Source: Candidatus Abzuiibacterium crystallinum
GTDB lineage: Bacteria; Omnitrophota; Omnitrophia; Omnitrophales; Abzuiibacteriaceae
Reading direction: 5' to 3'
NCBI GenBank assembly: GCA_002787155.1
Contig: PCVY01000023.1
Coordinates: 6,828 to 70,827, forward strand
DNA length: 64,000 bases
Part shown: positions 1-64,000 of the stretch, piece after piece
Layout: every line of letters begins with the position of its first letter
Numbering within the stretch: position 1 is the first letter of the stretch
Notes under the pieces: model-generated
The model's input: the letters and a program-made list of their open reading frames with translations, nothing else
Told to the model about the DNA's origin: nothing
The model's database searches: none
Made by a program: the position numbers and the translations under genes

Positions 1-728
1 TCGAGAAAGCGGCGCAGGAAAAAATCATCCAATTCAGTGCCAAGGGACAAATAGGCGAGCAGCGTGCTGTGGTGGATCAAATTTTAGTGGCGGTTGGCCG
101 CACGGTCAATGTGGAAGGGTTAGCGCTTGAGAAAGTCCGTGTGGCGTACGAAACGCGCCGCGGGGTGCAGGTGAACGATTATCTGCAAACAACAAACCCG
201 GATATCTATGCGGCCGGTGATATTTGCATGAATTGGAAATTTACGCATGCGGCTGATGCAGCGGCACGTATCGTAATCCAAAATACGCTCTTTGGCGGCA
301 AAAAAAAGTTAAGCAGTCTCACAATGCCGTGGTGTACTTATACAGATCCTGAAATTGCGCATGTCGGATTGTATGAGCATGATGCGAAGCAACGGGGCAT
401 CTCCATCACCACATTCACGCGAGAACTCAAACAAGCCGACCGGGCAGTTGCGGACGGTGAAACCGACGGATTAATTAAAGTGCATGTCAAAAAAGGGACG
501 GATCAGATTTTAGGCGCCACAATGGTCGCGCGTCATGCCGGTGAAATGATCAGCGAAGTCAGTGTTGCCATGGCCGCCAAAATGGGTTTAGGTCGATTGG
601 CAGCGGTGATCCATCCTTACCCGACCCAAGCAGAGATCATCAAGCAAATTGCCGATCAATACAACCGGACCCGCCTGACACCGGTCATTAAGACCTTATT
701 TAAGAAGTGGCTGACGTGGACTCGCTAA
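1..728 (+). CDS. Class I pyridine nucleotide-disulfide oxidoreductase (dihydrolipoamide dehydrogenase / glutathione- or mercuric-reductase-like), C-terminal part; 5' end lies outside the window
   Basis: Frame 3 is open from the window edge (EKAAQEKIIQFSAKGQ... precedes the listed ORF 69..728). It has the FAD-contact motif DIYAAGDI and the dimerisation-domain signature VIHPYPTQAEI typical of this family. Confidence 0.75.
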   Translation, partial: EKAAQEKIIQFSAKGQIGEQRAVVDQILVAVGRTVNVEGLALEKVRVAYETRRGVQVNDYLQTTNPDIYAAGDICMNWKFTHAADAAARIVIQNTLFGGKKKLSSLTMPWCTYTDPEIAHVGLYEHDAKQRGISITTFTRELKQADRAVADGETDGLIKVHVKKGTDQILGATMVARHAGEMISEVSVAMAAKMGLGRLAAVIHPYPTQAEIIKQIADQYNRTRLTPVIKTLFKKWLTWTR

Positions 729-834
729 GCGCTAAATTTCAATATCTCATTTCGAATTTCTGATTTGTTTAGGATTTTTCACCAAAGGGACGGATCGGCC
801 TTAGGCTGAAGATATTGGGATTTAGAATTTGAAA

Positions 835-1416
835 TTAGGGATATAACAACTGCTGTTTCCAGCTGCCCGCTTGACGGCTGTACAAAACACGTTCGTGCAA
901 ACGATCAGACTTGCCGTACCAAAATTCAATTCTTTCGGGGATCAACAAAAAACCAGACCAATGAGCCGGGCGGGGCACTTGCTTACCCTTGAATTTTTGC
1001 TCCACTTTTTTATATTCTGCCAACAACGTTTCGCGCGAGGTCAACGTTTTGCTTTGCTTGGATGCCCATGCGCCTAACTGGCTGCCTCTCGGCCTGGTGG
1101 CAAAATAAGCATCTGCTTCGGTGTCGCTCACACTTTCTACTTTACCTTCGGCTCGAATCTGTTGTTCCAAAGTCGGCCACCAGAAAGAAATAGCGGCGTG
1201 AGGATTTTTAAGTAATTCTGCGCCTTTGCGGCTGTTTAAATTGGTGTAAAAAACAAAACCACGCTCATCCACATGTTTTAAGAGCATCAGCCGCACGGCA
1301 GGTTTGCCTTGTTTGTCGCAGGTGGCGAGCGCCATCCCATTGGCAAGTGGTAAGCCTTTCTTTTCTGCCCGTTCGAGTGCTTTTTGGCATTCAAGAATAG
1401 GATCAAGAGTATTCAT
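835..1416 (-). CDS. pdxH: Pyridoxamine 5'-phosphate oxidase
   Basis: ORF 835..1455 (-). The sequence RLMLLKHVDERGFVFYTNLNSRKGAELLKNPHAAISFWWP...IEFWYGKSDRLHERVLY is a classic PdxH pattern. The likely start is the internal ATG giving MNTLDP (1416); the upstream MLDFFLFRFMMIH looks like read-through. Confidence 0.85.
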   Translation of the reverse strand: MNTLDPILECQKALERAEKKGLPLANGMALATCDKQGKPAVRLMLLKHVDERGFVFYTNLNSRKGAELLKNPHAAISFWWPTLEQQIRAEGKVESVSDTEADAYFATRPRGSQLGAWASKQSKTLTSRETLLAEYKKVEQKFKGKQVPRPAHWSGFLLIPERIEFWYGKSDRLHERVLYSRQAGSWKQQLLYP

Positions 1417-1665
1417 GTGTATCATCATAAATCGAAATAGAAAGAAGTCAAGCAACTCTACCCCTCTTTGCTAGGGTGTTGTTTCTACAGTATTTGTTAT
1501 TTGTAGAACAATATGGTTGGGTTTTTAATTAATCTTTTAGAAAAATCCGCTAAGTTGATTTTTGAAATTGACTTATCAAATTAACTTTGCTAGTCTTCAA
1601 TCCCATTGGTTTTTATGACCATCACACTACCGATTTAACGGCATCATTTCATCAGGAGGAATGAT

Positions 1666-2901
1666 ATGCACTCTATTAACACAGGCGATACTGCATGGGT
1701 CATGATTTCATCTGGGTTGGTTCTACTCATGACACCAGGACTTGCTTTTTTCTACGGTGGATTAGTCCGCCGCAAGAATTTTCTTTCCGTTTTAATGCAA
1801 TGTTTCATGATGATTTGTTTGATTACATTGCAATGGATCTTAATCGGTTATAGTTTGTCTTTCGGTCCTGATATCAAAGGATTCATTGGTAACTTAGATT
1901 GGTTTGGATTAAAAAACGTCGGTTTGGAGCCGTCTGCTCAATACGGCACAACGATTCCGCATATTGTTTTCATGATTTTTCAGGGCATGTTTGCCATCAT
2001 CACACCTGCTTTGATTTTGGGCGCTTTTGCGGAACGGATGAAATTTTCCGCCTTTTGTATTTTTTCGGTTCTTTGGGCAACTTTTGTTTACAATCCCATT
2101 TGTCATTGGGTATGGGGTGGCGGATTTCTGGGTGCGGATGGCGCGCTTGATTTTGCCGGCGGTACGGTGGTGCACATTAATGCGGGTGTCGCCGCTTTGG
2201 CGGCGGCGCTGGTACTTGGTAAGCGCAAGGGATATCCTCATAATGTTTCACCTCCGCACAACCTACCTTTTGCGGTTTTAGGTGCAGGACTTTTATGGTT
2301 TGGCTGGTTTGGTTTTAATGCGGGCAGTGCTTTGGCTGCTGATGGGATTGCGGGCAATGCTTTTGTAACGACGCATGTTTCTGCAGCAGCTGCGGGATTA
2401 ACTTGGTCAGTGCTGGATTGGAAATACAATGCCCGCCCAACGATGTTGGGTATGATCACAGGCGCCGTAGCGGGTTTGGTGGCCATTACACCTGCGGCAG
2501 GTTTTGTCGGTCCGTTGGATGCTATCTGGATCGGCGTCGGCTCGGCCATTGTTTGCTACATAGCGGTGGCTGTCATTAAAACAAAATTAGGCTACGATGA
2601 TTCATTGGATGCTTTTGGTGTGCACGGAGTTGGTGGTATATGGGGCGCCTTGGCAACCGGCTTGTGGGCTCATACGGCTGTGAATGCCAATGGTGCAGAT
2701 GGACTTTTTTACGGCAATCCGGAACTCGTGCAAATTCAATTAAAAGCAGTTATCGTCACCGTCATTTATTCTTTTGTCGTGAGCTTCGTTTTACTGAAAG
2801 CAATTGATATGGTGTTAGGTGTGCGTGTGAAAGACGAAGATGAACGTATCGGGCTTGATTTAACACAGCACCGCGAATCCAGCTACACCATGTTGGAATA
2901 A
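1666..2901 (+). CDS. amtB: Ammonium transporter (Amt family)
   Basis: 411 aa and polytopic. The N-terminus DTAWVMISSGLVLLMTPGLAFFYGGLVRRKN and the segment DFAGGTVVHINAGVAALAAALVLGKR are Amt signatures. A strong SD (AGGAGG) precedes the ATG, and a P-II gene follows. Confidence 0.92.
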   Translation: MHSINTGDTAWVMISSGLVLLMTPGLAFFYGGLVRRKNFLSVLMQCFMMICLITLQWILIGYSLSFGPDIKGFIGNLDWFGLKNVGLEPSAQYGTTIPHIVFMIFQGMFAIITPALILGAFAERMKFSAFCIFSVLWATFVYNPICHWVWGGGFLGADGALDFAGGTVVHINAGVAALAAALVLGKRKGYPHNVSPPHNLPFAVLGAGLLWFGWFGFNAGSALAADGIAGNAFVTTHVSAAAAGLTWSVLDWKYNARPTMLGMITGAVAGLVAITPAAGFVGPLDAIWIGVGSAIVCYIAVAVIKTKLGYDDSLDAFGVHGVGGIWGALATGLWAHTAVNANGADGLFYGNPELVQIQLKAVIVTVIYSFVVSFVLLKAIDMVLGVRVKDEDERIGLDLTQHRESSYTMLE

Positions 2902-2958
2902 AAAGCATGAGCAAATAATGGAATCCAAGAGTCTTTTCATCAAAGAAGGAGAATTATC

Positions 2959-3300
2959 ATGAAATATGTGATTGGCATTATTCAGCCCGATCGTTTGGAT
3001 GATGTGCTTGAGTGCTTGAACGAACGCGGCATCCATCTTGTGACGGTTACACCTGTTTTGGGGCGTGGACGGCAAAAAGGGGTTTCAGAAATCTATCGCA
3101 GCCATAAAGAAATGGGCGGCTTGCTTCGGAAAGTCAAAGTGGAAGTGGCTGTGAATGATGAATTTGTGGAACCTACGGTTGAGTGCATTGCCGGCGCCGG
3201 ACGGACGGGTAACATCGGTGACGGGAAAATTTTTATTCTCGATCTTCAAGAATGCATTCGCATTCGCACGGGTGAACGCAACGCGATCGCCATCGGTTAG
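2959..3300 (+). CDS. glnK: Nitrogen regulatory protein P-II
   Basis: 113 aa. MKYVIGIIQPDRLDDVLECL...GDGKIFILDLQECIRIRTGE is a P-II fold signature. It lies immediately downstream of amtB in the canonical amtB-glnK pairing. An SD (AAGGAG) precedes the start. Confidence 0.9.
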   Translation: MKYVIGIIQPDRLDDVLECLNERGIHLVTVTPVLGRGRQKGVSEIYRSHKEMGGLLRKVKVEVAVNDEFVEPTVECIAGAGRTGNIGDGKIFILDLQECIRIRTGERNAIAIG

Positions 3301-3311
3301 TTTTTTTCAGG

Positions 3312-3364
3312 TCGGTCCTAAAAAGACCAGTTTTTCATCTGACTGTATCTTATTTTAGGACCGA
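3312..3364 (+). terminator. Stem-loop after glnK; possible terminator or mRNA 3' stabiliser
   Basis: A perfect 12-bp inverted repeat, TCGGTCCTAAAA (3312-3323) / TTTTAGGACCGA (3353-3364), starts 12 nt after the glnK stop. A T-run lies on the 5' side only, so this is not a textbook intrinsic terminator. Confidence 0.35.
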
Positions 3365-3374
3365 TCCCCGCTAG

Positions 3375-3403
3375 TTGACAAACATCCTTCCCGGTATTAT
3401 GAT
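3375..3403 (+). promoter_or_regulatory. Sigma70-like promoter for the trehalose operon
   Basis: TTGACA (3375-3380), a 17-nt spacer, then TATGAT (3398-3403), about 50 nt upstream of the otsA ATG. Confidence 0.4.
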
Positions 3404-3452
3404 AAAAAACCATTTCAAAATAACTTACACCTAATTTTTATCTGTTAACCAT

Positions 3453-4937
3453 ATGTGGACAAAAGAACGCCTTCAAGAAATTATCGCTACTAAAATGTCC
3501 GACTATACACTGGTGGTTGTCTCGAATCGCCAGCCCTATAGTCATGTCTTAAAATCAGGCAAAGTAATTTGCCAAAGGCAGCCCGGCGGTTTGGTCACCG
3601 CTCTCAATCCCGTTTTACAAGCCACACAAGGTCTCTGGATCGGGGTTGGTATGAGTCCTTACGATCAGCAGGTGCTTGATGCAAGCGGTAAAGTTCGGGT
3701 ACCGCCTCAGGGTGATAATGGTTATTGGTTACGGCGGCTTTTTTTAAGTAAGGAAGACATGGACGGTTATTATTATGGTTATTCAAACGAAGGATTATGG
3801 CCGCTGGCACACATTGCTTACACACGGCCTAACTTTATCGAGTCTGATTGGCAGGCATACCAAAAAGTCAATCGCATGTTTGCGGATGCAATCTTGCAGG
3901 AAGTTGGGGACCGCAATGCCTTTGTGTGGGTTCAGGATTTTCATTTAACCTTGGTGGCTAAATATTTGCGCGAAGCCAACAAACCCAACATTGTCACATC
4001 ACTTTTTTGGCATATTCCTTGGCCCAATTCGGAAGTTTTTCGCATTTGCCCGCAAAAGAATGAAATCCTGGAAGGTTTGTTGGCTTATGATATGCTGGGT
4101 TTTCATATCCGTTACCATTGCGACAATTTTTTTGCTTCCGTAAACCGCGAACTCGAATGCCGCATTGATTACGAACGGCGTTCGGTCAGTATTCAAAATC
4201 ATGAAACCTTGGTGCGTCAATTTCCGATTTCGGTAGATGCGACGTACATTTCCCAAGAGGTGGAGCAGCCGGAGACGGTTGAAAGATGCAACCATTTGAG
4301 AGATCATTTTAACATTGGCGACCGCAAAATTATTTTAGGGATTGATCGCATTGATTACACCAAAGGCATTCCGGAAAAATTAAAAGCACTCAACCGATTC
4401 CTTGAAAAACACCCGGAGCAAAAAGGACAGTTTAGTTTCTTGCAATTGGGGCAAATCAGCCGTATTCATATTCCGCGTTACAAACAACTCAATGATGAAA
4501 TTAACGCCTTGGTAGAAGAGATTAACTGGAAACACTCTGAAGGTACCTGGCAGCCTATTATTTTAGACCGTTCCTACATTGATCAGGCCGACATCAATGC
4601 GCTTTATCGGATGTCGGATGTTTGTGTGGTGAGTTCGCTTCATGACGGCATGAATTTGGTGGCGAAAGAATTTGTGGCTTGCCGTCCCGATTTGAACGGG
4701 GTGTTGTTGCTCTCAGAGTTTACCGGTGCCGCGCGGGAATTAACGGATGCCGTTGTTTTTAATCCTTACGACACGGAATCATTTGCAGATGCTTTGCAAA
4801 TGGCTTTGACCATGCCGCTTGAAGAACAGGAACGCCGGATGCGGCGGATGCGGGAAATCGTTTTTCATAACAATATTTACCGCTGGGCAGGGAAAGTCCT
4901 TTCACAACTTTTAAAATTTGAGTTTCAAGAAATATAA
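3453..4937 (+). CDS. otsA: Alpha,alpha-trehalose-phosphate synthase (GT20)
   Basis: 494 aa. The sequence VVSNRQPY...GGLVTAL...[16 protein letters not shown]...VWVQDFHL...[10 protein letters not shown]...[14 protein letters not shown] is the GT20 OtsA motif series. Confidence 0.88.
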
Positions 4938-5746
4938 TGATGAAGCGTCTCAAGCATGAGTGGCAGACGCTATCCAAAAGACTTCAAACCGTTAATCTCG
5001 CCCTTTTCCTTGATTATGACGGCACGTTAACACCGATTGTTCGTCATCCGCGTCTGGCCAAACTTTCGAACCAACATCGGCAGATTTTACGCCGTTTGAA
5101 TCGTTGTCCTCATATTTGGATGGCCATTGTCAGCGGCCGAGAACTGAAGGAAGTGAAGCGTTTTGTCCGCATCCCTTCCATGACCTATGCCGGCAATCAC
5201 GGTTTCCAAGTCTCGGGACCTGGTCTACACTTGGTTCATCCGCAAGCTAAAAAAAGTGCCCGTTTATTTCAAAAATTGTTGCCGGCTTTACGCGCTGAGC
5301 TCAAAACCATTTCCGGTTTGTGGGTGGAAAACAAGCAATTAACTTTGAGCATTCACTACAGACAGGTGCGAGCCCGGGATGTTGCCAGAGCCAAACAGAC
5401 GCTCCAGAAGATTTTAAAGCCCTTTTTACGTCAAAGACGACTCAAAATGACTGAAGGAAAAAAAGTGTGGGAGCTCAGGCCGCCGGTGACATGGCATAAG
5501 GGCGAAGCCGTGAAATGGCTTTTGCGTCAAAAGCAATCCAAAAGCAAACGGCCTTGGCTGCCGATTTTTATAGGGGATGATGTGACGGATGAAGATGCTT
5601 TTAAGGCAGTGAAAGGGCATGGCATCGGGGTCAAAGTAGTATATAATTTAAAGAGAAAGCCGGTCAGGAGCCAAGCTTCCTATGGTGTCGCATCCGTACG
5701 AGAAGTATTTTGGTTTCTGCAGGTTCTACAGCAATTGAGGGGTTAA
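4937..5746 (+). CDS. otsB: Trehalose-6-phosphate phosphatase (HAD superfamily)
   Basis: 269 aa. It has HAD motif I LFLDYDGTLTPIV, then VSGR, then GDDVTDEDAF. The start overlaps the otsA stop (TAATGATG), which suggests translational coupling. Confidence 0.82.
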   Translation: MMKRLKHEWQTLSKRLQTVNLALFLDYDGTLTPIVRHPRLAKLSNQHRQILRRLNRCPHIWMAIVSGRELKEVKRFVRIPSMTYAGNHGFQVSGPGLHLVHPQAKKSARLFQKLLPALRAELKTISGLWVENKQLTLSIHYRQVRARDVARAKQTLQKILKPFLRQRRLKMTEGKKVWELRPPVTWHKGEAVKWLLRQKQSKSKRPWLPIFIGDDVTDEDAFKAVKGHGIGVKVVYNLKRKPVRSQASYGVASVREVFWFLQVLQQLRG

Positions 5747-5755
5747 CAATTCTTC

Positions 5756-6433
5756 ATGGGAAGTGACAAACGGCATCGCATTGAAAAACCATTTCGCTTT
5801 TATAGCCGTGTCCACCTCCTCGAATTAACCGGTCTTAAAGTTTCTAATCTTGAAGGGCTTTTGGAGCATATCAAAACCATTGATGGCGCTTCTATTTATC
5901 ATCACACACACCATTTTCTGCAACAACACCAATTTTCCTCACCGGAACCGCCTAATGACTTTGCTTTTTGGGTGACCAAAGCTTTAAATGATAAACGTTT
6001 GGGAGAAAAGCTGGCCGCAATTAACATATGCGAATTTGGTTCCATTAATACTTTACGGCAATCGATTGTCCATACGCTTGAAACTTACCTAAAGGCACAT
6101 CCGGAGGCAGCCAATCGCAGCGTCGTGGAGGGAGATGAATTTTATTTTCTAAAATCGGTTAGTTTTGTTTTTCCGCTGCCTTATGAAGTACAGTCGCTTG
6201 AAGCTTTTGCGGAAGTCATTCGAAAGATTACGATTCATTCCATTTACTTTCACATGTTTGAAGCACGCCTCAGGATGGCGAAAGGCACCAATGACTTTTC
6301 TTACTGGCTGGAAACGGCTGCTTGGGAAGGTGAGTTGGCCAAGCAAATTGCCCGATTAGACCCTTATACGTTTACGATGGAATCACTGAGAAAAAAAATC
6401 ATCGAGTTAATCGAGAAACGAATCAACTTATGA
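5756..6433 (+). CDS. Conserved hypothetical protein inside the trehalose cluster (possibly the DUF5752-type family often found next to TreT-like glycosyltransferases; from memory only)
   Basis: A 225-aa ORF packed tightly between otsB and the GT4 gene, with a 4-nt ATGA overlap with the downstream gene. I recognise no catalytic motif. Confidence 0.5.
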   Translation: MGSDKRHRIEKPFRFYSRVHLLELTGLKVSNLEGLLEHIKTIDGASIYHHTHHFLQQHQFSSPEPPNDFAFWVTKALNDKRLGEKLAAINICEFGSINTLRQSIVHTLETYLKAHPEAANRSVVEGDEFYFLKSVSFVFPLPYEVQSLEAFAEVIRKITIHSIYFHMFEARLRMAKGTNDFSYWLETAAWEGELAKQIARLDPYTFTMESLRKKIIELIEKRINL

Positions 6434-7662
6434 GCGTCAAAACTTTTCATTTGAAGGATTACGAAAAAATTGTCGGACATCAAGTGGTCGAAGAGCTTTA
6501 CTTGATTGGCGAAAGAACCAAAGGCTTAAAAATCCGCAATGTCAATTCCACGGCGGTGGGCGGAGGTGTGGCAGAGATTCTGACGCGCATGATTCCACTG
6601 TTAAAAGATGTCGGCGTGGATGCTTCGTGGGATGTCATTAAGGGCAACGCGCGGTTTTATCAGGCCACCAAACGATTTCATAACGCTTTACACGGCAATG
6701 CAGCCGATTTATCCGAAGAGGATTTCGATGCTTTCTTGGCAACCAGCGAGGAAAACGGCAAAGCCATGGACATGTCCGGAGACGTGCTTTTTATCCACGA
6801 TCCTCAACCAATTACTTTAATCGAACAAAAAAGCCGCCAAAAAGGCAAATGGGTTTGGCGGTGCCATGTGGATGTTTCCAATCCCGATCAACGTGTCTGG
6901 GATTTTCTAAGACGTTACATGGATCAATATGACGCCACAGTTTTCTCGGCGCCCATGTTCAGCCGCTCGCTGCCCAACCGCCAATTTTTGATTGCGCCTT
7001 CCATTGATCCGTTGGCCGAAAAGAATAAGGAACTCTCTGAGAAGACCATTCAATCCGTTTTAGATAAATACAAGCTTGATCTCTCCAAACCCATGGTGAC
7101 TCAGGTGTCGCGGTTTGATTATTTAAAAGATCCGATTGGGGTGATTGAGGCTGTTGAAATGGTGCAGCGTTATGTGGATTGCCAATTGGTTTTGGTGGGC
7201 GGGGAAGCCGCGGATGATCCTGAAAGTACCGAAGTGTTGGCAAAGGTGAGAGAGCGGGCACAGAAAAACCCTGATGTGCATGTGCTGGCCATTCCCTCGG
7301 GAAGTGATGTTGAGATTAATGCGCTTCAGCGCGCTTCCGCGGTGGTGGTTCAAAAGTCCATCAAAGAGGGTTTTGGCCTGACGGTTTCGGAGGCGCTTTG
7401 GAAGGCGAAACCGGTTGTGGCTTCGGCGGTCGGAGGCATTACACTTCAAATTACACATCAGTATTCGGGGCTCTTATGTCATAGCGTGGAAGGGGCAGCT
7501 CATCAGATTAAACAATTACTGCAAAATCCAAAATTTGCCGAAAAGCTGGGTAAAAACGGCCAAGAACATGTGAAGCAGAATTTCTTGTTAACCCGTCATC
7601 TGCGCGACTATCTGCTGTTGTTCCTTGCTTTAACCCATGACGGGGACGTAGTGCACTTGTAA
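6430..7662 (+). CDS. GT4 glycosyltransferase, trehalose glycosyltransferring synthase (TreT)-like
   Basis: 410 aa. The N-terminus VNSTAVGGGVAEILTRMIPLLKDVGVDASWDVIKGNARFYQATKRFHNALHG resembles TreT-type enzymes. The C-terminal EGFGLTVSEALWKAKPVVAS is the GT-B / GT4 E-x7-E region. Confidence 0.65.
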   Translation: MSVKTFHLKDYEKIVGHQVVEELYLIGERTKGLKIRNVNSTAVGGGVAEILTRMIPLLKDVGVDASWDVIKGNARFYQATKRFHNALHGNAADLSEEDFDAFLATSEENGKAMDMSGDVLFIHDPQPITLIEQKSRQKGKWVWRCHVDVSNPDQRVWDFLRRYMDQYDATVFSAPMFSRSLPNRQFLIAPSIDPLAEKNKELSEKTIQSVLDKYKLDLSKPMVTQVSRFDYLKDPIGVIEAVEMVQRYVDCQLVLVGGEAADDPESTEVLAKVRERAQKNPDVHVLAIPSGSDVEINALQRASAVVVQKSIKEGFGLTVSEALWKAKPVVASAVGGITLQITHQYSGLLCHSVEGAAHQIKQLLQNPKFAEKLGKNGQEHVKQNFLLTRHLRDYLLLFLALTHDGDVVHL

Positions 7663-7688
7663 ATTATCTTGAGGAAGAGAATCATTTC

Positions 7689-9716
7689 ATGAAAAACGGT
7701 TTTCAGCAGCGGTTGACTCAATTTTTTCCGACAGAGCGCATTATTTTCCCAACCTTATTGGCTACTTTGGTCGGCATTTCTATTGGTTTTGCGGTTGTGT
7801 TTTTTATTAAAACCATTGATCTAAGTGAATATCTTTTCTTTGGAGCAGGTCGAGGAAAACTGGGTCTGTTGGGACCTTATGCGGTGGTATTTATTCCTGC
7901 TTTAGGCGGTCTTTTAGTCGGGTTATTGGTGACGTTAGGTGCCAAGCAAGCCGGCGGTCATGGTGTGCCGGAGGTGATTAAAGCCATTGCCCTTAAGGGC
8001 GGAAAAATTCCTATTTTTTCTGTTTTGATTAAACTCATTGCTTCCGCTATTTCAATTGGTTCAGGCGCGTCTGTTGGCCGTGAAGGTCCTGCGGTTCATA
8101 TCGGCTCAGGCATTGCTTCATTTACCGCACGCATTTTTAAACAAAGTGAAGCACGCATCAAAAATTACGTCGCCTGCGGTGCGGCAGCCGGTATTTCGGC
8201 CGTTTTTAACGCACCCATTACGGGTGTGATGTTTGCTTCTGAAATTGTCATTCGCGACTTTGGTGCACGCGCGCTCAGCACAGTCGTGATTGCTTCGGTG
8301 TCTGCCAGTACGATCAGCCGTATGTTTTTGGGGCACTCACCGGCATTTACCGTTCCCGTTTATAGTGTCTGGCATCCTTTGGAACTAATTCTTTATTTTA
8401 CGTTGGGTATTTTATCTGCTTTTGTATCACTGTTCATGATTAGTTCGTTGGACCGTTTGGAGCGCGGATTTGAATCTTATCAAGTGCCGGCATGGTTAAA
8501 ACCGGCCGTGGGCGGTTTTATTGTCGGGTGTATCGGGCTTTACTATCCGCAAGTGTTCGGCATGGGTTTTCATTCCATTGAAGGCATGCTAAACGGTGCT
8601 TTGGGTTCGGTCATGCTGCTTTTAGCGCTGGTTTTCATGAAAGCCGTGGCAACCAATGTTTCCATTAGTTCGGGAAGTTCAGGCGGTGTTTTTGCTCCGG
8701 CACTTTTCATCGGAGCCGCGTTAGGCGGTGTCGTGGGAAAATTGTTTTATAACCATTTACCGTTTCCCGTGGCGCCTCCCGGTGCTTATGCTTTAGTAGG
8801 CATGGCGAGTGTGTTTGCGGGCGCTTTTCATGCTCCGGTGACGGCGATTTTGCTCGTGTTTGAAATGACGGGCGACTACCGAATGATATTGCCGATCATG
8901 ATTGCGGTAGTGGCTTCGACATCCATTTCACAGTTATTCAGCCGCGACTCGATCGATACAATCAGTTTAAGGCGGAGCGGCATTGACCCTGGTTTTTTTG
9001 AAGAAGTGAAGGTGCTCGGCGCTTTGCAGGTACGGGATGCGATGACAGCTCAATTTGCCACCGTTCACCGAGACTTGCCCGGAAAGTTGCTGCTCGACAA
9101 AATGGCGAAAGAAAAAGATAAAAGTATTTTTGTTGTGAATGACCAAGAGCAATTGGTAGGACTCATCAAACCCGAAGAGGTGCAAAAAGCGCTTTTTGGG
9201 GAAGACATGACGGCGATTGTGGCAGATGACCTTATGTATCCGTTGGAGGAGCATTGTTTTGAGGATGAACCGCTTAGCGAAGTAGCGCATTTTATGATGG
9301 AACGGCACATCACGCAAATGTCCGTCATGGATTCGGTTGATCCCAAAAAAGTGGTGGGGGTCATCAAAAGCGAAGACATTTTTCATGCTTACACGGAGGT
9401 AACCGAAAAACGTTCCAGTCTCCTTAGCCGGATGGAGCACGAAAGCAGTCATGCCAGCGGGATGGTTCAGATTCGCTTTGTCATTTCACCCCGCTCGACA
9501 GTCACCGGAAAACCCATTAAAGAAATTAATTTACCGGACGGCATTGTCCTGACCTCGATCAAACGCCGGCAAGCTGTTTTAATTCCCGAAGGCAACACGA
9601 TTTTGAAAGCCCGCGACAAAATTTGGGCTGTCATGATCCCGTCTCAGGAAGAAGTATTTCGCAGTTGGCTGAAAGATGCTCAGTTAGCGCCTTTTACTTT
9701 TGATGCGGCTTATTAA
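7689..9716 (+). CDS. ClC family chloride channel / H+-Cl- antiporter with a C-terminal CBS pair and a TrkA-C (RCK_C)-like domain
   Basis: 675 aa. ClC selectivity motifs are present: GHGVPEV, GREGPAVHIGSG, GVFAPALFIGA. A cytosolic tail follows, with CBS-like segments and a final beta-rich domain (VISPRSTVTGKPIKEINLPDGIVLTSIKR). Confidence 0.85.
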   Translation: MKNGFQQRLTQFFPTERIIFPTLLATLVGISIGFAVVFFIKTIDLSEYLFFGAGRGKLGLLGPYAVVFIPALGGLLVGLLVTLGAKQAGGHGVPEVIKAIALKGGKIPIFSVLIKLIASAISIGSGASVGREGPAVHIGSGIASFTARIFKQSEARIKNYVACGAAAGISAVFNAPITGVMFASEIVIRDFGARALSTVVIASVSASTISRMFLGHSPAFTVPVYSVWHPLELILYFTLGILSAFVSLFMISSLDRLERGFESYQVPAWLKPAVGGFIVGCIGLYYPQVFGMGFHSIEGMLNGALGSVMLLLALVFMKAVATNVSISSGSSGGVFAPALFIGAALGGVVGKLFYNHLPFPVAPPGAYALVGMASVFAGAFHAPVTAILLVFEMTGDYRMILPIMIAVVASTSISQLFSRDSIDTISLRRSGIDPGFFEEVKVLGALQVRDAMTAQFATVHRDLPGKLLLDKMAKEKDKSIFVVNDQEQLVGLIKPEEVQKALFGEDMTAIVADDLMYPLEEHCFEDEPLSEVAHFMMERHITQMSVMDSVDPKKVVGVIKSEDIFHAYTEVTEKRSSLLSRMEHESSHASGMVQIRFVISPRSTVTGKPIKEINLPDGIVLTSIKRRQAVLIPEGNTILKARDKIWAVMIPSQEEVFRSWLKDAQLAPFTFDAAY

Positions 9717-9772
9717 CGGGAGACAATCCTGGCCTCTGAAAGTTCCACTTCACAGCAGTCGATAATTGACAT

Positions 9773-11449
9773 ATGAATCTCGGCAGCATACTCAAAGAGC
9801 GCGGTCTTCTGAATGCGGATCAATTGATTAAGGCCGAATCTTACGCTCAATCGAAAAAAATACCGTTAGGTTCGGCGATTCAGCGCCTTAATCTTGCCGC
9901 CAAAGAGCAAATTTACATGACGGTAGCCGAATCCATCGGTGTTCCTTATGTGGATCTATCCAGCTATGAAATTTCTCCCGATTGCACAAAATTGATCGCG
10001 CAAGAAACCGCGCGGCGTTACCGGGCCATTCCGCTTTTCAAAATCCAACAAACACTCACAGTCGCCATGGAAGACCCCACCAAATTGGCGGCGATTGACC
10101 GGATCCGGCATGAATCCAAAATGGAAATCGAATTGTGTTTGGCCGCCCCTGAAGACGTGCAAGAAGCTTTAGACCGTTACTTTGGCGTTTCGGGGACCAT
10201 TTCGAAATTGCTGGCTTCTTTAGATGCCGAAGACAAAGTCCGCCGGCGCGGAAGTGCGCCGCCCAAAGCAAAGCCGCTTAGCTTTGAAGCAACGGGGGGT
10301 GAACAGCCGATTGTGCAATTGGTCAATTTGATAGTCGAAGAAGCCGTGGAGCGGGGCGCCAGTGACATTCATATTGAACCCGAAGCAAACGAACTGCGCG
10401 TTCGTTACCGCATTGATGGTGTTTTGCAGGAAGCTCCTTCGCCGCCCAAACACTATGAAAGCGCGATCGTGTCGCGCTTAAAAGTGTTGGCCAATTTAGA
10501 TATTGCCGAAACCCGCATGCCCCAGGACGGTCAAATGAAAATCCAAGTCAAGAGCCGGGCCATTGATATTCGTGTCTCGGTCGTCCCGACCATTTATGGG
10601 GAAAACGCGGTCTTACGTATTCTAGATACCAACCGCGCTTTGCTCGACTTAAAACAATTGGGTTTTGCCGATGCCATGCTCCATCAGTTTGAAGAACTCA
10701 TCCGAAAATCCTACGGCATGATTTTAGTCACAGGCCCTACGGGCAGCGGCAAAACCACTTCACTTTATGCAGCTTTAACAGCCATTAATTCGGTTGAGCG
10801 CAGCATTGTCACCATTGAAGACCCGGTGGAATTCAAATTATCCCTCATTCGCCAAATCCAAGTGAACCCCAAAGCACAGCTGACGTTTGCCAACGGGCTT
10901 CGTTCCATTGTGCGGCAAGATCCGGATGTCATTATGGTCGGTGAAATCCGTGACTCCGAAACGGCCCACATTGCTACGCAAGCGGCGCTCACGGGCCATT
11001 TGGTTTTTAGTACGCTGCATACGCAAAATGCGGCGGGAGCCATTACGCGATTAGATGACATGGGGGTTGAGCCGTTTTACATTTCCTCATCGCTTCTATG
11101 CGTGGTTGCGCAGCGGCTGGTGCGTACCATTTGCGGGCAATGTAAAAAAACATATGATCCGCCTTCGGATATTCTAAACGCGATTCCGGCCAAGCACCGT
11201 TCAGAGATGAAGTTCTATAAAGGAAAAGGCTGTCAAAAATGCCAGCAAACGGGTTATCGAGGCCGTATTGGTATTTTTGAATTGCTTCGCATGACCGATG
11301 CGATCCGCCGGATGATTGCCAAAAAAGCAGTCAGTGCCGACATCCAACAACAAGCCGAAGCTGATGGCATGCAAACTTTATTTCTTGATGGTTTGGAAAA
11401 AGTGAAAGCGGGTATTACCACCATTGATGAAATTTTGAAAGTGATGTAG
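9773..11449 (+). CDS. GspE/PilB-family secretion or pilus-assembly ATPase
   Basis: 558 aa. It has an N-terminal T2SE_N/MshEN-like domain, Walker A GPTGSGKTTSLYAAL, Asp/His boxes (IMVGEIRDSETA, GHLVFSTLHT) and a tetracysteine cluster CGQCKK...CQKCQQTGYRGRIGIFE. Confidence 0.92.
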   Translation: MNLGSILKERGLLNADQLIKAESYAQSKKIPLGSAIQRLNLAAKEQIYMTVAESIGVPYVDLSSYEISPDCTKLIAQETARRYRAIPLFKIQQTLTVAMEDPTKLAAIDRIRHESKMEIELCLAAPEDVQEALDRYFGVSGTISKLLASLDAEDKVRRRGSAPPKAKPLSFEATGGEQPIVQLVNLIVEEAVERGASDIHIEPEANELRVRYRIDGVLQEAPSPPKHYESAIVSRLKVLANLDIAETRMPQDGQMKIQVKSRAIDIRVSVVPTIYGENAVLRILDTNRALLDLKQLGFADAMLHQFEELIRKSYGMILVTGPTGSGKTTSLYAALTAINSVERSIVTIEDPVEFKLSLIRQIQVNPKAQLTFANGLRSIVRQDPDVIMVGEIRDSETAHIATQAALTGHLVFSTLHTQNAAGAITRLDDMGVEPFYISSSLLCVVAQRLVRTICGQCKKTYDPPSDILNAIPAKHRSEMKFYKGKGCQKCQQTGYRGRIGIFELLRMTDAIRRMIAKKAVSADIQQQAEADGMQTLFLDGLEKVKAGITTIDEILKVM

Positions 11450-11459
11450 TTTAGAGATA

Positions 11460-11626
11460 CCAGAAACCGGTTTCATAAGTCCTCGTAAACCTAATAAAGA
11501 CATGTCATTGCGAGCTGAAGGCGAAGCAATCTCAGGTTTTAAAGAGGGATTGCCGCGTCGCTCCTTCGGAGTTCCTCGCAATGACGTGAATAAGGTAACT
11601 TATGAAGCCGCTTCCAGAAACCGGTT
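11460..11626. mobile_element. MITE-like palindromic element between the ATPase and platform genes
   Basis: The core has nested inverted repeats: GTCATTGCGAG (11504-11514) / CTCGCAATGAC (11575-11585), and GAAGCAATC (11523-11531) / GATTGC (11548-11553). Outer inverted repeats are TTCATAAG (11472-11479) / CTTATGAA (11599-11606). A 13-nt direct repeat CCAGAAACCGGTT flanks it at 11460-11472 and 11614-11626. Confidence 0.6.
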
Positions 11627-11714
11627 GCCAGTCAGCAGGTTAGTGATTCAGAAAATTTCAGCGGCACCTGGATTCTGGTTGCTGTTTTCCGGTTACTTGC
11701 TAAAGGGAACACAC

Positions 11715-12956
11715 GTGCCCATTTATCGTTATAAAGTCAAAACCGCGCAAGGTGAAGTGGTCACCGGTGCGATTGATGTTGAGAACAAGGAGTCGCTTCA
11801 AAAACAGTTGCGCACGCAAGGCCTGAGGCTTTTAGCGGCACAATTGGTTTCCACCAAGCCTGTTCCGGATGAAGACCGGTCCCTTCTGGTCGAACAAAAA
11901 AGAATCCGCGTTTCAAAAGCCCGTGTCCGCGATGAAGATATTTTAATGTTTACCCGTGAATTGCACAGTCTGGTCCGCTCCGGCATTCCGATCTTAAGCG
12001 GACTGCATTCCATGGCAGCCTCCACGAGTCACCGGACGATTAAAAATGTTGTTCTGTCTTTAGCCAATGATGTGGAAGCGGGCGAGCGGCTCTCAGATGC
12101 CATGCGCCGTCATCCGAACGTTTTCGAAGAAGTCTATGTGAGCAGCGTGGTAGCCGGTGAAGCGGCAGGGCAATTGCCGGAAGTATTAAGTCATTTAATT
12201 TCACTGCTTGAGCACCGGATTGAAACGCGAGGCGATATTCAAACGGCGACCCGTTATCCGTTAATTGTTTTAATCACGCTCGGTATTGGGTTTGGGATTA
12301 TCATTAATTTTGTCATTCCAAAGTTTGCCGGTTTCTACGCCAAATTTAACGCCGAACTTCCGCTGCCGACAAGGTTTTTAATTGCCTTGGGTCATTTGAC
12401 TTCCCAGCACGGTCTCGCTATGTTGGTCGTGCTTACTATTTGTATTTTCGCGGTTCGTATTTTTCTGCGTACGCCGATCGGAAAAAGTAGGTGGGACCAG
12501 CTCACGCTTCAAGTGCCTGTTTTTGGTCCGCTGTATCATAAAATTGCGTTATCTACTTTTGCAGCAACACTTGAGATGCTATATCGAAGCGGTGTTCCTA
12601 TCACGGAAGCTTTGCGTGTTGCCGCGCATGTGACCGGTAATGATATCGTAAGGCGCGGTGTGATCGACGTGCGGGAAGGTGTTTTGGCAGGCGAACCGAT
12701 TGCGGCGGTCATGAAACGGCATGCGATTTTTCCTTCGCTCATGGTGCAAATGATGTCCACTGGGGAGCAGACGGGTAACTTGGATCAATTGTTGCGTGAT
12801 TTGGCCAATCATTACGACCGGCAAGTCAAATATGAAACCAAGAACCTGACCACTTTAATCGAGCCCATGCTGACCATTTTATTAGGAGGGATGGTGCTGG
12901 TATTTGCCCTGGGTATTTTCTTACCCATGTGGAACATGATTCATCTCTTCAGATAA
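11715..12956 (+). CDS. GspF/PilC-family inner-membrane platform protein
   Basis: The listed ORF is 11502..12956, but its first ~70 codons are the translated MITE (MSLRAEGEAIS...). A GTG at 11715 is preceded by AAGGGA 6 nt upstream and gives MPIYRYKVKTAQGEVVTG, a typical GspF N-terminus, for a product of ~413 aa. Two T2SSF repeats are evident. Confidence 0.85.
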   Translation: MPIYRYKVKTAQGEVVTGAIDVENKESLQKQLRTQGLRLLAAQLVSTKPVPDEDRSLLVEQKRIRVSKARVRDEDILMFTRELHSLVRSGIPILSGLHSMAASTSHRTIKNVVLSLANDVEAGERLSDAMRRHPNVFEEVYVSSVVAGEAAGQLPEVLSHLISLLEHRIETRGDIQTATRYPLIVLITLGIGFGIIINFVIPKFAGFYAKFNAELPLPTRFLIALGHLTSQHGLAMLVVLTICIFAVRIFLRTPIGKSRWDQLTLQVPVFGPLYHKIALSTFAATLEMLYRSGVPITEALRVAAHVTGNDIVRRGVIDVREGVLAGEPIAAVMKRHAIFPSLMVQMMSTGEQTGNLDQLLRDLANHYDRQVKYETKNLTTLIEPMLTILLGGMVLVFALGIFLPMWNMIHLFR

Positions 12957-12969
12957 TGCCTTGGGGTGT

Positions 12970-13095
12970 CTTGGGGTCAGCACCTGAAGTTCATTGACAT
13001 TATTTAATATTCTTAATGAAAGCTTCAGGTACAGTCCCAACCAACCCTTAATATATAAATTGGAAGGTTGGGACAGGTCGGGGTCTGACCCCAAG
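12970..13095 (+). repeat. 126-nt nested-palindrome element (predicted three-way junction) just after the platform gene
   Basis: Outer stem: CTTGGGGTCAG (12970-12980) / CTGACCCCAAG (13085-13095). Inner hairpin A: ACCTGAAGTTCATT (12982-12995) / AATGAA..CTTCAGGT (13015-13030). Inner hairpin B: GTCCCAACC (13034-13042) / GGTTGGGAC (13066-13074). Confidence 0.55.
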
Positions 13096-13099
13096 AGTA

Positions 13100-13127
13100 T
13101 TGAACTTAACGTATTCTGTGGTATGAT
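13100..13127 (+). promoter_or_regulatory. Sigma70-like promoter (extended -10) for the first pilin gene
   Basis: TTGAAC (13100-13105), a 16-nt spacer, then TGgTATGAT (13119-13127). It lies between the palindromic element and the SD/ATG of the first prepilin gene. Confidence 0.4.
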
Positions 13128-13211
13128 AATTAAAGTTCAGTAAGCAGTTTTAGTTTCTATGTTTTCATGACGTTATGTTATAAAGATATCACTGCAAACG
13201 GAGGTCGTGCA

Positions 13212-13727
13212 ATGAAAAGTCGTCGTTTATCCCGAAAAGGTTTTACCCCGTTAGAGAATGAATCAGTATTAATTGGAAGTCATGACAAAAAGCCTATTGA
13301 TTGTCAAAGTGGAAAAACCCGCTTGAGAAAGAAACGCTCTCTAACGGGGTTTACGTTAATTGAATTAGTGATGGTCATTGTTGTATTAGGTTTTCTAGCG
13401 GTTGCCGCATTGCCGTCCTACTTTGATATTTCAACCGCTGCCCAAACAGCCAATGAAGATGGTGTCGTTGGCGGTGTCCGAGCCGGCATTGCCACCCAAT
13501 TTGTATCAGTGTTTACCACCGGAATCGGAACGCCTACATTTCCGGCTTCATTGGATACAGTAGGTGTTGCAACTACCTGTGATTCGGCTAACCCATGTTT
13601 TTCAACAGTATTACCAGGCGGTGTAACAGACGGTAATTGGACAAAAACAACCGCCACGCAATACACGGGCCCAAACAGCGGAACGTATACTTACAATTCA
13701 TCAAACGGCACTTTTACATCACCCTAA
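13212..13727 (+). CDS. Prepilin-type N-terminal cleavage/methylation domain protein (candidate major pilin/pseudopilin) with an abnormally long, duplicated leader
   Basis: GGAGG (13200-13204) lies 7 nt before ATG 13212, inside listed ORF 13167..13727. The sequence has RSLTG|FTLIELVMVIVVLGFLAVAALP (class III signal plus hydrophobic helix). The C-terminus is Thr/Ser/Gly-rich. Confidence 0.8.
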   Translation: MKSRRLSRKGFTPLENESVLIGSHDKKPIDCQSGKTRLRKKRSLTGFTLIELVMVIVVLGFLAVAALPSYFDISTAAQTANEDGVVGGVRAGIATQFVSVFTTGIGTPTFPASLDTVGVATTCDSANPCFSTVLPGGVTDGNWTKTTATQYTGPNSGTYTYNSSNGTFTSP

Positions 13728-13918
13728 TTTATTTATTCTCTGTTTTTCCTGTTAAGTGCTGCTACTGATGGGAAACTATTATTTCCATGTGATAACATGT
13801 ATTTTCACACAAAAAGTATTACTCCGCCCACGGACGCTCAAACAGTTCTATCAATAATTAATAGAAAAACTTCCCTAACGCAATCCGTTAGCAACAGCAC
13901 TCTTCAGAACTTAACCTT

Positions 13919-14386
13919 ATGCTGAATTTTCGCGCTGAGCGATGCAACCGAGTTTCTCGCGGGGCGGGGTTTACGCTTATTGAGCTCACCATCATCATTG
14001 TGATTATCGGTGTTTTGGCTGCTGCTGCTATTCCGCGTTATCTTGATCTCACCAACGAAGCAAAATTAAATGCCACCAAAGGTATTTTAGGTAATATGCG
14101 TGCCGCCATTATGATGCAGCGTGTGGATAACATCATCAAAACAGGTCAAGACCGTTTTCCGTCGTTAGCAGATATTCAGGATAATCCTTTTCAAACGGGT
14201 TGTACCGTTTTAGAAACGGGGGATCTTCCCGACAATCCTTTTAGTACAGGCTCGGATCCGGACGGTGTGGTGAGTACCACAGGCCGCCCCGTACCGACCG
14301 GTACGGATGGGGCGTGGGCCTATGATCCGCGAACGGGCGGTTTTTACGCAAACACCAAGAGCGGGAATGGCGAGGAACTTTTCTAA
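13919..14386 (+). CDS. Prepilin-type pilin/pseudopilin (GspG/PilA-like)
   Basis: 155 aa. It has RGAG|FTLIELTIIIVIIGVLAAAAIPRYLDLTNEAK, with Glu at +5 and the typical alpha1 helix. Confidence 0.82.
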   Translation: MLNFRAERCNRVSRGAGFTLIELTIIIVIIGVLAAAAIPRYLDLTNEAKLNATKGILGNMRAAIMMQRVDNIIKTGQDRFPSLADIQDNPFQTGCTVLETGDLPDNPFSTGSDPDGVVSTTGRPVPTGTDGAWAYDPRTGGFYANTKSGNGEELF

Positions 14387-14399
14387 TTTAGTAACTTAT

Positions 14400-14969
14400 A
14401 TGGGGTCAGACCCTGACCTGACCCCAAGACTAAGGGTCAGGTCAGGGTCTGACCCCAGGAAGAAGCGTTCCCTGTCTCTAACGGGGTTTACCCTCATCGA
14501 AATCCTGGTTGTTTTCACCGTCATCGTTTTTCTTTCCGTTTTTGCACTGACTAATTTCATCGATTTCTCCGCAACCCGTATCGAGGGGGCTGCCAAACGC
14601 ATTCAAACCGACATTCGTTATATTCAGCAAATTGCGTTGGCGCAGCAAAGAAGAACGCGTATCACCTTTGATGCCGGCACGGATAGTTATGCGGCTGAAA
14701 TGGAAAACACGCCCAATGCGGAAGATTGGACGTCGATCAATGACCCGCTGACCCGCCAGACTTTTCAGGTTATTTTTAATACGGGCGACTATCAAGGGGT
14801 TGATATCACAGGGGTGACGCTTGGCAGCGGGGATGTTTTGATATTTGATGAGATGGGCGATCCTTATACGGATGGAAACGTCGCTTTGGTAGAACCCGCC
14901 AATATTGTTTTAAACGGGACGCGTCAGATCCAAATCACAAGGGAAACAGGCCGTGTTCAAATTGTTTAA
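14400..14969 (+). CDS. Minor pseudopilin, GspH/FimT-like
   Basis: In listed ORF 14307..14969, the ATG at 14400 follows the upstream stop (14386). It has SLSLTG|FTLIEILVV followed by AKRIQTDIRYIQQIALAQQRRTRITFD, a GspH/FimT-type domain pattern. Confidence 0.72.
   Translation: MGSDPDLTPRLRVRSGSDPRKKRSLSLTGFTLIEILVVFTVIVFLSVFALTNFIDFSATRIEGAAKRIQTDIRYIQQIALAQQRRTRITFDAGTDSYAAEMENTPNAEDWTSINDPLTRQTFQVIFNTGDYQGVDITGVTLGSGDVLIFDEMGDPYTDGNVALVEPANIVLNGTRQIQITRETGRVQIV
14401..14457. repeat. REP-like perfect palindrome (24-bp arms, 9-nt loop)
   Basis: TGGGGTCAGACCCTGACCTGACCC (14401-14424) and GGGTCAGGTCAGGGTCTGACCCCA (14434-14457) are exact reverse complements. Confidence 0.9.
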
Positions 14970-15013
14970 CCCGTTAGAGACGCACGGGGTCTGACCCCAG
15001 GAGTACTACTAAA

Positions 15014-15436
15014 ATGCTTATCCAATTTCAAGTTGGAAAGACGCAATTGCAAAAAAGACGCTCTCTAACGGGGTTTACCCTGATCGAAATCGTGATTGTC
15101 ATCGTGGTTCTTTCGCTGGTAGCAGCCACACTTCTGACGGTGATGGGTGCCATTAGTCAAAACGTGATCCTTCCTTTCATGACTCAAATTGCAACCGGGC
15201 TCGCTGAAGAGCAGTTTGAACGCGTGATCGGACTTCGGTTTTCACAAGTCACAGACGAAGGGCCGGCAGCATTTGCGTTTCCCTTTACGGATTATTCGTA
15301 TGAGATTACCGTGAGTCCCGTTCCGGCAAATCTTTTTAATGATCCTTCCATGACACGTTACAAACAAGTGGAAATTGAAGTGAGTCACGCCTTAGTTGGC
15401 CATGTGAATGTGTACACGGTGGTAACCAATCATTAA
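15014..15436 (+). CDS. Minor pseudopilin (GspI/PilV-like)
   Basis: 140 aa. It has KRRSLTG|FTLIEIVIVIVVLSLVAATLL, a prepilin signal. Confidence 0.72.
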   Translation: MLIQFQVGKTQLQKRRSLTGFTLIEIVIVIVVLSLVAATLLTVMGAISQNVILPFMTQIATGLAEEQFERVIGLRFSQVTDEGPAAFAFPFTDYSYEITVSPVPANLFNDPSMTRYKQVEIEVSHALVGHVNVYTVVTNH

Positions 15437-15453
15437 CGGAGGGCTCGGGGCGC

Positions 15454-15478
15454 GGGGTCAGGTCCCGGACCTGACCCC
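15454..15478. repeat. REP-like 25-nt perfect palindrome
   Basis: GGGGTCAGGTCC-C-GGACCTGACCCC. It lies 18 nt after the upstream stop (15436) and 4 nt before ATG 15483. Confidence 0.9.
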
Positions 15479-15482
15479 TGAA

Positions 15483-16043
15483 ATGGATGACATGTTAAGT
15501 CGAATGATGCAAAAAAGAAGAGGGTTTACCCTTGTCGAACTGGTGATGGTGATTGCCATCATCGGGATCATGGCAGGCCTCCTTGGCCCTTTTTTGATTG
15601 TCACCGCTGATGCGCTGGATTTAATGTCCGTACAGTCCAATCTACAGGAAAGCGCTCAGGCGGCACTGGAACGCATGAGCCGTGATATTCGGCGGCTTCG
15701 GGATGATGAAAGTGTGGTGAATGCATCTTCCAGCTTTTTTTGGTTTTATGATGTGGATGACCGTCAAATGATTTATATTTTGGTCGGCAATACTTTGGTC
15801 CGGGTGATTTTTCCCGTTACACTTCCGCTGACTGTTCTAGCCGATCACGTTCAAACACTTTTGTTTCGCTATTATGATGACGATGGAAACCTCATTCCTT
15901 CTCCTGTGGTCGGATTGGGAACCGCCACCAATATCCGCCGCGTTCAAGTCGATATTCTTTTTGCAGACGGCAGTAAAAATTTAGTCGTGGAAGATAACAT
16001 TAGACCGAGAAATTTAAGACATGAATCCGATCGATTCTTTTAA
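15483..16043 (+). CDS. Minor pseudopilin (GspJ/PilW-like)
   Basis: 186 aa. It has MQKRRG|FTLVELVMVIAIIGIMAGLL followed by LQESAQAALERMSRDIRRL, a GspJ/PulJ-type pattern. Confidence 0.72.
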   Translation: MDDMLSRMMQKRRGFTLVELVMVIAIIGIMAGLLGPFLIVTADALDLMSVQSNLQESAQAALERMSRDIRRLRDDESVVNASSSFFWFYDVDDRQMIYILVGNTLVRVIFPVTLPLTVLADHVQTLLFRYYDDDGNLIPSPVVGLGTATNIRRVQVDILFADGSKNLVVEDNIRPRNLRHESDRFF

Positions 16044-17517
16044 AAGCTTGGGGTCAGGTCCGGGACCTGACCCCAGGAAAAAAGGTGTTTCACTGATCGC
16101 AGCCGTTGTGCTCATGCTGTTATTGGGCCTTTCGGGTGCCATTGGTTCGGCCATTGTGGCCAATGCCGGCATCCGCACGGTGCATACAGCACAAAGTTTA
16201 CAAGCCTTAGGCATTGCGCATGCCGGCATCGAATGGTATTTGGAACAATTGGAAGACGATACCGATTGGACTGATCAAACAAATGAAGTTCGCTTATTTG
16301 GGCCGCCGAGCACAGTGAGTAGTTTTACAATCCAGATTAACAATGCGTCTGCTACGGAAGTGAATTTCACATCCCTAGGACTTTTGGCGGGTTTGGATGG
16401 ACGGACCATGCAGCGCCGTTTAACGGTCACGGCTCAAAAAATGCCGTCCGCTTTTCTTTTTGCCTTGTATCAAGGCGAAGACCCGGGGGCTAACTTGGAA
16501 ATCAGAAATTCTTCCGTGGTCACAGGGGACATGTGGTCGCGGGGTTCAGTCAATGTTTTTTCTGGTAACACGGTACAGAATGGTTTGGTGTATGTGCCTG
16601 ATACCGAAACGGTGAGTGGTGCCGGTACGTTTACCGCTAAACAAATGACAGCGCCCTATCCCGCGATGCCGCAGATCACAACCACCAGTTACACCACGCT
16701 CATGGATGGATACGACACTACGATTGATACCGCTTCTGGTGCGGGTGATGATCCGCGAAATAGCGATATATTTTTATCGGGCAATACCATTTTGGCCAGA
16801 AACTTTTCAACATCAGGCACCATGACCATTACCGGGCACGGCACGATCGTCGCATTTCGAAATATGGACCTGCATACCGGCAATGGCGGAACGCTCACCA
16901 TCACACCATCCGGTGGGGACATTGTTTTCTTAGCAGGCCGCAATCTGGAAATCGGTAATACCAATGGCAATTCCACAGTTACAGTGAATGGCTCTGTGAC
17001 ACCCGGCAGTACCTGCCGCTTTTATTCAGAAGCCATGACCAATGCGAGTCAGCGCGTGCGGGTAAGCGGCAGTAATACCAATGTACACGGAGCTAATTTT
17101 TATGCGCGCCGCCGCATCTCAGTGGATAATAATGCTGTCATTGATCAGGGGAGTCTGCTTTATATTGATCGCGCCTCTTCCGCCAATAACAACCAAATTG
17201 ATATTACGGGTTCCGCCACGGCAGTCATCGGCTCTGTGATTAGTACCGGTCGGAATAATCTAAACCTTAGGATCCGGAATCAAGCGACGGTAACCGGTCT
17301 TGTTTATTCGTATGACACGGGCGGCAACGGACGTTTAGAGCTCAACAATTGCACCGTAACGGGTGCGGCGGCGGCCCAAAATTTCCGTGTCGGTAATAAT
17401 AACAATCGGATTCAAAGCGCAGCCGTTACTTACAGCGCCAGCGCTTTACCTTCAAGTGTTCCGAATGGATTTGAGACTTATGTTGTCAAAAAACCGAATT
17501 CGTGGGATCCTTTATAA
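16021..17517 (+). CDS. Large PilX/GspK-like pilus-associated protein with a repetitive C-terminal region rich in Asn, Thr, Ser and Gly
   Basis: 498 aa. The N-terminus KKGVSLIAAVVLMLLLGLSGAIGSAIV...AQSLQALGIAHAGIEWYLEQL matches the PilX N-terminal pattern and has no G|FTLIE site. The remainder is N/T/S/G-rich with short periodic hydrophobic positions, suggesting a beta-solenoid. Confidence 0.6.
   Translation: MNPIDSFKSLGSGPGPDPRKKGVSLIAAVVLMLLLGLSGAIGSAIVANAGIRTVHTAQSLQALGIAHAGIEWYLEQLEDDTDWTDQTNEVRLFGPPSTVSSFTIQINNASATEVNFTSLGLLAGLDGRTMQRRLTVTAQKMPSAFLFALYQGEDPGANLEIRNSSVVTGDMWSRGSVNVFSGNTVQNGLVYVPDTETVSGAGTFTAKQMTAPYPAMPQITTTSYTTLMDGYDTTIDTASGAGDDPRNSDIFLSGNTILARNFSTSGTMTITGHGTIVAFRNMDLHTGNGGTLTITPSGGDIVFLAGRNLEIGNTNGNSTVTVNGSVTPGSTCRFYSEAMTNASQRVRVSGSNTNVHGANFYARRRISVDNNAVIDQGSLLYIDRASSANNNQIDITGSATAVIGSVISTGRNNLNLRIRNQATVTGLVYSYDTGGNGRLELNNCTVTGAAAAQNFRVGNNNNRIQSAAVTYSASALPSSVPNGFETYVVKKPNSWDPL
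16050..16074. repeat. REP-like 25-nt perfect palindrome
   Basis: GGGGTCAGGTCC-G-GGACCTGACCCC. It lies 7 nt after the upstream stop (16043), inside the 5' coding end of the next ORF. Confidence 0.9.
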
Positions 17518-17906
17518 TGATGAGTGAAAAAAATCAACCCAAACGCCAAATTAATTCGCGTCAGGTACCGCGGGTGCCTGTCCAAGGCAAAATCCAACTT
17601 GTCATTTCACCCCGTATGCAAAGTGCGGTTGGCTTGGTCCAGAAACGCATTGAGGGCGAACTGACCGATATGAGTACGCTGGGTTTGGGGATGACCTCCG
17701 GCATTTTTTTACCCAAAGGGTCAAGAATTCAAGGCCAAGTCAGCTCAGCAAGGATTTTTAAATCCCGGCCGCTCCGCTTTGTCGGCACGGTGATGAACAT
17801 TGGCATGCAATCGGGTCATCGTTACCGGGTTGGGATTAAGTTTGAACGGATCAAGTCTCATGATCGCGGCCTCATCCAAAACTTCATTGACCGTGAGTCA
17901 ATTTAA
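17517..17906 (+). CDS. PilZ domain protein (c-di-GMP receptor)
   Basis: RxxxR (RQVPR) and DxSxxG (DMSTLG) motifs are present at the correct spacing. The start MMSEKN overlaps the upstream stop (TAATG). Confidence 0.75.
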   Translation: MMSEKNQPKRQINSRQVPRVPVQGKIQLVISPRMQSAVGLVQKRIEGELTDMSTLGLGMTSGIFLPKGSRIQGQVSSARIFKSRPLRFVGTVMNIGMQSGHRYRVGIKFERIKSHDRGLIQNFIDRESI

Positions 17907-17911
17907 TTATC

Positions 17912-19771
17912 ATGACCAGGATGTCCCCGCGTTTTTCTCTGTCTCAAGATCATAAAAAGCTTGGGCCCTTTATCAGTTTCTTCCTCATGGCTTTGGTTTT
18001 GCTGGTATTTTTTCAGGTCCGCACGTTCGAATTCATTAATTACGACGATCAAACCTATGTAGCGGATAATCCCCATATCACAGACGGCCTCACGCCTCAA
18101 GGTGTTGCGTGGGCCTTCAAGGCCGATTTGGTGAGCGATTCGCCAAATGCCGATTATTGGCAGCCGCTCACTTTTATTTCGCGGATGATGGATATCTCGC
18201 TTTTTGATCACCGTCCGAGCGGTCATCATTTGATGAATGTTTGGTTTCATTTGTTTAATACGCTGATTCTTTTTGTCTGGCTGCGCCGCTCAACCGGATC
18301 CATTTGGGCAAGCGGACTTTGCGCCGCTTTATTTGCGGTTCATCCGCTGCAAGTCGAGCCGGTGGCTTGGGTCACTGCACGCAAAGACCTGTTGAGCACT
18401 TGTTTTGCTTTGCTTGCTTTGTGGCAATACGATGGTTATGTTCAGCACCGCCGGAAGGCTGCTTATGTTTTAGTTTTTGTCTTATTTCTGCTCGGCATTT
18501 TTGCCAAACCGATGGTGATGACACTGCCGATTTTGTTCTTGCTGTGCGACTTTTGGCCTTACAAACGTTTTAAACAAGCGACCGCCCGAAACTTGATTGT
18601 TGAGAAAGCGCCTTTTCTTATTTTGTCAATTTTTTCTCTTTTAGTGACACTCAGGACACAGTCCTTTGTTTATCAGCTTGATTCCTGGCTCGTCATGATG
18701 AAGCGTATACCGGCCGCATACGTCTGGTATCTATTTAAATTCTTCTTGCCATTCAACTTGGCTTTGCGAAACGGCCAGCTATTCTATGAACCGCTCATGT
18801 GGCAGTGGTTGTTAGCGGCAGGGTTTTTAGCGGGTTTGTTGACAGCGGCCATCCGGTATCACAAACAAGCGCCTTACGTTTTGTTTGGCGTCCTTTGGTT
18901 TCTCGTGACGCTTTCTTTGGTGACTTTCATGCGTGGTTTTAGCGACCGGTTTATGTATTTACCGATGATTGGACTGATCACAGCTTGTGTTTGGTTGGCT
19001 CATGATTTAATAAACTGTCTGTCATTGTCCGCCAAAGGCGGATCCGTCCTCCGGCGGACGAGTGTTCAAGCGACAGTTGTTTCTCTCGTCATTATTTTCT
19101 TAAGCTTCCTGTCATACCGCCAAACCCGTTACTGGAAAAACAGCATCACTTTATTCGAACATGCGATTGAGGTGACCCAGCACAATTACATTGCGAACAT
19201 CAATTTAGGCAGTGCTTTGGTGGTAGACGAATGGCGCCAAGAAGCCAAACAACCCAAACCGGATGTTCAAGAAACTGCAACGCATGATCCTGTGTTTCTC
19301 AATCAATTGGGATATGCATGGGATGAGAGGGGAGACTACGAAAAAGCCATCCGTTATTACCGTCAAGCTGTCGCGGTCAATCCTGATTATGTGTTTCCAT
19401 ATAATAATTTAGGTGTGACGCTTGGCAAACAAGAAAAATACCAAGAAGCCATTCAACAGTTTCAAAAAGCACTTGCCCTGAATCCTCAATACATTGCAGC
19501 GCGTTACAATTTAGCCAAAGCGTATGCCATTGAAGGTAAAATGGAAGACGCCAAAGCCGCTTACGAAAAAGTACTTTCAATCGATCCGGAACATGTTGAT
19601 GCCTTGACCAATCTAGGACACATCTTCACAAGCGAATCTCAATATGCCCAAGCGATTTCTTACTATGAACGTGCGCTTCGGATTTCTCCGCGTCACGGCA
19701 AAGCCCGCTACGGCCTTGGCGTGGCTGAGAGCCAACTCGCACATCTTACTCATTCCGGATTTGCCGAATAA
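17912..19771 (+). CDS. Polytopic membrane protein with C-terminal TPR repeats (TMTC/PMT-like GT-C glycosyltransferase candidate)
   Basis: 619 aa. The N-terminal ~400 aa has many TM segments, with YDDQTYVADNPHI and HHLMNVWFHLFNTLILFVWL, as in TPR-linked GT-C-like proteins. The C-terminus has at least five TPR units (AIRYYRQAVAVNPDY..., AIQQFQKALALNPQY..., AKAAYEKVLSIDPEH..., AISYYERALRISPRH). Confidence 0.6.
   Translation: MTRMSPRFSLSQDHKKLGPFISFFLMALVLLVFFQVRTFEFINYDDQTYVADNPHITDGLTPQGVAWAFKADLVSDSPNADYWQPLTFISRMMDISLFDHRPSGHHLMNVWFHLFNTLILFVWLRRSTGSIWASGLCAALFAVHPLQVEPVAWVTARKDLLSTCFALLALWQYDGYVQHRRKAAYVLVFVLFLLGIFAKPMVMTLPILFLLCDFWPYKRFKQATARNLIVEKAPFLILSIFSLLVTLRTQSFVYQLDSWLVMMKRIPAAYVWYLFKFFLPFNLALRNGQLFYEPLMWQWLLAAGFLAGLLTAAIRYHKQAPYVLFGVLWFLVTLSLVTFMRGFSDRFMYLPMIGLITACVWLAHDLINCLSLSAKGGSVLRRTSVQATVVSLVIIFLSFLSYRQTRYWKNSITLFEHAIEVTQHNYIANINLGSALVVDEWRQEAKQPKPDVQETATHDPVFLNQLGYAWDERGDYEKAIRYYRQAVAVNPDYVFPYNNLGVTLGKQEKYQEAIQQFQKALALNPQYIAARYNLAKAYAIEGKMEDAKAAYEKVLSIDPEHVDALTNLGHIFTSESQYAQAISYYERALRISPRHGKARYGLGVAESQLAHLTHSGFAE
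19028..19058. repeat. GC-rich motif TCCGCC..GGCGGATCCGTCCTCCGGCGGA, copy in the TPR membrane-protein gene
   Basis: The 22-nt core GGCGGATCCGTCCTCCGGCGGA lies at 19037-19058 and is read as GGSVLRR. The same core occurs three times in the giant gene. Confidence 0.8.
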
Positions 19772-19803
19772 TCATTAATAGGTTCTATTAACATTTCTAA
19801 CCG

Positions 19804-19960
19804 GTCATTCTGAGTCCCCTCTGCCGAAGGCAGTGGAGGACGAAGAATCCAGATAAAAAGAGATCCTTCACGGCGTTTACCCTGAGATGCTTCCCGCCAG
19901 AAGCGAGGCTCGCCAAAGGCGGGGCTTCGCTCAGCATGACATCGAAGGGCTCAGGGTGAC
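19804..19960. mobile_element. MITE-like palindromic element (GTCATTCTGAG ... CTCAGCATGAC type)
   Basis: Terminal inverted repeats: GTCATTCTGAG (19804-19814) versus CTCAGCATGAC (19930-19940), plus a second copy CTCAGGGTGAC (19950-19960). There is an inner GAAGAATCC / GATCCTTC pair. It is intergenic, and the antisense ORF 19797..20006 is its translation artefact. Confidence 0.6.
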
Positions 19961-20114
19961 GCTTTGCCATGGCAAACGTCAACAGAACCCAGTCTTTTCC
20001 CAACAAATTTTTCTCTTTTCGTTAAAGATTTCCGTCTCCTGTCGATATTTATGATAGTACAGGTAAGAGTACTTCCTTGTTCCTGGTTCCTGGTTTTAAA
20101 GAGAGCGACTCTGA

Positions 20115-20366
20115 ATGACATTGATCCGAAAAGGGCAGCTGGCAAAAGAGCTTAACATTCCTTGGCCGACCGTGAAGTATTACACGGCAGTGGGGCTTTT
20201 CCCCGTGGCGGGCAGAACGCCCAATGGTCAGCACTTGTACCACTTACCGCTCATTCGAGAAAAATACGAACGCATCAAAACGCTGAAACGTCAGCGTTTG
20301 ACGATCGGTGAAATTATCGATCGTCTCAAAATGGAGAGTATTGTCCAAGAAACAAGCGCGGTTTAA
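20115..20366 (+). CDS. MerR-family HTH DNA-binding protein
   Basis: 83 aa. [45 protein letters not shown]...[10 protein letters not shown] fits the MerR winged-HTH pattern. Confidence 0.7.
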
Positions 20367-20389
20367 GCGCGCGCGAGAGGAGAACGGCG

Positions 20390-21445
20390 ATGACGATTAT
20401 CACGATTGCAAACCAAAAGGGAGGTTGCGGCAAAACCACCACCACCGTTAATTTGAGTGCCAGCTTGGCCGAGCGCGGTTACAAAGTATTATTAGTTGAT
20501 CTTGATCCGCAGGCGCACGCCACGCTGGGTTTGGGTATTGATCCTTATGAGCTCAAAGAATCCATTTATGAGATTCTCATTCATCCCGACAGGCATATTT
20601 CGGAAGTGATCCGCCGCACCTGTGTGCCTAACCTTTTTATCGCGCCTTCCAACATTCTCTTATCCGGCGCGGATTTGGACCTCAACAATGTGGTGGGACG
20701 CGAAGGAGTTTTAAAAGACCACTTACGCAAGCTCGATCCGTCCTACGAGTTCGTTTTAATTGATTGTTCACCGTCGCTCAATATCGTGACGGTCAATGGG
20801 TTAACGACAGCCAATTATTTGTTGATCCCGGTGCAAGCGCAGTACTATGCCATGGAAGGGATGAAGCAGCTGTTTAATACCGTTGATATTGTGCGCCGGC
20901 ATCTCAATCATGAGTTAAAATTGCTCGGTATTTTACTCACCATGTATGACGGACGGACCAATATCTGCCGCGATGTCGCACGCGGGATTCGCGAGCATTT
21001 TCAAAACAAAGTCTTCCAAACCATGATCAATGTCAATGTCAAAATTACAGAAGCGCCCAGTGCCGGGAAACCCGTCACCATGTACGACCCTTGTTCGATT
21101 GGTGCGCGTGATTATCAACAATTGACAACGGAAGCTTTGGCCATTCTCAACGGACGCCCTTTTGCACGGCCCGAAATTCAGGAAAAAACCAACGGGGCGC
21201 TGCCGGCACCGGCCGTTGAAGTCACTTCCGAGCCCGCCGCGGAAAAAAGCGAAAATGCCGTAGTGCAGGAAGAAGTTCAGACAGAGAAAACGCCTGATCC
21301 ATCACCGGTTTCGCCGGCACCCGAACCCTCTGCCTCAGAGCCTGCTGAAATTGAAACCCAAACATCCAAAGTCCAAGAAACGCCAAAGACTGAAGAAACC
21401 GAATCCGTTGATATTGAAAAAAAAGACGAAGTAAGCGTCGAATAA
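20390..21445 (+). CDS. ParA/MinD-family P-loop ATPase with a long acidic Pro/Glu-rich C-terminal tail
   Basis: It has the deviant Walker [18 protein letters not shown], then [12 protein letters not shown], then VLIDCSPSL. The last ~100 aa are low-complexity P/E/T/S. Confidence 0.85.
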
Positions 21446-21454
21446 ATTATTCAC

Positions 21455-23320
21455 ATGGCTAAGAAACCGACAGGGCTCAACAAGAAAGTCTCATCCATTT
21501 TTTCGGGCATTCCTTCATTCGGTGAAGAGAAGGAATCATCGTCACCTGAAGTCAAGCCGGAGGCGCAGGCAGCTGCTTCACTGAGCGGCGCCAAACCTGC
21601 TCAATTGCCACGGCCCATGGAACCAGGCCATCCCATACCAAAGTCAGAATTAAAATTTAATCTTGGCTCTCTTTTTCAAGTGCAGCCTCGTCCCCGGTTA
21701 ATTTTTGATATCGGGTCCAGCAACGTCAAGGCTGTCTTAATGAAACCGGGCTTGCGGTCATGGACCATACAAGATGCGCGTGACAGTGAGTTTACCGTTG
21801 ATCATCAAGGTGTTCGGCGGGCAGCGGGGGATGACATGGTGCTGGCATTAAAAGAAATTGCGGCGGCGCTTGATCCCAAACATGAAGCGTCGGTAGGGAT
21901 GGTGATTGGCAGCGCGAACTCATTTTTCAAAGTGATCCCGGCACCCGAGGGGCCAGAGAACACGTGGCGCGAAGAAATCGTTTGGCAGTTAGCGGAAACA
22001 GCTCCCTTTTCTTTGGAAGAAGCCGAGGTGGAATGGGTGAAAGTGCCTCGGTTGAACTTGCCTCATATCAAAGGTGTGCCGCTGCTCGCTGCTGCGGTTG
22101 AACGTTTTGAATTAGACCGATGGATGACTATTTTTCGGAAAGCCGGTTTGCATCTGGAGCTGATTATCCCTGCACCGCTTGCGGTTGAATCAATGCTCAC
22201 CCGTTATCGCCAGCCGGCAGCCGAATCAATGTTGATTGCAGATTTTGGCGCCGAACACACGCAGTTTTACGTTTTTGTGAAGGGGCAGTTTGTACTCATG
22301 AGAGATATTTCGTTCGGAACAGAACTCGTGATTCGCTCTTTAATCGGACCAATTCAAATTGATAATGAACGAGTTGAAATCGGGTTTCAGGAAGCCAGCA
22401 CCTTGGTTCGGGAATATCAATTATTTGCCGGAATCGGGCAGTATGATTCTGCGCAGCCCAAGCGTTCCCAGTTGGCGGCCCGTGTTCGCCCGCACATGGA
22501 AAAATTGGTCAACGAAATCAAGCGGTCTATCACATATTACCAGACAGAATTTCATGGCCCCGAAGTTTCTAATGTTTTCATTATTGGCGGCGGCGCCGGT
22601 TTAGAGGGGATCGATCAATTTTTATCGCATGAACTCAATGCGTCGGTTTCACGCGTTGACTTGGTCAAAGATTTTACTTGGCACTTGGATCCGCATCTAT
22701 TGAAACACACCCCGTCACTTCGCAGGACTTTCGGGGTGGTGCTGGGCGGCGCATATGTTAAATCACCTCGTATTAATTTTGCTGATTGGCAGGACCGATG
22801 GGCCTCCGTTGCCGCCCAAATCAAACAATGGTCGAAAGTAGCCATGCTGGGTGTCATGGTTGTCGCCGGCATAGGCTGGTCGTCTTTGACTGTGCAGCAG
22901 ACATTGCTTGATCGTGAATTGAAGGCTGTGCAGCAGAAAATTGATCAAGCGGGTCCCGTGACGGCTAAATTAACCGAATTAGAAACGTTAGGGCAGCAAA
23001 TCGAATTACGCCAGTCGCTTCTTGCGCAGGCTTTTGGTTATGAGCCTTATTGGGGAGGTATATTGAGGGAATTGAGTCATTTGATTCCCCGGGAACTGGT
23101 TTTAGATACCTTCAGTGCGGCAGAGAACAAGGGAGTGCCCGAAATCATTTTAACCGGGCATGTTCAAGTTTCGTCCAGACCCAGTGACATGGTGGTATCG
23201 GAATTGCTGCATGTTCTAAACGAATCACCCTTTTTTTCTTCGGCCCAGTTGATTAAGCGAACTCAGCAGGAAGAAGAAACAACCAAAACGACTTTTAGTG
23301 TCAAAGCAGATTTAGCCTAA
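21455..23320 (+). CDS. PilM-PilN fusion (actin-like pilus assembly ATPase fused to a TM/coiled-coil PilN-like module; GspL-like topology)
   Basis: 621 aa. It has a low-complexity N-terminus, then a PilM-like region (LIFDIGSSNVKAVLM ... IADFGAEHTQFYVF ... IIGGGAGLEGI), then a TM helix (VAMLGVMVVAGIGWSSL) and a coiled coil. Confidence 0.7.
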   Translation: MAKKPTGLNKKVSSIFSGIPSFGEEKESSSPEVKPEAQAAASLSGAKPAQLPRPMEPGHPIPKSELKFNLGSLFQVQPRPRLIFDIGSSNVKAVLMKPGLRSWTIQDARDSEFTVDHQGVRRAAGDDMVLALKEIAAALDPKHEASVGMVIGSANSFFKVIPAPEGPENTWREEIVWQLAETAPFSLEEAEVEWVKVPRLNLPHIKGVPLLAAAVERFELDRWMTIFRKAGLHLELIIPAPLAVESMLTRYRQPAAESMLIADFGAEHTQFYVFVKGQFVLMRDISFGTELVIRSLIGPIQIDNERVEIGFQEASTLVREYQLFAGIGQYDSAQPKRSQLAARVRPHMEKLVNEIKRSITYYQTEFHGPEVSNVFIIGGGAGLEGIDQFLSHELNASVSRVDLVKDFTWHLDPHLLKHTPSLRRTFGVVLGGAYVKSPRINFADWQDRWASVAAQIKQWSKVAMLGVMVVAGIGWSSLTVQQTLLDRELKAVQQKIDQAGPVTAKLTELETLGQQIELRQSLLAQAFGYEPYWGGILRELSHLIPRELVLDTFSAAENKGVPEIILTGHVQVSSRPSDMVVSELLHVLNESPFFSSAQLIKRTQQEEETTKTTFSVKADLA

Positions 23321-23334
23321 ACACAGGACAACAG

Positions 23335-23946
23335 ATGGCGGTCAGACCCGAATCGCAAAAAATCGTTTTACAATGGGCTGTCAAAGAGAAAGTGGTATTG
23401 CACTTGTCTGTTTTGGCAGGGTTAATTGTTTTTGCAGCTTTCGCCGTGATAGGTCCGCGGATAGCTGATTTAAACAAACAAAAAGCAAAGTTAAAGGAGT
23501 TTAATTCTTTTTTACTGGGTACACAAGAAGCCGCGAAACGGCTGAGAAATCTAGAACAATTGCTCGCAGATCAGAGGCAGGCATTAAAAGAGCTCAACGC
23601 ACAAACGCTGAAACGAACTTCCATTGCTGCTATGCTGCAGAATTTTACGGCCGCTTCCGAATCACTGCCAATGACCATTTTGGACATCAGACCGGATGAG
23701 GCACCCGCGGTCAATGATCCAAAGGCCGTCGTGCCGGCCTGGAAAGAAAACGGCTTTGATCAAAAGTTATTGAATATTCATTTTCAATGCCGGTACCAAA
23801 CGCTGGGTCGTTTACTGGAACGCTTAGAAGAAACACCTTTAATTTATCATGTCACTAAACTTGAAATGGGGACCAAGGATTTAATCGCACCTAATTTGGA
23901 CATTTCATTAACGTTAGCTTCTTATGTGGAAAATTCACCTCACTAA
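23335..23946 (+). CDS. PilO-like pilus assembly protein
   Basis: 203 aa. It has one N-terminal TM helix, a coiled coil (KQKAKLKEFN...LEQLLADQRQALKELN) and a C-terminal ferredoxin-like region. The position after pilMN supports the call. Confidence 0.55.
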   Translation: MAVRPESQKIVLQWAVKEKVVLHLSVLAGLIVFAAFAVIGPRIADLNKQKAKLKEFNSFLLGTQEAAKRLRNLEQLLADQRQALKELNAQTLKRTSIAAMLQNFTAASESLPMTILDIRPDEAPAVNDPKAVVPAWKENGFDQKLLNIHFQCRYQTLGRLLERLEETPLIYHVTKLEMGTKDLIAPNLDISLTLASYVENSPH

Positions 23947-23955
23947 GCAGATACC

Positions 23956-24489
23956 ATGGCACTCAGCAAAAAAGATAAAATTCAATTAGGCATCATCGTG
24001 ATGATGGTCGGACTGATTATTTTTAAATTGCCGGACTTCGTGCGGTTCGTGAGCGGTACCACACAAAAAGCCTCCTCAGGCGTTCCAAATGCCTTACCGG
24101 CACTGCCCGAGAATGCGCCCGATTTTTTGAAGGCCATGGTCATGCAAGTACGCAGCGGCACCGCTCATCCTCATTTCAATTTAACGCAAGAGCGGGCTCT
24201 TAGAGAACAGCAAGCGCTTCTCAAAGAACAATCCTGGGGAAGAGATCCGTTTTTTTCGATCCCCATTGATGAATCGCGGTCCAAAAAAATCGAAGTCACC
24301 GACAGCTCCGAATTGGTTCTCAAAGCGATCTCATTAAAAGGCACAACCGCCATGGCCATTATTAACCAAACGGTCATTCATGTCGGTGATGAAATTTTGG
24401 GAATGACTGTCAAATCCATTGAGCGCGGTCGTGTGATTTTAGCGAACAGCGAACGCGAACGTGTTTTACGTTTTGGAGGCATGACATGA
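23956..24489 (+). CDS. PilP/GspC-like small periplasmic protein
   Basis: 177 aa. It has an N-terminal TM helix and a C-terminal beta-rich segment (LKAISLKGTTAMAIINQTVIHVGDEILGMTVKSIERGRVIL), as in PilP / GspC HR domains. It overlaps the secretin gene by 4 nt. Confidence 0.45.
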   Translation: MALSKKDKIQLGIIVMMVGLIIFKLPDFVRFVSGTTQKASSGVPNALPALPENAPDFLKAMVMQVRSGTAHPHFNLTQERALREQQALLKEQSWGRDPFFSIPIDESRSKKIEVTDSSELVLKAISLKGTTAMAIINQTVIHVGDEILGMTVKSIERGRVILANSERERVLRFGGMT

Positions 24490-26147
24490 CAAAACCAATC
24501 CAGTTTGGTTTTGTTTTTCTTATGGTGTTGGCATTAACCGTCTCGCAGGCACAGGCAGACTACTCGCCGTCAACCGTTCAAAGCGATGATTCATTGGTGA
24601 CGCTGGATGTTCAGCAAACTGATATCAGAAGCGTGCTTAATCTGCTTGCCGAGCAGTACGACTTGAATATGGTGATTGATGATGACGTGACCGGCCTGAT
24701 CACCATTCGTTTGCAGGATGTCTCACTGCACGGAGCGTTACAGGCCATTTTATTATCGCACGGGTACGATTATGAAACCGTGGATAACATTGTCCGGATC
24801 GCTCCGACCGAAGTCCTGGCAGGCGAAAGAGTCATTCGGCAGGAACGGCAGGGGATTGAACCGCTTGTTTCTGAGGTGATTACGCTGCAATATTTAGACG
24901 CCAGCGACATACGCCCAGCCATTGAGGCGCTTCTCTCAGAGCGCGGTTCCATCAGCGTGGTTGAACGCAAGAACTTTACCGGGTTTCAGTTTGGTGCGCA
25001 GGCTGTTCAAACCGGATCAAGCACTTCCGGCGCAGCTGGTGAAGGATTAATTCGTGATAGACGCAAAGGAGATTCTACTGCACGGTCACGATTTTTATTG
25101 GTGACCGATACGCGCAGCCATGTGGAACGCATCAAGAGCGTGATCCGCAATGTTGATGTCAGGCCGCCGCAAATCCTGATTGATGCCAAAATCTTAGAGG
25201 TAGAAACAGACACCTTAGAGGATTTGGGTATTGAGTTTGATTCGCAAGTGACGCCGCCGACAGAAAATGATCATAACAGCGTGTTAAATTTTGATTTTAA
25301 TCAGGGCGTGAGCGGCAAAACTTTTCCCACGTCAAGTGATCAAGGGCTGAATGTTCAGTTTCAAAAAATCATCGGTGAGAATTTTCAAGCGGTTTTACAT
25401 GCGCTGCTGCAGGATGAGCGAACACGAACGCTTTCCAGCCCGCGTATTTTGGTTTTAGACGGACAAGAAGCTGCCATTTTGGTAGGGGAACAGTTCCCGA
25501 TTTTCGAAAGCACCGTTTCCGATCAAGGAACGGCCACCGAATCACTTTCTTTTTTCCAACCGATCGGTATTAGTTTGCAAGTGATTCCGCAAATTACCGC
25601 TGACAATAATATCCAGATGATCATTCACCCGACCGTCAGCTCAGTCGGTAATTTTGTGACGGGCAGCACCGGGCTCACTCAGCCCCGTATTAACATTCGC
25701 GAAGCTGACACTCAAGTGCTCGTGAAGAACAGCGAAACGCTTGTGATCGGCGGGCTGCTCGAAGACATTACAGTCGAATCTGAATTTAAGGTGCCAATTT
25801 TAGGGTATATTCCTTATCTGGGAAAACTATTTACACGTACCCGGACCGATGTGGATCAAAGAAATCTCATTGTTTTTATTACGCCTCAAATCATCAGCCC
25901 GGATGTTGGGTTGAGTGACAAACGGGCCAAGGAGGCATTCCTGGGCATTGTGGATTCGGATCGTTACGGTTTCTTGCATGAAAGGCGTGAGAATGTTAAA
26001 ACACATATCCAAGAAGGTGTGCGTGCTTTTCATTTAGGTGATTACGAAGTGGCCCGGCAGGCATTTGAACGCGTTCTGCGCTTGGATGATCAAAATCAAA
26101 CCGCCCGTGAGTACCTCAATAAGATCTACAACGCCCTCAGAAATTGA
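24486..26147 (+). CDS. Secretin (PilQ/GspD family) with a C-terminal TPR-like extension
   Basis: 553 aa. It has a signal peptide (FVFLMVLALTVSQAQA), N-domains, and a secretin core: TRTLSSPRILVLDGQEAAILVG...LVIGGLLED...KVPILGYIPYLGKLFTRTRTDVDQRNLIVFITPQII. Confidence 0.9.
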   Translation: MTKPIQFGFVFLMVLALTVSQAQADYSPSTVQSDDSLVTLDVQQTDIRSVLNLLAEQYDLNMVIDDDVTGLITIRLQDVSLHGALQAILLSHGYDYETVDNIVRIAPTEVLAGERVIRQERQGIEPLVSEVITLQYLDASDIRPAIEALLSERGSISVVERKNFTGFQFGAQAVQTGSSTSGAAGEGLIRDRRKGDSTARSRFLLVTDTRSHVERIKSVIRNVDVRPPQILIDAKILEVETDTLEDLGIEFDSQVTPPTENDHNSVLNFDFNQGVSGKTFPTSSDQGLNVQFQKIIGENFQAVLHALLQDERTRTLSSPRILVLDGQEAAILVGEQFPIFESTVSDQGTATESLSFFQPIGISLQVIPQITADNNIQMIIHPTVSSVGNFVTGSTGLTQPRINIREADTQVLVKNSETLVIGGLLEDITVESEFKVPILGYIPYLGKLFTRTRTDVDQRNLIVFITPQIISPDVGLSDKRAKEAFLGIVDSDRYGFLHERRENVKTHIQEGVRAFHLGDYEVARQAFERVLRLDDQNQTAREYLNKIYNALRN

Positions 26148-26264
26148 TGATTTTTTACCCCCATCTCATCAGCCCTGATTTATAATAGAAATTAGCGCCG
26201 TGCGCGAGTTTCTCCCTTTCCCCTCAAATAAGGGGGAGAGGAAATTCGGAATGTCAAAAAATAG

Positions 26265-27749
26265 ATGATCTTATTACGAAAGATTATTTTTTACCTTTTT
26301 GTCGTCATTTACATTGTCGTTTGCCCCATGGTCATCATGTACGCGATTGGCTACATCTATCGCCCGGGCGCTCGGCAGGAACTTGTTCAGACCGGATTGA
26401 TTTACCTTTCTACGGTACCGCCGGGTGCTGCGGTGTATTTAGAGGGAAAACGTTTTGCTCAGAAAACACCCGCCATGATTCGTGATTTGTTCCCGGGGCA
26501 ATACCAAGTCACGATGTCATTGAAAGGGTATGAAGACTGGTCACAGTCCGTTCCGATTACGGCAGAGCAAGCTTCTGTGTTGGATCACGTGCTTTTCCAT
26601 CCTAAAAGATGGCCGATTCAAACATTATCAAGCGGCTCTTTTCACAATTTTCAAGTGATCCAAAATTTCCATGTGATTCCCAAATCAGACCTCTTTGTGC
26701 TTGAAACGGCTGATCGTCAGGTGGGCGGCCTTTACCTTTATGACACACAATCAAAGGAATTGAAACCGCTGATCGGAAGTGATTCGCCTTGGCGTTCTCA
26801 AAGTATTGAACATCTTTACGCCGTGAAAGAAAGCTCGCAATTAATTTTGTCTGCCAAAGATAAGGGAGATCTAATTTTTTTGTCTGTCAATTTAGATGAC
26901 AAACCGCCGGCCATTCGTGAAATAACGTCTTTGTTCCAAGAGGAGAAACCCAAATACTTATGGTGGAGTGCTGATAACAAGGAGAATCTATTTGTTTACC
27001 GGAATCGGCAGTTACATCGTTTGAACTTAAGGCGTTATGAAGTCAATCCTGAATTTGCCGAAGGCACACGCGGATTTGGCGTGATGAAAGACAGCGCTTA
27101 CATTTTGCGTTCAGACGGCATTTTTATGAAGCGTTCCATTAACGGGCAAGACGAAAAAATTCTCTTAAAAGATCAAGACCTCATGCATTCACTATTCGGA
27201 GACGAAGGATTTTTCAAGATTTATGCCTATCCGTCGGATTTGTTTCTTTTTTGGGGAGACAAAGGACAATTATTGACCAACAAATTACCTTATCAATTGG
27301 TCAGGCAAGGTGTGAAGGGTTTCGCTTATGACGTCAAGAAAGAACTGCTGCTGATTTGGCGGCGCCAAGACTTAGGCATCGTTGATTTTGCCACGCGGCC
27401 TTTTGAGCGTGATGATGTTTTTGAACCCGCTCCGCGGCTCAAGTGGGTCTATCATGGCGGTGATCAGATTAATCAAGCTTTCCTGGTCTATGAGGGATCC
27501 GCGGTGATATTTCGTGACGGCAATCAGGTGCTTTTGCTTGATTTAGAAACGTTTGAAGAACCTCATTTGAGCCCGGTGGTTGAAGTGTTCCCAAGGTCCG
27601 ATATCTATTATTCAGATGATTCCGGATTTTTGTACTATTTAGATCAGGCCAAGGGTCACTTCATGTCGCTTCAAGTGGTTCCCAAGGAGTCAGTGATCCA
27701 GTTTCCGGAATGGAAAGAAACTTTTAAAAGAAGAAAGAAGCTATCATGA
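26265..27749 (+). CDS. Membrane-anchored PEGA-domain protein with a large C-terminal beta-rich domain
   Basis: 494 aa. It has an N-terminal TM helix, a PEGA-like segment (YLSTVPPGAAVYLEGKRFAQKTPAMIRDLFPGQYQVTMSLKGYEDW), and a repetitive beta-strand-like remainder. Confidence 0.55.
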   Translation: MILLRKIIFYLFVVIYIVVCPMVIMYAIGYIYRPGARQELVQTGLIYLSTVPPGAAVYLEGKRFAQKTPAMIRDLFPGQYQVTMSLKGYEDWSQSVPITAEQASVLDHVLFHPKRWPIQTLSSGSFHNFQVIQNFHVIPKSDLFVLETADRQVGGLYLYDTQSKELKPLIGSDSPWRSQSIEHLYAVKESSQLILSAKDKGDLIFLSVNLDDKPPAIREITSLFQEEKPKYLWWSADNKENLFVYRNRQLHRLNLRRYEVNPEFAEGTRGFGVMKDSAYILRSDGIFMKRSINGQDEKILLKDQDLMHSLFGDEGFFKIYAYPSDLFLFWGDKGQLLTNKLPYQLVRQGVKGFAYDVKKELLLIWRRQDLGIVDFATRPFERDDVFEPAPRLKWVYHGGDQINQAFLVYEGSAVIFRDGNQVLLLDLETFEEPHLSPVVEVFPRSDIYYSDDSGFLYYLDQAKGHFMSLQVVPKESVIQFPEWKETFKRRKKLS

Positions 27750-29380
27750 AGTTTAATTATACCGCTCAAAACTTGAGTGTTGAGGAGTATAAGTGGCAGC
27801 GTTTTTTTGAGATTTTACCGGGGCTTACCAGCTGGCTGATCATCGTTGGCCTGGTTGTGTTGACAATTTTTCAGCCCATTTTGGGCGCTTGCGGTGTTAT
27901 TGCGCTCATGTTGTATTGGATCTTAAGACTTTCTTACCTGACCATTTTTCTGCTTATTTCTTTTTTCAGGTTTTCAATGGAAAAAGAAATTGATTGGTTG
28001 GCACTCGCACACCTCGCGAGCGGAACCGGTGATATGTCCCGGTCGAATCGGACGCGCAAGGGATTGCGTGCTTTTAAATATCGCTTAGCCTATTTGCTTC
28101 ACAAAAAAGAGATTGAGCAATTAAGAAAAAATACTCAACCAGTCCCGTCGATGGATAAACTGATTCATTTGGTCATGATACCCATTGTCAATGAGCCTAG
28201 TCAAATTTTGGAGCAAAGCATCCAAAGTCTTGCGGGAGGGTCATTTTCAGCCAAGCAATTACTCGTTGTTCTCGCTGTGGAGGAAAGATCATCTCAGACG
28301 ATACAAGAGAATGCCATTCGGCTGCAGAAAAGATTTCAAAAATATTTTTATGATTTTAAAATCATTGTCCATCCCGATGGCATACCCGGGGAAGCCAAGG
28401 TCAAGGGGGCAAATGTGACTTTTGCAGCCAAGAAAATGGCTGCTTACTTTAACGAAAAAGGTATTCAGTATGAAAATGTTATTTTGTCTTGCTTTGATGC
28501 CGACACGGTCGTGGATCCCCAGTACTTTGCCTGCCTGACTTATCAATTTTTAGTTTGTCCCGATCGATTGCAGTCTAGTTTTCAGCCGGTTCCGGTTTAT
28601 ACCAATAATATATGGCAAGCGCACGGGTTTACGCGCGTACTTGAAATGGGCGCCTCATTTTTCCAGCTCATTGAAGCCACCAATCCGGAAAAATTGGTCA
28701 CCTTTTCAAGTCACAGCATGAGTTTTAAGGTTCTCGCGGATATCAATTATTGGCCCGTTGATATGATTTCAGACGATTCCTCTATTTTTTGGAAAGCATT
28801 CATTTATTATGATGGTCATTACCAAGCTGTCCCGCTTTATGTGACGGTTTCAATGGATGTGGTCGATGCCGGTAGTTGGTGGAGAACAGCCGTGAATGTT
28901 TATAAACAAAAAAGAAGGTGGGCTTGGGGAATCGAAAATTTTCCTATTATCCTGCGGGCCTTTATGAAGGCTGAACAAATTTCATTTTATGATAAATTTC
29001 GCTATGCCTTTAAAATGTTCGAAAGTCATGTCTCATGGGCGACGTGGGCTTTCATTCTGTCGTTTGTCGGATGGGTTCCGGCGTTACTGGCCAGCCGCAC
29101 TTTCTCGGAAACCGTGCTTTATTACACAGCACCTCGGATTACACATTTAATTCTCAATCTTTCATTGGGCGCTTTGATCGTTAGTATTATCTTAAGTTTA
29201 TTGATGCTGCCCAAACGTAAAGTCAAACACTCTTTCCTTAAAAAAACGGGTTTTACTTTGCAATGGTTTTTGCTGCCATGGACTTTTATTTTCTTGGGAG
29301 CACTTCCGGCTTTGGATGCCCAAACGCGCTTAATGTTTGGAAAATACATGACCTTTTGGGTCACAGAAAAGAAAAGGTGA
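27746..29380 (+). CDS. Integral-membrane family 2 glycosyltransferase (processive synthase-like)
   Basis: 544 aa. TM helices flank a GT-A core: VMIPIVNEPSQILEQSI, CFDADTVVDPQYF (the D,D motifs) and QKRRWAWG (the Q-x-x-RW motif of processive beta-glycan synthases). Confidence 0.75.
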   Translation: MKFNYTAQNLSVEEYKWQRFFEILPGLTSWLIIVGLVVLTIFQPILGACGVIALMLYWILRLSYLTIFLLISFFRFSMEKEIDWLALAHLASGTGDMSRSNRTRKGLRAFKYRLAYLLHKKEIEQLRKNTQPVPSMDKLIHLVMIPIVNEPSQILEQSIQSLAGGSFSAKQLLVVLAVEERSSQTIQENAIRLQKRFQKYFYDFKIIVHPDGIPGEAKVKGANVTFAAKKMAAYFNEKGIQYENVILSCFDADTVVDPQYFACLTYQFLVCPDRLQSSFQPVPVYTNNIWQAHGFTRVLEMGASFFQLIEATNPEKLVTFSSHSMSFKVLADINYWPVDMISDDSSIFWKAFIYYDGHYQAVPLYVTVSMDVVDAGSWWRTAVNVYKQKRRWAWGIENFPIILRAFMKAEQISFYDKFRYAFKMFESHVSWATWAFILSFVGWVPALLASRTFSETVLYYTAPRITHLILNLSLGALIVSIILSLLMLPKRKVKHSFLKKTGFTLQWFLLPWTFIFLGALPALDAQTRLMFGKYMTFWVTEKKR

Positions 29381-29416
29381 TTTGATGAGACGGTCTGAGC
29401 GGTATGAGAGGGGCGC

Positions 29417-30064
29417 ATGAAATTTAAATTACCGATTGACCAAAGAGCTTGGCCGGGTTCGGCAATCCTCTTGGCGCTCTCTTTTTTGCTTTATTTTATA
29501 TGTCATCTGCCTGGCTGGGCGTTGGTTGTTTTTATTTTATGGATGGGGCATTTGGTTTTTTTCAGGGATTTGCCTTGCCGTCCTCAGGAAACGAATGTCA
29601 TTTATTCACCCGCCTGCGGCACGGTGGTTGACATTGAAACGGTGGCGGAAGATCAATTTTTAAAAACCGCCTGTATCAAAATAGGCATTTTTTTATCCAT
29701 TTTTGACGGACATGTAACTTTGGCGCCCTTAACGGGAGAAATCGATCACATTCAATATGTCCCGGGCAAGTTTTTGAATGCCCTTAAACAGGATTCGGCA
29801 CTCAAAAATGAGGCCAATTGGATCGTGTTGAAAAAGGAGGGAAAAAAAGTTGTCGTCAAGCAAATCACTGGTGCCATTGCCCGCCGCATTTATTGTGATG
29901 TGAAAGTTGGAGAAAAGGTTGCAGTTGGCCGGAAAATGGGTATTATCTGTTATGGTTCTCGTGTCGAAGTCTATATACCAGAGGGCATGAGCCGGTTACA
30001 GGTTCGCAAAGGGGATTATGTGCGTGCCGGTCAATCAATCTTAGGAGCATGGATAAATGAATGA
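29417..30064 (+). CDS. psd: Phosphatidylserine decarboxylase (short, Asd/Psd-type proenzyme)
   Basis: 215 aa. It has an N-terminal TM segment, then IFLSIFDGHVTLAPLTGEI and the self-cleavage-type YGSRVEVYIP. It is followed directly by pssA. Confidence 0.75.
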   Translation: MKFKLPIDQRAWPGSAILLALSFLLYFICHLPGWALVVFILWMGHLVFFRDLPCRPQETNVIYSPACGTVVDIETVAEDQFLKTACIKIGIFLSIFDGHVTLAPLTGEIDHIQYVPGKFLNALKQDSALKNEANWIVLKKEGKKVVVKQITGAIARRIYCDVKVGEKVAVGRKMGIICYGSRVEVYIPEGMSRLQVRKGDYVRAGQSILGAWINE

Positions 30065-30812
30065 TCAAATCGGGAGTGATCATCCAGGGCTGGCATCTTG
30101 GATTCCCAATATCCTGACGTTTCTCAACTTGTGTACGGGTTTTTTAGCTTTACTCAAGATACATCAGGGTTATTTTTTTCAGGCGGTTTGGTTAATCGTA
30201 TTGTGTCTTGTTTGGGATTCACTCGACGGAAACATTGCCCGGATATTTAAAGTGACTTCACAATTGGGCCGCGAGCTTGATTCTTTGGCGGATGCCGTTT
30301 CATTTGTAGTGGCGCCTACATTTTTGGTTACGATCTATATGTGGTCACAGTTAGATATCCAAGTTCTTTTCTTTGCCGGTATTTTCTTGGTGGCCGGCGT
30401 TTACCGTCTGGCTCGTTTCAATTTAAAACCACCCGTCGCTTATTACTTTAAAGGTTTGCCGACGCCTGCTGCTGCAATTGCTTTAAGCATGACCGTTCTG
30501 GCCCACATGAAAAGTGCCGATCTTCATCCCGAAATTTCCAATTTTTCTTTGTTGTTACTGATGATCTTGCTCAGTATCTTGATGGTCAGCAAAGTCCCTT
30601 ATCCCAAAATATCTGCTTTACCATTCAAGAATTGGCAGATTCTGTCTTATGCCAGCTTGATCATTTTTGCTCTCACAACCTGGATGGTTAATTTGGAATC
30701 TGGAGCGGTCATGATTATTTATCTTTTTTTAGCTTTTTCACCTTTTTGTCGTCAACCTGAATCACCGGCAGTGATGGATCCCTCCGGGGCGCACGCACCT
30801 ATCCCCAAATAA
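30057..30812 (+). CDS. pssA: CDP-diacylglycerol--serine O-phosphatidyltransferase
   Basis: It has the CDP-alcohol phosphatidyltransferase motif DSLDGNIARIFKVTSQLGRELDSLADAVSF (D-x2-DG-x2-AR...G-x3-D-x3-D). It is polytopic and overlaps psd by 8 nt. Confidence 0.85.
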   Translation: MNDQIGSDHPGLASWIPNILTFLNLCTGFLALLKIHQGYFFQAVWLIVLCLVWDSLDGNIARIFKVTSQLGRELDSLADAVSFVVAPTFLVTIYMWSQLDIQVLFFAGIFLVAGVYRLARFNLKPPVAYYFKGLPTPAAAIALSMTVLAHMKSADLHPEISNFSLLLLMILLSILMVSKVPYPKISALPFKNWQILSYASLIIFALTTWMVNLESGAVMIIYLFLAFSPFCRQPESPAVMDPSGAHAPIPK

Positions 30813-30822
30813 AGCAGATTTC

Positions 30823-31425
30823 ATGCTCATTAGTTTTCTCCTTGGTTTCGTCGTTGCTTTGCTTAGTTGGCAGGTTAATTTAATTGCGACACATCAAGGA
30901 TTGCGCTACCGCCGGAGCGCAGCTTTCGCCGCAGGGATTGGTGCTACCTTTGGGGATTTGATTTACTTAGCGATTGCGCTCACCGGCAGCATTCGATTAG
31001 AACAGTTTCCGCAAGCCTGGTGGCTCATTAAATGGATCAGTGCGCTCGTTATTATTTTTATGGCTGCGCGCATGTTTTTTTACCCCATCGAATTAGCAGA
31101 TTCTCAAATGACGGCTGAAAAAGCGCATGTGCATAGTTTCGCGTTTGGTTTCATTCTGGTCGTCGGAAATCCGTTAATTCTTCTCATTTGGTTCGTGATT
31201 GTTAATTCTTTTTTGGAAGAAGTATTAAACCTTCATCGTCCCATGATGCAGGTCTTCATTTTGGCAGGTTTTTTCTTGGGCAGCTTATCCTGGTTTGCTC
31301 TATTAGCAGGTTTTCTGCTCGAGAAGATAAATCGTTTGGAAACGAAGTATCTGCAACAATTCTCGCGCGCAGGCGGTATCCTCCTCTTATTTGCCGGCAT
31401 CATGACACTACTGAAACATATCTAA
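30823..31425 (+). CDS. LysE/RhtB-type small-molecule exporter (tentative)
   Basis: 200 aa with ~6 TM helices. GIGATFGDLIYLAIALTG resembles the LysE family N-terminal pattern. There is no peptidase A24 motif, so it is not the missing prepilin peptidase. Confidence 0.4.
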   Translation: MLISFLLGFVVALLSWQVNLIATHQGLRYRRSAAFAAGIGATFGDLIYLAIALTGSIRLEQFPQAWWLIKWISALVIIFMAARMFFYPIELADSQMTAEKAHVHSFAFGFILVVGNPLILLIWFVIVNSFLEEVLNLHRPMMQVFILAGFFLGSLSWFALLAGFLLEKINRLETKYLQQFSRAGGILLLFAGIMTLLKHI

Positions 31426-31444
31426 ACAGTTCTTCACTATTCCG

Positions 31445-31526
31445 TATATATATGAGTCATCGGGGAATCAATCCCCGCTGGCTCAGGGTGAGAGGTCTGG
31501 AAACTCCCAGACCCCTCATATATATA
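31445..31526. repeat. 82-nt nested palindrome (outer 12-bp AT stem plus two GC hairpins) downstream of the LysE-like gene and upstream of the giant gene
   Basis: Outer stem: TATATATATGAG (31445-31456) / CTCATATATATA (31515-31526). Hairpin 1: CGGGGA-atcaa-TCCCCG (31461-31477). Hairpin 2: GGTCTGG-aaactc-CCAGACC (31494-31513). Confidence 0.6.
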
Positions 31527-31701
31527 AAATATGACCTAATATATGACTATTATAAAATAGAATTATATTATATTAATGTAAGTTGTTTATATATAATGAC
31601 TTACATATCATATTTTTTTCATTTCTATCCTTGTAATTTACCGGATATGCGGTAGACTTTCTAAAGTGCTTTAGTAAGTCAGTTCGCATGGTAAATAATG
31701 C

Positions 31702-34700
31702 ATGTTCATCCCTAAAAATATCCAGAGAGCCATAGCCTTTTTTCTTGCCATTTCATTCTCTTTATCGAATGGCCCAACGCTTTTACTTGCCGAAACTTAT
31801 CCGGGAAGCAGCCTGCCATACCATGCGAGCTCTGTGAATCCAAATGCTATTTTGGATTCCCTTAAGCTTCCCGGTGAGTTAGGCATTGTTCAAGAGGTTT
31901 ATAGCGCGGTACCAGGTACAACGGTGCCAGGTTCACAGAACCCGGCACCGGCTGTACCTGGTACCGGAATTGGTTTCAAAGTTAATCAACTGGTCATCCT
32001 CGTGCAAAATGCCCACGCCAATTATGATTCAGAGTCAAACGTCCGCAAAATCATCCAGTTCTTCCAAGAGCACTATCAATTAGGACTTGTTTTACTGGAA
32101 GGCGGGGAAGGCAAGTTAGACCCGCTTTTTTTTAAATCTTTTCCCGATGGCAAAATAAAAGAAAAACTGCTGGATCAATATTTAAAACATGGGGATTTAC
32201 AAGGCGGTGAAGCAGCAGCCATTTTGAATCATTCAAACAACCCAACGAGTTATTGGGGCATTGAAGATGAAACTTTGTACCAGCAAAACAAAGCGGCCTT
32301 CTTAAAAGCCATTGTTCAAACGGATCAAATCTTAAAACAGCTTACTCAAAAAGAAGCCGCACTCGAGGAAAACATTGCTTCATTGCCTGAATCATCACAA
32401 ACCTTTTACAAGGCTTGGCAGGCTTTTCATGCGGATGAGATGAATTTGCTGGAATACGTGAAAACGTTAGCTGAGCATACATCGGGTACCGGTTCTGTTG
32501 ACAGTGTCATTCCCGCTCGTCTTTGGCGGGAATCTACTGTGATCGGTGCTCTTGTGCGCTCATTTCCCGAACTTGCCAAATTGTTGGAAGTAGAGAAAGG
32601 CGAGCAAGCCCTCCAAAAAAGCGAAATTGACATGACCGTCAACCAACTGTTGAAAGAATTTCAATCAACTGCGCTGCCGGCGCTGTCAGTCGAATCACAG
32701 AAAGAATGGGGCCAGCGGATCCAGGATTATCAAACCGGCCGGCTCGGCGTGGGTTTTTTGATCAAACAGCTTGAAAGTTTTCTTACCATTCCCGATGTTC
32801 TAAAACCTGCTATTCAGCACGCCCAAACCATTTCTTCCGTCCGGGGAACAGAAATATTCCATGAACTTGAGCATTTAGAGAATGCTGTTCGCGATCAATT
32901 GCCGGGGCGTGAGCGCCTTCATCAAGTTAACGAACTGCATCTCTTGAAACGGTTTGCGCGTTTAGAAATTACACATGAAGAGTGGAAGGTCATTGCGAGC
33001 GCAGCGAAGCAATCTCAAGACCAAGGATTGCTTCGGTCATTTCATTCCCTCGCAATGACAGAAATGCTTAAGAACCATTTCACTTTCTACCAACTCGCAC
33101 TCAAGCGTGACGGCATTTTATCCGGCCGCATTCTCGAAATCATGCGCCGTGAATCTCAAAAAGTTTCGCTCGTGGTGACCGGCGGTTTTCATGAAAGCGG
33201 TATCAAAGAGCGCCTCCGGGCAAACGGCACCGCTTATGTTTTGATTTCTCCTGCGATTCAGGAAGTCGGATCAAACGAGGCTTACCTCAATGCCATGCAC
33301 GACAAGCGTTCTTTTATGAAATATTTTCAAGGCAGTTATTGGGATGCTTTGGCAAAGGATTACATGCAGCAATCGTCAGCGGCTGCGGGTCCGCAGGAAG
33401 AAAAGTTTATTTTTAAGCAGTGGCGCGATCAACTCATCCAAAACACGCTGCAGGAGGGCAGAATCACGCAGGCAACGCGTTACACGCGCTATTTGGATTC
33501 ATTTTTACAAACCGAGGGAAAACCAGCGGATGACAAAGTTGGCAGAAAAACTCAATTAGAAGGTGCTTTCGAAAGTTTCCTTTCAACTTATTTTAAACAG
33601 CATCAAGCTGATTTGAATGCCAAGCTTGATCATTTTGCGGCAGGTTTCAAAAATATGCTCACACAGGGCACCTTCACGCAAGGGGCGGTCGAAGCCTTGT
33701 TGCGTCAAACACAAGTCCTGCAAACGGCTCAACTCGCACCGGATCTCGCTTTGATTCCGGCCTGGAACCAATTTCATTTAAGTGAAGCAACGATTGAAAC
33801 ACTGCCTGATATCAACCAACCTCTTTGGCTCGAGCACAAGCAAAAATCCGAACTCAGGAGTGAAGAGGTAGACTCTGATTATTGGTATGCTTATGGTGAG
33901 GAATTCCTTATTTTGATGGAAGAGGTGGGGTACCGGATAGATGAAACTGACCTTGAAGGTGATATAACTCTGGAGGTAGAGACAGTATCAGACGATCGCT
34001 TTCCTAAAGATTTTAGCAAATTAGCTAAAAGTGTTCCCGAATCGGACCTCACACGTTTACGCGACACATATATCCATATTCTAAAGAATGCCATTGGGAA
34101 AAGTCGAACACTTGAGGAGATAGTTGAAGGCTTGAGCACTTTAATATTAAGGCAGGCAGGAATTCGATTAAATGACAGAAAATTAATTGAAGCCATTACT
34201 GATATTTTACTAACCTATAAAGAAAAAGGGGTGACGGGACCCACCCTGCAGCTGCGCCACGTTTATCTATTTCCAAGATATGGTGATGTGAATGAAATCA
34301 TTCAATTACTGGCCAACCATCGAGGGAAACGCGGAACCTTGAGCCAAACCCAACGGCAACTGATTGCACAGCAACTCGAAAACATGAAAGAGCAATGGCA
34401 AGCAAATTACGAAAGAGCTCAAGCCGAAAAAACCGAAGAACCTAAGGTTGATGGTCAACCCAAAACCGGTGAATCGCTTTGGCTGGAGGGTCAACCAAAA
34501 CCCGAACTCAGAAACGCAAAAGATTATACTCAGATGAGTGTCAAAGAATTGCTTGTAGAACTTCAATCAACTCGAAGTCAAAGTAGTCAAGTCAATTTTA
34601 AAATACTTAGGATTACCAGCGAGCTGGAGCAGCGCTCAGAGAAGATGTTAGACAGCGAGATAGTGGCGACTATCAATGCTTTACTTTCTGCATTGATGTT

Positions 34701-37700
34701 AATTGAGCCATCCAGCGAGGATGCGCTTCACGCTCACACTTCATTGAGGGCGGTGTTAGAACGATTGATAGAGGAAGTCTCTCAAGATGAGCTTGTTTCT
34801 ATAATCCCTGTTTTACATACAACACTTGAACAAATTCACGGAACGAGCAGTCAAGCCAATATGGCCAGAGTAACCATTACACGAATATTGGAAAAACTCT
34901 CGAAAAAGGTTCCTCTCCCTGCGTTGGCCAGTATTCAGAATGCCTTACTTTTAGCGCTCAAATTGACCGAAGGTTCAGATATTGATACAAGTCACACCAG
35001 AAATAACATAGCTCATTGCTTGGCTTTGGTCACACTGCGTTATTATCAGGTTATTCATTTGACTGATAATAGGTTACCCTTCATCAGTTTAGAAAAACTT
35101 TTGTCAATGGTAAGTTCCGGTCCGGATCGTATTTCACTTTTTCCTATTTATGGGGATCTTGAAGTGATTGGTCAAATCCTGCAATCTCAAGACCAGACAA
35201 ACATGATACAACAACTGAATGCTTACCGGGAACAATTGATGGCACAGTATCAAAGGGAACAGAGATCAGGGATCAGGGGACAGGGAACAGGGAACAGCTT
35301 GCCGGATCATGATCCGCTTTGGACAGCGGGGGTTGCCGGCGGCGTGAATGCGGGAGCAGGAGCTGACCGAGCAGAATTAAGAAACAAAAACTATTCCCAA
35401 ATGACAGCAGACGAACTGCTGCAAGCGCTCAAGTCTGTTCAAGGGACGAATGAAGCGTCGACGGATACTAGACGAGCTCTTTCAAATGCGCTGAATGCTG
35501 CTTTCAGAAGAATGAATCAAGAAGAACTACCCGCCATTTTTCAGGACTCGCTCGCCGCGATCAAAGAAATTGGTGAAAGTGATGAGCGCACTCAAGCTAG
35601 AGATTGGATTGCCATGCCACTCTTTGCCCTCATCCAAAAGATTGACGAGGATCAGCTTGCTTTCGTCTTTGAAAATCTGATAGCTGTTCTAAGAGAAATA
35701 AAAGGATCGAGTCATGCGGCGATTCAAGTACGATTCAGCATCATACAAAATTTAATCTTGATTGTGCACCGCCGTCATCATCGATCTTACACAAGCCCCG
35801 GGGATAAACTCGCTCAGGCGCTTCACGTCCTTTTCTCAGCTGCTTCTTCAAAAGTCTGGGTTTTTGAAACGTATGGCAGTTTACATGCGTTGGATCAAAT
35901 CTTTGAATCCAAAGATGACAAAACAATCATTGCAAAACTGAGCGCTTACAGGGAACAATTAATCGCACTGTCTCTAAGGGAAGAAGCGCCGCGGGTCAAG
36001 GGTCAAGAGCAGCAAGACACGGGCGGCGGATCAGGGGACACGGATCAAAATGATTCCATCTGGGCAGCCACTGTCTTGGGGCCTGCGAATGTGAGCGCCT
36101 CTATCAAAATTCATTCATCACGGTCTGAATTACGCATGAAACGCCGTTTGGATCCTTTAGATCAACTCTTGAATGATCTTAAGTCACTCAAAGGTTCGGG
36201 TGATACCACAAACGGCATCAGGGCAGATCTTGCGGATGCCCTGACAACATTGGGCAGAAAATTAACCGAATCTCAATTATTTCTTATCGTTGATCCCATC
36301 ATTACACAATTAGAACAAATTGAAGGATCACGATATACGGCCAATCGGGCAAAACTGGCCATTACCTCATTCATTAATATGGCAGCATCGCGCCTTTCGC
36401 CTACTCAACTGGGCGGTTTGGTTAAGCCATTATTTAACCAAATTGTGTTCAAACGTGAACTGGAAGAATTGACTTCAAACATACCAGTTTCATTTGGCGA
36501 CAGTTTGCTGGAAGTTGTCAGAGAAATCGATCAAACCCAATTACAGGAAGTGGCACGTTTACTGTTTGATTATTTAACAAATCTTCCGGATGACTTGGAA
36601 TACACAAATCTAAGTCTACGTTCTATTTGCCGGGCTTTGACAATGGTATTTAAACGTATCGATACCTTCCCATGGTCGGAAGCAGTTGCTGCGTTTAAAA
36701 CATTACACAGAAACACTGAGCAGACCCGAACATTCTACCCAGCCTTTCCATGGATTTCAGATGTTTTAGCCATGGCGCTCCTCAGAATGCACCAGATTGA
36801 AATTGAAAAAGGGAGGGACAGCCTTTTTTCTGCGCTTTCCCGTCTTTTGGAGTTTCATAAGGACGACACGGTTCTTTTTCTGCGTCATGGAGATTTTAAC
36901 GAAGTTAATTCCATCCTCCAGTCTCACGCGGATCGTTCTACCAAAACCGCGCAACTCAATCATTACCGCGAACAATTACTGGCCTTACATCAAAGGGAAC
37001 AGGGAGCAGGGAGCAGGGAACAGGGAACTCCGCCACACAGCGTCGGGCGGATCCGTCCTCCGGCGGAAGGGATCAGGTCACAGGATACGGATCACGAACT
37101 CTGGCTCAGCGGACCGGTGGGGGCAGGAGCAGTTGGTGTTGGCGCAGCAGTGTTGAATACCAAATCGGAGCTCCGAACTCATGGAGATGATGAATATGAT
37201 GTCATGGGTTTTGAGTCAAAATATTGGAAAATGGATTTAAACGAGTTACTCGATGAACTTTGGTTCATCTTATGGTTCAACGAAGAAGGGTGGGGAAAAA
37301 GTTTTGATAGGAACACCATTATTGAAATTACCGATCATATTCAAAGGAAAAGTAAGGAAGCCGATCAAGATGAACTTGTTCCTGCCGCCCGGCGGCTTTT
37401 TGATGCTTTGGAAAAAACGGTGAAGTATTTCAATCGTGACACGGCGGCACCGCACTTGGCGGTTGCCAGAGCGCTTGCGGCCGTTCATTGGAAGATTCAT
37501 GGTTTCAATACTTCGGAATGGTCAAACGAGTTATTTTTGACGCTCGAAGATATTTTTGTAATTGCCATCGGTGAGAAATCACTTTTCTTAAGTTACAGCA
37601 GCCCGGCTGCCATTAAGCAAATTCTTGAGCTCAAAGATCAAAATGCCATGATTTACCAACTCAAAGCGCTGCGCGAACAAATTCTTGCCGCCTATCAAAG

Positions 37701-40700
37701 AGAACAGGGAACAGGGGACTCCGCCGCACATCGTCGGGCGGATCCGTCCTCCGGCGGAAGGGAGCAGGAACCGCGGGACACGGGATCACATGAGCCTCTT
37801 TGGACTGCAGGGGTAGGCGCCGGCGTTCTGCTATCGGCCAAATCAGAATTACGCGTGCAATTTTTTCAGATTGCTTTAACAAAGCTCGTTGACTTTGCAA
37901 GACAAAACGCATCTCTTTTCTTTCGATATGTCATCAACCGTCAGAAGGTTGTTGAGCGGGATGATGACGATTATGAAAAAATGAGTACCGATGAACTATT
38001 AGACGACCTTCAATTTATTCACCTGGCTTATGCTTTTCGCCATGTCCCGCCTCAGCGCAGGTGGGATATTTCACTTTCGCTTGGGTGGCGCGTGCAAAAA
38101 ATGACAAAACCCGAACTTCTCGACTTTTCAAGAAAACTTCTCACTATCTTAACAACCACAAAAGGTTCTAGTGAAAACGCACATCAAATAAGAAGTGCCG
38201 CTGCCGGAGTCTTTAAGGAAGTGGTTAGAATTATTCCAGATACCGAATTATTAGCTATCTTTAAGGCGCTTTTTTCAGCATTAAAAATAACGCACCAGTC
38301 GCTTAGCGTTGCCTTTAGTCACGCCGCCAGGATTGAAGAGCGTGCAATCACAGACACTTTTGAAATAATACGTAAAAGAATGCCTAAAGCTGATTTTTCG
38401 CAAGTGGTTGACGAATACTTGGCAGTGTTGGAAGAAATAAAGAATCGAAAATTTCTTTTCTGGGAAAAAACAATACAACACCAAACTCTCCATTTAATGG
38501 GGGAAGCAGTCTATTCCTTTCCGGAAGCTCAACTGAGGCGAACGGCTAAAGAATTGATCGCTATTTTACGAGCTCTCAAGGACCAGGGCGGAAATGTGAA
38601 CGAAATTCGAATTTTATTACTTTATGTTTTTCGGAACATCGTCGAGCGTTTACCCGAAGCTGATCTGGGCGGCTATGTGACTGAATTACTCTCAACGTTT
38701 GATGCTATCAAAGGATCGAACGAACACGCTGGAGAAGCAAAAGGAGACATAGGTCATATTTTGTCGAAAGCAGCTGAACGGATGCCGCCCTCAGAACTAC
38801 CTCATTTTGCGGATGAAGCATTGATCAGGCTAGAGTCAACGCCAAATCGGGGAAATCAAGCTTATCAGACAACGCGAGCGATGGCGGAGGCTCTTTGGGG
38901 TTTTGCAAAGGCAGTTGATCCCGAAAAGGCGGATCCGCAAAAGATGTCTAAAATCATGAATCTACTTCTTGAAAAATTAAAGCTGATCAAAGGAAAAGGT
39001 GACAATGAGGAGTGGGCCAAAATACATATCTTGCTCGCTTTAGGAGCCATAGCTAAAAAAATCCCACATCAAGAGCTTCCCGGGCTTTCCAATGCAATTC
39101 TTTCAGAGTTAACGCATTATGAGTTTAATGACGGACTCAAAGGCCGTTTAATTGATGTGCTGATAGCAATTGCAGACAGCATTGATCTTGCTGAGCTGCC
39201 AAAGATATCAAACGAGCTTCTGGATGTTTTAAAAGAGATGGGAGAATTAAATGATGACGAAGATGGAGGGTATCAAACACTCGTCACTATAGCTGTATTT
39301 TTTGAACAGATCACACCCAAAATCTCAGAAACAGAACTCCCTCGTATTTCAAAAGCATTTCTCACTGCACTCGCCGCCATCAAAGGATCTAGTTACAATC
39401 TAGACCGTGTGAGAAGGTTTGTCGGAGACGTGCTGGCTTTGATATCACTGAGGATCAATCACTTACCATTGGATAATAAGCCATTAATTGAACAGCTTCA
39501 AAAGTTCTTCTCGCTTGCTCCGGCTAGTCATTCACTTTTTCCGATGTACGGCGACCTAAATGAAATTGGGCATATTTTAAAGCTTGAAGATCACAAGCAA
39601 GTAATAGCCCAACTCAATGCCTACCAGGCACAATTACTGGCACGGTATCAAAGGGAACAGGGAACTCCGCCACACAGCGTCGGGCGGATCCGTCCTCCGG
39701 CGGAAGGGAACAGGGAACAGGGGACGGGGATCAGGTCACAAGACACGGATCACGATCTCTGGCTCAGCGGACCGGTAGGGGCGGGTATCCGGGCAGAATT
39801 AAGAAACAAAGACTATTCCAAAATGACGATCGATGAATTGTTACAGGCACTTCAAATGGGAAGGTCTGATCAAGAAGCTCAGGAACTTAAAATTGGAATT
39901 GCCAAAGTTTTAAAAGAATCAGCTAAAACCATGCAACCAACGGAACTTCAGCATCTTTCTAATAGGCTCCTTTTACTGCTAGAGGCAGCACCGGCAAAGG
40001 GGAGGGCGGGCCGGCAAACCATTCAAGCAGTTGCAGATATTTATCAAGTGATTGCGATGAAAATTGACCCTGCCGAATTGCCTAAGATTTTAGAGGCACT
40101 GCTTACCGCCTCAAAACTACCGCTCAAATATGACGTTGACGGCAGAGATGCTAAAAGGTTCATTACGATTGCATTGACAAAAGTTGCTGAACGAATCCCA
40201 GAAGAAAAACTTCCTACCATATTAAATTATGCGCTTCTTGAATTAAGCCATTATGATTTGGATGATCAATTAACATACAGTTTAATTTTTGTGCTCGATG
40301 CAGTTGCTAACCGAATCCAACCAACCGAACTGCCAAGAATTTTGCATGCCTTACTCGATAAGCTTAAAACAATCAAATCATTAGATGATAAAGATGAAGA
40401 GGATCTCATTTGGCAGGTAGTGATGATAGCAGCATTTACCTTTAAATCGATTGCCGCCAGAATGAGCGCAACGGAACTACCGGCCATTTCGAAAAGACTT
40501 CTCGAAATACGCTCGCTTGCCAAAAGAGATAGCACTCAGGCGGAAAAAACAAGAGACGCTCTCTTAGCGCCTTTTCCTGCCATTGCTGCCCGTATAGACA
40601 AAAAAGAATTACCTAACTTATTTGATCAATTTGTTGACATTTTGAAAAATACACACCGAACAGACGCATCGCCGGGATCAAGTTCTAACATGAGATTGCG

Positions 40701-43700
40701 TTCGCGCAAAGTATTGGCAATTATTTTTCTCAGGAACCATCAATTACCTCTGGATGATGAAACCTTGGCCAAAGCGCTTGAGAACCTCTTGGGCATTCAC
40801 TCTCCTACCGATTCACTTTTTCCCATTTATGGTGAGTTCTCCGAAATCGACCGCATTTTACGATTGCCAGGCCGTGAACAAATGATTGCTCAGCTCACTA
40901 TTTACCGGAAACAATTAATCGCACAGTCTCAAAGGGATCAGGGAACAGGGAACAGGGAACAGGGAACAGGGGACGGGGAACAGGGGACGGGGATCAGGTC
41001 ACAAGACACAGAATCAAATGATACGCTTTGGGTAATTAGTCCTGCTGTCGAACGCTCCGAACTCAGAACCAAAGATTATTCCCGCATGAGCGTTGATGAA
41101 TTGTTAAACGAACTTCAGTCAATCAAAGGATCAACTATTGATGTCAATTGGGCAAGAGAGGCCATTGCCGATACCCTCACAGAAATATTAAAAAGAATTG
41201 ATCCAACCAAACTTCCCGCTATTTCACAAGCCTTGTTGACCGCTTTAAAAGAAATCAAAGGATTTGCTGATGATGCTAATCGGACAAGATGGGCCATTAC
41301 CTTTTCCTTCCCAGAAATATTGCAAAGAATTGATCCAACCGAACTCCCCGCTATTTCACAAGCGTTGTTGATCACTTTAAAAGAAATCAAAGGATTATCT
41401 AATGCGACCAATGAGGCAAGACGGACCATTACCTTTTCCTTCCCAGAAATATTGCAAAGAATTGATCCAACCGAACTCCCCGCTATTTCACAAGCCTTGT
41501 TGATCGCTTTAAAAGAAATCGAAGGATCAACTGATGCTGCCAATCAGGCAAGATGGGTTATTGCCGATGCCTTCAGAGAAATGCCAAAAAGAATTGATAA
41601 GTCTGAACTTCCCGCTATTTCACAAACCCTCTTAGCTGCTTTAAAAGAAATCAAAGGATCAACTATTGGTGCCAATCAGGCAAGAGAAGCTATTGGCAAA
41701 ACCCTAGCTGTTATTGTCTTTCGTCATCATCAAATCCCTGTCACCGATGAGACAAATGATTTATTGAGCGCTCTTCAAGATGTCTTTACACTTGAAATGA
41801 ACGGTGTTTCCATCTATCCCATAGAAAACCATCATCCATTGAACAACCCGGACAATCCCATTCATCAAATCTTTAAACAACATGATCAAGATTACGCACA
41901 AATCATGAGCCAGCTCAATCGTTACAGGGAACAATTGAGCGCACAGCATCAAAGGGATCAGGGAACAGGGAACAGGGAACAGGGGACGGGGATCAGGTCA
42001 CAAGACACGGATCACGATCTCTGGCTCAGCGGACCGGTAGGGGTGGGTGCTGGTTTAACAAAAGCCGGTCGACAGTCCGCAGACCATGATAAAAGGGTAG
42101 AACTGCGAAATGAATCACCCAACCTAGAAGACTTGAGTCCAACCGATGAGGCCCGTGAAGTTGAAGTGGTCATTAAGGCAATTCATGCATTGACAGATTC
42201 GGTTTGGAAGCAACCGCTGCCCCGTCTCAATACCCGATCGAACGCAGGAGCTGAACTTGCTTCATTAGTGAACCAGTGCGTTCACTTGATACGGGATACA
42301 AAGATGACGGTTAACGAGCAAATACAATTGGTGAAGGCGTTCCTGCATTTGCTCGAGTCTTTCGAGTCCTTATACTTGAAGACACTGGTTGGAAGTGCGA
42401 GTCATTTGCAACTGCATTGGCTGCTTAGGCACGTCATGACGGCAATACCGTTCGGGCAAATCACGCCTATCCGTCATGAGATCTATTTATCCCAAGAAAT
42501 AGCCAGAAGGCAGGGTCCTTCCCGTAACACAACCTTGCATATAGATTTTCTAAGCGAAATATTAATCATGCTTGCATTGAAGCAAGCAGGTTTTAAAGGA
42601 ACGTGGGATACGTTAGCCGTTGATAAAATATACAACACAAACGTGTGGAAAGAATTGGGTGATTTCTATTCGGGAACTGTCAGGGTGCGGAGGGAAGGTA
42701 TCGGATTCCTGCATCAATATGCTGATGATGCTGAAATTAACAAGATTATAAATATCTGGCTGGATGATAGCGGCAATCTTGATCACACGCGTGCAGAACA
42801 AGTCATCACTCAACTTAAGCTCTATATCGATCAGTTGCTTCATCAAATTAAAATAAAAGCAAATGAAGAACCCGGGACCGATGATGCTGAACAATCAGCT
42901 GACTCTCGTCCGGAAGATATTTGGCTGCGGGGCTCGTTCCGCCCTCAAGGCGGATTGGGGCCTTCAAAATCTGAATTGCGCACGGCCAAGTCAAAATCTG
43001 ACCTTGGAAAGCGCTTAACCCAATTAGCAAAAGATTTAGAAGCCGAGGTTGAAGCGCGGCAGATAAAAGGATTGGCAAAGCAATTGCTTGAGAATAAAAG
43101 CACCCGCACAAAAACAGATGCCCAAATCGAATCAGAGATCAAAGAAAAAGCGGCGGATGATGCCGCTATGGACCGGTTAATTGCTCATTTAAAAATTGCG
43201 CGCGCTCTTAAGGAAGCGGGAAATGATTTTTTGAGGGATTATGAACAAACGCATTATCTCAAATTAGCTAAAATTCAGCAGCCAAACGCTGTTTTGTGGG
43301 GTCTGCGCTTTCTGGATCTTGATGATATCCAGGATCCGGAAATTCGCCGGTTGATGGGGAAACTTCAGTCACTTTTGATGGTGAACGAGTTCTTTGGGCG
43401 TTCTAGCGCCGCCTTTGTCGAAAGCGTGCTGACGGAATTTATTGTCAACACCGTGATCGGAGATGATTTTGGCATGACGGAACTCTTGACGTCTCTTGAT
43501 CCTAACCAAAACCTGATCGAATTGTTTCAAGATTGGGGCGTTAACGTTCAGCTCAAATACAGCCGGGAGCACACGGGCATTCAAGCGCTCTATGACATAG
43601 CACGTCTTTATTCCAAGGTGTTCCCGGAGTTCAACAATAATGCACGTACCGGTTTTATCACGCATGATTTCAAGGAAATGCTGAGGGAGCCTGAAGGGGA

Positions 43701-46700
43701 TGCCGATCGAAATCAGCAGGCACGCGCGTTGGCAAGGGGAGGAGCCGCGCAAGCACTCAATCTGTTAACCATTCGCTTGCTGGGTTTGCCAGCGGGGCGC
43801 ACCATGGAACAACAGTGGCAGGAACTTTTTAAAATCACCGAAAAAGGAATTCCCAATCTTCAGAAACCGGAACATTTAAACGGCGCGCGCGCCGAAGATA
43901 TTTTGGCGGGTCTGGCAGAAATTTCCAAGACGTCTCAAGGACAACTCAAAGAAGTGGTGGCTGAGCTCATCCAGGGACGGTTTAAATTGCTGGTGAATCA
44001 CGATGTCGAACGGTTTAAACAAATTGGCATCATCATTGGTTTTACGGGGATTGACGGTTTTGCAAAGATTCCGTTCGGCCGCTTGCGGGAAAAATATCAT
44101 CTGACCGAAGGCAGTGAAGAGGAAGGCCGGCTGCTCAAAATCGTTGCCCAAATTTCCAGAACAGCCCGGGAAGGGACAGGCGGCCTCATTGAAGAAGTGT
44201 TTGATCTTTACAGCCAAGAAGCCGGCGAACATTTGGACGATTTGAACAAACTGCTTCAGGCATTTAGTTACTTTGTGCGGCTTGTGAATTTTCACCACGA
44301 TTATGAACGGCTTGTCTTAGAAGGTGATATCGGCAAGGTGAACAATGAAGCGCTCTTTGTCAGCTTGCGGGATTTGAAGCGCACACTTGATATCGTGAAG
44401 AAAAACGATGCCAAAGGGATGGACATTCGCGATGCCATTGCTTCTGCTGTCAAGCGCCGCTATTACAACCGCTTGAGCATCGAAGATCGGGGTATTGTTC
44501 GTGATTTAATGGCGAGACACCGGCTGATTCATGAAAACGATCTCCTGGATTTTGATTATGTGATTGATGGTTTCAAAAACGGCAGTTCCCGAATTCGTAT
44601 CTATCGCAAACGTAAATCAGGCCCGGCGCGGTTTAAACGAACGGAAGTCAAGCCCGGCGAATATAAGATGGAATTAATTCAAGAAAGCGTGGGAAAACCC
44701 GAACTGCTGCTCGAGATTCCGCTGGCTCAGCCGCTTGCCAACGTTGACCCGAAAATTATTTTAAACGAAACGACCCGCCGTAACCTGGCCAATATTCTGG
44801 ATGCATTGGAAGTGGAGGAGGGAAAGCGCTTTAATCCGGTGCTCGAATTTGGCGTGACTTCAGGCGGCAAAAGTACGACGGCAGCGTTGGTTGCCAAGAT
44901 TCTGGGCGTTGGTTTTACGCGCATTCAAATCAATGAACGCACCGATGAATTTGACCTTTTCGGATCGTTTCAGCCTTATGAAATCAATATCACGTTAGAA
45001 GAAGCCATCCAGCTTTTGCAGGAAGCGCTGGCCACGAACAATTATAACGGTCTTGAGGATGTGTTTAGTCGTTTAAAGTCGGATCAAACGGGACAATTTT
45101 GGGAAAATTATTTCAATGCTCAAGAACGACAGACAATCGAGCTTGGAAAGGACAGCCGTTATCCCCAGCGTTCGGTATTGGAGCGTCAACGAGCCGCCAT
45201 TCGTGATAAATTAAAACAATTGGCGGATAAACAGTTAGAACTTGCTCAATCGCTCAAAAGTTTAAGCGCTCAGGAACGCCGCCTCATTGATTCCAAGACA
45301 GATAACCCTGTCTGGCAAGCGCAGCTTGCCCAGCTGCGCCGGGAAGAAGCGGAAGGTTTTGATCAGCTGAACCGCATCAAATCCATTGCATTTATGTTAA
45401 ACCACGAGGTGGGCCTTCGGTATAAGGAAGGGCGTTTTCTCACGGCTTACAAGCGCGGAGATCTCATTCTGCTTGATGAAGTGAATTTAGCCAACGAAGA
45501 AATGCTGGGCGTGCTTTATCAATTACTCACTTTGGGTTATTTGGAATATAACGGCAAAGTGATCGAACCGCCTTTGGGCAAACAAGCCCGCATTCTAGCC
45601 ACGGCCAATCCCTCCGGTTATGCGGGCCGCAGACGCATGAGCGAAGCTTTTATGAACCGTTTTGAAATTATCCATGTTGATGAAATGACGGATGAGGAAA
45701 TGCGCGATATCGTGGTTGGGCAAATGATGAAAGATCTCATCGCCTCAGGCCGCTATACAGCCGGGGATTTTGAACAAAACTCGGATGAAGCGCCGGAAGT
45801 ATGGGATAAAAAAATCAACAAGATTTTACAGGAAGAATATGGTATTACGCGCGAAAGCACTCGATTGTTAGCTGGAGTTCAGCGAAAATTTAACAGCATT
45901 TTGGCGACGGGCAGTTTTCCGCGCATGGGATCCGACTCCAATTATGTCTTCACGCTTCGGAATCTTCAACGGATCGCCGGCGATGTGAAAGAACGCAAAG
46001 AAAATGGCGAACGCATCACCCTTGAAACCTGGATTCGGGAAGCGTACGGCGAATATGCCGGCGTCCTCATGCGGCCCAGCACACAGCCTTCCTACACCGC
46101 AGAGCGGCTTAAGCCTGATGAATCATTGCCGGCGGAACATCATTTATGGGATGATCCGGATTACAAAACCATTCGGCGGGTATTTACGACTTTCATGGGT
46201 GAATTGATTGCCGGAGAAAGTCATCAAAGTTACGATGACGCTTTTGACGAACTCATTCGCCGGCATTTTGAAACCATTCCGTATGTCTATGACTCAACCG
46301 CCCATGCCATCAAGCTGGACGGTCTTCTTACCCAAGGTGCTGAGCCAAACGATCAAAACCCCATTGAACCTTTAATCGAAGTGGGGTCAACCAAAATGGT
46401 TCAAAGGCAAATTTTAAAAGGCATTCGCCGGAATATCCCAACGCTCCTTGTCGGTCAATCCGGCGGCGGTAAAACAGAAATCATCGGCGACTTAGTCAAT
46501 CGCCTTGGCCGTCAATATATCAGCGTGTCTTTGGGCGATGCCACACTGGAAAGTCTGATCGGCACCATGGAATACAACCGAATGGAAAAACGTTTTGTTT
46601 ATCGGCGGGGTGTGCTCGTCAAAGCCATGGAAGAAGGTTCGGTTTTGGTGCTGGAAGAACTCAACATGGCTAAATCGGGCATATTAGAAATTTTGAATGA

Positions 46701-49700
46701 ATATTTCGATGACGGAACGTTTACCAACCCGTTTACCCTAAAACAGGTAGCGGTACACCGTGACTTCCGGTTGTTCGCTACCATGAACCCGATTCAGGGT
46801 GAGACGGGAGAAAATTTAGGCCGCGTGAGTTTGTCGCCCGCTCTCAGAAACCGCTTTCGGGAAATTTGGGTGCCGCACAAGAAAACGGACGCTGAAATGA
46901 ACGAAATTTTAATCGGAAAATTCAAGCAATTGGGTGTTGAAAAAATCGAAAAAGCAACAGGCGCCAAAATCATCGGCTTTTTCCGTGCCTATGAAGAGGC
47001 TTTTAAAGATCAAGCTGATCCGGTGTATTACACCAGTCTGCGCGATTTGAATCGGATTGCCAAAATCATGGCTTATTTAATCAATGAGCTCGACATGCAT
47101 GAGTCGGATGCATTGGCGCGCGCCATTGACCGCGTTTACCGTTTACGCATGCAAAACAGCGGCGCCTTGGCAGTGGTCGATCAAATTCTCATTGAGCTTA
47201 AAATCAAGATCCCGGGTGCCGGTCAATTGTCGTACCAGTCTCGGAATGGCGTCTTGGAAGTGCGCGATGGTCAAACACTGGTTGCCAAATTAGACCTTTC
47301 TTTGATACAGGCCAAGCTTCGCGACCGCATCCGCGGAGAACTCAGTGCTGATACGGATCCGGCAGAACTTGAAGCACTGACAGAGAAGCGTCTAAAAACT
47401 CTCTTGGATGAAGCTGTCTTGGTAGAAAATCCGCGCACGAAGGCTCATCTGCTGGATTTAATGGAAGCCGTCACGCTTCCTTCCGGCGAAGTGAAAAAAG
47501 GAAAATTTAACCCGATTTTTCTTTTGGGTGAGACCGCCGGCGGGAAAAGCTCCCTTACCAAATATTTGGCACTCCATCTTTTGGGCCAAAACTATACGCG
47601 CATTCAATTCAACGAACGCACGGATGAGTTCGACCTTTTTGGCGCCTATGAACCGCGCGAGCTTCACATGGGTCTGGACCGCGCTTTTCGGATTGTTCAA
47701 AATGCGATGGAACAAGGGGAGTGGGTCAAAATCAAGAAAGCCTTGAAGCTTTGGCAAACGGGGGCATTGACCGAAGATGATCTGTCCGAACTTGAAATGA
47801 TTGAGAAGGTGGAAGAGCGCATTCGCACGGTAGATTTAGAGGCCTCTCAACAGATCACAAAGATCTTAAAGGATGCTTCCGAGGAAGATGTCTTAGGTGA
47901 CCCCGGTCAGAAACGTGAAGCCGAACGCAAACTCAAAACCATTGCGTTTTTGATTGAAAATAACATGTTAAATGTCGAGCTGGAATTTCGCGAAGGCAGG
48001 TTATTACAGGCGATCAGGCGCGGCGATGTGGTGGTGCTGGATGAAATGAACCTGGCGAATGAAGAAGCGCTCGCTGTTTTATATCAACTCCTGACTCTGG
48101 GTTATGTGGAGTATTACCACAAAGATACCCGGCAAGTCGAACGCATTACCCCGGCACCGGGCTTTAAACTCATGGCGACCGCAAACCCCGCCTCATATGC
48201 GGGTCGTCATCGGTTGAGTGAAGCCTTAATGAACCGGTTTGAGATTCATTATGTGATGAACATGACACCCCAAGAAATGACCGAGATTCTGCGCGGTGAA
48301 AATAGTCATGAACCAGTGTTCGAACGCGATCAGTCATTTCAGACCACTGTTGAGAAACTGACATTGCTTCAAGAAAATATCAATGAAGCGCTCCGAAACG
48401 GTCAATTTCCCGAAGTGAGTTCCGACCAAGTGCAAGGCTATTTATTTACGCTTCGCAATTTGAAACGTGTTTTACGGAATACAGCAGAACTCTTACGCCA
48501 AGGCGACAGTTCGCCGCCATCTGAGTCACTCATTCGACAAGCCTACCTTGAATACTTAGGCGTCCTCGGACGTTCAGACGCCTCCATCAAAACGCTGCAG
48601 TCTCTTTTCAAAGCGCCAAAACAATTTCCCCAATTTAACCCTGATTTTCGAATTTCCTTTGAGTCAATGACTATGCCCAACGGTCAATCGGGTATTTTAG
48701 CGGGTGGTTTCAAAGTCGTGAGACGTTTTTATGAAGATGAGGCAGAAGGCGTTTCGCACGATGCAGATGTCATTGAAGAGCTTGAAGAGGGTGCAACGAC
48801 TAATTTGATCCGCCAAGCAATTGCGAAAGGACTGTTAGATTCTCGGATGGCGGTTTTGCTGGTGGGGCAAAGCGGCGGGGGTAAAACAGAAATGATCGGT
48901 GATTTAGCAAGGCGTCTGGGCTGGCGCTACCGCTCCGTTTCGCTTGGTAATGCCACCCTGGAGAGTTTAGTCGGCGGTTATGCCATGGACCACGAAACAA
49001 AAAAATTCCGTTATATCCCCGGGATTTTAATCCAGGCCATGCGCGAAGGCGCCATTTTGGTTTTGGAAGAAATGAATATGGCACCGTCCGGACTATTAGA
49101 AATTCTGAATGAATATTTTGACGAAAGTACCTTTACCAATCCCATGACGGGACAGAAAGAAAAAATTCATCCCAATTTTCGGTTATTTGCCACCATGAAT
49201 CCGGAAAAAGGTGTGACGAGTACCAGCGAAGGCCGTGTCGGCTTGTCGCCCGCTCTTCGCAGCCGTTTCTCAGAAGTATGGGTGCCCCATATACGGACGC
49301 AGGCGGAAACAGAGAGAATTATTCGTAAGAAATTCAGCAATCGAGGGGTAAGCCATGTACCGCCCAAAGTGACGGAAGATATTTACCGCGTCTATGACCA
49401 ATACCGCCGGTTTGTTGAAGAAGGCAAAATTGGCCAAGAAAGCAACGAAGGCTATTACGTCGGTTTGCGTGATGTGGTGAAAATAATTGACCTGGTAGCG
49501 CAGGATCAATCGCGCGGCATTCCAATGGAAGAAGCGCTGCGTTTTGCCTTCAAACGAATTTTTTATTTACGCCTCAATAGCGATGCGGACCGCAAAACAG
49601 TTCAAGAAGAGATTCTAAAAACATACGACATGAGCAAGACGGAATACCAATGGAAAAGTGTGAATGACCATTGGGTGGTTAAGCGCACTCAGTGGCAAAC

Positions 49701-52700
49701 GGCAGAAGTTCCGAAGGCACTTTTGAAGGAAAAAGGATTTATTTTAACGCCGCAAAGCCAAGAAGAGCTCGCGCTTCTGCTAGAGGCAATGCAGCGCGGC
49801 GTGACTATTCAGGGCAAAGCAGCCGCGCGTTCCTTTAATCCCATGATGCTGTTTGGTGAGACTTCCGGAGGAAAGTCTACCTTGGTTGAAATTGCCGCCA
49901 GTATTTTCCGGACCCCCTTTACCCGTATTCAAATGAATCAACGAACCGATGAATACGATTTGTTGGGCAGTTACCATCCTGTTGAAGTGAAGTTGACATT
50001 TGAACAAGCCTATGAAGTCGTTCAATCGGTTATTCGCCAAAATCAAACACTGCGTACCGCACAAGTGCTGCGGGCTTTACACATCACGGATGATCACGTG
50101 AAATCGGTTTTGCGCATAAACCCTGATCAAACGATGCCCTTAGAGCAGCTTCAAAAGCGCTTTTTAGAAGAACATGTTTTGGCAAATGCACGGCAGGGAA
50201 ATCCCAAGAGCATTGAACAAATGAAAGATATCGGCGCACTCCTCTTGAACGGCGTTGCCGGCATTGAACTTATTTTCCGTGAAGGCATGCTGCTTCAGGC
50301 CATGGGCGACCGTGAAACCGGTCGACCGGGTCAAGTGGTTCTGTTGGATGAATTTAATTTAGCCAATGAAGAAGCAATCGGCATTCTTTATCAACTGCTA
50401 ACGCTGGGATATATCGAATTTCAAGGGCGGAAAATCTTTCCCGGTAAAGGGTTTCAATTAATTGTGAGCGGCAACCCTTCCCGCTACTCGGGCCGAAGGC
50501 GGATGAGTGAAGCTTTTATGAACCGCTTTGAGATCTTGAACCGTCCTTCAATGACCAAAGAGGAAATGGTTAAAATCTTGACGGAGAAATATGCTTTAGA
50601 AGCATCGGGGATTTCGAAATCCGGCATCGAAGCCCTGGTTGATTTGCAGTTCGACATCGAAGAAACGGCTCAGTCCATCGGTTTTGACTTTTTCAACCAA
50701 GATAACACGTACCGATTTAGTTTGCGGAACTTGGAACGTATTGTGCAGGATTTGAAAAAACGGATGGAAGTGGAGCCCGAACGTTCCGTGCAAGTCATGT
50801 TGCGCGAAGAGGCCTATTTAGAATATGCCGGTTTGCTTTCACAGTCCACCGATGAGGATGATCCGAAGAAGAATAATTTGAAAGTCTTAGCAGGTCTTTT
50901 TAAGAAACACTTCAATTGGGAGATCGATCCGGAAACGGTTTTACCCGAATTCAAGAAGCAGACGCTTGTTAAAGGAGAAGACGAATGGATTTCCTTAAAC
51001 GGGGTGCGTGTGAGAAAACTCTCACCGCATCAAATGTTAGAGAGTTTGCAGTTGGAATTAAATGAAGAAATCAGAAGCGGCGCCTTGGCAGATGATGATG
51101 GCGGAAAATTAGTGCTTTTAACAGAGGCGAATCTTGTGCGCATTTTAGCGCAGGTAGAAAAACGGCTCGCCAGTCATGATCCGCTTTCAAGAAAAGAAAT
51201 CATGCGCGAGGAAGCGCGCACGGAATATCTTAAGATGCTGGGGGAATCGCCTCGTTTGGTCAAGCGCTTAGACGAACTGATTAACCAGCATTTTTATACT
51301 CAAGCCGAGCGCATCGAGCCTTTGGTAGAACTCAAATCAACACGTTTGGTGCGCATGCAAATTTTAAAAGGCTTCCGTGACGGCGGCGTGATTCGTTCTC
51401 GTGATACGGAAGGACGGGAGGTTTTGAATCATCGTTCGCAGCCCGTGCTTTTAGTCGGACAATCGGGCGGCGGTAAAACCGAAGAAATTGCCGATGCGGC
51501 CAGGGAGCTCAACCGGCCTTATATTTCGGTGGCGTTGGGTGCGGCGACCATTGAATCGTTAATCGGCAGCTTTGTGCTGAATAGCGAAACGGGCACTTTT
51601 GAATTTCGAAAAGGGATTATGGTGCGCGCGATGGAAGAAGGGAGCGCGCTCACGCTCGAAGAGCTCAATATGGCGGAAAGCAGCATTATCGAAGTGCTGA
51701 ATGAATATTTTGATCGAGGAACGATGACGATTCAAGAGCGGAATGTTCCCATCCGCATTCATCCCAACTTCCGCTTGTTTGCGACAATGAATCCGACCGA
51801 AGGCAGAACCGGCAGAAATGCGGGACGTATCCCGCTGTCTCCTGCGCTGAGAAGCCGGTTTCGGGAAGTCTGGGTCCGCAATGAACGCAATAAGGGCGAA
51901 CAATACCGCCTCATGTTAGGCGGGATTCACGCGCTTGTTTCTTCTTTAATTACAAGAGGTCTGCCGGAAGATAGGCCGGATGAATTGGAAAACTTAGAGC
52001 TTGATTGGACACGCCGAAGATTGGCTGAGACCGCCGGGCAGCAGGTGCAATTCGCAAGCAGCGAGTCATTGTCCGCCGCATTAAAGGCGGGTCCGTCCAT
52101 TACACTGCCTCGCCATGACAGTTCAGCTATCCGCATGGCCAAAGCATCTGAAGACGGAACGCCCAAAGAAAAACCCACATCAAAGGAATGGGAGCGTATG
52201 GCTATCAATGAAAGAAAACGCATTTATGAAGAACAGTTTCGGATTGTGAGCCACGGCATCATGAACATCATGTCTTCCGATGAAGCCATCGAGTTAGGCC
52301 TATCAAGAGATGGAAGCCATCATTGGGCGTATGCACCTAGTATCAATACATTAATTTATAACAGCCGGGAAATCATGACTTTGAGCTTGGATGCGTTAAT
52401 CGGTGTCGGCGTTCATGAATCGATGCACCGTTACGGCACCCGGTATACGTCTCTTTTTGCAGACTTTTTAGATGCACAGAGTTTGGCGGGCAGTTTTTTT
52501 AATATTTTAGAAGACGGACGCATTGAAAATTGGGCACGTTATCGATTCCGGGGCGTGGAGCGGCCGCTGCGCACACTGAATGATGAAATTATTTTTGATT
52601 TTGAAGATGATAATGAAATGGTTGAGCGCATGATTAAAACTTCTAAAGATGGTAAAGACATAGGTCATGCCGGTGCCATCGGTAATTTCTTTCTTTATCT

Positions 52701-55700
52701 CGCAAAACGCGGATCAGATCCGGGCGCCGGCAAAGTCATCGAAAAGTTCTTAAAAGCGTTTGAAGAAAGAGATCCGGCTTTGAAAGAGGATATAGAAAAT
52801 CTCATGCAAGCCGGCTATTTTGGCGGTGCCAGAGACGAAGATATTATTGATGCGGCACGGCAGCGCAAAGCACAAGGCGTTTTTTCAGCTATTCCAGTCT
52901 CGCCTGATGATGTGGGTGTTTATCGTGTGGATCCCAATCCTTCGGAAGAAACAATTTTGCAATTGGCCATTCACCAAGGTATTTTGATTCGCGATTTTAT
53001 CATGCCCGTTGTTTACAAATGGGCGGTGCTCCAAGCCGAAGGCGAAGGAAGCGGGAAAAGCGGTTCGGGCGGCGCGCCGGGTAGAGGGAAAATCGTCATT
53101 CGGCCGGGCAAACCCGGCGAAGAAAGCACGCCTATTTCACCGCGTGAGTGGAAAAAAATTTGGGATTCATTATCTGAAAATGACAAAAAGAAAATTCTGG
53201 ATACGCTGGATGATCTCAAGAAAAAAGCCCAGGACCGCACAGCCAAAGATTCTATCGATCATAAGAACGCCGCCATCGATGCGGAAATTACCGAACCTAA
53301 GAGCGAGCGCGACCGCTTGATGAGCCAAATGGGCAAGATGATTCATGAGTTGGCAGGATATCTGAGAGATCTTATTCAAAATACGATTCGGCCCAAAGAA
53401 ATTACCGGCCTCAAAAAAGGCCGTATCGACGTCCGGCGTCTCATGAACGCCATGGCGCGCGGTTTTACCGACATGCGTTTTTACAAACAGCGCATCATCC
53501 CTGACAAAAAGGATATCAAATTTACCTTAATCATTGATGAAAGCGGCAGTATGGCAGGGATGGGTGAGTCCGGCAAAGGTCCTGAGGACAATGCGGCAGC
53601 CAAAGGTTACCGCACCTTAATGGGCGCCGCCCTATTAATGGAAGTCCTTGAAACTTTAGGCATTGATTTTGCAGTCCGTGGTTACGGGGATGACACTTTT
53701 CTGCATAAGCGATTTAAAGGACAGCGTATCGAACTATCCGATCAGCGCGCTCACTTTCCGCCGGTGCCGGATGGTTATGCCACACGCAAAGAAAAAGATA
53801 CTTTAATCGATGACTTATACGGTTCTATCGGTAACCATGGCGGCAACAACGAAGGGCCGGCGCTTCAAGCCGCGATTCGGGATATCTTAAAGGCAGGCGG
53901 TGAAAAACATTTTGTCATCGTGATTACCGATGCGATGGGTGACACCAAAGCCATACAAGAGATTTTAGACGAAGTCAGAGCTAAAAAAGGCATGATTGGT
54001 TCCACACAAACCGAGTTCATTGCCATTGGTTTGGGTAATGATACGGAATCGGTGCCGGAGGTCTACGGCAGCGAACACGGATTTTGGCTGCATGATGACG
54101 AAGTCCACAAACTGCCTTCCGAAATTAAAAAGCTGCTGCAAAACGTGATCCGCGGTGTTTATGCACCCGGCAGCGGAACCCCCAGCCGTTTTTCACAGTT
54201 CGGCAAACGGATGACTGATAGTGCTTCAATGGCGGGTGCGGCGGGTGTCGGTGCAAGTACTGCTTCTGCTTCGAGCGCAGCCCGCTCGCACTCAGAGCTG
54301 CGTGCAGATGATTTGGAGTCAAAGGTGCGGAAGATCATTATTCGCTTAGCGCGTTCCCAAGGCGATGGTTTATCTGCTGAACAAGAGCACACGGATATGC
54401 TCAGGCGGTTAGGGGTGCTGGCCAATCGAAGATCACCAGAGGAAGTTTTTGAAATTGTGATCGAAATGATGGCAGACGAGACAGTTGGTTTTAGTCGAAA
54501 AGAAAATGCGATTCGCCGCGCTATCATGGAAGCGTTTCTGAAAGAACTGACACCATCGGCTGTCCTAACCTCGAGCGCGATTAATGAGTTACAAGATTTA
54601 ATGCACACTTTAGCCAGGGAAGCCCACTCACCGGAGGCTCAAGCAGAAATTGACGTGATCAAGAGTCGCATCAAAGAGCTCAGGCTTAAACTGATCATGC
54701 GTCAAGAGGTCTTTACTTATGCCAAAATCACCCAACTTTTGTCTCTCGATCCCTCTGAGACGGTTGATTTATTTCTTGAATCTCTTTTAAGCGGCGATTA
54801 CAGCTCGGGAGTTGATCGTAAAAGAATGGCTAGTAATTTTGGAAATTTGATCTCAAACCTAAACGGCGAACTATTGTTGCAAACAACCGAGCAAATCATT
54901 GAAGCTATCCGGACAGATCCTCGAGCTCACATTGATCCTTATGAGAACCTTGAGAAATATGGGTCAAAGATAGCTTACGAACGACATTCGATTCTGTTGG
55001 AAGGTTTATTGGTGGCTGTGAAAAAGGTGGATCGTTCTATATTGCAGTCAATTGTTGATTGCATGGTTCAAGACTTGCAATATGAGAGGAGCAAGAAACT
55101 CAAGGCGGAAATTTTAGCTATTGCTTTGTTGCGTCAGGAAAATATTATTACTACCAATCCATCTCAAGAAGAAAAAAGTCTCATTAATGCATTAGTAAAC
55201 TTGCCGGGACGTTCCACTTTTCAAACCAGTGATCTAAAAGAAATAACGCTCATGTTGCAGCATGCCAAACCAAAACGAGGGCGCCTGTCAAGCCAAGCCA
55301 TTAAAGTCCTGAGGGAACAGATTAAGAATTTTGATGAGCAAATCAGAGCCCGGGCAACACGCGCACAAAATGAAAATGAACAGCGTTCTGAAGACAATTT
55401 GTTGCCTCCGGATACTGAATCTGAGCTTTGGTTAGAAAATCCTCGCGCGGAACTCCGTACCGAAAATGATGGCAGCAGACGTGTCGATCAATTGTTAAAA
55501 GAACTTCAATCGATTCAGGGATCAAGCGATGAAGCGAATCGCATCAGGCGCGACATTGGGCGGGCTTTAAAGAAGACGGTGGAAGAAAATGCAATCATTG
55601 ATCCCTCTCACGCTGCCCAAGTTCTCATCTCAACGCTTCATCAAATCAAAGGGTCAAACGCCGGGGCTTATAAAGCCAAAGAAGCCATCGGATGGGCGCT

Positions 55701-58700
55701 GGCCGAAGTAGCCAAAAAAATTGAAACAACGGAACTTCCCAAGATTTCTCAAGCTTTTATTTCGGTTCTTGAAGCAATAGAAGGATCGAGTGCTGCCGCC
55801 ACTAATTTGAGATTAAACGCTGCGTGGATGCTGGACGGAACCGCTCAAAGAATTGATTTAACCGAACTCCCTGCCATTTTCCAGGCGCTCATTTCAGCAC
55901 TTGGTCAATTAAGAGGGTCAGATGCCGGCACCAGGAATGGCAGAACAGATTTTGGCTTTGTGCTTACCGATATCGTGTTTCGTTACCATCAGCTTGCTCC
56001 TTATTTAGAAAGCAGTGAAAGTGAGTTACATTCAGCAATGAGAAACCTGATGACAATGCTTTCCTTTTCCGATGATGTTCCTCTTTTTCCTCGATATGGT
56101 GACTGGGACACTCTTCATCAAATTTTTGAGATGGGGGATTCAAAAAAAATTATTCAAAACTTAAAGAAATTCCGGGAACAAATTTTTGCACAGTATCAAA
56201 GGGAACAGAGATCAGGGGACAGGGAACAGGGGACGAGGGACAGGTTACAGGACACGGGAACAAATGAAACCCTTTGGACGGCGGGGGTTGCCGGCAGCGT
56301 GAGTGCGGGAGCTTTCGTTCCCGCTGCCCGCAGTGAGCTTAGGACCAAAAATTATTTTCGAACGGCAGTTGATAAATTATTAAGAAAACTTAGATCCATG
56401 AGAGTTCATAGATTATTAAGAGAACTCAAAGGATTAATTGGTAATACAACGTCTGATGCCCATTGGGCAAGATTGGACATTGCCGGCGCCCTCATAAGAA
56501 TATCAAAAAAAACTGATTCAACGGATCTTCCCGCTGTTACACAAGCCTTGTTTTTAGTACTCAGTACAACTGAAAGATCATCTTCTCTTGGTCTTGAAGA
56601 GGAAAGAAGGTTAGGTGTTTTTCGTGCATTAAGAGAAATATCAAAAAGAATTGATTCAGCAGAGCTTTCCGCTATCTTACATGCTTTGTTTTCAGTCTTA
56701 AGAGAAACTAAGGGATCATTTGTTTCTGCTGCTTATGAAAGAAGGGCCATTGCCAATATATTCATAGAAATATCACGAAGAATTGATCAAACAGAACTTC
56801 CTGCCATGATGCAAGGCCTGCTGAGCGTTCTTCTGGAAGTATTTGAAGATTCAGGTTCTGCGGACCATGATGCAATAGAGGCCGTTGCCGGCGTATTAAA
56901 CGAAATTTCAAAAAGAATTGATCAAGCCAATCTTCTCAATTTCACGCAAGCTCTGCTTTTAGCGCTAAGTGAAATTAAAGGATCAAATCAGGATGCCAGT
57001 ACGGCAAGAACAAAAATTGCCATCGTATTAAGGGAAATATCAAAAAGCATTGCTGACACGGAACTTCCTACCGTCACCCAAGCCCTGCTTAAAGCGCTAA
57101 ATGAGAGTGAAGGATTCGATACGTATGCCAGTGATGCAAGAGCGCAAATTGCCGTTGCATTAGAAGAAATATTAAAACGCATCGATGAAACAGAACTTCC
57201 CGCTGTCGCCCAAGCTCTGATTTCGATCTCGAACAAATTTAAAAGCTTAGGTTATAGCTTTTGGCCAAATTCGACCATTCAAGAGGCTCTTGCTGTTATT
57301 GTCTTTCGTCATCATCAAATGCCTGTTACAGATGAAACAAATGATTTATTGAGCGCTCTTCAAGATGTCTTTACACTTGAAATGAACGGTGTTTCCATCT
57401 ATCCCATAGAAAACCATCATCCGTTGAACAACCCAGACAACCCCATTCATCAAATCTTTAAACAACATGGTCAAGATCACGCACAAATCATGAGCCAACT
57501 CAATCGTTACAGGGAACAATTGAGCGCACAGCATCAAAGGGAACAGAGATCAGGGGACAGGGGACAGGGAACAGGGAACAGCTTGCCGGATCAGGATTCG
57601 CTTTGGGCAGCGGGAGTGGGTTTGGGTACTTTCTTGTTCACTGCTCGCAACGAACTTAGAAACGGATGGTTGGCTGAGCGGGGACACTATCTTGTTCACC
57701 GCTTTGTTCACATGGTTTATGGGATCCGGATTAAATTTAGAAAGAAAGATCATATTACCGAAAGAGTGCTTGCGCTCATTAACGAACTTAAATCATTAAA
57801 AGGATCTGGCCCGGATGTTGTTCAATCCATCACGGATCTTGCCACTTCATTAGTCGAGAATTTAAAGCACATCGATCAAAAGGATCTGCCTTATGTGCTA
57901 GATGTGCTTCTTTCAACTCTCAAACAAATCAAAGGCTCAGATGATCGAGCGACCGATGCGCGAGTGTGGATAACAACTGTATTGGGCACAATGGTGGATC
58001 GCCTTGATAAGAAGGAACGGACTAAACTGGTAAAAGAATTCCTTTCCATTTCTCGACAAATGAAAGGAACCATGGTGAACAACATTTTTGTTTGGACCAA
58101 TATCTTGCAAACGTTTGCGGCCATGTTGGCATATCTGGATGATCATGAGCGTCCCTTGATTATCGAAGAGTTGGTGACAGCTCTCAAGGACATAGAAGAT
58201 CCTACTGGGAATGCGGATCTGATTCGCAAAAATATCAGTGAAACTTTAAGTATTTTCTTCTTTCATCGCCATGGTTATCCTGATCTGGAAAATAAAGATC
58301 CGCTATTTGTTGCTTTAAAAAAGCTTTTTGGAGCAACACAAAACGCTGTTTCGCTCTTCCCGCGTTATGGTGATTTAACGGAAGTAGACAGGATTTTACA
58401 ACTTGAAGACCGTGAGAAAATTATTTCTCAACTTAACGCTTACAGGGAACAATTGATGGCACAGTATCAAAGGGATCAGAGATCAGGGAACAGGGATCAG
58501 GTGTCAGGGGATGGGGGGCAGGGATCAGGGAACAGGTCGCAAGATATGAACGATGATCTTTGGTTGGTCGGATTAGCCGGAGCGGCAGCTGTTCATCGGA
58601 CCGAATTAAGAGGCGTCGAGTCGCTTTTTAGGCAGTTGATTAATCTTGTTCGCTCAGCACTTGGCCGCAAGCAGCCGGCCGGCTCGTTAAAAACAAAACT

Positions 58701-61700
58701 TCATGCGCTGATCGGCATGCGGACCGAGGAGGCACATCAACAACGTGCATCACTTTTGGTGCAGCTTAAAAATGAAGTGTCTTATGCAAGCCTCAGTGAA
58801 CTGACAGTCATCATTTCTGTTCTCTTCGATTTAATAAAGGCATATGAAGATTCAAGCCAAAGCGAGCAGGCGCTGATCCGGTCGATTTTCAAAAAGGTGA
58901 TTAAACGTCTTGATCAAACAGAACTGCTCCATCTGAGCCAACGCTTGTTAGGTGTTTTCCAATCGATGGATAGTTCCGAATATTTGGCGCATCAAGCCCG
59001 AGAATCGTTGGTAAAAGCTTTTATTGCGGTCACGCAAAACATTGATTACTCAGCTTTTCCGCGCGTGATTGAAATCATGCTTAATTTTGCGCAATCACGT
59101 GAGCTGCAATATGATATCGGCGGCACACGTGGGGAGCCGGCAAGGTTAAGATTTGAGTTGGCACCCGCTCTCGCGGCTATGGTGAAGCGTGTTCCGCGAA
59201 ATAAGCGTCTTCAAACCATTCAATTTTTGCTTGATCATCTTCGTTTGATGGCTCAAACGTACGAAACCGTGAATATGGGTTCAGAGATCGTCCGGTATTC
59301 GTTGAATGAGATAACAGAGCAAATGGATTCCCGCGCGTTGCTTGATCTGACTCAATTATTATGGCGCACATTGGAATTACTGGAAGATTCAAGCAGGTCT
59401 GCCTTTGATGTGAAGTTTAGGATTCTTTATGTTTTGGATGATGTGATAGGGAAAGAGGCCGAAGTAAACTCTAGCCGTTTGACGGAAGACTGGCGTCACA
59501 GGATTGATCAATTGATATCGTATTTACGTCGGACACCTAATCACAAGAGAGATACATTTGATATCAGATGGATGGTCAGACGGATTTTAATGACCATTAC
59601 CTCAAAACTTGAGGGGCCTAGACTTAACGATGCTGTTGCCGGGCTTTTAGATCAACTGGAGTCTATCCATGACTCTGATGATGTCAGTAACGGCGCCAGG
59701 CAGGTGATAGCGGATGTTTTGGCTAAAGCCGTTCATGGTTATGATAAGGCGTTATTGTCTCGTGCGGCATCCGTGCTTTTTGAAACGTCAAAATTAATTG
59801 TCACGCAAAATCAAGAAGCCAATCAAGCAAAAGCCGCATATGGAAAAGTATTAGTGGAAATTGTTTTACGGCTGGATGAATCCGCATTGTCTGCCCTGGT
59901 AGCGCCTCTCGGGCAATTACTCGATTCCGTTATCCCTATACACAAAGATAGAGTGATTCAGTACGAGAGAGATTCGCTTGGCGCAGCTTTATCAATTGTT
60001 ATTTTGCGATTACACCAGATTAATTTTCATTATGTAAGAGATCCCAGCGCTTATCCAGATCCCAATGATTATATTGATTTTTTACAATATAACATCGCAA
60101 TGCTATTTAACCTCTATATCGAAGACCCTTCTTTTTCCGCGCAGACTAAATGGGATGCCATTGAGCAATTCACTCGAGATGTTATGGGTGACGATCAAGT
60201 GCTTCCGGAAGCAAAGCGCGAGGCCCTGATGGGAAAAATTGGCACATACCGTGAACAGTTGGATGCTGCTTACAAAAGGCATCAGTCCGAGGAAGGCGGC
60301 AGCCAAGACACCGGCCCTGAAGTCCAGGATGAACCGGGCGATTCGCTTTGGTTGGCACGTGCTTCTACCGGAAAGTCAGAACTCAGGGAGGATGCGCTAA
60401 GTCGGATGACAGAGAATCAGTTATTTGATGCATTAATATCCATATCATTTCATGACGACACAACCATTTTTCATCGTTATGCAGGTCCTTTGATATGGGA
60501 ATTGGCCGCAAGGGTAAGGCGTATTAAGAACCCGCTTAGTCAGGAGGTTTTGCTTCAGATGGTGCCAAAACTCCTGGAAGTTTACTTGAGGCATAAAGTT
60601 GTTGAGGAATGGCTTGATCAATTAAGGCAGGAAATCGATCATACACTCAGCGACATTGCCAAACGGTTAAAAAATCAAGAACGTACAGAAATGTTGAAGA
60701 TGATTTTGGATTTCTTGTATTCATTCCCAGGCGCCGGGGTTGAGCTGAATCGCGTCCGGGTAACTGCGGGAGACGTTTTGCGGGAAATCGCAAGAGGCAC
60801 TGATGCCGAAGAACTGCCTGATTTATTAAATTCGGTTTTATCCATTTATCAAGCAATCAAAGGATCAGACAGAGATGCCAATCAAGCCAGATGGAGAATG
60901 GGAAGTGCGTTAAAAGAAATCGCTAAACGTATTGATTCATCCCAATTACTTCCCTTGGTTACACCTCTTTTGGATTCTCTTTCACTGATGGCAGATCCAA
61001 GAGACCCGTCAAGCGCGTACGCAAATACGGCATACCGCACTGTTGCCAATATTTTAAGAACCATCGTGAAACGCATAGATCCCCATCAACTGCCTGAAAT
61101 AAAAGCGCCGCTTTTAGGTGCGCTGACGCATATACAAGGCGACACCGAAGCTGCGCGTTTTGCACGGGGTGATATTAGCAGATTGCTTGCGGAACATTAT
61201 TTACGCTCACATGGATTAGCCTTAAGCGGACGCGGGGGTAATTTACTCAAAGCTTTTGCGGATGTTTTTGCGGCCGCATCACCGGACGGAATATCGGTAT
61301 TTCCTCTCTATGGTGATCAAAAAGAAATTGATCGTCTTTTTCAAAGTGCCGCAGACAAAAATGGCCGCATAGCACCTCAAATGCGTCAGCAACTCATTTC
61401 ACAACTTCAAACTTACCAAGAACAATTAATCGCCGCGTATCAAAGGGATCAGAGATCAGGGAACAGGGATCAGGGGACAGGGAACAGGTCACAAGACACG
61501 GGAACAGATGAGACGCTTTGGGCGGCGGGGGTTGCCGGCAGCGTGAGTGCGGGAGCCATCGCGTCCGCGGCCCGCAGTGAACCATCGACTCGCAGCGAAC
61601 TGCGCTCAAAAGATTATTTCCATCAGGCAACAGAGAACTTGCTGCGCGAATTGGCCGCGCTTCAAGGGTCTAGCGATGATGTCAATCAACGCAGGAAATG

Positions 61701-64000
61701 GATGGCGGATGCGCTGGACGGAGAGGTTATTAAGAGAGTACAGTCTTCGATGCTTCCCGTGTTTTTATATCCGCTCCTCCGCCAGCTTGATGCGATTGAA
61801 AACGCCGGTGTATTAGCCAACCAAGCCAGAGCATCTCTTGGGAATCATTTGGTAACCATCGCCGTCTATGTTGATGCCGGTCATTTACCGGCCATGTCAG
61901 GAGTTACGATGAAAGCTTTGGCGCGAATTCAGGGGGATGATCCCGCAGCTAATAATGCCAGAGGCGTGATGACATCGATTTTAAGACAAGTTACAAGACG
62001 CATCGAACCGCATGAACTGCTTCAAATCAAAGGGGCGTTTCTCGCAGAACTCGCAAAACCTCTGGGCAATGGTCAAGAAGCACGCTATGTAAGGTGGGGT
62101 ATTTTTTATTCATTAGAAGAGCTTGCTAAACGGATTGACACGGCAGAACTGCCGCACTTAACGGCCGTGATGCTGAATGAACTAGTGAATACGGCTGAGC
62201 GAACGGATGATACTGCCAATGAAACCAAGCAATCGGTCGGAAGGGTTTTAAAAGAAATTGCTCATCGTATTGATTCTGATGCCCTGCCCGGTCTGATAGC
62301 GCCTGTCGTGGCGGCGTTGGATGGTGTCACAGACCTCAGCAAATCTGCCTACGAAGTTCAAAGCTCTCTCACATCGGCGTTGACAGCAATCGCAAATCGT
62401 GTGCATGAACGGGAACTTCCCCAACTGATTCCGCCGCTTCTTGGGACATTAAAAAAGATTTCGGAAGCAAAAGGCGAAGATGAAAAAAAGGCGGCTGATG
62501 ATGTGAGACTGCACGCGGCGGTTGCCGTCCAGGCAGTGTCTCGGCGTGTTGCTGATGTTCGTGAGATTGATCTGCTTGCTGCGTCCATGACGGATGAACT
62601 TGCGAAATTCAAAGACCCGAATCATTCAACGTTAGCCACACTAAGAGCGGTTGCAGAAGCGCTTGCCGTTATTTATATGAGGCTTCACGATCTTTCATTA
62701 AAAAATGAACCGTTATTTCACGCCCTCAGAGATCTTTTGAAAGTGGAATATGTAGTTGACGCAAAGCTCTTTCCCGCTTATGGAAGCTTGGAAAATGTTA
62801 AACAGATCCTCCAACACGCAGATCCGGCACGGATGACTGCCCAATTGAACGCTTACCGCAAACAATTAATCGCTGAGTATCAAAGAGATCAGGGAACAGG
62901 GATCAGGGATCAGGTGTCGGGGGATGGGGATCAGGGGACGGGGAACAGGTCAAAAGACACGAGAACAAATGAAACCCTTTGGACGGCGGGGGTTACCGGC
63001 GGTGTGAGTGCGGGAGCGGAGATTACAGGAAGAAGTGAAATGCGGAAAAAAGTAGACAGCACTGCCGGTTCTCGCTCCGAACCCCACTTGAGTCCAACCG
63101 ACTCAAGTGCTGTCCGTCCCGAAAAGCCAACCGCTTTTCGAGCGGAACTGCGAACCAAAGATTATTCCCGCATGAGCGTTGATGAATTGTTAAATGAACT
63201 TCAGTCAATCAAAGGATCAACTGATGATGCCAATTGGGCAAGACGAGTCATTACCGATGTCTTCACAGAAATATCAAAAAGAATTGATGAAACCGAACTT
63301 CCCGCTATTTCACAAGCGTTGTTGATCACTTTAAAAGAAATCAAAGGATCAACTATTTATGCCAATATTTATGCCAATTGGGCAAGACGGGCCATTGCCG
63401 ATGCCCTCGGAGAAATATCAAAAAGAATTGCTGAAACCGAACTTCCCGCTCTTTCACAAGCCTTGTTGATTGCTTTAAAAGAAATCAAAGGATCAACTTT
63501 TGATGCCCATCCGGCAAGACGGGCCATTGCTGATGCCTTCCGAGAAATATCAAAAAGAATTGATGAAACCGAACTTCCCGCTATTTCACAAGCCTTGTTG
63601 ATCGCTTTAAAAGAAATCGAAGGATCAACTGATGATGCCAAGCATATGAGATGGGTCATTGTCGATGCCCTCAGAGAAATATCAAAAAGAATTGATGAAA
63701 CTGAACTCATCGCTATTTCACAAGCCTTGTTGGCAGCTTTGAAGAAAATCAAAGGATCAACAACTGATGATTATGCTCATGGTGCAAGAGAGGCTATTGG
63801 CAAAACCCTAGCTGTTATTGTGTTGCGATATCATCAAATCCCTATTTCAGATGAGAGAAATGATTTATTGAGCGCTCTTCAAGATGTCTTTACACTTGAA
63901 ATGAACGGTGTTTCCATCTATCCCATAGAAAACCATCATCCATTGAATAACCCAAACAATTCCATTCATCAAATCTTTAAACAACATGGCCAAAACCACG
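31702..64000 (+). CDS. Giant modular protein, 3' end outside the window (at least 10,766 codons visible): signal/anchor, N-terminal domain, many ARM/HEAT-like repeat cassettes, central hexa-AAA+ (midasin/dynein/MoxR type), HExxH segment, VWA(MIDAS), then more cassettes
   Basis: Frame +1 has a TAA at 31696-31698, an ATG at 31702, and then no stop that I found. I hand-translated about 40 separate 60-nt rows between 31.7 and 64.0 kb. All read sensibly in frame +1 (position mod 3 = 1), for example 35401 MTADELLQALK, 44851 GVTSGGKSTT, 53536 DESGS, 63961 SIHQIFKQHGQNH. The ORF track lists no frame +1 ORF of 60 aa or more here, which is what a single ORF with no stop codon in the window would give. 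All listed + ORFs in this span are frame 2, and the rest are antisense. Confidence 0.9.
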   Translation, partial: MFIPKNIQRAIAFFLAISFSLSNGPTLLLAETYPGSSLPYHASSVNPNAILDSLKLPGELGIVQEVYSAVPGTTVPGSQNPAPAVPGTGIGFKVNQLVILVQNAHANYDSESNVRKIIQFFQEHYQLGLVLLEGGEGKLDPLFFKSFPDGKIKEKLLDQYLKHGDLQGGEAAAILNHSNNPTSYWGIEDETLYQQNKAAFLKAIVQTDQILKQLTQKEAALEENIASLPESSQTFYKAWQAFHADEMNLLEYVKTLAEHTSGTGSVDSVIPARLWRESTVIGALVRSFPELAKLLEVEKGEQALQKSEIDMTVNQLLKEFQSTALPALSVESQKEWGQRIQDYQTGRLGVGFLIKQLESFLTIPDVLKPAIQHAQTISSVRGTEIFHELEHLENAVRDQLPGRERLHQVNELHLLKRFARLEITHEEWKVIASAAKQSQDQGLLRSFHSLAMTEMLKNHFTFYQLALKRDGILSGRILEIMRRESQKVSLVVTGGFHESGIKERLRANGTAYVLISPAIQEVGSNEAYLNAMHDKRSFMKYFQGSYWDALAKDYMQQSSAAAGPQEEKFIFKQWRDQLIQNTLQEGRITQATRYTRYLDSFLQTEGKPADDKVGRKTQLEGAFESFLSTYFKQHQADLNAKLDHFAAGFKNMLTQGTFTQGAVEALLRQTQVLQTAQLAPDLALIPAWNQFHLSEATIETLPDINQPLWLEHKQKSELRSEEVDSDYWYAYGEEFLILMEEVGYRIDETDLEGDITLEVETVSDDRFPKDFSKLAKSVPESDLTRLRDTYIHILKNAIGKSRTLEEIVEGLSTLILRQAGIRLNDRKLIEAITDILLTYKEKGVTGPTLQLRHVYLFPRYGDVNEIIQLLANHRGKRGTLSQTQRQLIAQQLENMKEQWQANYERAQAEKTEEPKVDGQPKTGESLWLEGQPKPELRNAKDYTQMSVKELLVELQSTRSQSSQVNFKILRITSELEQRSEKMLDSEIVATINALLSALMLIEPSSEDALHAHTSLRAVLERLIEEVSQDELVSIIPVLHTTLEQIHGTSSQANMARVTITRILEKLSKKVPLPALASIQNALLLALKLTEGSDIDTSHTRNNIAHCLALVTLRYYQVIHLTDNRLPFISLEKLLSMVSSGPDRISLFPIYGDLEVIGQILQSQDQTNMIQQLNAYREQLMAQYQREQRSGIRGQGTGNSLPDHDPLWTAGVAGGVNAGAGADRAELRNKNYSQMTADELLQALKSVQGTNEASTDTRRALSNALNAAFRRMNQEELPAIFQDSLAAIKEIGESDERTQARDWIAMPLFALIQKIDEDQLAFVFENLIAVLREIKGSSHAAIQVRFSIIQNLILIVHRRHHRSYTSPGDKLAQALHVLFSAASSKVWVFETYGSLHALDQIFESKDDKTIIAKLSAYREQLIALSLREEAPRVKGQEQQDTGGGSGDTDQNDSIWAATVLGPANVSASIKIHSSRSELRMKRRLDPLDQLLNDLKSLKGSGDTTNGIRADLADALTTLGRKLTESQLFLIVDPIITQLEQIEGSRYTANRAKLAITSFINMAASRLSPTQLGGLVKPLFNQIVFKRELEELTSNIPVSFGDSLLEVVREIDQTQLQEVARLLFDYLTNLPDDLEYTNLSLRSICRALTMVFKRIDTFPWSEAVAAFKTLHRNTEQTRTFYPAFPWISDVLAMALLRMHQIEIEKGRDSLFSALSRLLEFHKDDTVLFLRHGDFNEVNSILQSHADRSTKTAQLNHYREQLLALHQREQGAGSREQGTPPHSVGRIRPPAEGIRSQDTDHELWLSGPVGAGAVGVGAAVLNTKSELRTHGDDEYDVMGFESKYWKMDLNELLDELWFILWFNEEGWGKSFDRNTIIEITDHIQRKSKEADQDELVPAARRLFDALEKTVKYFNRDTAAPHLAVARALAAVHWKIHGFNTSEWSNELFLTLEDIFVIAIGEKSLFLSYSSPAAIKQILELKDQNAMIYQLKALREQILAAYQREQGTGDSAAHRRADPSSGGREQEPRDTGSHEPLWTAGVGAGVLLSAKSELRVQFFQIALTKLVDFARQNASLFFRYVINRQKVVERDDDDYEKMSTDELLDDLQFIHLAYAFRHVPPQRRWDISLSLGWRVQKMTKPELLDFSRKLLTILTTTKGSSENAHQIRSAAAGVFKEVVRIIPDTELLAIFKALFSALKITHQSLSVAFSHAARIEERAITDTFEIIRKRMPKADFSQVVDEYLAVLEEIKNRKFLFWEKTIQHQTLHLMGEAVYSFPEAQLRRTAKELIAILRALKDQGGNVNEIRILLLYVFRNIVERLPEADLGGYVTELLSTFDAIKGSNEHAGEAKGDIGHILSKAAERMPPSELPHFADEALIRLESTPNRGNQAYQTTRAMAEALWGFAKAVDPEKADPQKMSKIMNLLLEKLKLIKGKGDNEEWAKIHILLALGAIAKKIPHQELPGLSNAILSELTHYEFNDGLKGRLIDVLIAIADSIDLAELPKISNELLDVLKEMGELNDDEDGGYQTLVTIAVFFEQITPKISETELPRISKAFLTALAAIKGSSYNLDRVRRFVGDVLALISLRINHLPLDNKPLIEQLQKFFSLAPASHSLFPMYGDLNEIGHILKLEDHKQVIAQLNAYQAQLLARYQREQGTPPHSVGRIRPPAEGNREQGTGIRSQDTDHDLWLSGPVGAGIRAELRNKDYSKMTIDELLQALQMGRSDQEAQELKIGIAKVLKESAKTMQPTELQHLSNRLLLLLEAAPAKGRAGRQTIQAVADIYQVIAMKIDPAELPKILEALLTASKLPLKYDVDGRDAKRFITIALTKVAERIPEEKLPTILNYALLELSHYDLDDQLTYSLIFVLDAVANRIQPTELPRILHALLDKLKTIKSLDDKDEEDLIWQVVMIAAFTFKSIAARMSATELPAISKRLLEIRSLAKRDSTQAEKTRDALLAPFPAIAARIDKKELPNLFDQFVDILKNTHRTDASPGSSSNMRLRSRKVLAIIFLRNHQLPLDDETLAKALENLLGIHSPTDSLFPIYGEFSEIDRILRLPGREQMIAQLTIYRKQLIAQSQRDQGTGNREQGTGDGEQGTGIRSQDTESNDTLWVISPAVERSELRTKDYSRMSVDELLNELQSIKGSTIDVNWAREAIADTLTEILKRIDPTKLPAISQALLTALKEIKGFADDANRTRWAITFSFPEILQRIDPTELPAISQALLITLKEIKGLSNATNEARRTITFSFPEILQRIDPTELPAISQALLIALKEIEGSTDAANQARWVIADAFREMPKRIDKSELPAISQTLLAALKEIKGSTIGANQAREAIGKTLAVIVFRHHQIPVTDETNDLLSALQDVFTLEMNGVSIYPIENHHPLNNPDNPIHQIFKQHDQDYAQIMSQLNRYREQLSAQHQRDQGTGNREQGTGIRSQDTDHDLWLSGPVGVGAGLTKAGRQSADHDKRVELRNESPNLEDLSPTDEAREVEVVIKAIHALTDSVWKQPLPRLNTRSNAGAELASLVNQCVHLIRDTKMTVNEQIQLVKAFLHLLESFESLYLKTLVGSASHLQLHWLLRHVMTAIPFGQITPIRHEIYLSQEIARRQGPSRNTTLHIDFLSEILIMLALKQAGFKGTWDTLAVDKIYNTNVWKELGDFYSGTVRVRREGIGFLHQYADDAEINKIINIWLDDSGNLDHTRAEQVITQLKLYIDQLLHQIKIKANEEPGTDDAEQSADSRPEDIWLRGSFRPQGGLGPSKSELRTAKSKSDLGKRLTQLAKDLEAEVEARQIKGLAKQLLENKSTRTKTDAQIESEIKEKAADDAAMDRLIAHLKIARALKEAGNDFLRDYEQTHYLKLAKIQQPNAVLWGLRFLDLDDIQDPEIRRLMGKLQSLLMVNEFFGRSSAAFVESVLTEFIVNTVIGDDFGMTELLTSLDPNQNLIELFQDWGVNVQLKYSREHTGIQALYDIARLYSKVFPEFNNNARTGFITHDFKEMLREPEGDADRNQQARALARGGAAQALNLLTIRLLGLPAGRTMEQQWQELFKITEKGIPNLQKPEHLNGARAEDILAGLAEISKTSQGQLKEVVAELIQGRFKLLVNHDVERFKQIGIIIGFTGIDGFAKIPFGRLREKYHLTEGSEEEGRLLKIVAQISRTAREGTGGLIEEVFDLYSQEAGEHLDDLNKLLQAFSYFVRLVNFHHDYERLVLEGDIGKVNNEALFVSLRDLKRTLDIVKKNDAKGMDIRDAIASAVKRRYYNRLSIEDRGIVRDLMARHRLIHENDLLDFDYVIDGFKNGSSRIRIYRKRKSGPARFKRTEVKPGEYKMELIQESVGKPELLLEIPLAQPLANVDPKIILNETTRRNLANILDALEVEEGKRFNPVLEFGVTSGGKSTTAALVAKILGVGFTRIQINERTDEFDLFGSFQPYEINITLEEAIQLLQEALATNNYNGLEDVFSRLKSDQTGQFWENYFNAQERQTIELGKDSRYPQRSVLERQRAAIRDKLKQLADKQLELAQSLKSLSAQERRLIDSKTDNPVWQAQLAQLRREEAEGFDQLNRIKSIAFMLNHEVGLRYKEGRFLTAYKRGDLILLDEVNLANEEMLGVLYQLLTLGYLEYNGKVIEPPLGKQARILATANPSGYAGRRRMSEAFMNRFEIIHVDEMTDEEMRDIVVGQMMKDLIASGRYTAGDFEQNSDEAPEVWDKKINKILQEEYGITRESTRLLAGVQRKFNSILATGSFPRMGSDSNYVFTLRNLQRIAGDVKERKENGERITLETWIREAYGEYAGVLMRPSTQPSYTAERLKPDESLPAEHHLWDDPDYKTIRRVFTTFMGELIAGESHQSYDDAFDELIRRHFETIPYVYDSTAHAIKLDGLLTQGAEPNDQNPIEPLIEVGSTKMVQRQILKGIRRNIPTLLVGQSGGGKTEIIGDLVNRLGRQYISVSLGDATLESLIGTMEYNRMEKRFVYRRGVLVKAMEEGSVLVLEELNMAKSGILEILNEYFDDGTFTNPFTLKQVAVHRDFRLFATMNPIQGETGENLGRVSLSPALRNRFREIWVPHKKTDAEMNEILIGKFKQLGVEKIEKATGAKIIGFFRAYEEAFKDQADPVYYTSLRDLNRIAKIMAYLINELDMHESDALARAIDRVYRLRMQNSGALAVVDQILIELKIKIPGAGQLSYQSRNGVLEVRDGQTLVAKLDLSLIQAKLRDRIRGELSADTDPAELEALTEKRLKTLLDEAVLVENPRTKAHLLDLMEAVTLPSGEVKKGKFNPIFLLGETAGGKSSLTKYLALHLLGQNYTRIQFNERTDEFDLFGAYEPRELHMGLDRAFRIVQNAMEQGEWVKIKKALKLWQTGALTEDDLSELEMIEKVEERIRTVDLEASQQITKILKDASEEDVLGDPGQKREAERKLKTIAFLIENNMLNVELEFREGRLLQAIRRGDVVVLDEMNLANEEALAVLYQLLTLGYVEYYHKDTRQVERITPAPGFKLMATANPASYAGRHRLSEALMNRFEIHYVMNMTPQEMTEILRGENSHEPVFERDQSFQTTVEKLTLLQENINEALRNGQFPEVSSDQVQGYLFTLRNLKRVLRNTAELLRQGDSSPPSESLIRQAYLEYLGVLGRSDASIKTLQSLFKAPKQFPQFNPDFRISFESMTMPNGQSGILAGGFKVVRRFYEDEAEGVSHDADVIEELEEGATTNLIRQAIAKGLLDSRMAVLLVGQSGGGKTEMIGDLARRLGWRYRSVSLGNATLESLVGGYAMDHETKKFRYIPGILIQAMREGAILVLEEMNMAPSGLLEILNEYFDESTFTNPMTGQKEKIHPNFRLFATMNPEKGVTSTSEGRVGLSPALRSRFSEVWVPHIRTQAETERIIRKKFSNRGVSHVPPKVTEDIYRVYDQYRRFVEEGKIGQESNEGYYVGLRDVVKIIDLVAQDQSRGIPMEEALRFAFKRIFYLRLNSDADRKTVQEEILKTYDMSKTEYQWKSVNDHWVVKRTQWQTAEVPKALLKEKGFILTPQSQEELALLLEAMQRGVTIQGKAAARSFNPMMLFGETSGGKSTLVEIAASIFRTPFTRIQMNQRTDEYDLLGSYHPVEVKLTFEQAYEVVQSVIRQNQTLRTAQVLRALHITDDHVKSVLRINPDQTMPLEQLQKRFLEEHVLANARQGNPKSIEQMKDIGALLLNGVAGIELIFREGMLLQAMGDRETGRPGQVVLLDEFNLANEEAIGILYQLLTLGYIEFQGRKIFPGKGFQLIVSGNPSRYSGRRRMSEAFMNRFEILNRPSMTKEEMVKILTEKYALEASGISKSGIEALVDLQFDIEETAQSIGFDFFNQDNTYRFSLRNLERIVQDLKKRMEVEPERSVQVMLREEAYLEYAGLLSQSTDEDDPKKNNLKVLAGLFKKHFNWEIDPETVLPEFKKQTLVKGEDEWISLNGVRVRKLSPHQMLESLQLELNEEIRSGALADDDGGKLVLLTEANLVRILAQVEKRLASHDPLSRKEIMREEARTEYLKMLGESPRLVKRLDELINQHFYTQAERIEPLVELKSTRLVRMQILKGFRDGGVIRSRDTEGREVLNHRSQPVLLVGQSGGGKTEEIADAARELNRPYISVALGAATIESLIGSFVLNSETGTFEFRKGIMVRAMEEGSALTLEELNMAESSIIEVLNEYFDRGTMTIQERNVPIRIHPNFRLFATMNPTEGRTGRNAGRIPLSPALRSRFREVWVRNERNKGEQYRLMLGGIHALVSSLITRGLPEDRPDELENLELDWTRRRLAETAGQQVQFASSESLSAALKAGPSITLPRHDSSAIRMAKASEDGTPKEKPTSKEWERMAINERKRIYEEQFRIVSHGIMNIMSSDEAIELGLSRDGSHHWAYAPSINTLIYNSREIMTLSLDALIGVGVHESMHRYGTRYTSLFADFLDAQSLAGSFFNILEDGRIENWARYRFRGVERPLRTLNDEIIFDFEDDNEMVERMIKTSKDGKDIGHAGAIGNFFLYLAKRGSDPGAGKVIEKFLKAFEERDPALKEDIENLMQAGYFGGARDEDIIDAARQRKAQGVFSAIPVSPDDVGVYRVDPNPSEETILQLAIHQGILIRDFIMPVVYKWAVLQAEGEGSGKSGSGGAPGRGKIVIRPGKPGEESTPISPREWKKIWDSLSENDKKKILDTLDDLKKKAQDRTAKDSIDHKNAAIDAEITEPKSERDRLMSQMGKMIHELAGYLRDLIQNTIRPKEITGLKKGRIDVRRLMNAMARGFTDMRFYKQRIIPDKKDIKFTLIIDESGSMAGMGESGKGPEDNAAAKGYRTLMGAALLMEVLETLGIDFAVRGYGDDTFLHKRFKGQRIELSDQRAHFPPVPDGYATRKEKDTLIDDLYGSIGNHGGNNEGPALQAAIRDILKAGGEKHFVIVITDAMGDTKAIQEILDEVRAKKGMIGSTQTEFIAIGLGNDTESVPEVYGSEHGFWLHDDEVHKLPSEIKKLLQNVIRGVYAPGSGTPSRFSQFGKRMTDSASMAGAAGVGASTASASSAARSHSELRADDLESKVRKIIIRLARSQGDGLSAEQEHTDMLRRLGVLANRRSPEEVFEIVIEMMADETVGFSRKENAIRRAIMEAFLKELTPSAVLTSSAINELQDLMHTLAREAHSPEAQAEIDVIKSRIKELRLKLIMRQEVFTYAKITQLLSLDPSETVDLFLESLLSGDYSSGVDRKRMASNFGNLISNLNGELLLQTTEQIIEAIRTDPRAHIDPYENLEKYGSKIAYERHSILLEGLLVAVKKVDRSILQSIVDCMVQDLQYERSKKLKAEILAIALLRQENIITTNPSQEEKSLINALVNLPGRSTFQTSDLKEITLMLQHAKPKRGRLSSQAIKVLREQIKNFDEQIRARATRAQNENEQRSEDNLLPPDTESELWLENPRAELRTENDGSRRVDQLLKELQSIQGSSDEANRIRRDIGRALKKTVEENAIIDPSHAAQVLISTLHQIKGSNAGAYKAKEAIGWALAEVAKKIETTELPKISQAFISVLEAIEGSSAAATNLRLNAAWMLDGTAQRIDLTELPAIFQALISALGQLRGSDAGTRNGRTDFGFVLTDIVFRYHQLAPYLESSESELHSAMRNLMTMLSFSDDVPLFPRYGDWDTLHQIFEMGDSKKIIQNLKKFREQIFAQYQREQRSGDREQGTRDRLQDTGTNETLWTAGVAGSVSAGAFVPAARSELRTKNYFRTAVDKLLRKLRSMRVHRLLRELKGLIGNTTSDAHWARLDIAGALIRISKKTDSTDLPAVTQALFLVLSTTERSSSLGLEEERRLGVFRALREISKRIDSAELSAILHALFSVLRETKGSFVSAAYERRAIANIFIEISRRIDQTELPAMMQGLLSVLLEVFEDSGSADHDAIEAVAGVLNEISKRIDQANLLNFTQALLLALSEIKGSNQDASTARTKIAIVLREISKSIADTELPTVTQALLKALNESEGFDTYASDARAQIAVALEEILKRIDETELPAVAQALISISNKFKSLGYSFWPNSTIQEALAVIVFRHHQMPVTDETNDLLSALQDVFTLEMNGVSIYPIENHHPLNNPDNPIHQIFKQHGQDHAQIMSQLNRYREQLSAQHQREQRSGDRGQGTGNSLPDQDSLWAAGVGLGTFLFTARNELRNGWLAERGHYLVHRFVHMVYGIRIKFRKKDHITERVLALINELKSLKGSGPDVVQSITDLATSLVENLKHIDQKDLPYVLDVLLSTLKQIKGSDDRATDARVWITTVLGTMVDRLDKKERTKLVKEFLSISRQMKGTMVNNIFVWTNILQTFAAMLAYLDDHERPLIIEELVTALKDIEDPTGNADLIRKNISETLSIFFFHRHGYPDLENKDPLFVALKKLFGATQNAVSLFPRYGDLTEVDRILQLEDREKIISQLNAYREQLMAQYQRDQRSGNRDQVSGDGGQGSGNRSQDMNDDLWLVGLAGAAAVHRTELRGVESLFRQLINLVRSALGRKQPAGSLKTKLHALIGMRTEEAHQQRASLLVQLKNEVSYASLSELTVIISVLFDLIKAYEDSSQSEQALIRSIFKKVIKRLDQTELLHLSQRLLGVFQSMDSSEYLAHQARESLVKAFIAVTQNIDYSAFPRVIEIMLNFAQSRELQYDIGGTRGEPARLRFELAPALAAMVKRVPRNKRLQTIQFLLDHLRLMAQTYETVNMGSEIVRYSLNEITEQMDSRALLDLTQLLWRTLELLEDSSRSAFDVKFRILYVLDDVIGKEAEVNSSRLTEDWRHRIDQLISYLRRTPNHKRDTFDIRWMVRRILMTITSKLEGPRLNDAVAGLLDQLESIHDSDDVSNGARQVIADVLAKAVHGYDKALLSRAASVLFETSKLIVTQNQEANQAKAAYGKVLVEIVLRLDESALSALVAPLGQLLDSVIPIHKDRVIQYERDSLGAALSIVILRLHQINFHYVRDPSAYPDPNDYIDFLQYNIAMLFNLYIEDPSFSAQTKWDAIEQFTRDVMGDDQVLPEAKREALMGKIGTYREQLDAAYKRHQSEEGGSQDTGPEVQDEPGDSLWLARASTGKSELREDALSRMTENQLFDALISISFHDDTTIFHRYAGPLIWELAARVRRIKNPLSQEVLLQMVPKLLEVYLRHKVVEEWLDQLRQEIDHTLSDIAKRLKNQERTEMLKMILDFLYSFPGAGVELNRVRVTAGDVLREIARGTDAEELPDLLNSVLSIYQAIKGSDRDANQARWRMGSALKEIAKRIDSSQLLPLVTPLLDSLSLMADPRDPSSAYANTAYRTVANILRTIVKRIDPHQLPEIKAPLLGALTHIQGDTEAARFARGDISRLLAEHYLRSHGLALSGRGGNLLKAFADVFAAASPDGISVFPLYGDQKEIDRLFQSAADKNGRIAPQMRQQLISQLQTYQEQLIAAYQRDQRSGNRDQGTGNRSQDTGTDETLWAAGVAGSVSAGAIASAARSEPSTRSELRSKDYFHQATENLLRELAALQGSSDDVNQRRKWMADALDGEVIKRVQSSMLPVFLYPLLRQLDAIENAGVLANQARASLGNHLVTIAVYVDAGHLPAMSGVTMKALARIQGDDPAANNARGVMTSILRQVTRRIEPHELLQIKGAFLAELAKPLGNGQEARYVRWGIFYSLEELAKRIDTAELPHLTAVMLNELVNTAERTDDTANETKQSVGRVLKEIAHRIDSDALPGLIAPVVAALDGVTDLSKSAYEVQSSLTSALTAIANRVHERELPQLIPPLLGTLKKISEAKGEDEKKAADDVRLHAAVAVQAVSRRVADVREIDLLAASMTDELAKFKDPNHSTLATLRAVAEALAVIYMRLHDLSLKNEPLFHALRDLLKVEYVVDAKLFPAYGSLENVKQILQHADPARMTAQLNAYRKQLIAEYQRDQGTGIRDQVSGDGDQGTGNRSKDTRTNETLWTAGVTGGVSAGAEITGRSEMRKKVDSTAGSRSEPHLSPTDSSAVRPEKPTAFRAELRTKDYSRMSVDELLNELQSIKGSTDDANWARRVITDVFTEISKRIDETELPAISQALLITLKEIKGSTIYANIYANWARRAIADALGEISKRIAETELPALSQALLIALKEIKGSTFDAHPARRAIADAFREISKRIDETELPAISQALLIALKEIEGSTDDAKHMRWVIVDALREISKRIDETELIAISQALLAALKKIKGSTTDDYAHGAREAIGKTLAVIVLRYHQIPISDERNDLLSALQDVFTLEMNGVSIYPIENHHPLNNPNNSIHQIFKQHGQNH
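32989..33059. mobile_element. MITE-like palindrome embedded in frame in the giant ORF
   Basis: GTCATTGCGAG (32989-32999) / CTCGCAATGAC (33049-33059), with inner GAAGCAATC (33006-33014) / GATTGCTTC (33026-33034). It is the same family as the intergenic copy at 11504-11585. It is translated as VIASAAKQSQDQGLLRSFHSLAMT. Confidence 0.7.
37029..37067. repeat. GC-rich motif, copy 1 in the giant gene
   Basis: TCCGCCACACAGCGTCGGGCGGATCCGTCCTCCGGCGGA. The core lies at 37046-37067 and is read as (G)RIRPPAE, shifted by one nucleotide relative to the 19037 copy. Confidence 0.8.
37720..37758. repeat. GC-rich motif, copy 2 in the giant gene
   Basis: TCCGCCGCACATCGTCGGGCGGATCCGTCCTCCGGCGGA, with the core at 37737-37758. 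Confidence 0.8.
39666..39704. repeat. GC-rich motif, copy 3 in the giant gene
   Basis: TCCGCCACACAGCGTCGGGCGGATCCGTCCTCCGGCGGA is identical to copy 1 over 39 nt. Confidence 0.8.
40939..40994 (+). repeat. Heptanucleotide microsatellite (CAGGGAA)4 plus two degenerate 14-mers, coding for an inter-cassette linker
   Basis: There are four perfect CAGGGAA units (40939-40966), then CAGGGGACGGGGAA and CAGGGGACGGGGAT. The translation cycles through all three phases (QGTGNREQGTG...). Confidence 0.85.
41120..41710 (+). repeat. Tandem 132-bp (44-aa) ARM/HEAT-like coding repeats, ~5 units
   Basis: TGCAAAGAATTGATCCAACCGAACTCCCCGCTATTTCACAAGC recurs at 41321 and 41453, exactly 132 nt apart. The unit consensus is a.R.aIa.a..EI.KRID.TELPAISQALL.ALKEIKGS. 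Confidence 0.85.
41959..41993 (+). repeat. Heptanucleotide microsatellite (CAGGGAA)3 plus one 14-mer, a paralogous linker
   Basis: There are three perfect units (41959-41979), then CAGGGGACGGGGAT. The flanks match the 40939 tract but the unit count differs. Confidence 0.85.
44770..45740 (+). other. AAA+ module 1 (type A, AAA_5/dynein-midasin-MoxR type) of the giant protein
   Basis: Walker A GVTSGGKST (44851-44877). It has RIQINERTDEFDLFGSF and Walker B LILLDEVNLA (DE at 45475-45480). It also has ATANPSGYAGRRRMSEAFMNRFEIIHV. Confidence 0.85.
46390..46960 (+). other. AAA+ module 2 (type B)
   Basis: Walker A GQSGGGKTE (46453-46479). The Walker B-like motif VLVLEELNMA has EE at 46654-46659. It has FRLFATMNP...GRVSLSPALRNRFREIWV. 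Confidence 0.85.
47500..48300 (+). other. AAA+ module 3 (type A)
   Basis: Walker A GETAGGKSS (47527-47553). It has RIQFNERTDEFDLFGAY and Walker B VVVLDEMNLA (DE at 48040-48045). It also has ATANPASYAGRHRLSEALMNRFEIHYV. Confidence 0.85.
48790..49330 (+). other. AAA+ module 4 (type B)
   Basis: Walker A GQSGGGKTE (48865-48891). The motif ILVLEEMNMA has EE at 49066-49071. It has FRLFATMNP...GRVGLSPALRSRFSEVWV. Confidence 0.85.
49780..50590 (+). other. AAA+ module 5 (type A)
   Basis: Walker A GETSGGKST (49855-49881). It has RIQMNQRTDEYDLLGSY and Walker B VVLLDEFNLA (DE at 50347-50352). It also has SGNPSRYSGRRRMSEAFMNRFEILN. Confidence 0.85.
51350..51900 (+). other. AAA+ module 6 (type B)
   Basis: Walker A GQSGGGKTE (51457-51483). 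The motif ALTLEELNMA has EE at 51658-51663. It has FRLFATMNP...GRIPLSPALRSRFREVWV. Confidence 0.85.
52300..52570 (+). other. HExxH zincin-like segment of the giant protein
   Basis: LIGVGVHESMHRYGT carries HESMH at 52414-52428. NILEDGRIENW follows ~25 residues later. The pattern resembles the putative metallopeptidase module found N-terminal to some VWA-like domains (DUF2201_N type, from memory). Confidence 0.5.
53500..54130 (+). other. von Willebrand factor A domain with a MIDAS motif
   Basis: KDIKFTLIIDESGSMAG carries the DxSxS motif DESGS at 53536-53550. Later it has GGNNEGPALQAAI and FVIVITDAMGD, which fit the remaining MIDAS-loop positions. Confidence 0.8.
56440..57240 (+). repeat. Array of ~44-46-aa ARM/HEAT-like coding repeats (~6 units, more diverged)
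   Basis: The pattern ...ISK(R/K)ID..(E/D)L(P/S)A..QAL...L.E.KGS... recurs through this span. The antisense ORF 56988..57236 is its shadow. Confidence 0.7.
63190..63800 (+). repeat. Tandem ~132-bp (44-aa) ARM/HEAT-like coding repeats, ~5 units; paralogous to 41120-41710
   Basis: GAAATATCAAAAAGAATTGATGAAACCGAACTTCCCGCTATTTCACAAGCC recurs with few changes. The antisense ORF 63369..63752 is its shadow. Confidence 0.85.

Follow-up and report, generated by a model that had tools for sequence, protein, structure and literature searches.

Introduction

REP and REPIN repeats have, to our knowledge, been studied almost only in Proteobacteria, and the systems that they form with RAYT genes are described as mostly vertically inherited. 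Correia elements (CREE/NEMIS) and other MITEs are small inverted-repeat elements that are co-transcribed with their neighbours and can supply expression signals. By the definitions given in two accounts, an extragenic location is a criterion for REPs and REPINs (PMC3337134, PMC3116915). In E. coli, a REP lowers translation when the distance to a stop codon is less than 16 nt (PMC12306157, which cites Higgins et al. 1988 for the established stabilisation of mRNA by REPs). Palindromic selfish DNA can also lie in frame within protein genes and be translated, as is seen with the Rickettsia palindromic elements, or RPEs (PMC10969869).

The window analysed here is a 64-kb stretch from the metagenome-assembled genome (MAG) of Ca. 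Abzuiibacterium crystallinum, a member of the Omnitrophota, and contains an MSHA-like type IV pilus operon that carries palindromes of the form GGGGTC..GACCCC. We consider it likely that these are REP/REPIN-type repeats that were recently inserted, rather than a conserved system of pilin control. They would then be short, G+C-rich, hairpin-forming and non-autonomous mobile repeats, of the kind that a RAYT (an IS200-like HUH/Y1 transposase) mobilises through hairpins of single-stranded DNA.

Results

The first gene of the operon encodes an MshE/GspE-type pilus ATPase with MshEN and T2SSE domains (9773-11449; this and all genes below lie on the + strand). A GspF/PilC-like platform protein follows (11715-12956), for which a start at GTG 11715 yields a protein as long as homologue P0002 (413 aa); the longer ORF that begins at ATG 11502 probably owes its extra length to a MITE-like insertion. 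Then come the prepilins pil1 (13212-13727), with the doubled leader KGFT-PLEN...RSLT-GFTLIE, and pil2 (13919-14386), the GspH-like minor pilin pil3 (14367-14969), the minor pilins pil4 (15014-15436) and pil5 (15483-16043), and a PilX-like protein (16021-17517) that one source describes as 'PilX N-terminal domain-containing'. A search for homologues of pil4 returned four matches in all, the distant ones carrying plain short leaders. A promoter-like site lies within the operon at 13100-13127.

In the 64-kb window the pattern GGGGTC-N(1-13)-GACCCC matches five times against 0.02 +/- 0.14 expected from 100 dinucleotide shuffles, an excess of 250-fold over chance. Every match falls within 12970-16075, with no copy elsewhere in the window, and the palindromes occupy five of the six cistron junctions of the pilus operon; the three longest perfect hairpins of the whole 64 kb all belong to this family. 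The sequence-only reading had placed the palindromes and the five preceding stop codons correctly: from the stops at 12956, 14386, 14969, 15436 and 16043, the hairpins begin 13, 14, 16, 17 and 5 nt later, respectively. Because the palindrome sequence is identical in independent assemblies (L001 and L002), an assembly artefact is excluded.

The palindromes take several forms, with lengths of 13-57 nt. Behind the GspF-like stop lies a composite element of 126 nt (12970-13095) with outer bounds CTTGGGGTCAG and CTGACCCCAAG; its left end, CTTGGGGTCAG, is half a REP, and its right end, GGGGTCTGACCCCAAG, contains the full 13-nt REP GGGGTCTGACCCC at 13080-13092. Of the two hairpins inside this composite, one (13034-13074) is kept in the relative L131; the predicted RNA fold of the composite has an energy of -54.6 kcal/mol (z -4.9). 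At 14401-14457 there is a REPIN-like doublet of two perfectly complementary 24-nt arms, inverted around a 9-nt loop, each arm being itself an imperfect palindrome (GGGGTCAG..CTGACCCC); its predicted fold reaches -64.2 kcal/mol (z -7.5). The 13-nt REP recurs at 14986-14998, 16 nt past the pil3 stop, and its 3' flank, AGGAG, is Shine-Dalgarno-like and ends 10 nt before ATG 15014. A 25-nt REP, GGGGTCAGGTCCCGGACCTGACCCC, with arms GGGGTCAGGTCC-C-GGACCTGACCCC, lies at 15454-15478, 17 nt past the pil4 stop and 4 nt before ATG 15483. The copy at 16050-16074 differs from it in having a central G, extends to 27 nt with 13-nt arms when taken over 16049-16075, and lies in the part of the PilX-like gene that encodes the N-terminus; the 15454 palindrome is the exact reverse complement of the one at 16050, at a distance of 571 nt. 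Folds are stable in three of the five palindrome regions (z -3.4 to -7.5), and that of 15454-15478 is indistinguishable from shuffles (z -0.56). Rfam, run in evalue mode on the region and in gathering mode on the whole window, returned no family, only sub-threshold matches to generic miRNA hairpins, and a literature search on the motif strings and the organism name found nothing relevant.

Comparing the operon with those of its relatives is informative. The syntenic pilus operons of L131 (GspF 66% identical), L133/L134 (49%) and L139 (pil4 36%) contain no GGGGTC..GACCCC palindrome, which argues that the hairpins are recent insertions. In these relatives the pilin cistrons overlap or abut; pil4 and pil5 overlap (ATGA) in L131, and in the window the REP at 15454-15478 stands between them.

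Members of the family also occur on L135 and L137, which shared PIQ86xxx accessions and taxon place in the same MAG. One lies at the 3' end of a RimO/MiaB-like gene (L135, 5490-5513), one between the YjeF_N and L-2-hydroxyglutarate oxidase genes (L135, 6231-6255), and a doublet precedes a YceI gene (L137, 552-581). A motif count with positional bias, suggested for the whole genome by the sequence-only reading, was run on 92.7 kb of this MAG and gave nine copies at three loci, every one at a co-directional cistron boundary. Two are doublets (14401-14457 and L137 552-581), the element at 12970-13095 is bounded by inverted half-sites, and the rest are singlets. The pilin block is enriched, with five of six junctions occupied versus three of ~51 elsewhere in the 92.7 kb (Fisher p = 8e-5), a concentration that random insertion does not by itself explain. 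A dedicated regulatory design for the pilin operon, as had been proposed, is at odds both with the copies at non-pilin genes and with the palindrome-free operons of the relatives. A Pfam search of the same 92.7 kb found no RAYT (Y1_Tnp, PF01797) gene. A large serine recombinase gene adjoins the copies on the other contig of this genome.

Of the nine copies, three fall in sequence predicted to be translated (14401-14457, 16049-16075 and L135 5490-5513) and the remaining six are intercistronic; the encoded peptides differ from copy to copy. The doublet at 14401-14457 is within the leader-coding sequence of pil3, is free of stops in pil3's own frame only, and is read there as MGSDPDLTPRLRVRSGSDP. 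Likewise, the hairpin at 16049-16075 is stop-free only in the frame of the PilX-like gene, where it is read as LGSGPGPDP. The original assignment of peptides to these two copies, GSDPDLTPRLRVRSGSDP and GSGPGPDP, holds, each being in the one frame free of stops, and both copies are predicted to be translated. Orthologue comparison shows the PilX-like copy embedded in a conserved N-terminus, MNPIDSFK-SLGSGPGPDPRKK-GVSLI in the window versus MNQTDSFK-NKKNNQK-GVSLI in L131. ATG 14400 had been regarded as the only available start of pil3, which the stem would occlude. However, the ORF is open from 14307, and ATG 14367, which overlaps the pil2 stop, is both conserved in the closest relative (aATGGCGArGA in both) and the gene caller's choice. 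Since this conserved start sits 34 nt upstream of the stem, pil3 initiation is not occluded.

An exact scan for the 25-mer across 185,579 species genomes found five loci in four genomes, none of them the source species. Chance hairpins were considered as an explanation for these matches and dropped, as the Marinobacter copies are multi-copy and flank a RAYT. Specifically, in the Marinobacter MAG L011 a PF01797 (Y1_Tnp) gene at 4751-5395 is flanked by cttGGGGTCAGGTCCCGGACCTGACCCCaac and GGGGTCAGGTCCGGGACCCGACCCC; the 25-mer stands at 4660 and 5412, either side of the RAYT, and has four copies in 8 kb. In M. excellens (L142) the orthologous RAYT (10001-10651) lies between doublets of ttGGGGTCAGACCCCagga and cttGGGGTCTGACCCCaa, the 13-mer doublets being at 9881-9933 and 10655-10707, with six doublets in 20 kb. 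Both window forms (13 and 25 nt), with the flanks cttGGGG and CCCCagga/CCCCaag, match these RAYT-flanking repeats; judged by their sequence, both forms, flanks included, are variants of a RAYT-associated REP. The proposed analogy with REP/BIME elements is borne out by these same 13-nt and 25-nt palindromes flanking the Marinobacter RAYT, and by the copies at unrelated junctions. Unlike the GTAG- and CGTC-tagged REP classes, the palindromes carry neither tetranucleotide beside the stem, in this genome or in Marinobacter, and their 5' flanks vary (ctt, cac, cgc, gtc, cgt).

A search for an Omnitrophota RAYT by homology to the Marinobacter gene gave, among its best 120 homologues, only Gammaproteobacteria for the named ones. 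A metagenome scan with 10-nt arms gave, among the matches listed, mostly high-GC REP families and one contig of the source organism. Between the REP pairs of the high-GC loci, inspection of the translations by eye for a RAYT revealed ordinary ORFs only.

The operon also contains other small repeats. The arms of a second repeat type, element ii (14970-15072, + strand), are CCCGTTAGAGA (14970-14980) and TCTCTAACGGG (15062-15072), with the 13-nt REP, the Shine-Dalgarno-like sequence and the pil4 start between them, and the minimum-free-energy fold predicts a long-range stem. Its copy in pil1 (13245-13350, + strand), with arms ACCCCGTTAGAGA and TCTCTAACGGGGT and flanks GGTTTTAC and GGTTTAC, is a 108-nt in-frame insertion that the L131 orthologue lacks. 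When the 51-aa doubled leader of pil1 was run through an exhaustive HMMER search, only two spurious repeat proteins were found; this cassette is therefore lineage-restricted. Terminal inverted repeats with a target-site duplication, the marks of a MITE, were found at the unrelated elements 11460-11626 and 13239-13355. At the GGGGTC palindromes, by comparison, no flanking direct repeats were found and there are no separate terminal inverted repeats; these two other element types are the better match to a MITE. Contig breaks in these metagenomes are explained by a different small repeat, which lies at the GspE/GspF junction. Given the two other kinds of small inverted-repeat element in the same operon, its junctions accumulate selfish DNA.

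Discussion

The palindromes share several characteristics with the REP/REPIN-RAYT systems of E. coli, Pseudomonas and Marinobacter: they are short and G+C-rich, they occur as singlets and inverted doublets, within the 92.7 kb they are dispersed at gene ends and in operons where they are co-transcribed, and their core and flanks are identical to repeats around PF01797 RAYT genes in two Marinobacter genomes. They differ in having an Omnitrophota host, nine known copies, strong clustering in one operon and no RAYT in 92.7 kb of this genome; in addition, three copies are predicted to be translated, whereas REPs are extragenic by definition. In-frame insertion with predicted translation is a likeness to the RPEs, although those elements measure ~100-150 bp, specify a conserved peptide and are spread over many metabolic genes, while the translated pieces here are 25-57 nt, are confined to an N-terminal leader or tail and belong to a REP family. 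With Correia elements and other MITEs the palindromes have in common that they are small inverted-repeat elements co-transcribed with their neighbours, but they lack a detectable target-site duplication and separate terminal inverted repeats.

We infer mobilisation by a RAYT within this genome, with five copies landing in junctions of the minor-pilin block after the split from the nearest sequenced relatives. Copies in non-coding spacer would merely be co-transcribed; where the sequence has to be read, as in the leader of pil3 and the N-terminal tail of the PilX-like protein, only copies in frame and free of stops would have survived, and these would be translated. They may be tolerated because the prepilin leader is cut off at G|FTLIE and the PilX-like tail precedes the hydrophobic segment. 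Since the hairpins start 5–17 nt after stop codons, they could plausibly affect mRNA stability or translation. If they behave as REPs do in E. coli, they should protect upstream mRNA 3' ends, and those no more than 15 nt from the stop should hinder terminating ribosomes. Two of the seven spacings measured here (16 and 17 nt) exceed that 15-nt limit. The junction hairpins should also loosen the translational coupling seen in the relatives.

It is worth considering that the palindromes might instead be selected intercistronic RNA regulators, or exapted REPs, that govern how much of each minor pilin is made relative to the others, whether by blocking 3'-5' decay, by stalling ribosomes at termination, by uncoupling translation or by slowing leader elongation. 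The enrichment in the pilin block, the constant spacing past the stops, the very stable folds in three of five regions, the AGGAG that the 13-nt copy provides ahead of ATG 15014 and the preserved reading frames are all consistent with this, as is the effect of stop-proximal REPs in E. coli (PMC12306157). Yet none of the three orthologous operons examined has the hairpins, the same sequence stands beside unrelated genes here and flanks a transposase in another phylum, and the 15454 hairpin has no fold signal beyond shuffles; we therefore judge this explanation unlikely.

Somewhat more doubtful still is a broader proposal, in which Marinobacter, with its RAYT, and an Omnitrophota genome would share one REP/REPIN family (core ttGGGGTC-W-GACCCCagga, with a 25-nt derivative) because a REPIN-RAYT system, or the specificity of a RAYT, had crossed between phyla. 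In the pilus operon, copies would then have been co-opted both as translated 'hairpin leaders' and as junction hairpins setting minor-pilin stoichiometry, and would act together with a second, lineage-specific cassette that inserts in frame exactly at prepilin cleavage codons, regenerating them.

The perfect dyad GGGGTC-W-GACCCC, present several times in this one operon, could in principle serve as the operator of a dimeric DNA-binding protein controlling the pilin genes. We find this very improbable: half-site spacing and arm length, at 13 to 57 nt, are too variable for a fixed dimer, the sites lie within or between cistrons and not at the promoter-like 13100-13127, and copies occur at unrelated genes and beside a transposase in other phyla. 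Equally improbable are recombination or inversion sites that generate pilin variation in the manner of a shufflon or inverton, despite the inverted repeats at pilin 5' ends, the reverse-complementary pair at 15454 and 16050 and the neighbouring serine recombinase gene on the other contig. The orientation is the same in every assembly, stops arise when the pil1 element-ii insertion (13245-13350, the one segment for which inversion was simulated) is inverted in silico, and non-pilin genes carry the same sequences too. Intrinsic terminators or attenuators between pilin genes, to which G+C-rich stems shortly after stop codons might point, can be set aside almost entirely: no copy is followed by a T-run, a terminator scan flagged none of them, and two lie within coding sequence. 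What endures of the sequence-only reading, then, is the REP/BIME analogy and the translated copies; its pilin-specific design, occluded initiation and dimer operator do not.

Understood as inserted REP/REPIN repeats, the palindromes place the same REP in an uncultivated Omnitrophota genome and in Marinobacter, that is, in two distant phyla. They also account for inflated or mis-started gene calls, namely pil3, the GspF-like gene and the C-terminus of the RimO-like gene. They suggest that REP copies can survive in coding sequence if they fall within a disposable N-terminal leader, and that REPs can break up translationally coupled minor-pilin cistrons. If the hairpins tune pilin stoichiometry, this operon would be a natural case of selfish DNA recruited for operon-internal control.

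Results

The window belongs to Candidatus Abzuiibacterium crystallinum, an Omnitrophota MAG recovered from groundwater at Crystal Geyser, and the genes around the palindromes form an MSHA-like type IV pilus operon: an MshE-type ATPase (9773-11449) and a GspF/PilC-like protein (ending at 12956) are followed by five prepilin-like genes (pil1 to pil5), a PilX-like gene (16021-17517) and then PilZ, TPR, MerR and ParA-like genes, PilM/N and a secretin. When the region 12700-16600 was read and each interval tested, the palindromes of the sequence-only reading were all found in place. They comprise a 57-nt hairpin whose 24 positions per arm pair without mismatch around a 9-nt loop (14401-14457), the 13-mer GGGGTCTGACCCC (13080-13092 and 14986-14998), the 25-mer GGGGTCAGGTCC-C/G-GGACCTGACCCC (15454-15478 and 16050-16074) and a 126-nt composite with CTTGGGGTCAG and CTGACCCCAAG at its two ends (12970-13095). 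Five matches to GGGGTC-N(1-13)-GACCCC occur in the window against 0.02 expected from shuffles, its three longest perfect hairpins all belong to this family, and no copy lies in the window outside 12970-16075. The sequence of the palindrome region is identical across independent assemblies. The hairpins start 13, 14, 16, 17 and 5 nt past the stops at 12956, 14386, 14969, 15436 and 16043, respectively, and this spacing is at most 15 nt in five of seven measurable cases. In E. coli, REPs that lie within less than 16 nt of the stop lower translation (PMC12306157). Downstream, a giant ORF (31699-63999, + strand) stays open in one frame for at least 10,767 codons and runs past the window end, and giant genes of this kind have been reported for Omnitrophota; because this ORF fills the window from 31.7 kb to its end, only about 30 cistron junctions are present.

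Further copies lie elsewhere in the same genome. Locus L135 carries one that makes up the final 15 codons of a RimO/MiaB-like gene (5490-5513) and another between YjeF_N and L-2-hydroxyglutarate oxidase genes (6231-6255), while L137, 6.3 kb upstream of the window, has a doublet, GGGGTCAGACC-taaaag-GGTCTGACCCC (552-581), 15 nt past a stop and ahead of a YceI gene. In total, nine copies were found at three loci in 92.7 kb of sampled MAG sequence, and all nine sit at co-directional cistron boundaries. The two L135 copies lie on a contig (L042, 46% GC) among the matches listed in a metagenome scan, and its proteins share their MAG accession series and taxon with the window. Directly upstream of the palindrome-ended RimO-like gene is a large serine recombinase gene (Resolvase, Recombinase and Zn_ribbon_recom; L135 2476-4134). 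The syntenic pilus operons of the closest relatives found, L131 (GspF 66% identical), L133/L134 (49%) and L139 (pil4 36%), contain no such palindrome, and neighbouring pilin cistrons in them either adjoin or overlap, so the hairpins were gained recently in the A. crystallinum lineage. By these comparisons, the palindromes are neither pilin-specific nor conserved.

A scan of 185,579 species genomes places the exact 25-mer at just five loci, two of them in one Marinobacter MAG, where the palindrome is multi-copy (four in 8 kb) and where copies at 4660-4684 and 5412-5436 bracket an ORF (4751-5395) encoding a PF01797 Y1_Tnp (IS200-like) transposase. Placement of a gene between its own repeats is the signature of a RAYT, and one of the best 120 homologues of this transposase is named REP-associated tyrosine transposase in its source record. 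The RAYT of M. excellens (L142 10001-10651), orthologous to this one and syntenic with it, has 53-nt doublets, ttGGGGTCAGACCCCagGACATTTG...AAATGTCttGGGGTCTGACCCCaa, on both sides, and six such doublets fall within 20 kb. Since repeats flank the RAYT in both Marinobacter genomes, the 13-mer and 25-mer of the window are variants of one RAYT-associated REP family; the immediate flanks of the window forms (cttGGGG, CCCCagga, CCCCaag) also match the RAYT-associated repeats. The 57-nt hairpin (14401-14457) has the REPIN architecture of two inverted REPs, each arm an imperfect palindrome, as REPINs are defined in PMC3337134. No RAYT gene was found in the 92.7 kb of Omnitrophota genome sampled. Also among the matches listed in the metagenome scan are high-copy REP-like palindromes of high-GC (0.70-0.75) soil organisms (L012-L130; JGI contigs such as Ga0209051, Ga0306920 and Ga0318513). 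These share the 11-nt arm, GGGGTCAGGTC-(TTCA/TGAA/GGA/TCC)-GACCTGACCCC, and often come as inverted pairs separated by about 30 nt, their outer flanks (gaatgccg/cggcattc) conserved, enclosing seemingly ordinary genes as judged by eye from ORF translations.

Two palindromes had been proposed to be read as protein, and at the sequence level the alignment with L131 and a frame test agree. The PilX-like N-terminus is MNPIDSFK-SLGSGPGPDPRKK-GVSLI in the window and MNQTDSFK-NKKNNQK-GVSLI in L131, so that the start codon is kept, as is the sequence on either side, and a short basic linker is replaced in frame by the palindrome. The pil3 ORF is open from 14307, and its ATG at 14367, which overlaps the pil2 stop, is conserved in L131 (aATGGCGArGA) and is also the gene caller's pick, giving the leader MARNFSNLVTYMGSDPDLTPRLRVRSGSDPRKKRSLSLTG|FTLIE. 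In both genes the palindrome has stops in the other two frames, and the insertions that survive are the frame-compatible ones only. The suggestion that the stem occludes initiation at ATG 14400 does not hold: with ATG 14367 as the likely start, the stem lies 34 nt downstream and would need unwinding in elongation, not initiation.

Predicted RNA folds are strongest for the 57-nt doublet region (-64 kcal/mol, z -7.5) and the composite at 12970-13095 (-55 kcal/mol, z -4.9), followed by the 16050 region (z -3.4); the 15454 region gave no signal above shuffles, and a terminator scan found no U-tract after the palindromes. In relatives, pil4/pil5 (ATGA) and pil5/pilX overlap, and we infer that the insertions must have loosened coupling at these two junctions. 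The 13-mer at 14986 brings an AGGAG ending 10 nt before ATG 15014.

A second repeat type lies exactly on the prepilin cleavage codons, in frame. This cassette (99-102 nt; arms CCCGTTAGAGA/TCTCTAACGGG, also given as (A)CCCCGTTAGAGA and TCTCTAACGGGG(T)) is bordered by direct repeats of 9 bp (GGNTTYACN, which code for G-F-T) and encloses about 100 nt with an in-frame second leader, KGFT-PLEN...RSLT-GFTLIE. It occurs in the window at 13239-13355 (pil1), 14965-15080 (pil4) and 14475-14485 (pil3, right arm only), and in L131 at about 3870-3990, 4396-4515 and 5000-5110. The pil1 site is filled in the window and empty in L131, the pil2 site is filled in L131, with a compensatory arm change CCCGTTACAGA/TCTGTAACGGG (GTTACAGA/TCTGTAAC), and empty in the window, and the interior of the pil1 copy shares 74% identity with the 5′ region of pil4. 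The minimum free energy fold predicts a long-range stem around SD and AUG. Searches detected the cassette in no other lineage; a target-specific in-frame MITE and a selected RNA stem are both candidate explanations for it.

A MITE-like element occupies the GspE/GspF junction (11460-11626), with 13-nt direct repeats CCAGAAACCGGTT, an inverted repeat TTCATAAGT/ACTTATGAA and an inner hairpin GTCATTGCGAG...CTCGCAATGAC (fold -62 kcal/mol). Further sites are at window 32989-33059, L135 4712-4826 and L133 14879-14982, and copies of the inner hairpin lie within the giant ORF and the RimO-like ORF. Four independent assemblies stop at 11498-11528, presumably because of this repeat. The GspF-like ORF (11502-12956, 484 aa) exceeds every homologue by about 71 codons at its N-terminus, with the homologues covering 85% of its length, and this extension passes through the MITE-like element; an alternative start, GTG 11715, preceded by AAGGGA, gives 413 aa, the exact length of the closest homologue (P0002). 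Another hairpin, GTCCCAACC...GGTTGGGAC with the AT-rich loop AATATAAATT, is found at window 13034-13074 and at about 2750-2800 in L131, kept in this 66%-identity relative though the surrounding intergenic region is unalignable; it lies directly upstream of a promoter-like site (13100-13127, TTGAAC-16-TATGAT with TG) ahead of pil1. In L131, the spacer between GspF and pil1 measures 716 nt and contains (2690-3000) an inverted repeat of long range, CCTCCCTGTACTAGTGTCG...CGACACTAGTACAGGGAGG, whose arms are separated by about 240 nt; this points to a further MITE-like insertion at that junction.

Discussion

The palindromes are concentrated in the pilin block, at five of its six junctions compared with three of about 51 in the rest of the sequence sampled (Fisher p = 8e-5). 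It is possible that such insertions are tolerated here since the leaders get cleaved off; possibly, too, local spread was aided by the paralogous pilin genes being nearly identical where they code for GFTLIE (repeat families D1-D5), or there may have been selection for changed stoichiometry. A designed regulatory system, as envisaged earlier, fares poorly: three small element types piled up in one operon argue instead for a permissive, insertion-prone region, and the relatives' operons do without the palindromes.

In their behaviour the palindromes resemble REP/REPIN elements, and their sequence is that of a RAYT-linked family, although they are partly intragenic, against the REP definition. 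Intragenic placement is what they share with the Rickettsia palindromic elements, but they are much shorter (PMC10969869). The searchable literature yielded no description of the GGGGTC..GACCCC motif or of Ca. Abzuiibacterium crystallinum. Only two aspects might surprise specialists: the identity of a REP family across phyla, and the survival of its copies within prepilin leader-coding sequence.

Follow-up and report, generated by a model that had tools for sequence, protein, structure and literature searches.

A 22-nt sequence shared by two unrelated genes is probably the conserved core of a miniature twin-hairpin dispersed repeat

Our study concerns an exact 22-nt sequence, GGCGGATCCGTCCTCCGGCGGA, shared by two unrelated genes of an uncultivated Omnitrophota bacterium in a 64-kb window, the whole stretch of DNA that was analysed. 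The product of the first host gene (17912-19771, + strand) is a membrane protein of 619 aa that carries TPR repeats in its C-terminal part and is a relative of protein O-mannosyltransferase-like proteins; the identical protein, insert included, is found on 12 contigs from independent assemblies. The second (31699-64000, + strand) is a giant ORF with over 10,767 codons, which runs off the window; its product, a midasin/dynein-like multi-AAA_5 protein, has at least 11 paralogous linkers that contain heptamers. Four exact copies of the 22-mer lie on the + strand, at 19037-19058 in the TPR gene and at 37046-37067, 37737-37758 and 39683-39704 in the giant ORF, where the number expected in the window is zero. 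The sequence was found in 0 of 100 dinucleotide-preserving shuffles of the window, and a search allowing up to three mismatches gave no match in the window beyond these four copies, each of which is preceded by TCCGCC. An (AGGGAAC)n heptamer array (36994-37028, + strand), identified with Tandem Repeats Finder and in the sequence view, lies directly upstream of copy 2, and similar arrays lie by copy 3 (37702-37719) and copy 4 (39652-39665 and 39705-39735). An unoccupied array in a paralogous linker (41953-41997, + strand), identified in the same way, serves as the empty-site reference for copy 4.

A sequence-only reading of this DNA had described the 22-mer as shared by two genes and translated in two frames. 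The sharing stands, but the frames number three, two of them in the giant ORF alone. The TPR-gene copy at 19037 is read at codon offset 0 as GGSVLRR, as had been stated. The peptide RIRPPAE, which had been assigned to all three giant-gene copies, is produced at codon offset 1 by those at 37046 and 39683, whereas the copy at 37737 is read in the same open frame at codon offset 2 and gives RADPSSGG. The giant ORF reads the 22-mer in two frames because five, three and two heptamer units of 7 nt precede its copies. Identical nucleotides are read in three frames and recur in unrelated genes and in MAGs of several phylum labels, which agrees with the earlier proposal that the conserved unit is nucleic acid and not peptide. 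For annotation of the window, GGSVLRR, RIRPPAE and ADPSSGG are probably passengers rather than motifs.

The 22-mer forms the 3' two-thirds of a twin-hairpin unit, TCCGCC-loop-GGCGGA joined to TCCGTC-CTCC-GGCGGA, in which the two hairpins abut directly, in direct orientation and on the same strand. Across the family the element is 30-39 nt long and the loop of hairpin 1 varies freely from 2 to 11 nt; in the TPR gene it measures 31 nt with a 3-nt loop (at 19028), and in the giant gene 39 nt with 11-nt loops, the loop lengths being as previously noted. Copy 1 (19028-19058, + strand), the short-loop form TCCGCC-AAA-GGCGGA joined to TCCGTC-CTCC-GGCGGA, encodes (S)AKGGSVLRR in the loop that joins two predicted membrane helices in the product of the TPR/PMT-like gene, scores 57.9 bits against covariance model R1 and is predicted to fold into two hairpins at -16.9 kcal/mol. 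Its length of 31 nt is not a multiple of three, so the true inserted unit must take in a few flanking bases. The other three copies are 39-nt, long-loop forms on the + strand. Copy 2 (37029-37067) follows five heptamer units, with the loop ACACAGCGTCG and the peptide PPHSVGRIRPPAE; copy 3 (37720-37758) follows three units, has the loop GCACATCGTCG, with two differences from copies 2 and 4, and is read in the third frame as SAAHRRADPSSGG; copy 4 (39666-39704) follows two units and is identical to copy 2.

Fold prediction gives two 6-bp GC stems. The TCCGCC-loop-GGCGGA hairpin proposed from the sequence is real: in four variants both stems are kept by double compensatory changes (TCAGCC/GGCTGA, CCCGCC/GGCGGG, CCAGCC/GGCTGG, and TTCGCC/GGCGAA with TGCGCC/GGCGCA), and these changes disrupt the alternative outer/inner pairing. 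The loop of hairpin 2 is variable (CTCC, CTTC, CTTT, TCA or TTT). The palindrome CGGATCCG, to which the sequence-only reading had drawn attention, is present, but it is no more than the seam where the 3' arm of hairpin 1 meets the 5' arm of hairpin 2, and this BamHI-like junction is gone in the variants GGCGGG-TCCGCC, GGCTGG-TCCGTC and GGCGAA-TGCGCC. Because the collections were scanned with the exact string, the 22-mer is in part bound to look invariant. Searches of Rfam gave no match across the whole window at the gathering threshold and no relevant match around the copies at a permissive E<=1. What the sequence-only reading had missed is the heptamer-array target, where the element truly begins and ends, its second hairpin and the third frame.

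Comparison of occupied and empty sites shows that copies enter DNA as units with precise boundaries and leave the target site unduplicated. The segment of roughly 13 residues at copy 1 in the TPR protein is missing in 54 of 59 homologues. The linker holding copy 4 differs from the empty linker at 41953-41997 by a single clean 39-nt gap, corresponding to TCCGCC...GGCGGA, with identical flanks and no target-site duplication. Among the related loci, an IspH orthologue with 92% protein and 85% DNA identity is without exactly the 39 nt; the occupied site reads R-F/39 nt/E-G-K-R and the empty one R-Y/E-G-K-R, again with no target duplication. The 39-nt unit has the same boundaries in these unrelated targets, the giant-gene linker and IspH. 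The IspH insertion point is the centre of a short palindrome, TTC-GAA, and about 100 of 120 close IspH homologues have a short loop. At this single site different lineages carry a 39-nt form, a 36-nt form, two 30-nt variants, a decayed copy (L085) and a single-hairpin variant. The 22-nt core does not differ between orthologous IspH genes with flanks that share only about 75% identity. The clean presence and absence in the paralogous linker and in orthologous IspH make a mini-insertion scar of a mobile element the best fit of the three origins first offered for the motif. The three copies in the giant gene may stem from one event.

The motif is not absent elsewhere. Its exact core occurs at 25 loci in species-representative genomes and at 53 metagenome loci, with the same architecture and unrelated flanks; the species-representative loci are labelled Omnitrophota, Planctomycetia, Melainabacteria, Elusimicrobia and two CPR lineages, and the MAGs that carry it are labelled as at least five groups besides Omnitrophota. 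More than 60 distinct loci outside the window share the architecture, although the instances are not all independent and include paralogues, orthologues and copies of one composite repeat. The G+C content of the carrying loci runs from 0.33 to 0.68, and the density in our window is four copies per 64 kb. No exact core was found in viral contigs, one Melainabacteria MAG is the nearest to a cyanobacterial match, with no other cyanobacterial match seen, and the searchable literature holds no mention of the 22-mer core. A purely neutral selfish repeat is hard to square with an identical core across MAGs of several phylum labels, unless it has spread recently and by horizontal transfer.

About 26 of 61 classified copies lie inside ORFs, including all four in the window, and one frame is favoured, the ADPSSGG frame being used by about 15 of 21 long-loop copies (p=4e-4). 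All 26 intragenic copies are open in the host frame, and the length is a multiple of three in 22 of them, against 12 of 35 intergenic copies (Fisher p=1e-4). Inside open frames 25 copies are in sense and 6 in antisense orientation, compared with 12 and 18 between genes. Stop codons are not the cause of this bias, because the reverse complement of the element is open in all frames; the bias is not accounted for by the encoded peptides and could instead reflect a role at the RNA level. A candidate cause is that the antisense strand would put a Shine-Dalgarno-like GGAGGA into mRNAs. The host genes are ordinary (a DnaK tail, IspH, a carbamoyltransferase N-terminus, Mfd, phosphorylase and cytochrome c). 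The element lies mostly outside Pfam domain cores, at termini, in linkers and in disordered tails, a placement that looks like tolerance rather than function, and the window copies probably have no role for their two host proteins.

Copies land in coding and non-coding DNA, often in the centres of hairpins or palindromes, in G-rich heptamer arrays or in other copies; they are found in the loops of other hairpin repeats and also inside hairpins of their own family. Flank complementarity of at least 5 bp accompanies 21% of copies, against 8.5% under the shuffle null. The upstream preference is weak (T at position -2 in 29 of 48 and Y at position -1 in 38 of 48), downstream there is a preference for RARG, and junction microhomologies reach 2-4 nt at most. 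A sharply conserved target tetranucleotide, such as IS200/IS605 elements have, is not seen in the copy flanks. All loci were screened with a crude HUH/Y-motif search, which gave no match, 150 neighbouring ORFs showed no enrichment of transposase, Y1 or reverse-transcriptase genes, and no RAYT/Y1 transposase gene was found in the window.

From this analysis, we propose that a miniature dispersed repeat, non-autonomous and 30-39 nt long, probably has the 22-mer as its conserved core. It is made up of two abutting GC-rich hairpins on one strand, probably ranks among the smallest repeats of the mobile type, and is best read as akin to the REP, SDR and RPE elements. In the most likely mechanism, the hairpins would be recognised in single-stranded DNA by a trans-acting enzyme, for example of the HUH/Y1 type as for IS200/IS605 and REP elements, or by a repair or replication process such as microhomology-guided templated copying at exposed single strands. 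Within genes, selection would spare only sense-strand copies that keep the frame and sit in a loop, a linker or a terminus. The survivors would simply be translated as a short hydrophilic peptide, and thus the same DNA would come to be read in three frames. Recombination among near-identical linkers may have helped the three giant-gene copies to spread.

The ends of IS200/IS605 elements carry similar hairpins, in direct orientation and on one strand; such elements need no terminal inverted repeats and insert 3' of a defined tetra- or pentanucleotide. The twin same-strand direct hairpins, the clean 39-nt presence or absence and the lack of target-site duplication resemble miniature elements derived from this family, although the element has no room for guide sequences of the IS200/IS605 type. 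With REPs and REPINs, which are associated with RAYT (Y1 HUH) transposases (PMC3116915), the element shares short GC-rich imperfect palindromes (about 20-40 nt) as hairpins, the absence of target duplication and non-autonomous spread. REPs are, however, extragenic, usually form inverted pairs, bear a tetranucleotide conserved at the 5' side and lie beside a RAYT gene; the element lies inside ORFs in about 26 of 61 copies, dnaK, ispH and mfd among them, and consists of direct tandem hairpins, with no inverted doublets seen among the examined loci, no conserved tetranucleotide seen in the flanks and no Y1 gene found among the neighbouring ORFs. It is also unlike a classical MITE, with its terminal inverted repeats, target-site duplication and length of about 50-500 bp, being 30-39 nt long with no duplication at two empty/occupied comparisons. 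The Rickettsia palindromic elements (reviewed in PMC10969869) are likewise palindromic repeats that sit in frame in unrelated housekeeping genes and are translated within the protein. They are about 100-150 bp long, restricted to Rickettsia and encode one peptide per family, in contrast to 30-39 nt, three frames and several phylum labels here.

The mobile GC clusters and 'byp' elements of yeast mitochondria are GC-rich hairpin units of 30-55 nt that spread in the genome and can enter coding sequence, where byps are skipped by translational bypassing. The likeness lies in small, spreading GC-rich hairpin units that land in coding sequence, and the difference in their mitochondrial setting; moreover, the element preserves the frame (22 of 26 multiples of three) and so, unlike byps, needs no translational bypass. 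DNA uptake sequences (USS/DUS) of Pasteurellaceae and Neisseriaceae are 9-12 nt long, lineage-specific, present in thousands of copies and not insertions. They too are short exact motifs within genes, in several frames and biased to tolerable peptides, but the element is a discrete inserted unit with hairpin structure. The SDR4-6 units of Nostocaceae cyanobacteria, among eight SDR families, are reportedly 21-27 nt long, and SDRs are said to occur also in tandem heptameric repeats, in hairpins or MITEs and nested in one another. Compared by description only, SDRs resemble the element in being tens of nucleotides long, near-identical, dispersed, devoid of coding capacity and nested in hairpins, heptamer repeats and each other. 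They differ in their length of 21-27 nt and, as PMC5861425 states, in being found only in Nostocaceae, against a 30-39 nt twin hairpin in Omnitrophota and several other labelled groups.

The intragenic sense bias of 25:6, which has neither a stop-codon cause nor that of an obviously worse antisense peptide, the core identity in IspH orthologues with about 75% flanks and across phylum-labelled MAGs, and the stems maintained through compensatory changes could also point to a host-beneficial structured signal in RNA or single-stranded DNA (a protein-binding site, an RNA-stability or processing site or a translational pause element), its core kept by function and its coding copies recruited rather than tolerated. 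We consider this unlikely, given that intergenic orientation is unbiased (12:18), that for each host gene examined the element is missing from most orthologues, and that it occurs in unrelated genes at termini, linkers and disordered tails; decayed copies exist (L085), the hairpin 2 loop varies, Rfam gave no match even in permissive mode, and the antisense GGAGGA is a simpler candidate cause of the sense bias. Nor would de novo formation give the same 22-39 nt in genomes of 33-68% G+C and different phylum labels, so a donor copy must be transferred. This speaks against hairpins that arise in place when the host replicates or repairs its DNA (by quasi-palindrome template switching, hairpin cleavage with microhomology-templated repair, or gene conversion among similar hairpins), as a by-product of non-B DNA metabolism and with no dedicated element or enzyme, as do the identical 39-nt boundaries in unrelated targets and junction microhomologies of no more than 2-4 nt. 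Such an origin, which we regard as quite unlikely, would nevertheless suit insertion at palindrome centres (TTC-GAA in IspH), in the loops of other hairpins and in G-quadruplex-prone heptamer arrays, the lack of target duplication in the giant-gene linker and IspH, and the several hairpin variants, one a single hairpin, at one IspH site. It would also suit the failure of the motif screen of loci and of the 150 neighbouring ORFs to reveal a linked transposase, and the flanks of the TPR copy (CATTG...CGAG), which resemble those of Omnitrophica GWA2_52_8 short-loop copies (CATTT...CGGG) as if donor flank had been copied.

The GGATCC in the core and the inverted arms TCCGCC/GGCGGA could suggest a double-stranded recognition site, whether for a dimeric regulator, for a site-specific recombinase or for restriction-modification at GGATCC or CGGATCCG. 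An arm spacing of 2-11 nt is incompatible with a fixed dimer site but of no consequence for a hairpin, variants that retain their hairpins have lost the junction palindrome, and copies are scattered in housekeeping genes, which makes this suggestion very improbable. In favour of coincidence or artefact, three of the four copies occupy paralogous linkers within a single gene and could stem from one event. However, with no match in the 100 shuffles, the TPR protein and its insert on 12 independent contigs and more than 60 further loci of the same architecture, we give practically no credence to chance identity, duplication alone or assembly and chimera error.

Beyond the dispersed repeat that we favour, a bolder reading is possible but doubtful: an undescribed family of ultra-small (30-39 nt) twin hairpins, with a core identical in MAGs from groundwater and sediment labelled as at least five phyla, precise insertion without target duplication and repeated hits on the same housekeeping-gene sites, may be mobilised by a mechanism outside the known transposon classes, either a widely shared or horizontally mobile enzyme acting on single-stranded DNA hairpins or an RNA- or ssDNA-templated process. 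If so, it would be the smallest cross-phylum mobile element known. Should the dispersed-repeat reading be right, the genes of uncultivated phyla (Omnitrophota, Planctomycetota, CPR and others) would be peppered by a repeat far smaller than any transposon, which would inflate and diversify the loops and linkers of DnaK, IspH, Mfd and other essential proteins. Identical strings in unrelated genes could then mislead assembly, binning, homology searches and the inference of horizontal transfer. It would also imply a mobilisation route acting on hairpins or single-stranded DNA, and the search for its machinery would have concrete substrates in the recurrent hot spot of IspH and in the clean pairs of empty and occupied sites.

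The window contains four exact copies of the 22-nt core GGCGGATCCGTCCTCCGGCGGA, on the forward strand only, with starts at 19037, 37046, 37737 and 39683. Our exact and mismatch scan bears out these positions, as first reported from the sequence-only reading, together with the TCCGCC that precedes every copy, 3 nt away in the first (arm at 19028) and 11 nt away in the other three. No further match was found in the window with up to three mismatches allowed, and the core did not occur in 100 dinucleotide-preserving shuffles of the window; the shared sequence is real and beyond chance. Read in the host frames, the core encodes GGSVLRR at 19037, in a gene with TPR repeats, and RIRPPAE at 37046 and 39683, in a giant gene; the earlier statement that all giant-gene copies read RIRPPAE fails at 37737, which reads RADPSSGG. 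The core is read in all three frames overall, where two had been proposed, and in two different frames inside the giant gene alone; predicted peptides spanning the unit junctions include LSAKGGSVLRR and SATNASADPSSGGEGK. The central idea of that reading, that the conserved unit is DNA and not protein, was right.

The full unit is longer than the 22-mer, which comprises the 3' arm of one hairpin and the whole of a second. In all instances TCCGCC-loop-GGCGGA is followed directly by TCCGTC-CTCC-GGCGGA, giving two abutting hairpins with nearly identical stems, and RNA folding predicts exactly this arrangement, the 31-nt form folding at -16.9 kcal/mol and a 36-nt form at -18.3 kcal/mol. The first loop varies from 2 to 11 nt across copies. 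Near-variants of the core are detected in the same loci by a Hamming scan and a covariance model. Variants in the flanks of related loci preserve both stems by paired changes: TCAGCC/GGCTGA in hairpin 2, CCCGCC/GGCGGG or CCAGCC/GGCTGG in hairpin 1, and changes to both hairpins together in L010. For the pair counts, stem arms were parsed from the true variant sequences and not from the MAFFT alignment, and the model-search alignment, in which the two strands of a near-palindromic element are mixed, was left out; the counts lean towards the twin-hairpin structure, as the model used for retrieval already contained it. The paired changes disrupt the alternative in which arm 1 would pair with arm 4. 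They also disrupt the palindrome CGGATCCG noted in the sequence-only reading; it is indeed present in the core, but is just the junction of the two hairpins and is lost in variants. The compensatory stem changes and the variable first loop argue that the element would be recognized in single-stranded nucleic acid, as a hairpin, and not as a fixed site in duplex DNA. Mimicry of GGAUCACCUCC, the 16S rRNA 3' terminus, by the loosely similar GGAUCCGUCCUCC of the core was discounted, since variants lose the CCUCC loop, and the likeness is probably coincidental. The anatomy of the unit seems to match none of CRISPR repeats, integron attC sites, dif/Xer sites or ribozymes.

Comparison with orthologues lacking the motif, which had been suggested as a check, was made with homologues of the TPR protein and of IspH, most of which are without the insert, and the absence is cleanly bounded for IspH. 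The TPR gene (17912-19771, 619 codons, with its TPR repeats C-terminal) carries the 31-nt copy at 19028-19058, and in an alignment of its product with 59 homologues, 54 are without the approximately 13 residues LSLSAKGGSVLRR between two hydrophobic segments. Twelve independently assembled contigs encode the protein with the insert, which excludes an assembly error for this copy. The giant open frame begins at 31699 on the forward strand, exceeds 10,767 codons and exits the end of the window; its product is midasin/dynein-like with many repeated AAA_5 ATPase domains, and giant genes of this kind have been reported for Omnitrophota. At least 11 paralogous linkers in it follow the pattern ...QLNAYREQL.AQYQ-R(E/D)Q-(AGGGAAC)n-GTCACAAGACACGGATCAC..., and three of them hold a 39-nt unit (37029-37067, 37720-37758 and 39666-39704) precisely between heptamer units. 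Between the occupied linker (39.6 kb) and an empty one (41.9 kb) the alignment has a single 39-nt gap, TCCGCC...GGCGGA, with 17 nt upstream identical but for one, about 80 nt downstream identical, and no target-site duplication at this pair of linkers. The downstream identity (39705-39785 versus 41967-42047, 2.3 kb apart) points to gene conversion or duplication between linkers in the recent past; such ongoing recombination means that the three giant-gene copies may be non-independent insertions.

A 39-nt copy in the IspH gene of locus L053 lies between the codons for R-F and E-G-K-R; the closest homologue (92% protein and 85% DNA identity) reads R-Y directly before E-G-K-R and is thus without exactly these 39 nt. 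The loop concerned, after 'FETCERF', is hypervariable in length among Omnitrophota-like homologues (loci L083-L088 and proteins P0126-P0245): it is short in approximately 100 of 120 close homologues, and extra residues appear in approximately 24 of the 120, several encoded by recognizable or decayed hairpin units. Other lineages have at this site a 36-nt form, two 30-nt variants in which hairpin 2 is CCCGCC-TCT-GGCGGG, a decayed copy, a single hairpin and a complex nested insert. We also observed an IspH homologue (L087, 301-1632) with a 33-residue insert built from other hairpins, CCCCACCAC-ACT-GGGGTGGTGGGG and TTCGCC-GCA-GGCGGA, so that several hairpin families use the site. In this essential enzyme the loop is a hot spot of recurrent insertion; the variety found there reflects either repeated hits or repeated precise losses.

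The exact core is found at 25 loci among species-representative genomes and 53 further loci in metagenomes; the motif is not confined to the window. By record title the genomes belong to Omnitrophota (8 contigs from one MAG), Planctomycetia, Melainabacteria, Elusimicrobia, Nomurabacteria and Magasanikbacteria; one Actinomycetota match is without the upstream arm and may be due to chance. The G+C content of the element loci spans 0.33-0.68, which indicates truly different genomes, though MAG labels can be wrong, and their flanks are unrelated past a few bases. The core looks invariant partly by construction, since the exact string served as the query in these scans. Viral contigs gave no match to the exact or a degenerate pattern, BLAST against plasmids and phages gave none or chance-level matches only (E ~0.5), Rfam gave none at gathering or permissive thresholds, and the core string returned nothing from the searchable literature.

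In open frames of 150 codons or more, 25 copies are sense and 6 antisense, all six in short, doubtful frames, versus 12 and 18 for intergenic copies relative to their neighbours. Copy length is divisible by three in 22 of 26 intragenic and 12 of 35 intergenic copies (Fisher p=1e-4), and approximately 15 of the 21 long-loop copies within genes use the frame S-A-T-K-x-A-D-P-S-S-G-G (p=4e-4). Paralogues and orthologues, which are not independent, are among the instances counted for orientation, length and frame. Of the four intragenic exceptions in length, three are close to the 5' end of the open frame, possibly ahead of the true start. Host genes include those for DnaK (disordered C-terminal tail), IspH, aspartate/ornithine carbamoyltransferase (first codons), Mfd, a phosphorylase, a multihaem cytochrome and a PMT_2 glycosyltransferase, and the inserts lie mostly outside Pfam domain cores. 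Insertion at the DNA level followed by filtering for tolerance would be expected to give this pattern, which has been described for Rickettsia palindromic elements (PMC10969869). Neither stop codons nor obviously worse antisense peptides explain the sense bias; a candidate cause is that an antisense copy would put GGAGGA, a Shine-Dalgarno-like sequence, inside mRNAs, and the element may also have an RNA-level role. Since frames are preserved, there is no need to invoke splicing of the insert or its bypassing in translation.

The targets are of several types: the centre of short palindromes (between TTC and GAA in IspH), loops of other small hairpin repeats (tcccgc...gcggga; ctcccctc...gaggggag), hairpins of the same family (L048 and L064), and (AGGGAAC)n arrays. 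All can expose single strands. In 21% of copies the flanks are complementary over at least 5 bp, versus 8.5% in a shuffle null, with pyrimidines preferred upstream and RARG downstream. Such targets, the same-strand hairpin pair, the exact ends and the lack of duplication together resemble the logic of IS200/IS605 and REP/RAYT elements (PMC3116915). A motif screen of all loci found no Y1 or other mobilizing gene, and 150 neighbouring open frames belong to ordinary housekeeping genes and show no enrichment of any transposase or reverse transcriptase family. Microhomology-templated copying at broken hairpins, a repair route, is a live alternative, hinted at by the flanks of the TPR copy (CATTG...CGAG), which resemble those of the short-loop copies in Omnitrophica GWA2_52_8 (CATTT...CGGG). 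The best-supported reading, which we regard as fairly probable, is that of a tiny twin-hairpin repeat that would be inserted in frame into a gene and then passively translated; for the 31-nt TPR copy, a few extra bases must have come along to keep the frame.

Other repeats accompany the element. A second small hairpin family, CCTGCC(TGC)...GGCAGG, is nested in or adjoins twin-hairpin copies (L004 4297-4353, L060 1030-1105, L075 553-621, L009 ~546-590, and L064, L005 and L020), and additional hairpin families, GATTCCCGC...GCGGGAATGAC, CTCCCCTC...GAGGGGAG and ATCCCCGAA.GCTTT.ATCGGGGAT, make up composite clusters of repeats in the same genomes. In GWA2_52_8 and relatives the short-loop element lies within a longer repeat bounded by GGTTCTGTTGA ... 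TCAACAGA(A)CC (L003, L004, L006, L012, L014, L061 and L082), which looks like a MITE with the twin hairpin as passenger. The giant gene itself has at least 11 heptamer arrays, each inside a conserved linker; in-frame arrays of AGGGAAC, AGGGATC or AGGGGAC on the sense strand lie at 35254-35297, 36994-37028, 39705-39735, 40933-40998, 41953-41997, 56200-56262, 57538-57581, 58471-58536, 61444-61488 and 62887-62949. A change by one 7-nt unit, in either direction, would alter the reading frame, and the arrays could be phase-variation or ribosome-stalling sites. They consist of G3N4 repeats, a type shown to form G-quadruplexes (cf. GGGNATC repeats; PMC4692102), and are prone to do so. The same frame contains three tandem arrays of a 132-nt (44-codon) repeat (41121-41686, 56895-57219 and 63227-63761), whose copies match at 72-83%. 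The window is unremarkable chromosomal DNA, with genes for an ammonium transporter, trehalose synthesis, a chloride channel, the type IV pilus/T2SS and phospholipid synthesis; positions 1-31500 hold 26 open frames of at least 150 codons, all on the forward strand except two short ones, a GspE/PilB, PilC, PilM, secretin and PilZ cluster of the type IV pilus/T2SS surrounds the TPR gene. A cyanobacterial origin, which the heptamer repeats had led us to expect, was rejected, as HIP1 is not enriched in the window and the DNA is that of an Omnitrophota MAG, Ca. Abzuiibacterium crystallinum.

The small dispersed repeats (SDRs) of Nostocaceae, which occur in heptamer repeats, resemble the element in being very small and nested. 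Reports of SDRs are confined to Nostocaceae (PMC5861425). The other closest analogues are REP/REPIN sequences, Rickettsia palindromic elements and mitochondrial GC clusters. The element is without the extragenic location and inverted doublets that define REPs, the target duplication and size that define classical MITEs, and the size and single encoded peptide that define Rickettsia palindromic elements; we therefore file it as a miniature palindromic dispersed repeat outside every named family. Its interest lies in its mode of spread and in the reason for the identity of its core across phyla.

Follow-up and report, generated by a model that had tools for sequence, protein, structure and literature searches.

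Does the second half of the DNA stretch analysed here (the window; 64,000 nucleotides) encode one protein of more than 10,000 residues and, if so, what kind of protein is it? The original prediction proposed a single continuous frame from ATG 31702, just after an in-frame TAA (31696-31698), and a computational scan bears this out. Frame +1 contains zero stops from 31699 to 63999 (10,767 codons), and translation from the ATG yields 10,766 aa with neither a stop nor an N within the window. Over the same 32.3 kb, the remaining five frames have 513-720 stops each (48-67 per 1000 codons); at that density the chance of 10,766 stop-free codons is roughly e^-600. The second-longest open frame anywhere in the window has 691 codons. 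The GC content of the giant ORF by codon position is 0.56/0.38/0.44. Across its span, the ORF lister returned only nine small ORFs (101-149 aa) in other frames; the frame +1 ORF is missing from the track because the lister omits ORFs running off the source, an artefact that had been anticipated.

The upstream proteins have identical counterparts in NCBI/UniRef under Candidatus Abzuiibacterium crystallinum, a member of the phylum Candidatus Omnitrophota, and the gene calls on two public contigs choose the same start. In an independent ENA assembly, whose contig is 99.95% identical to the window over 20.6 kb, the same gene is called at 11,094 aa, with 40 codons left before the contig end; the NCBI contig PFGO01000018.1 is 100% identical to the window over 20.6 kb. 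An exact-match search of the genome and metagenome contig collections with a 39-mer taken from the window end gave nothing. The original prediction saw no 3' end, which is true of the window, but the stop probably lies only ~1 kb beyond it: judging from the length of the ENA gene call, corrected for one missing 132-nt unit, the gene would be ~330-370 codons longer than its part in the window, and the full gene would probably measure about 33.3-33.4 kb (~11.1 kaa). Colinear orthologues exist in other genomes (57% identity over 3,914 aa in L008, 60-61% in L011). Single in-frame stops are present in some related genes, so some members of the family may be decaying or split. The 32-kb frame is a genuine protein-coding gene, and its product represents an architectural subtype not yet described among the Omnitrophota giants; to the full explanation, which includes the mechanism and the export proposed below, we assign a probability of about 55%. 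The locus is organized as follows (positions are those of the window).

9773..29380, + strand: type II secretion/type IV pilus-like cluster (Pfam; prepilin and PilZ motifs in the translations)
31702..64000, + strand: giant ORF of 10,766 codons or more, with no stop before the window end
31702..31794, + strand: signal-peptide-like N-terminus (MFIPKNIQRAIAFFLAISFSLSNGPTLLLA, followed by E after the putative cleavage site; Kyte-Doolittle)
31864..33471, + strand: N-terminal TraB/TIKI/EreA/ChaN-like domain, putative hydrolase/protease (aa ~55-590)
33850..41955, + strand: cassette array 1, ~8 HEAT-like alpha-solenoid cassettes of 190-650 aa (aa 717-3418; self-BLAST)
41956..44718, + strand: unique pre-ring region (aa 3419-4339) with an AAA-lid-like segment at its end (aa 4192-4273)
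44719..51981, + strand: six tandem AAA+ (AAA_5) modules, forming three two-module units
52234..53001, + strand: HExxH domain (GVGVHESMHRYGTRY ... NILEDGRIENW), putative zincin-like metallopeptidase or metal site (H at aa 6905)
53014..53301, + strand: charged low-complexity K/E/G/D-rich linker (aa ~7105-7200; read from the sequence)
53344..54201, + strand: MIDAS/von Willebrand A domain with IIDESGSM, a TD motif and a midasin-like pre-MIDAS segment (aa ~7215-7500)
54292..63999, + strand: cassette array 2, ~8 further HEAT-like cassettes from the family of array 1 (aa 7531-10766)

The HEAT-like cassettes account for about 60% of the chain. Matches to a cassette-end profile end at aa 905, 1185, 1424, 1765, 2000, 2651, 3078 and 3418 in array 1, and at aa 7884, 8167, 8613, 8924, 9526, 9915, 10395 and ~10785 in array 2, the final cassette of which is truncated by the window end. 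The helical-repeat cassettes of the original prediction are therefore present, but they number about 16 in the window, not 18. Cassettes of array 2 share up to 71% aa identity with copies in array 1 (self-BLAST). An AF2 model of aa 3079-3418 (pLDDT 83) is all-alpha with paired helices and a disordered 44-aa linker, and its best Foldseek matches are importin-beta, Cse1, CLASP and CAND1 (best E 6e-3). Furthermore, the tandem unit of the cassettes (44 aa, 132 nt) fits the ~40-47 aa of HEAT/ARM helix-turn-helix repeats. Pfam HEAT matches were not obtained for the giant protein; they are present in its relative P0015. The cassettes are predicted HEAT-like alpha-solenoids joined by disordered (R[ED]QGTGN)n linkers.

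Between the two arrays lies the part of the protein that we refer to as the engine, preceded by the pre-ring region. The latter has no internal repeats detectable by self-BLAST and is kept in the relatives P0001, P0003, P0004 and P0024; its lid-like segment matches the Pfam family AAA_lid_5 ('Midasin AAA lid') at E 0.004. The Walker A motifs of the ring are at aa 4384, 4918, 5276, 5722, 6052 and 6586, with Walker B 204, 63, 167, 63, 160 and ~63 aa after the respective Walker A. Pfam AAA_5 matches the ring at 1.3e-107 in 8 stretches, and an AAA core profile gives exactly six matches, as many modules as had been predicted. The best PDB match of the ring is midasin (E 1e-86, 6 stretches), which is also the best match for single modules, followed by NorQ, CobS and CbbQ. 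The HExxH domain, which matches nothing in Pfam or the PDB, has H61, E62, H65, R66, N90 and D94 invariant in six diverse relatives, and its motif is found in all long relatives inspected; an equivalent of the charged linker is present in relatives as well. The metal-dependent adhesion domain predicted to follow the ring is a MIDAS/VWA domain with intact DxSxS...T..D residues (six diverse relatives all keep D435, S437, G438, S439, M440, T565 and D566), which was aligned to the Rea1-MIDAS 6qt8. It matches Pfam VWA (E 7.5e-4) and VWA_CoxE (0.013), and the profile of its family matches the midasin MIDAS (2.3e-13), full midasins (1e-12) and CobT (7e-10) in the PDB.

Pfam scans of all 10,766 aa revealed only AAA-type families besides the weak VWA and lid matches, and PADLOC and NCBIfam produced nothing above threshold, the matches below it being generic P-loop, GvpN or CobS; a known defence system or curated NCBI family was rejected on that ground. 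Among bacteria, the hexa-AAA-HExxH-MIDAS module forms a rare family whose members carry no annotation beyond 'AAA family ATPase'. Stand-alone proteins of ~600 aa combining HExxH with a CobT-type VWA domain exist too (HMMER search), resembling in this the VWA proteins that accompany MoxR ATPases as separate chains.

The N-terminus begins with the most hydrophobic candidate segment near it (Kyte-Doolittle 1.65), in line with the secretion signal originally proposed; comparable segments are found in the homologues P0041-P0047 and P0024, and a hydrophobic N-terminus is kept in all homologues of the N-terminal domain, including stand-alone ones. This domain shares its fold with the TraB/TIKI/EreA/ChaN superfamily, and a Pfam search for TraB/TIKI in it gave no match. 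Its QxxHxN, E and GGFH, invariant across 8 homologues, may be the equivalents of the GxxH/E motifs of the TraB superfamily. With 4 Cys in 10,766 aa, the protein is 18-fold poorer in cysteine than the neighbouring proteins (0.66%), a property common to the close relatives but not to eukaryotic midasins; such extreme depletion of the whole chain would be typical of exported proteins. Kyte-Doolittle scans, a crude test, found no internal transmembrane helix by which the engine could be retained in the cytoplasm; no segment exceeded 1.8, and outside the N-terminus only weak, non-TM-like segments were seen. Reading the G/A-rich segments after 'LW' as transmembrane helices of a polytopic protein was also considered and dropped, since they are weakly hydrophobic and range in length from 0 to 20 aa.

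How close is the engine to midasin (Rea1/Mdn1)? Both have six AAA_5 modules in one chain, those with long inserts alternating with compact ones, and a MIDAS connected on the C-terminal side through a flexible charged linker; the best PDB matches of the MIDAS here, including its pre-MIDAS segment, are midasin MIDAS domains. Yet the host is a bacterium, the modules share only 23-29% identity with midasin cores, a HExxH domain is inserted between ring and MIDAS, and the engine is surrounded by ~7 kaa of HEAT cassettes and accompanied by a secretion-type N-terminus. The linker domain of midasin, given as ~1,700 aa in PMC11603028, is absent here. So is its long D/E-rich stretch; instead, ~450 aa lead from module 6 to the MIDAS and comprise the HExxH domain and the ~100-aa K/E/G-rich linker. 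The three two-module units are 40-50% identical among themselves, and as this exceeds their similarity to midasin cores, an internal triplication or homogenisation independent of midasin is suggested. Midasin strips eukaryotic pre-60S particles of UBL-domain assembly factors, a role not expected here, since the organism is a bacterium. Individual modules could not be paired with those of midasin: BLAST best matches pile onto AAA3 and AAA2/4, and same-type modules of one protein group together in an NJ tree. Equating long-insert modules with midasin AAA2/4/6 and compact ones with AAA1/3/5 was dropped as unproven: the spacing speaks for alternation, the NJ tree suggests the opposite pairing, and the bootstrap of odd/even module affinity to midasin, which spans zero, resolves neither.

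The MoxR-class pairs (NorQ-NorD, CbbQ-CbbO, CobS-CobT) belong to the same AAA_5 clade, the VWA domain of the giant protein is of the CobT/CoxE type, and these pairs too combine a ring ATPase with a MIDAS-bearing adaptor that remodels a target. Their rings, however, are homo-hexamers of ~270-330-aa subunits with a separate VWA protein, whereas here everything is fused in cis. Relatives with a single two-module unit (two AAA domains) exist as well and suggest a trimer-of-pairs intermediate. The six-AAA-in-one-chain design has been seen as arising early in eukaryotes from a single-domain MoxR (PMC3495828, PMC3791482), and the literature searched contained no description of a bacterial midasin-like protein. 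It is conceivable, though we consider it somewhat doubtful, that hexa-AAA-HExxH-MIDAS proteins form an undescribed prokaryotic family (Omnitrophota, Elusimicrobiota, some Planctomycetota) that is the closest relative of midasin (sister, or donor or recipient by transfer), with a covalent ring repeatedly built by triplicating an ancestral two-module A-B unit. If true, 'six AAA+ domains + MIDAS' would not be a eukaryote-only invention.

The second comparison concerns the phylum of the host. ORFs >20 kb have been reported in most Omnitrophota classes, and Velamenicoccus archaeovorus possesses a protein of 39,678 aa; 'Archaeovorins' and dockerin-type giants have been described (PMC10066038; bioRxiv 10.1101/2023.11.21.568195). 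A 2026 corpus contains thousands of proteins that reach 10 kaa or more (bioRxiv 10.64898/2026.06.07.730766). According to bioRxiv 10.1101/2023.11.21.568195, a multi-subunit type II secretion/pilus-like locus that includes PilZ precedes the giant genes of Omnitrophota, and such a locus is present upstream here. It encodes a GspE/MshE ATPase, GspF, TPR and ParA-like proteins, PilM, a secretin and a PEGA protein, besides five prepilin-like ORFs (GFTLIE) and one PilZ-like ORF; the Pfam families detected are T2SSE+MshEN, T2SSF, Secretin, PilM_2 and ParA-like. Rfam families and tRNAs were not found in the window. The claim that the protein matches no characterised bacterial system was therefore overstated, as both giant ORFs of Omnitrophota and their preceding locus are published; what does not occur in the literature searched is the architecture, a midasin-like engine inside HEAT cassettes.

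Like the published giants, the protein is encoded in the same phylum by a single ORF of tens of kb, downstream of a >10-gene T2SS/pilus-like locus with GspD/E/F, prepilin-like proteins and PilZ. It likewise has a signal-like N-terminus, few recognisable domains and a proposed role in contact with other cells, and AAA_5 appears in the domain legend of Supplementary Fig. S1 of bioRxiv 10.1101/2023.11.21.568195. The gene exceeds the >20 kb of Seymour et al. and is shorter than the >90 kb of the 'giant' set of West-Roberts et al.; correspondingly, the protein has ~11 kaa here vs >30 kaa. The published giants are described as rich in TM helices, in contrast to the absence of detected internal ones here, and they carry SecA_DEAD, which is lacking here, as is the glycosyl-transferase/hydrolase, methyltransferase and NUDIX set. 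The dockerin/TSP3 repeats of the dockerin-type giants were not found either, and HEAT-like cassettes around a hexa-AAA-HExxH-MIDAS engine are not discussed in those papers. The architecture fits neither published subtype (Archaeovorin, dockerin).

MARTX toxins and RTX/Bap-type adhesins are also very large, repeat-rich, Cys-poor and exported, and internal effector domains of MARTX toxins are freed by autoprocessing. Unlike them, the giant protein has no RTX, Ig-like or CPD domains that we could find, and its secretion context is pilus/T2SS-like rather than a type I system. To our knowledge, no toxin with an AAA+ ring is known.

By analogy, the protein is likely an ATP-driven remodelling engine on a giant scaffold for cell-cell interaction. 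The six AAA+ modules would close into one ring, as in midasin/Rea1, NorQ-NorD, CbbQ-CbbO and CobS-CobT; the tethered MIDAS would grip an acidic residue of a target protein via a metal ion, and ATP hydrolysis in the ring would pull or twist the target, leading to its remodelling or extraction, after which the HExxH site may cut it. The HEAT arrays could serve as long, elastic binding scaffolds. The genomic context points to Sec export and subsequent handling by the adjacent secretin/pilus-like machine for contact with a host or prey cell; contact with other cells is the role proposed for other Omnitrophota giants (PMC10066038; bioRxiv 10.1101/2023.11.21.568195). The weakest step is the energy supply: since AAA+ modules need ATP while the N-terminus and the Cys depletion suggest an extracytoplasmic location, the engine would have to work where ATP exists, most plausibly at or inside the partner cell.

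The chain could, alternatively, be a polyprotein cut at conserved borders by its own TraB/TIKI-like or HExxH domain, setting free an engine of ~3.8 kaa, the N-terminal enzyme and single HEAT cassettes to act on their own, with either localisation possible; we see this as a tentative option. A border motif, 'W..(G/A-rich)..SE[LV]R', follows the disordered linkers at every module border, including those of the N-terminal domain, the pre-ring region and the region after the MIDAS, and it recurs in relatives. It could nevertheless be structural, and its spacer from W to SELR varies from 0 to 20 aa. In the relative L007, the engine ORF ends just past the MIDAS, exactly at such a border, and a separate gene comes next; processing by C39/S8 peptidases has also been suggested for other Omnitrophota giants. 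Two protease-type domains are present, but the protease role of both is putative, and the TraB/EreA fold also spans esterases and haem binders.

Less probable, and in our view unlikely, is a protein that stays in the producer cell or anchored to its inner face as a giant MoxR-like assembly chaperone using cytoplasmic ATP. Its hydrophobic N-terminus would then be an anchor or a false signal, and its client could be the neighbouring pilus/secretion machine or another envelope complex. The ATPase motifs kept in all six modules would be accounted for, MoxR-VWA pairs are cytoplasmic maturation factors, the gene adjoins a pilus/secretion cluster, and TM helices adjoining the engine in the relatives P0015, P0020, P0060 and P0152 could tether it to the membrane. 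In the giant protein itself no internal TM helix was found, however, and positive charges precede the hydrophobic N-terminal segment, with none after it, which favours an N-in/C-out orientation. The signal-like N-terminus shared by the stand-alone homologues and the Cys depletion speak, in the latter case by inference, against a cytoplasmic protein as well.

Finally, the gene is rich in repeats at the DNA level.

41121..41686, + strand: 132-nt (44-aa) tandem repeats, 4.3 copies (TRF)
56895..57219 and 63227..63761: arrays similar to the 132-nt repeats (TRF)
40933..40998, + strand: imperfect AGGGAAC heptanucleotide run (an example), encoding an inter-cassette (R[ED]QGTGN)n linker (TRF)
35254, 36994, 41953, 56200, 57538, 58471, 61444 and 62887: further AGGGAAC runs (TRF)

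The translation of the AGGGAAC runs and their context reads ...QLNxYREQLxAQxQ-(REQGTGN)n-..D.LW..SELR. A role of these runs as phase-variation switches is not supported, as they are imperfect and the three runs within the ENA contig have the same length. An origin of the 32-kb frame by misassembly (chimeric joining, or collapse or expansion across repeats) is highly improbable: some internal repeats are indeed 94% identical over 293 nt or 99% over 82 nt, the ENA contig lacks one 132-nt unit at ~41343-41475, and PFGO01000018.1, from the same organism, stops at the window-equivalent position ~41776, inside the adjoining 293-nt repeat, but a mis-join would have to keep the frame stop-free for 10,766 codons, two assemblies cross the first repeat array with nearly equal total length, the 4.3-kaa unique centre is colinear with orthologues of other genomes, and the repeat copies have diverged (mostly 60-88% identity at the DNA level), so that short reads can resolve them. 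The remaining uncertainty of the assembly plausibly amounts only to plus or minus a few 44-aa units.

Read as one genuine gene, the frame would add a third architectural type to the giant proteins of Omnitrophota nanobacteria and, unlike in most of these giants, its centre has a readable mechanism, an ATP-driven ring with a metal-dependent gripper. In the literature searched, a covalent six-module AAA+ ring with a tethered MIDAS is treated as a eukaryotic innovation (midasin; dynein without the MIDAS), and a bacterial family with two- and six-module versions side by side provides material for testing the origins of such rings. Export-type features coexist with six ATPase sites that look active, which raises the question of the ATP source; if this source is the partner cell, the protein would represent a new kind of delivered effector.

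The giant gene opens at ATG 31702 on the forward strand, and its frame (+1) contains 10,766 complete codons before the window ends. The scan found no stop among them, in agreement with the original prediction of a single stop-free frame of more than 32 kb, whereas each of the other five frames contains 513-720 stops across the identical 32.3 kb. An in-frame TAA (31696-31698) directly precedes the stop-free stretch, which starts at 31699; N bases are absent from the window. The second-longest open frame of the entire window has 691 codons, and GC by codon position in the giant frame (0.56/0.38/0.44) differs as expected of coding sequence. Chance cannot account for the giant open frame, which is confirmed. 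Its absence from the ORF track is indeed the suspected artefact: the lister shows in this span only nine ORFs (101-149 aa) in frames other than +1, because it omits ORFs running off the source.

The proteins encoded upstream have identical counterparts in NCBI/UniRef, assigned to Candidatus Abzuiibacterium crystallinum (phylum Candidatus Omnitrophota). Another NCBI contig, PFGO01000018.1 (GCA_002781965.1), matches window 20823-41425 with 100% identity; it stops at the equivalent of ~41,776, within a 293-nt repeat (second copy at 57289, 94% identity), and the gene is cut there at 3,358 aa. The independently assembled ENA contig ERZ27293413 k141_303988 (71,961 bp; 99.95% identity to the window over 20.6 kb) has the gene called from the same start codon, with 11,094 aa. 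Since 11,134 codons fit between the start and the contig end, a stop is implied ~117 nt before that end. Predicted from this call, the full gene probably encodes ~11,100-11,140 aa and ends ~1.0-1.1 kb past position 64000. The last readable 83 nt of the ENA contig match the window at 100%, shifted by 132 nt (41475, not 41343); therefore, the ENA version is one 44-aa repeat unit shorter (~41343-41475). This in-frame difference is due to either strain variation or assembly collapse. The 39-mer terminating the window had no match in the genome or metagenome contig collections searched.

The protein, numbered from ATG 31702, consists of the following parts:

aa 1-31, forward strand, signal-peptide-like segment (K5 and R9, then AIAFFLAISFSL...LLA/E)
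aa ~55-590, forward strand, N-terminal domain homologous to stand-alone ~512-aa proteins
aa 717-3418, forward strand, cassette array 1 (one cassette family, common to both arrays)
aa ~4190 on, forward strand, lid-like segment at the start of the engine (Pfam AAA_lid_5, E 0.004)
Walker A at aa 4384, 4918, 5276, 5722, 6052 and 6586, forward strand, six AAA_5 modules (Pfam, 1.3e-107)
aa 6905, forward strand, HExxH domain (HESMHR...NILEDGRIENW)
between the HExxH and MIDAS/VWA domains, forward strand, K/E/G-rich linker
after this linker, forward strand, MIDAS/VWA domain (IIDESGSM and TD)
aa 7531-10766, forward strand, cassette array 2

Six AAA+ modules with a metal-dependent adhesion domain had been proposed, and six Walker A/B pairs and a MIDAS with IIDESGSM and TD are indeed present in the engine (aa ~4190-7520). 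The proposed secretion signal stands as a signal-peptide-like segment; similar hydrophobic N-termini are found on the stand-alone homologues of the N-terminal domain, whose residues QxxHxN, E and GGFH are invariant in the homologue alignment. Helical-repeat cassettes are present as well, their number in view being ~16 by profile rather than ~18.

Walker B follows Walker A after 204, 63, 167, 63, 160 and ~63 aa in the six modules. By this spacing, the ring consists of a two-module unit in triplicate, each time a long-insert module followed by a compact one; the three units are 40-50% identical to one another. An alignment of six diverse family members shows no variation in the MIDAS motif (D, S, S, T, D) or at H, E, H, R, N and D of the HExxH domain.

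Among solved structures, the AAA region matched midasin (Rea1/Mdn1) with E 1e-86 in six stretches, followed by NorQ, CobS and CbbQ (~1e-8), and the ranking was unchanged when single modules were searched alone. A HExxH-MIDAS profile built from the six diverse members matched the isolated Rea1 MIDAS domain (2.3e-13) and the C-terminal MIDAS of full-length midasins (~1e-12), with CobT next (7e-10); its HExxH half had no match among solved structures. Ring and MIDAS domain are therefore each nearest to midasin among solved structures, and by sequence both can be assigned to the MoxR-VWA clade. In this clade, a target is remodelled by a ring ATPase plus an adaptor bearing MIDAS (PMC7159879; likewise PMC13036017 and PMC9976466). 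Module-for-module orthology to midasin is not demonstrable: bootstrap intervals for matching long-insert/compact types to midasin odd/even modules span zero. Midasin cores share the highest identity (33-38%) with modules of the related proteins P0089 and P0196, the latter encoded on an Omnitrophota contig (locus L020); with the modules of the window they share only 23-29%. The giant protein has neither the long linker nor the D/E region of midasin and possesses the additional HExxH domain. It would work like midasin, by the mechanism proposed below, yet is not a midasin.

An exhaustive HMMER search with the HExxH-MIDAS region against 1.84 billion representative proteins retrieved no more than 251 proteins at E<=1e-3, of which 66 reached E<=1e-10 and 13 E<=1e-30. 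Strong matches are 3-7.6-kaa proteins of Omnitrophota and Elusimicrobiota MAGs, annotated as 'AAA family ATPase' or 'MoxR-like ATPase'. The weaker ones include ~600-aa proteins with N-terminal similarity to the HExxH region and a C-terminal CobT-type VWA, which look like free-standing partners. By motif count, P0001, P0050, P0060, P0194 and P0196 have six AAA modules, and P0015, P0128 and P0152 have two. When 185,579 species genomes were scanned for the pattern, 16 loci emerged (ten Omnitrophota/Omnitrophica, four Elusimicrobiota/Elusimicrobia, two Planctomycetota-type and one Oscillospiraceae; the groups sum to 17). When the window's clade is compared with the P0194/P0015 clade, identity is 37% among first-position modules and 36% among second-position modules, but only 21-24% across positions; the two-module unit is therefore ancestral. 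In a neighbour-joining tree, modules of like type from one six-module protein cluster together, which suggests repeated independent internal triplication or homogenisation (concerted evolution).

The window's copy is intact. Orthologous frames of two related Omnitrophota each contain one stop within the ring. In one of them, present in JGI, ENA and NCBI assemblies (L008-L010; 57% identity to the window's frame over 3,914 aa), an in-frame TAG interrupts module 1 (18443-18445; counted from 10001, it is codon 2814). In L011, a 3.4x coverage MAG and by genome the closest relative, module 4 contains one TAA (6614-6616). In both cases the frame runs on unchanged past this single stop, which may be a nonsense mutation, a sequencing error or a read-through site. 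At locus L007 (JGI 3300047491), the engine ORF terminates right after MIDAS and is followed in a different frame by an unrelated large ORF:

11562-21601 of L007, ORF of >3,346 aa with a hydrophobic segment at its start

BLAST finds no similarity between this ORF and the window's C-terminal cassettes. At L014, the ORF terminates ~600 aa past MIDAS. The engine is thus the conserved core and the cassette arrays are variable; some relatives' genes appear to be split, decaying or mis-sequenced.

Cassettes were counted with a profile of their end (...QLNxYREQLxAQxQ), full-length matches ending at aa 905, 1185, 1424, 1765, 2000, 2651, 3078 and 3418 (array 1) and 7884, 8167, 8613, 8924, 9526, 9915, 10395 and ~10785 (array 2). 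Copies from different arrays are up to 71% identical, and tandem 44-aa units occur inside the cassettes. A model of aa 3079-3418 (16 paralogues as input; pLDDT 83) has 44 disordered residues followed by stacked helix pairs; its best structural matches, with weak E values (best 6e-3), are the HEAT/ARM solenoids importin-beta, Cse1, CLASP and CAND1. At the borders, the helical end is followed by a (R[ED]QGTGN)n linker, D.LW, a G/A-rich stretch of 0-20 aa and SELR. The linkers are encoded by imperfect in-frame AGGGAAC runs of 5-9 units, three units (21 nt) giving one 7-aa repeat:

35254-35297, 36994-37028, 40933-40998 and 41953-41997, forward strand, AGGGAAC runs at cassette borders
56200-56244, 57538-57581, 58471-58536, 61444-61488 and 62887-62949, forward strand, further AGGGAAC runs at cassette borders
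aa 716, 1822, 3119, 3757, 7531, 8211, 8967, 9965 and 10445 (window ~33847 to ~63036), forward strand, border motif W...(G/A-rich, 0-20 aa)...SE[LMP]R

Gain or loss of one or two units would put the frame out; run length did not differ between assemblies in the three runs covered by the second one. The border motif marks all module borders, those of the N-terminal domain and of the engine among them, and is a possible processing site. Related motifs occur in P0024 (DLWLKGGGRSEVRAK) and P0049 (DWLAR...GASLG...E.SEL).

Upstream of the giant gene, the window encodes:

3453-7662, forward strand, trehalose genes (OtsA-like GT20, trehalose phosphatase, DUF5752, TreT-type trehalose synthase)
7689-9716, forward strand, CLC chloride channel with CBS and TrkA-C domains
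9773-29380, forward strand, type II secretion/type IV pilus-like cluster (GspE with MshEN domain, GspF, PilZ-like ORF, TPR, ParA-like, PilM, secretin, PEGA proteins)
within 13167-16043 and 17502-17906, forward strand, five consecutive small prepilin-like ORFs (GFTLIE/GFTLVE) and a 134-aa PilZ-like ORF (RxxxR...D.S..G) of this cluster
between this cluster and the giant gene, forward strand, psd, CDP-alcohol phosphatidyltransferase and LysE-type transporter (the giant gene begins 277 nt after these genes)

A giant gene with such a locus is a case of a phenomenon already known in Omnitrophota, so the original statement that it matches no characterised bacterial system is overstated. For Omnitrophota giant genes, a type II secretion/pilus-like locus of several subunits, PilZ included, is reported to lie upstream (bioRxiv 10.1101/2023.11.21.568195). 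ORFs above 20 kb occur in most Omnitrophota classes, and proteomics is cited for one giant protein induced in prey-attached cells (Seymour et al., PMC10066038); a 2026 preprint (bioRxiv 10.64898/2026.06.07.730766) puts the number of proteins of 10 kaa or more in its corpus at 3,650, with HEAT-repeat scaffolds among the classes. These giant-protein texts do not mention midasin, dynein or MoxR, and AAA_5 appears only in a figure legend. Unlike the two published subtypes ('Archaeovorins' and dockerin-type giants), the window's protein lacks SecA_DEAD, the enzyme set, dockerins and a detectable series of transmembrane helices, and by these sequence features it would fit neither. The gene is real and of an ordinary kind for its phylum; its core is unusual and mechanistically suggestive.

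Directly established are the parts list and the conservation of catalytic and metal-binding residues. By analogy with midasin and MoxR-VWA pairs, the six linked AAA+ modules would close into a single ring, and the MIDAS domain, attached by the flexible charged linker, would bind a target via the metal ion. ATP turnover in the ring would exert force on this target, the HExxH site may process it, and the HEAT arrays would provide reach and binding surface. Cysteine is avoided along the chain (4 of 10,766 aa, 0.037%, vs 0.66% in 27 upstream proteins), as in close relatives (3 Cys in 7,566 aa of P0024+P0048); eukaryotic midasins (1.2-2.6%) are not depleted. Hydrophobicity scans revealed no convincing transmembrane helix inside the chain. 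The signal-like N-terminus, the Cys avoidance and the secretin/pilus neighbours suggest that the protein is exported and acts where the cell meets another one. An exported AAA+ ring would lack fuel except at or in the partner cell; alternatively, the N-terminus would serve as an anchor only and the engine would be a cytoplasmic chaperone. The exported engine is somewhat more likely. The conserved W...SELR punctuation and the two putative protease-type domains also allow a polyprotein.

The midasin-like engine and the ATP paradox raise the interest of this gene well above routine. The origin of six tandem AAA+ domains has been placed early in eukaryotic evolution (PMC3495828; PMC3791482), and no paper describing a bacterial form of such an engine was found in the literature searched, which was covered incompletely. 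That eukaryotic midasin has its nearest relative in the bacterial HExxH-MIDAS family is a tentative and rather doubtful proposal; if it is correct, covalent six-module rings would have arisen from a two-module unit outside eukaryotes too.
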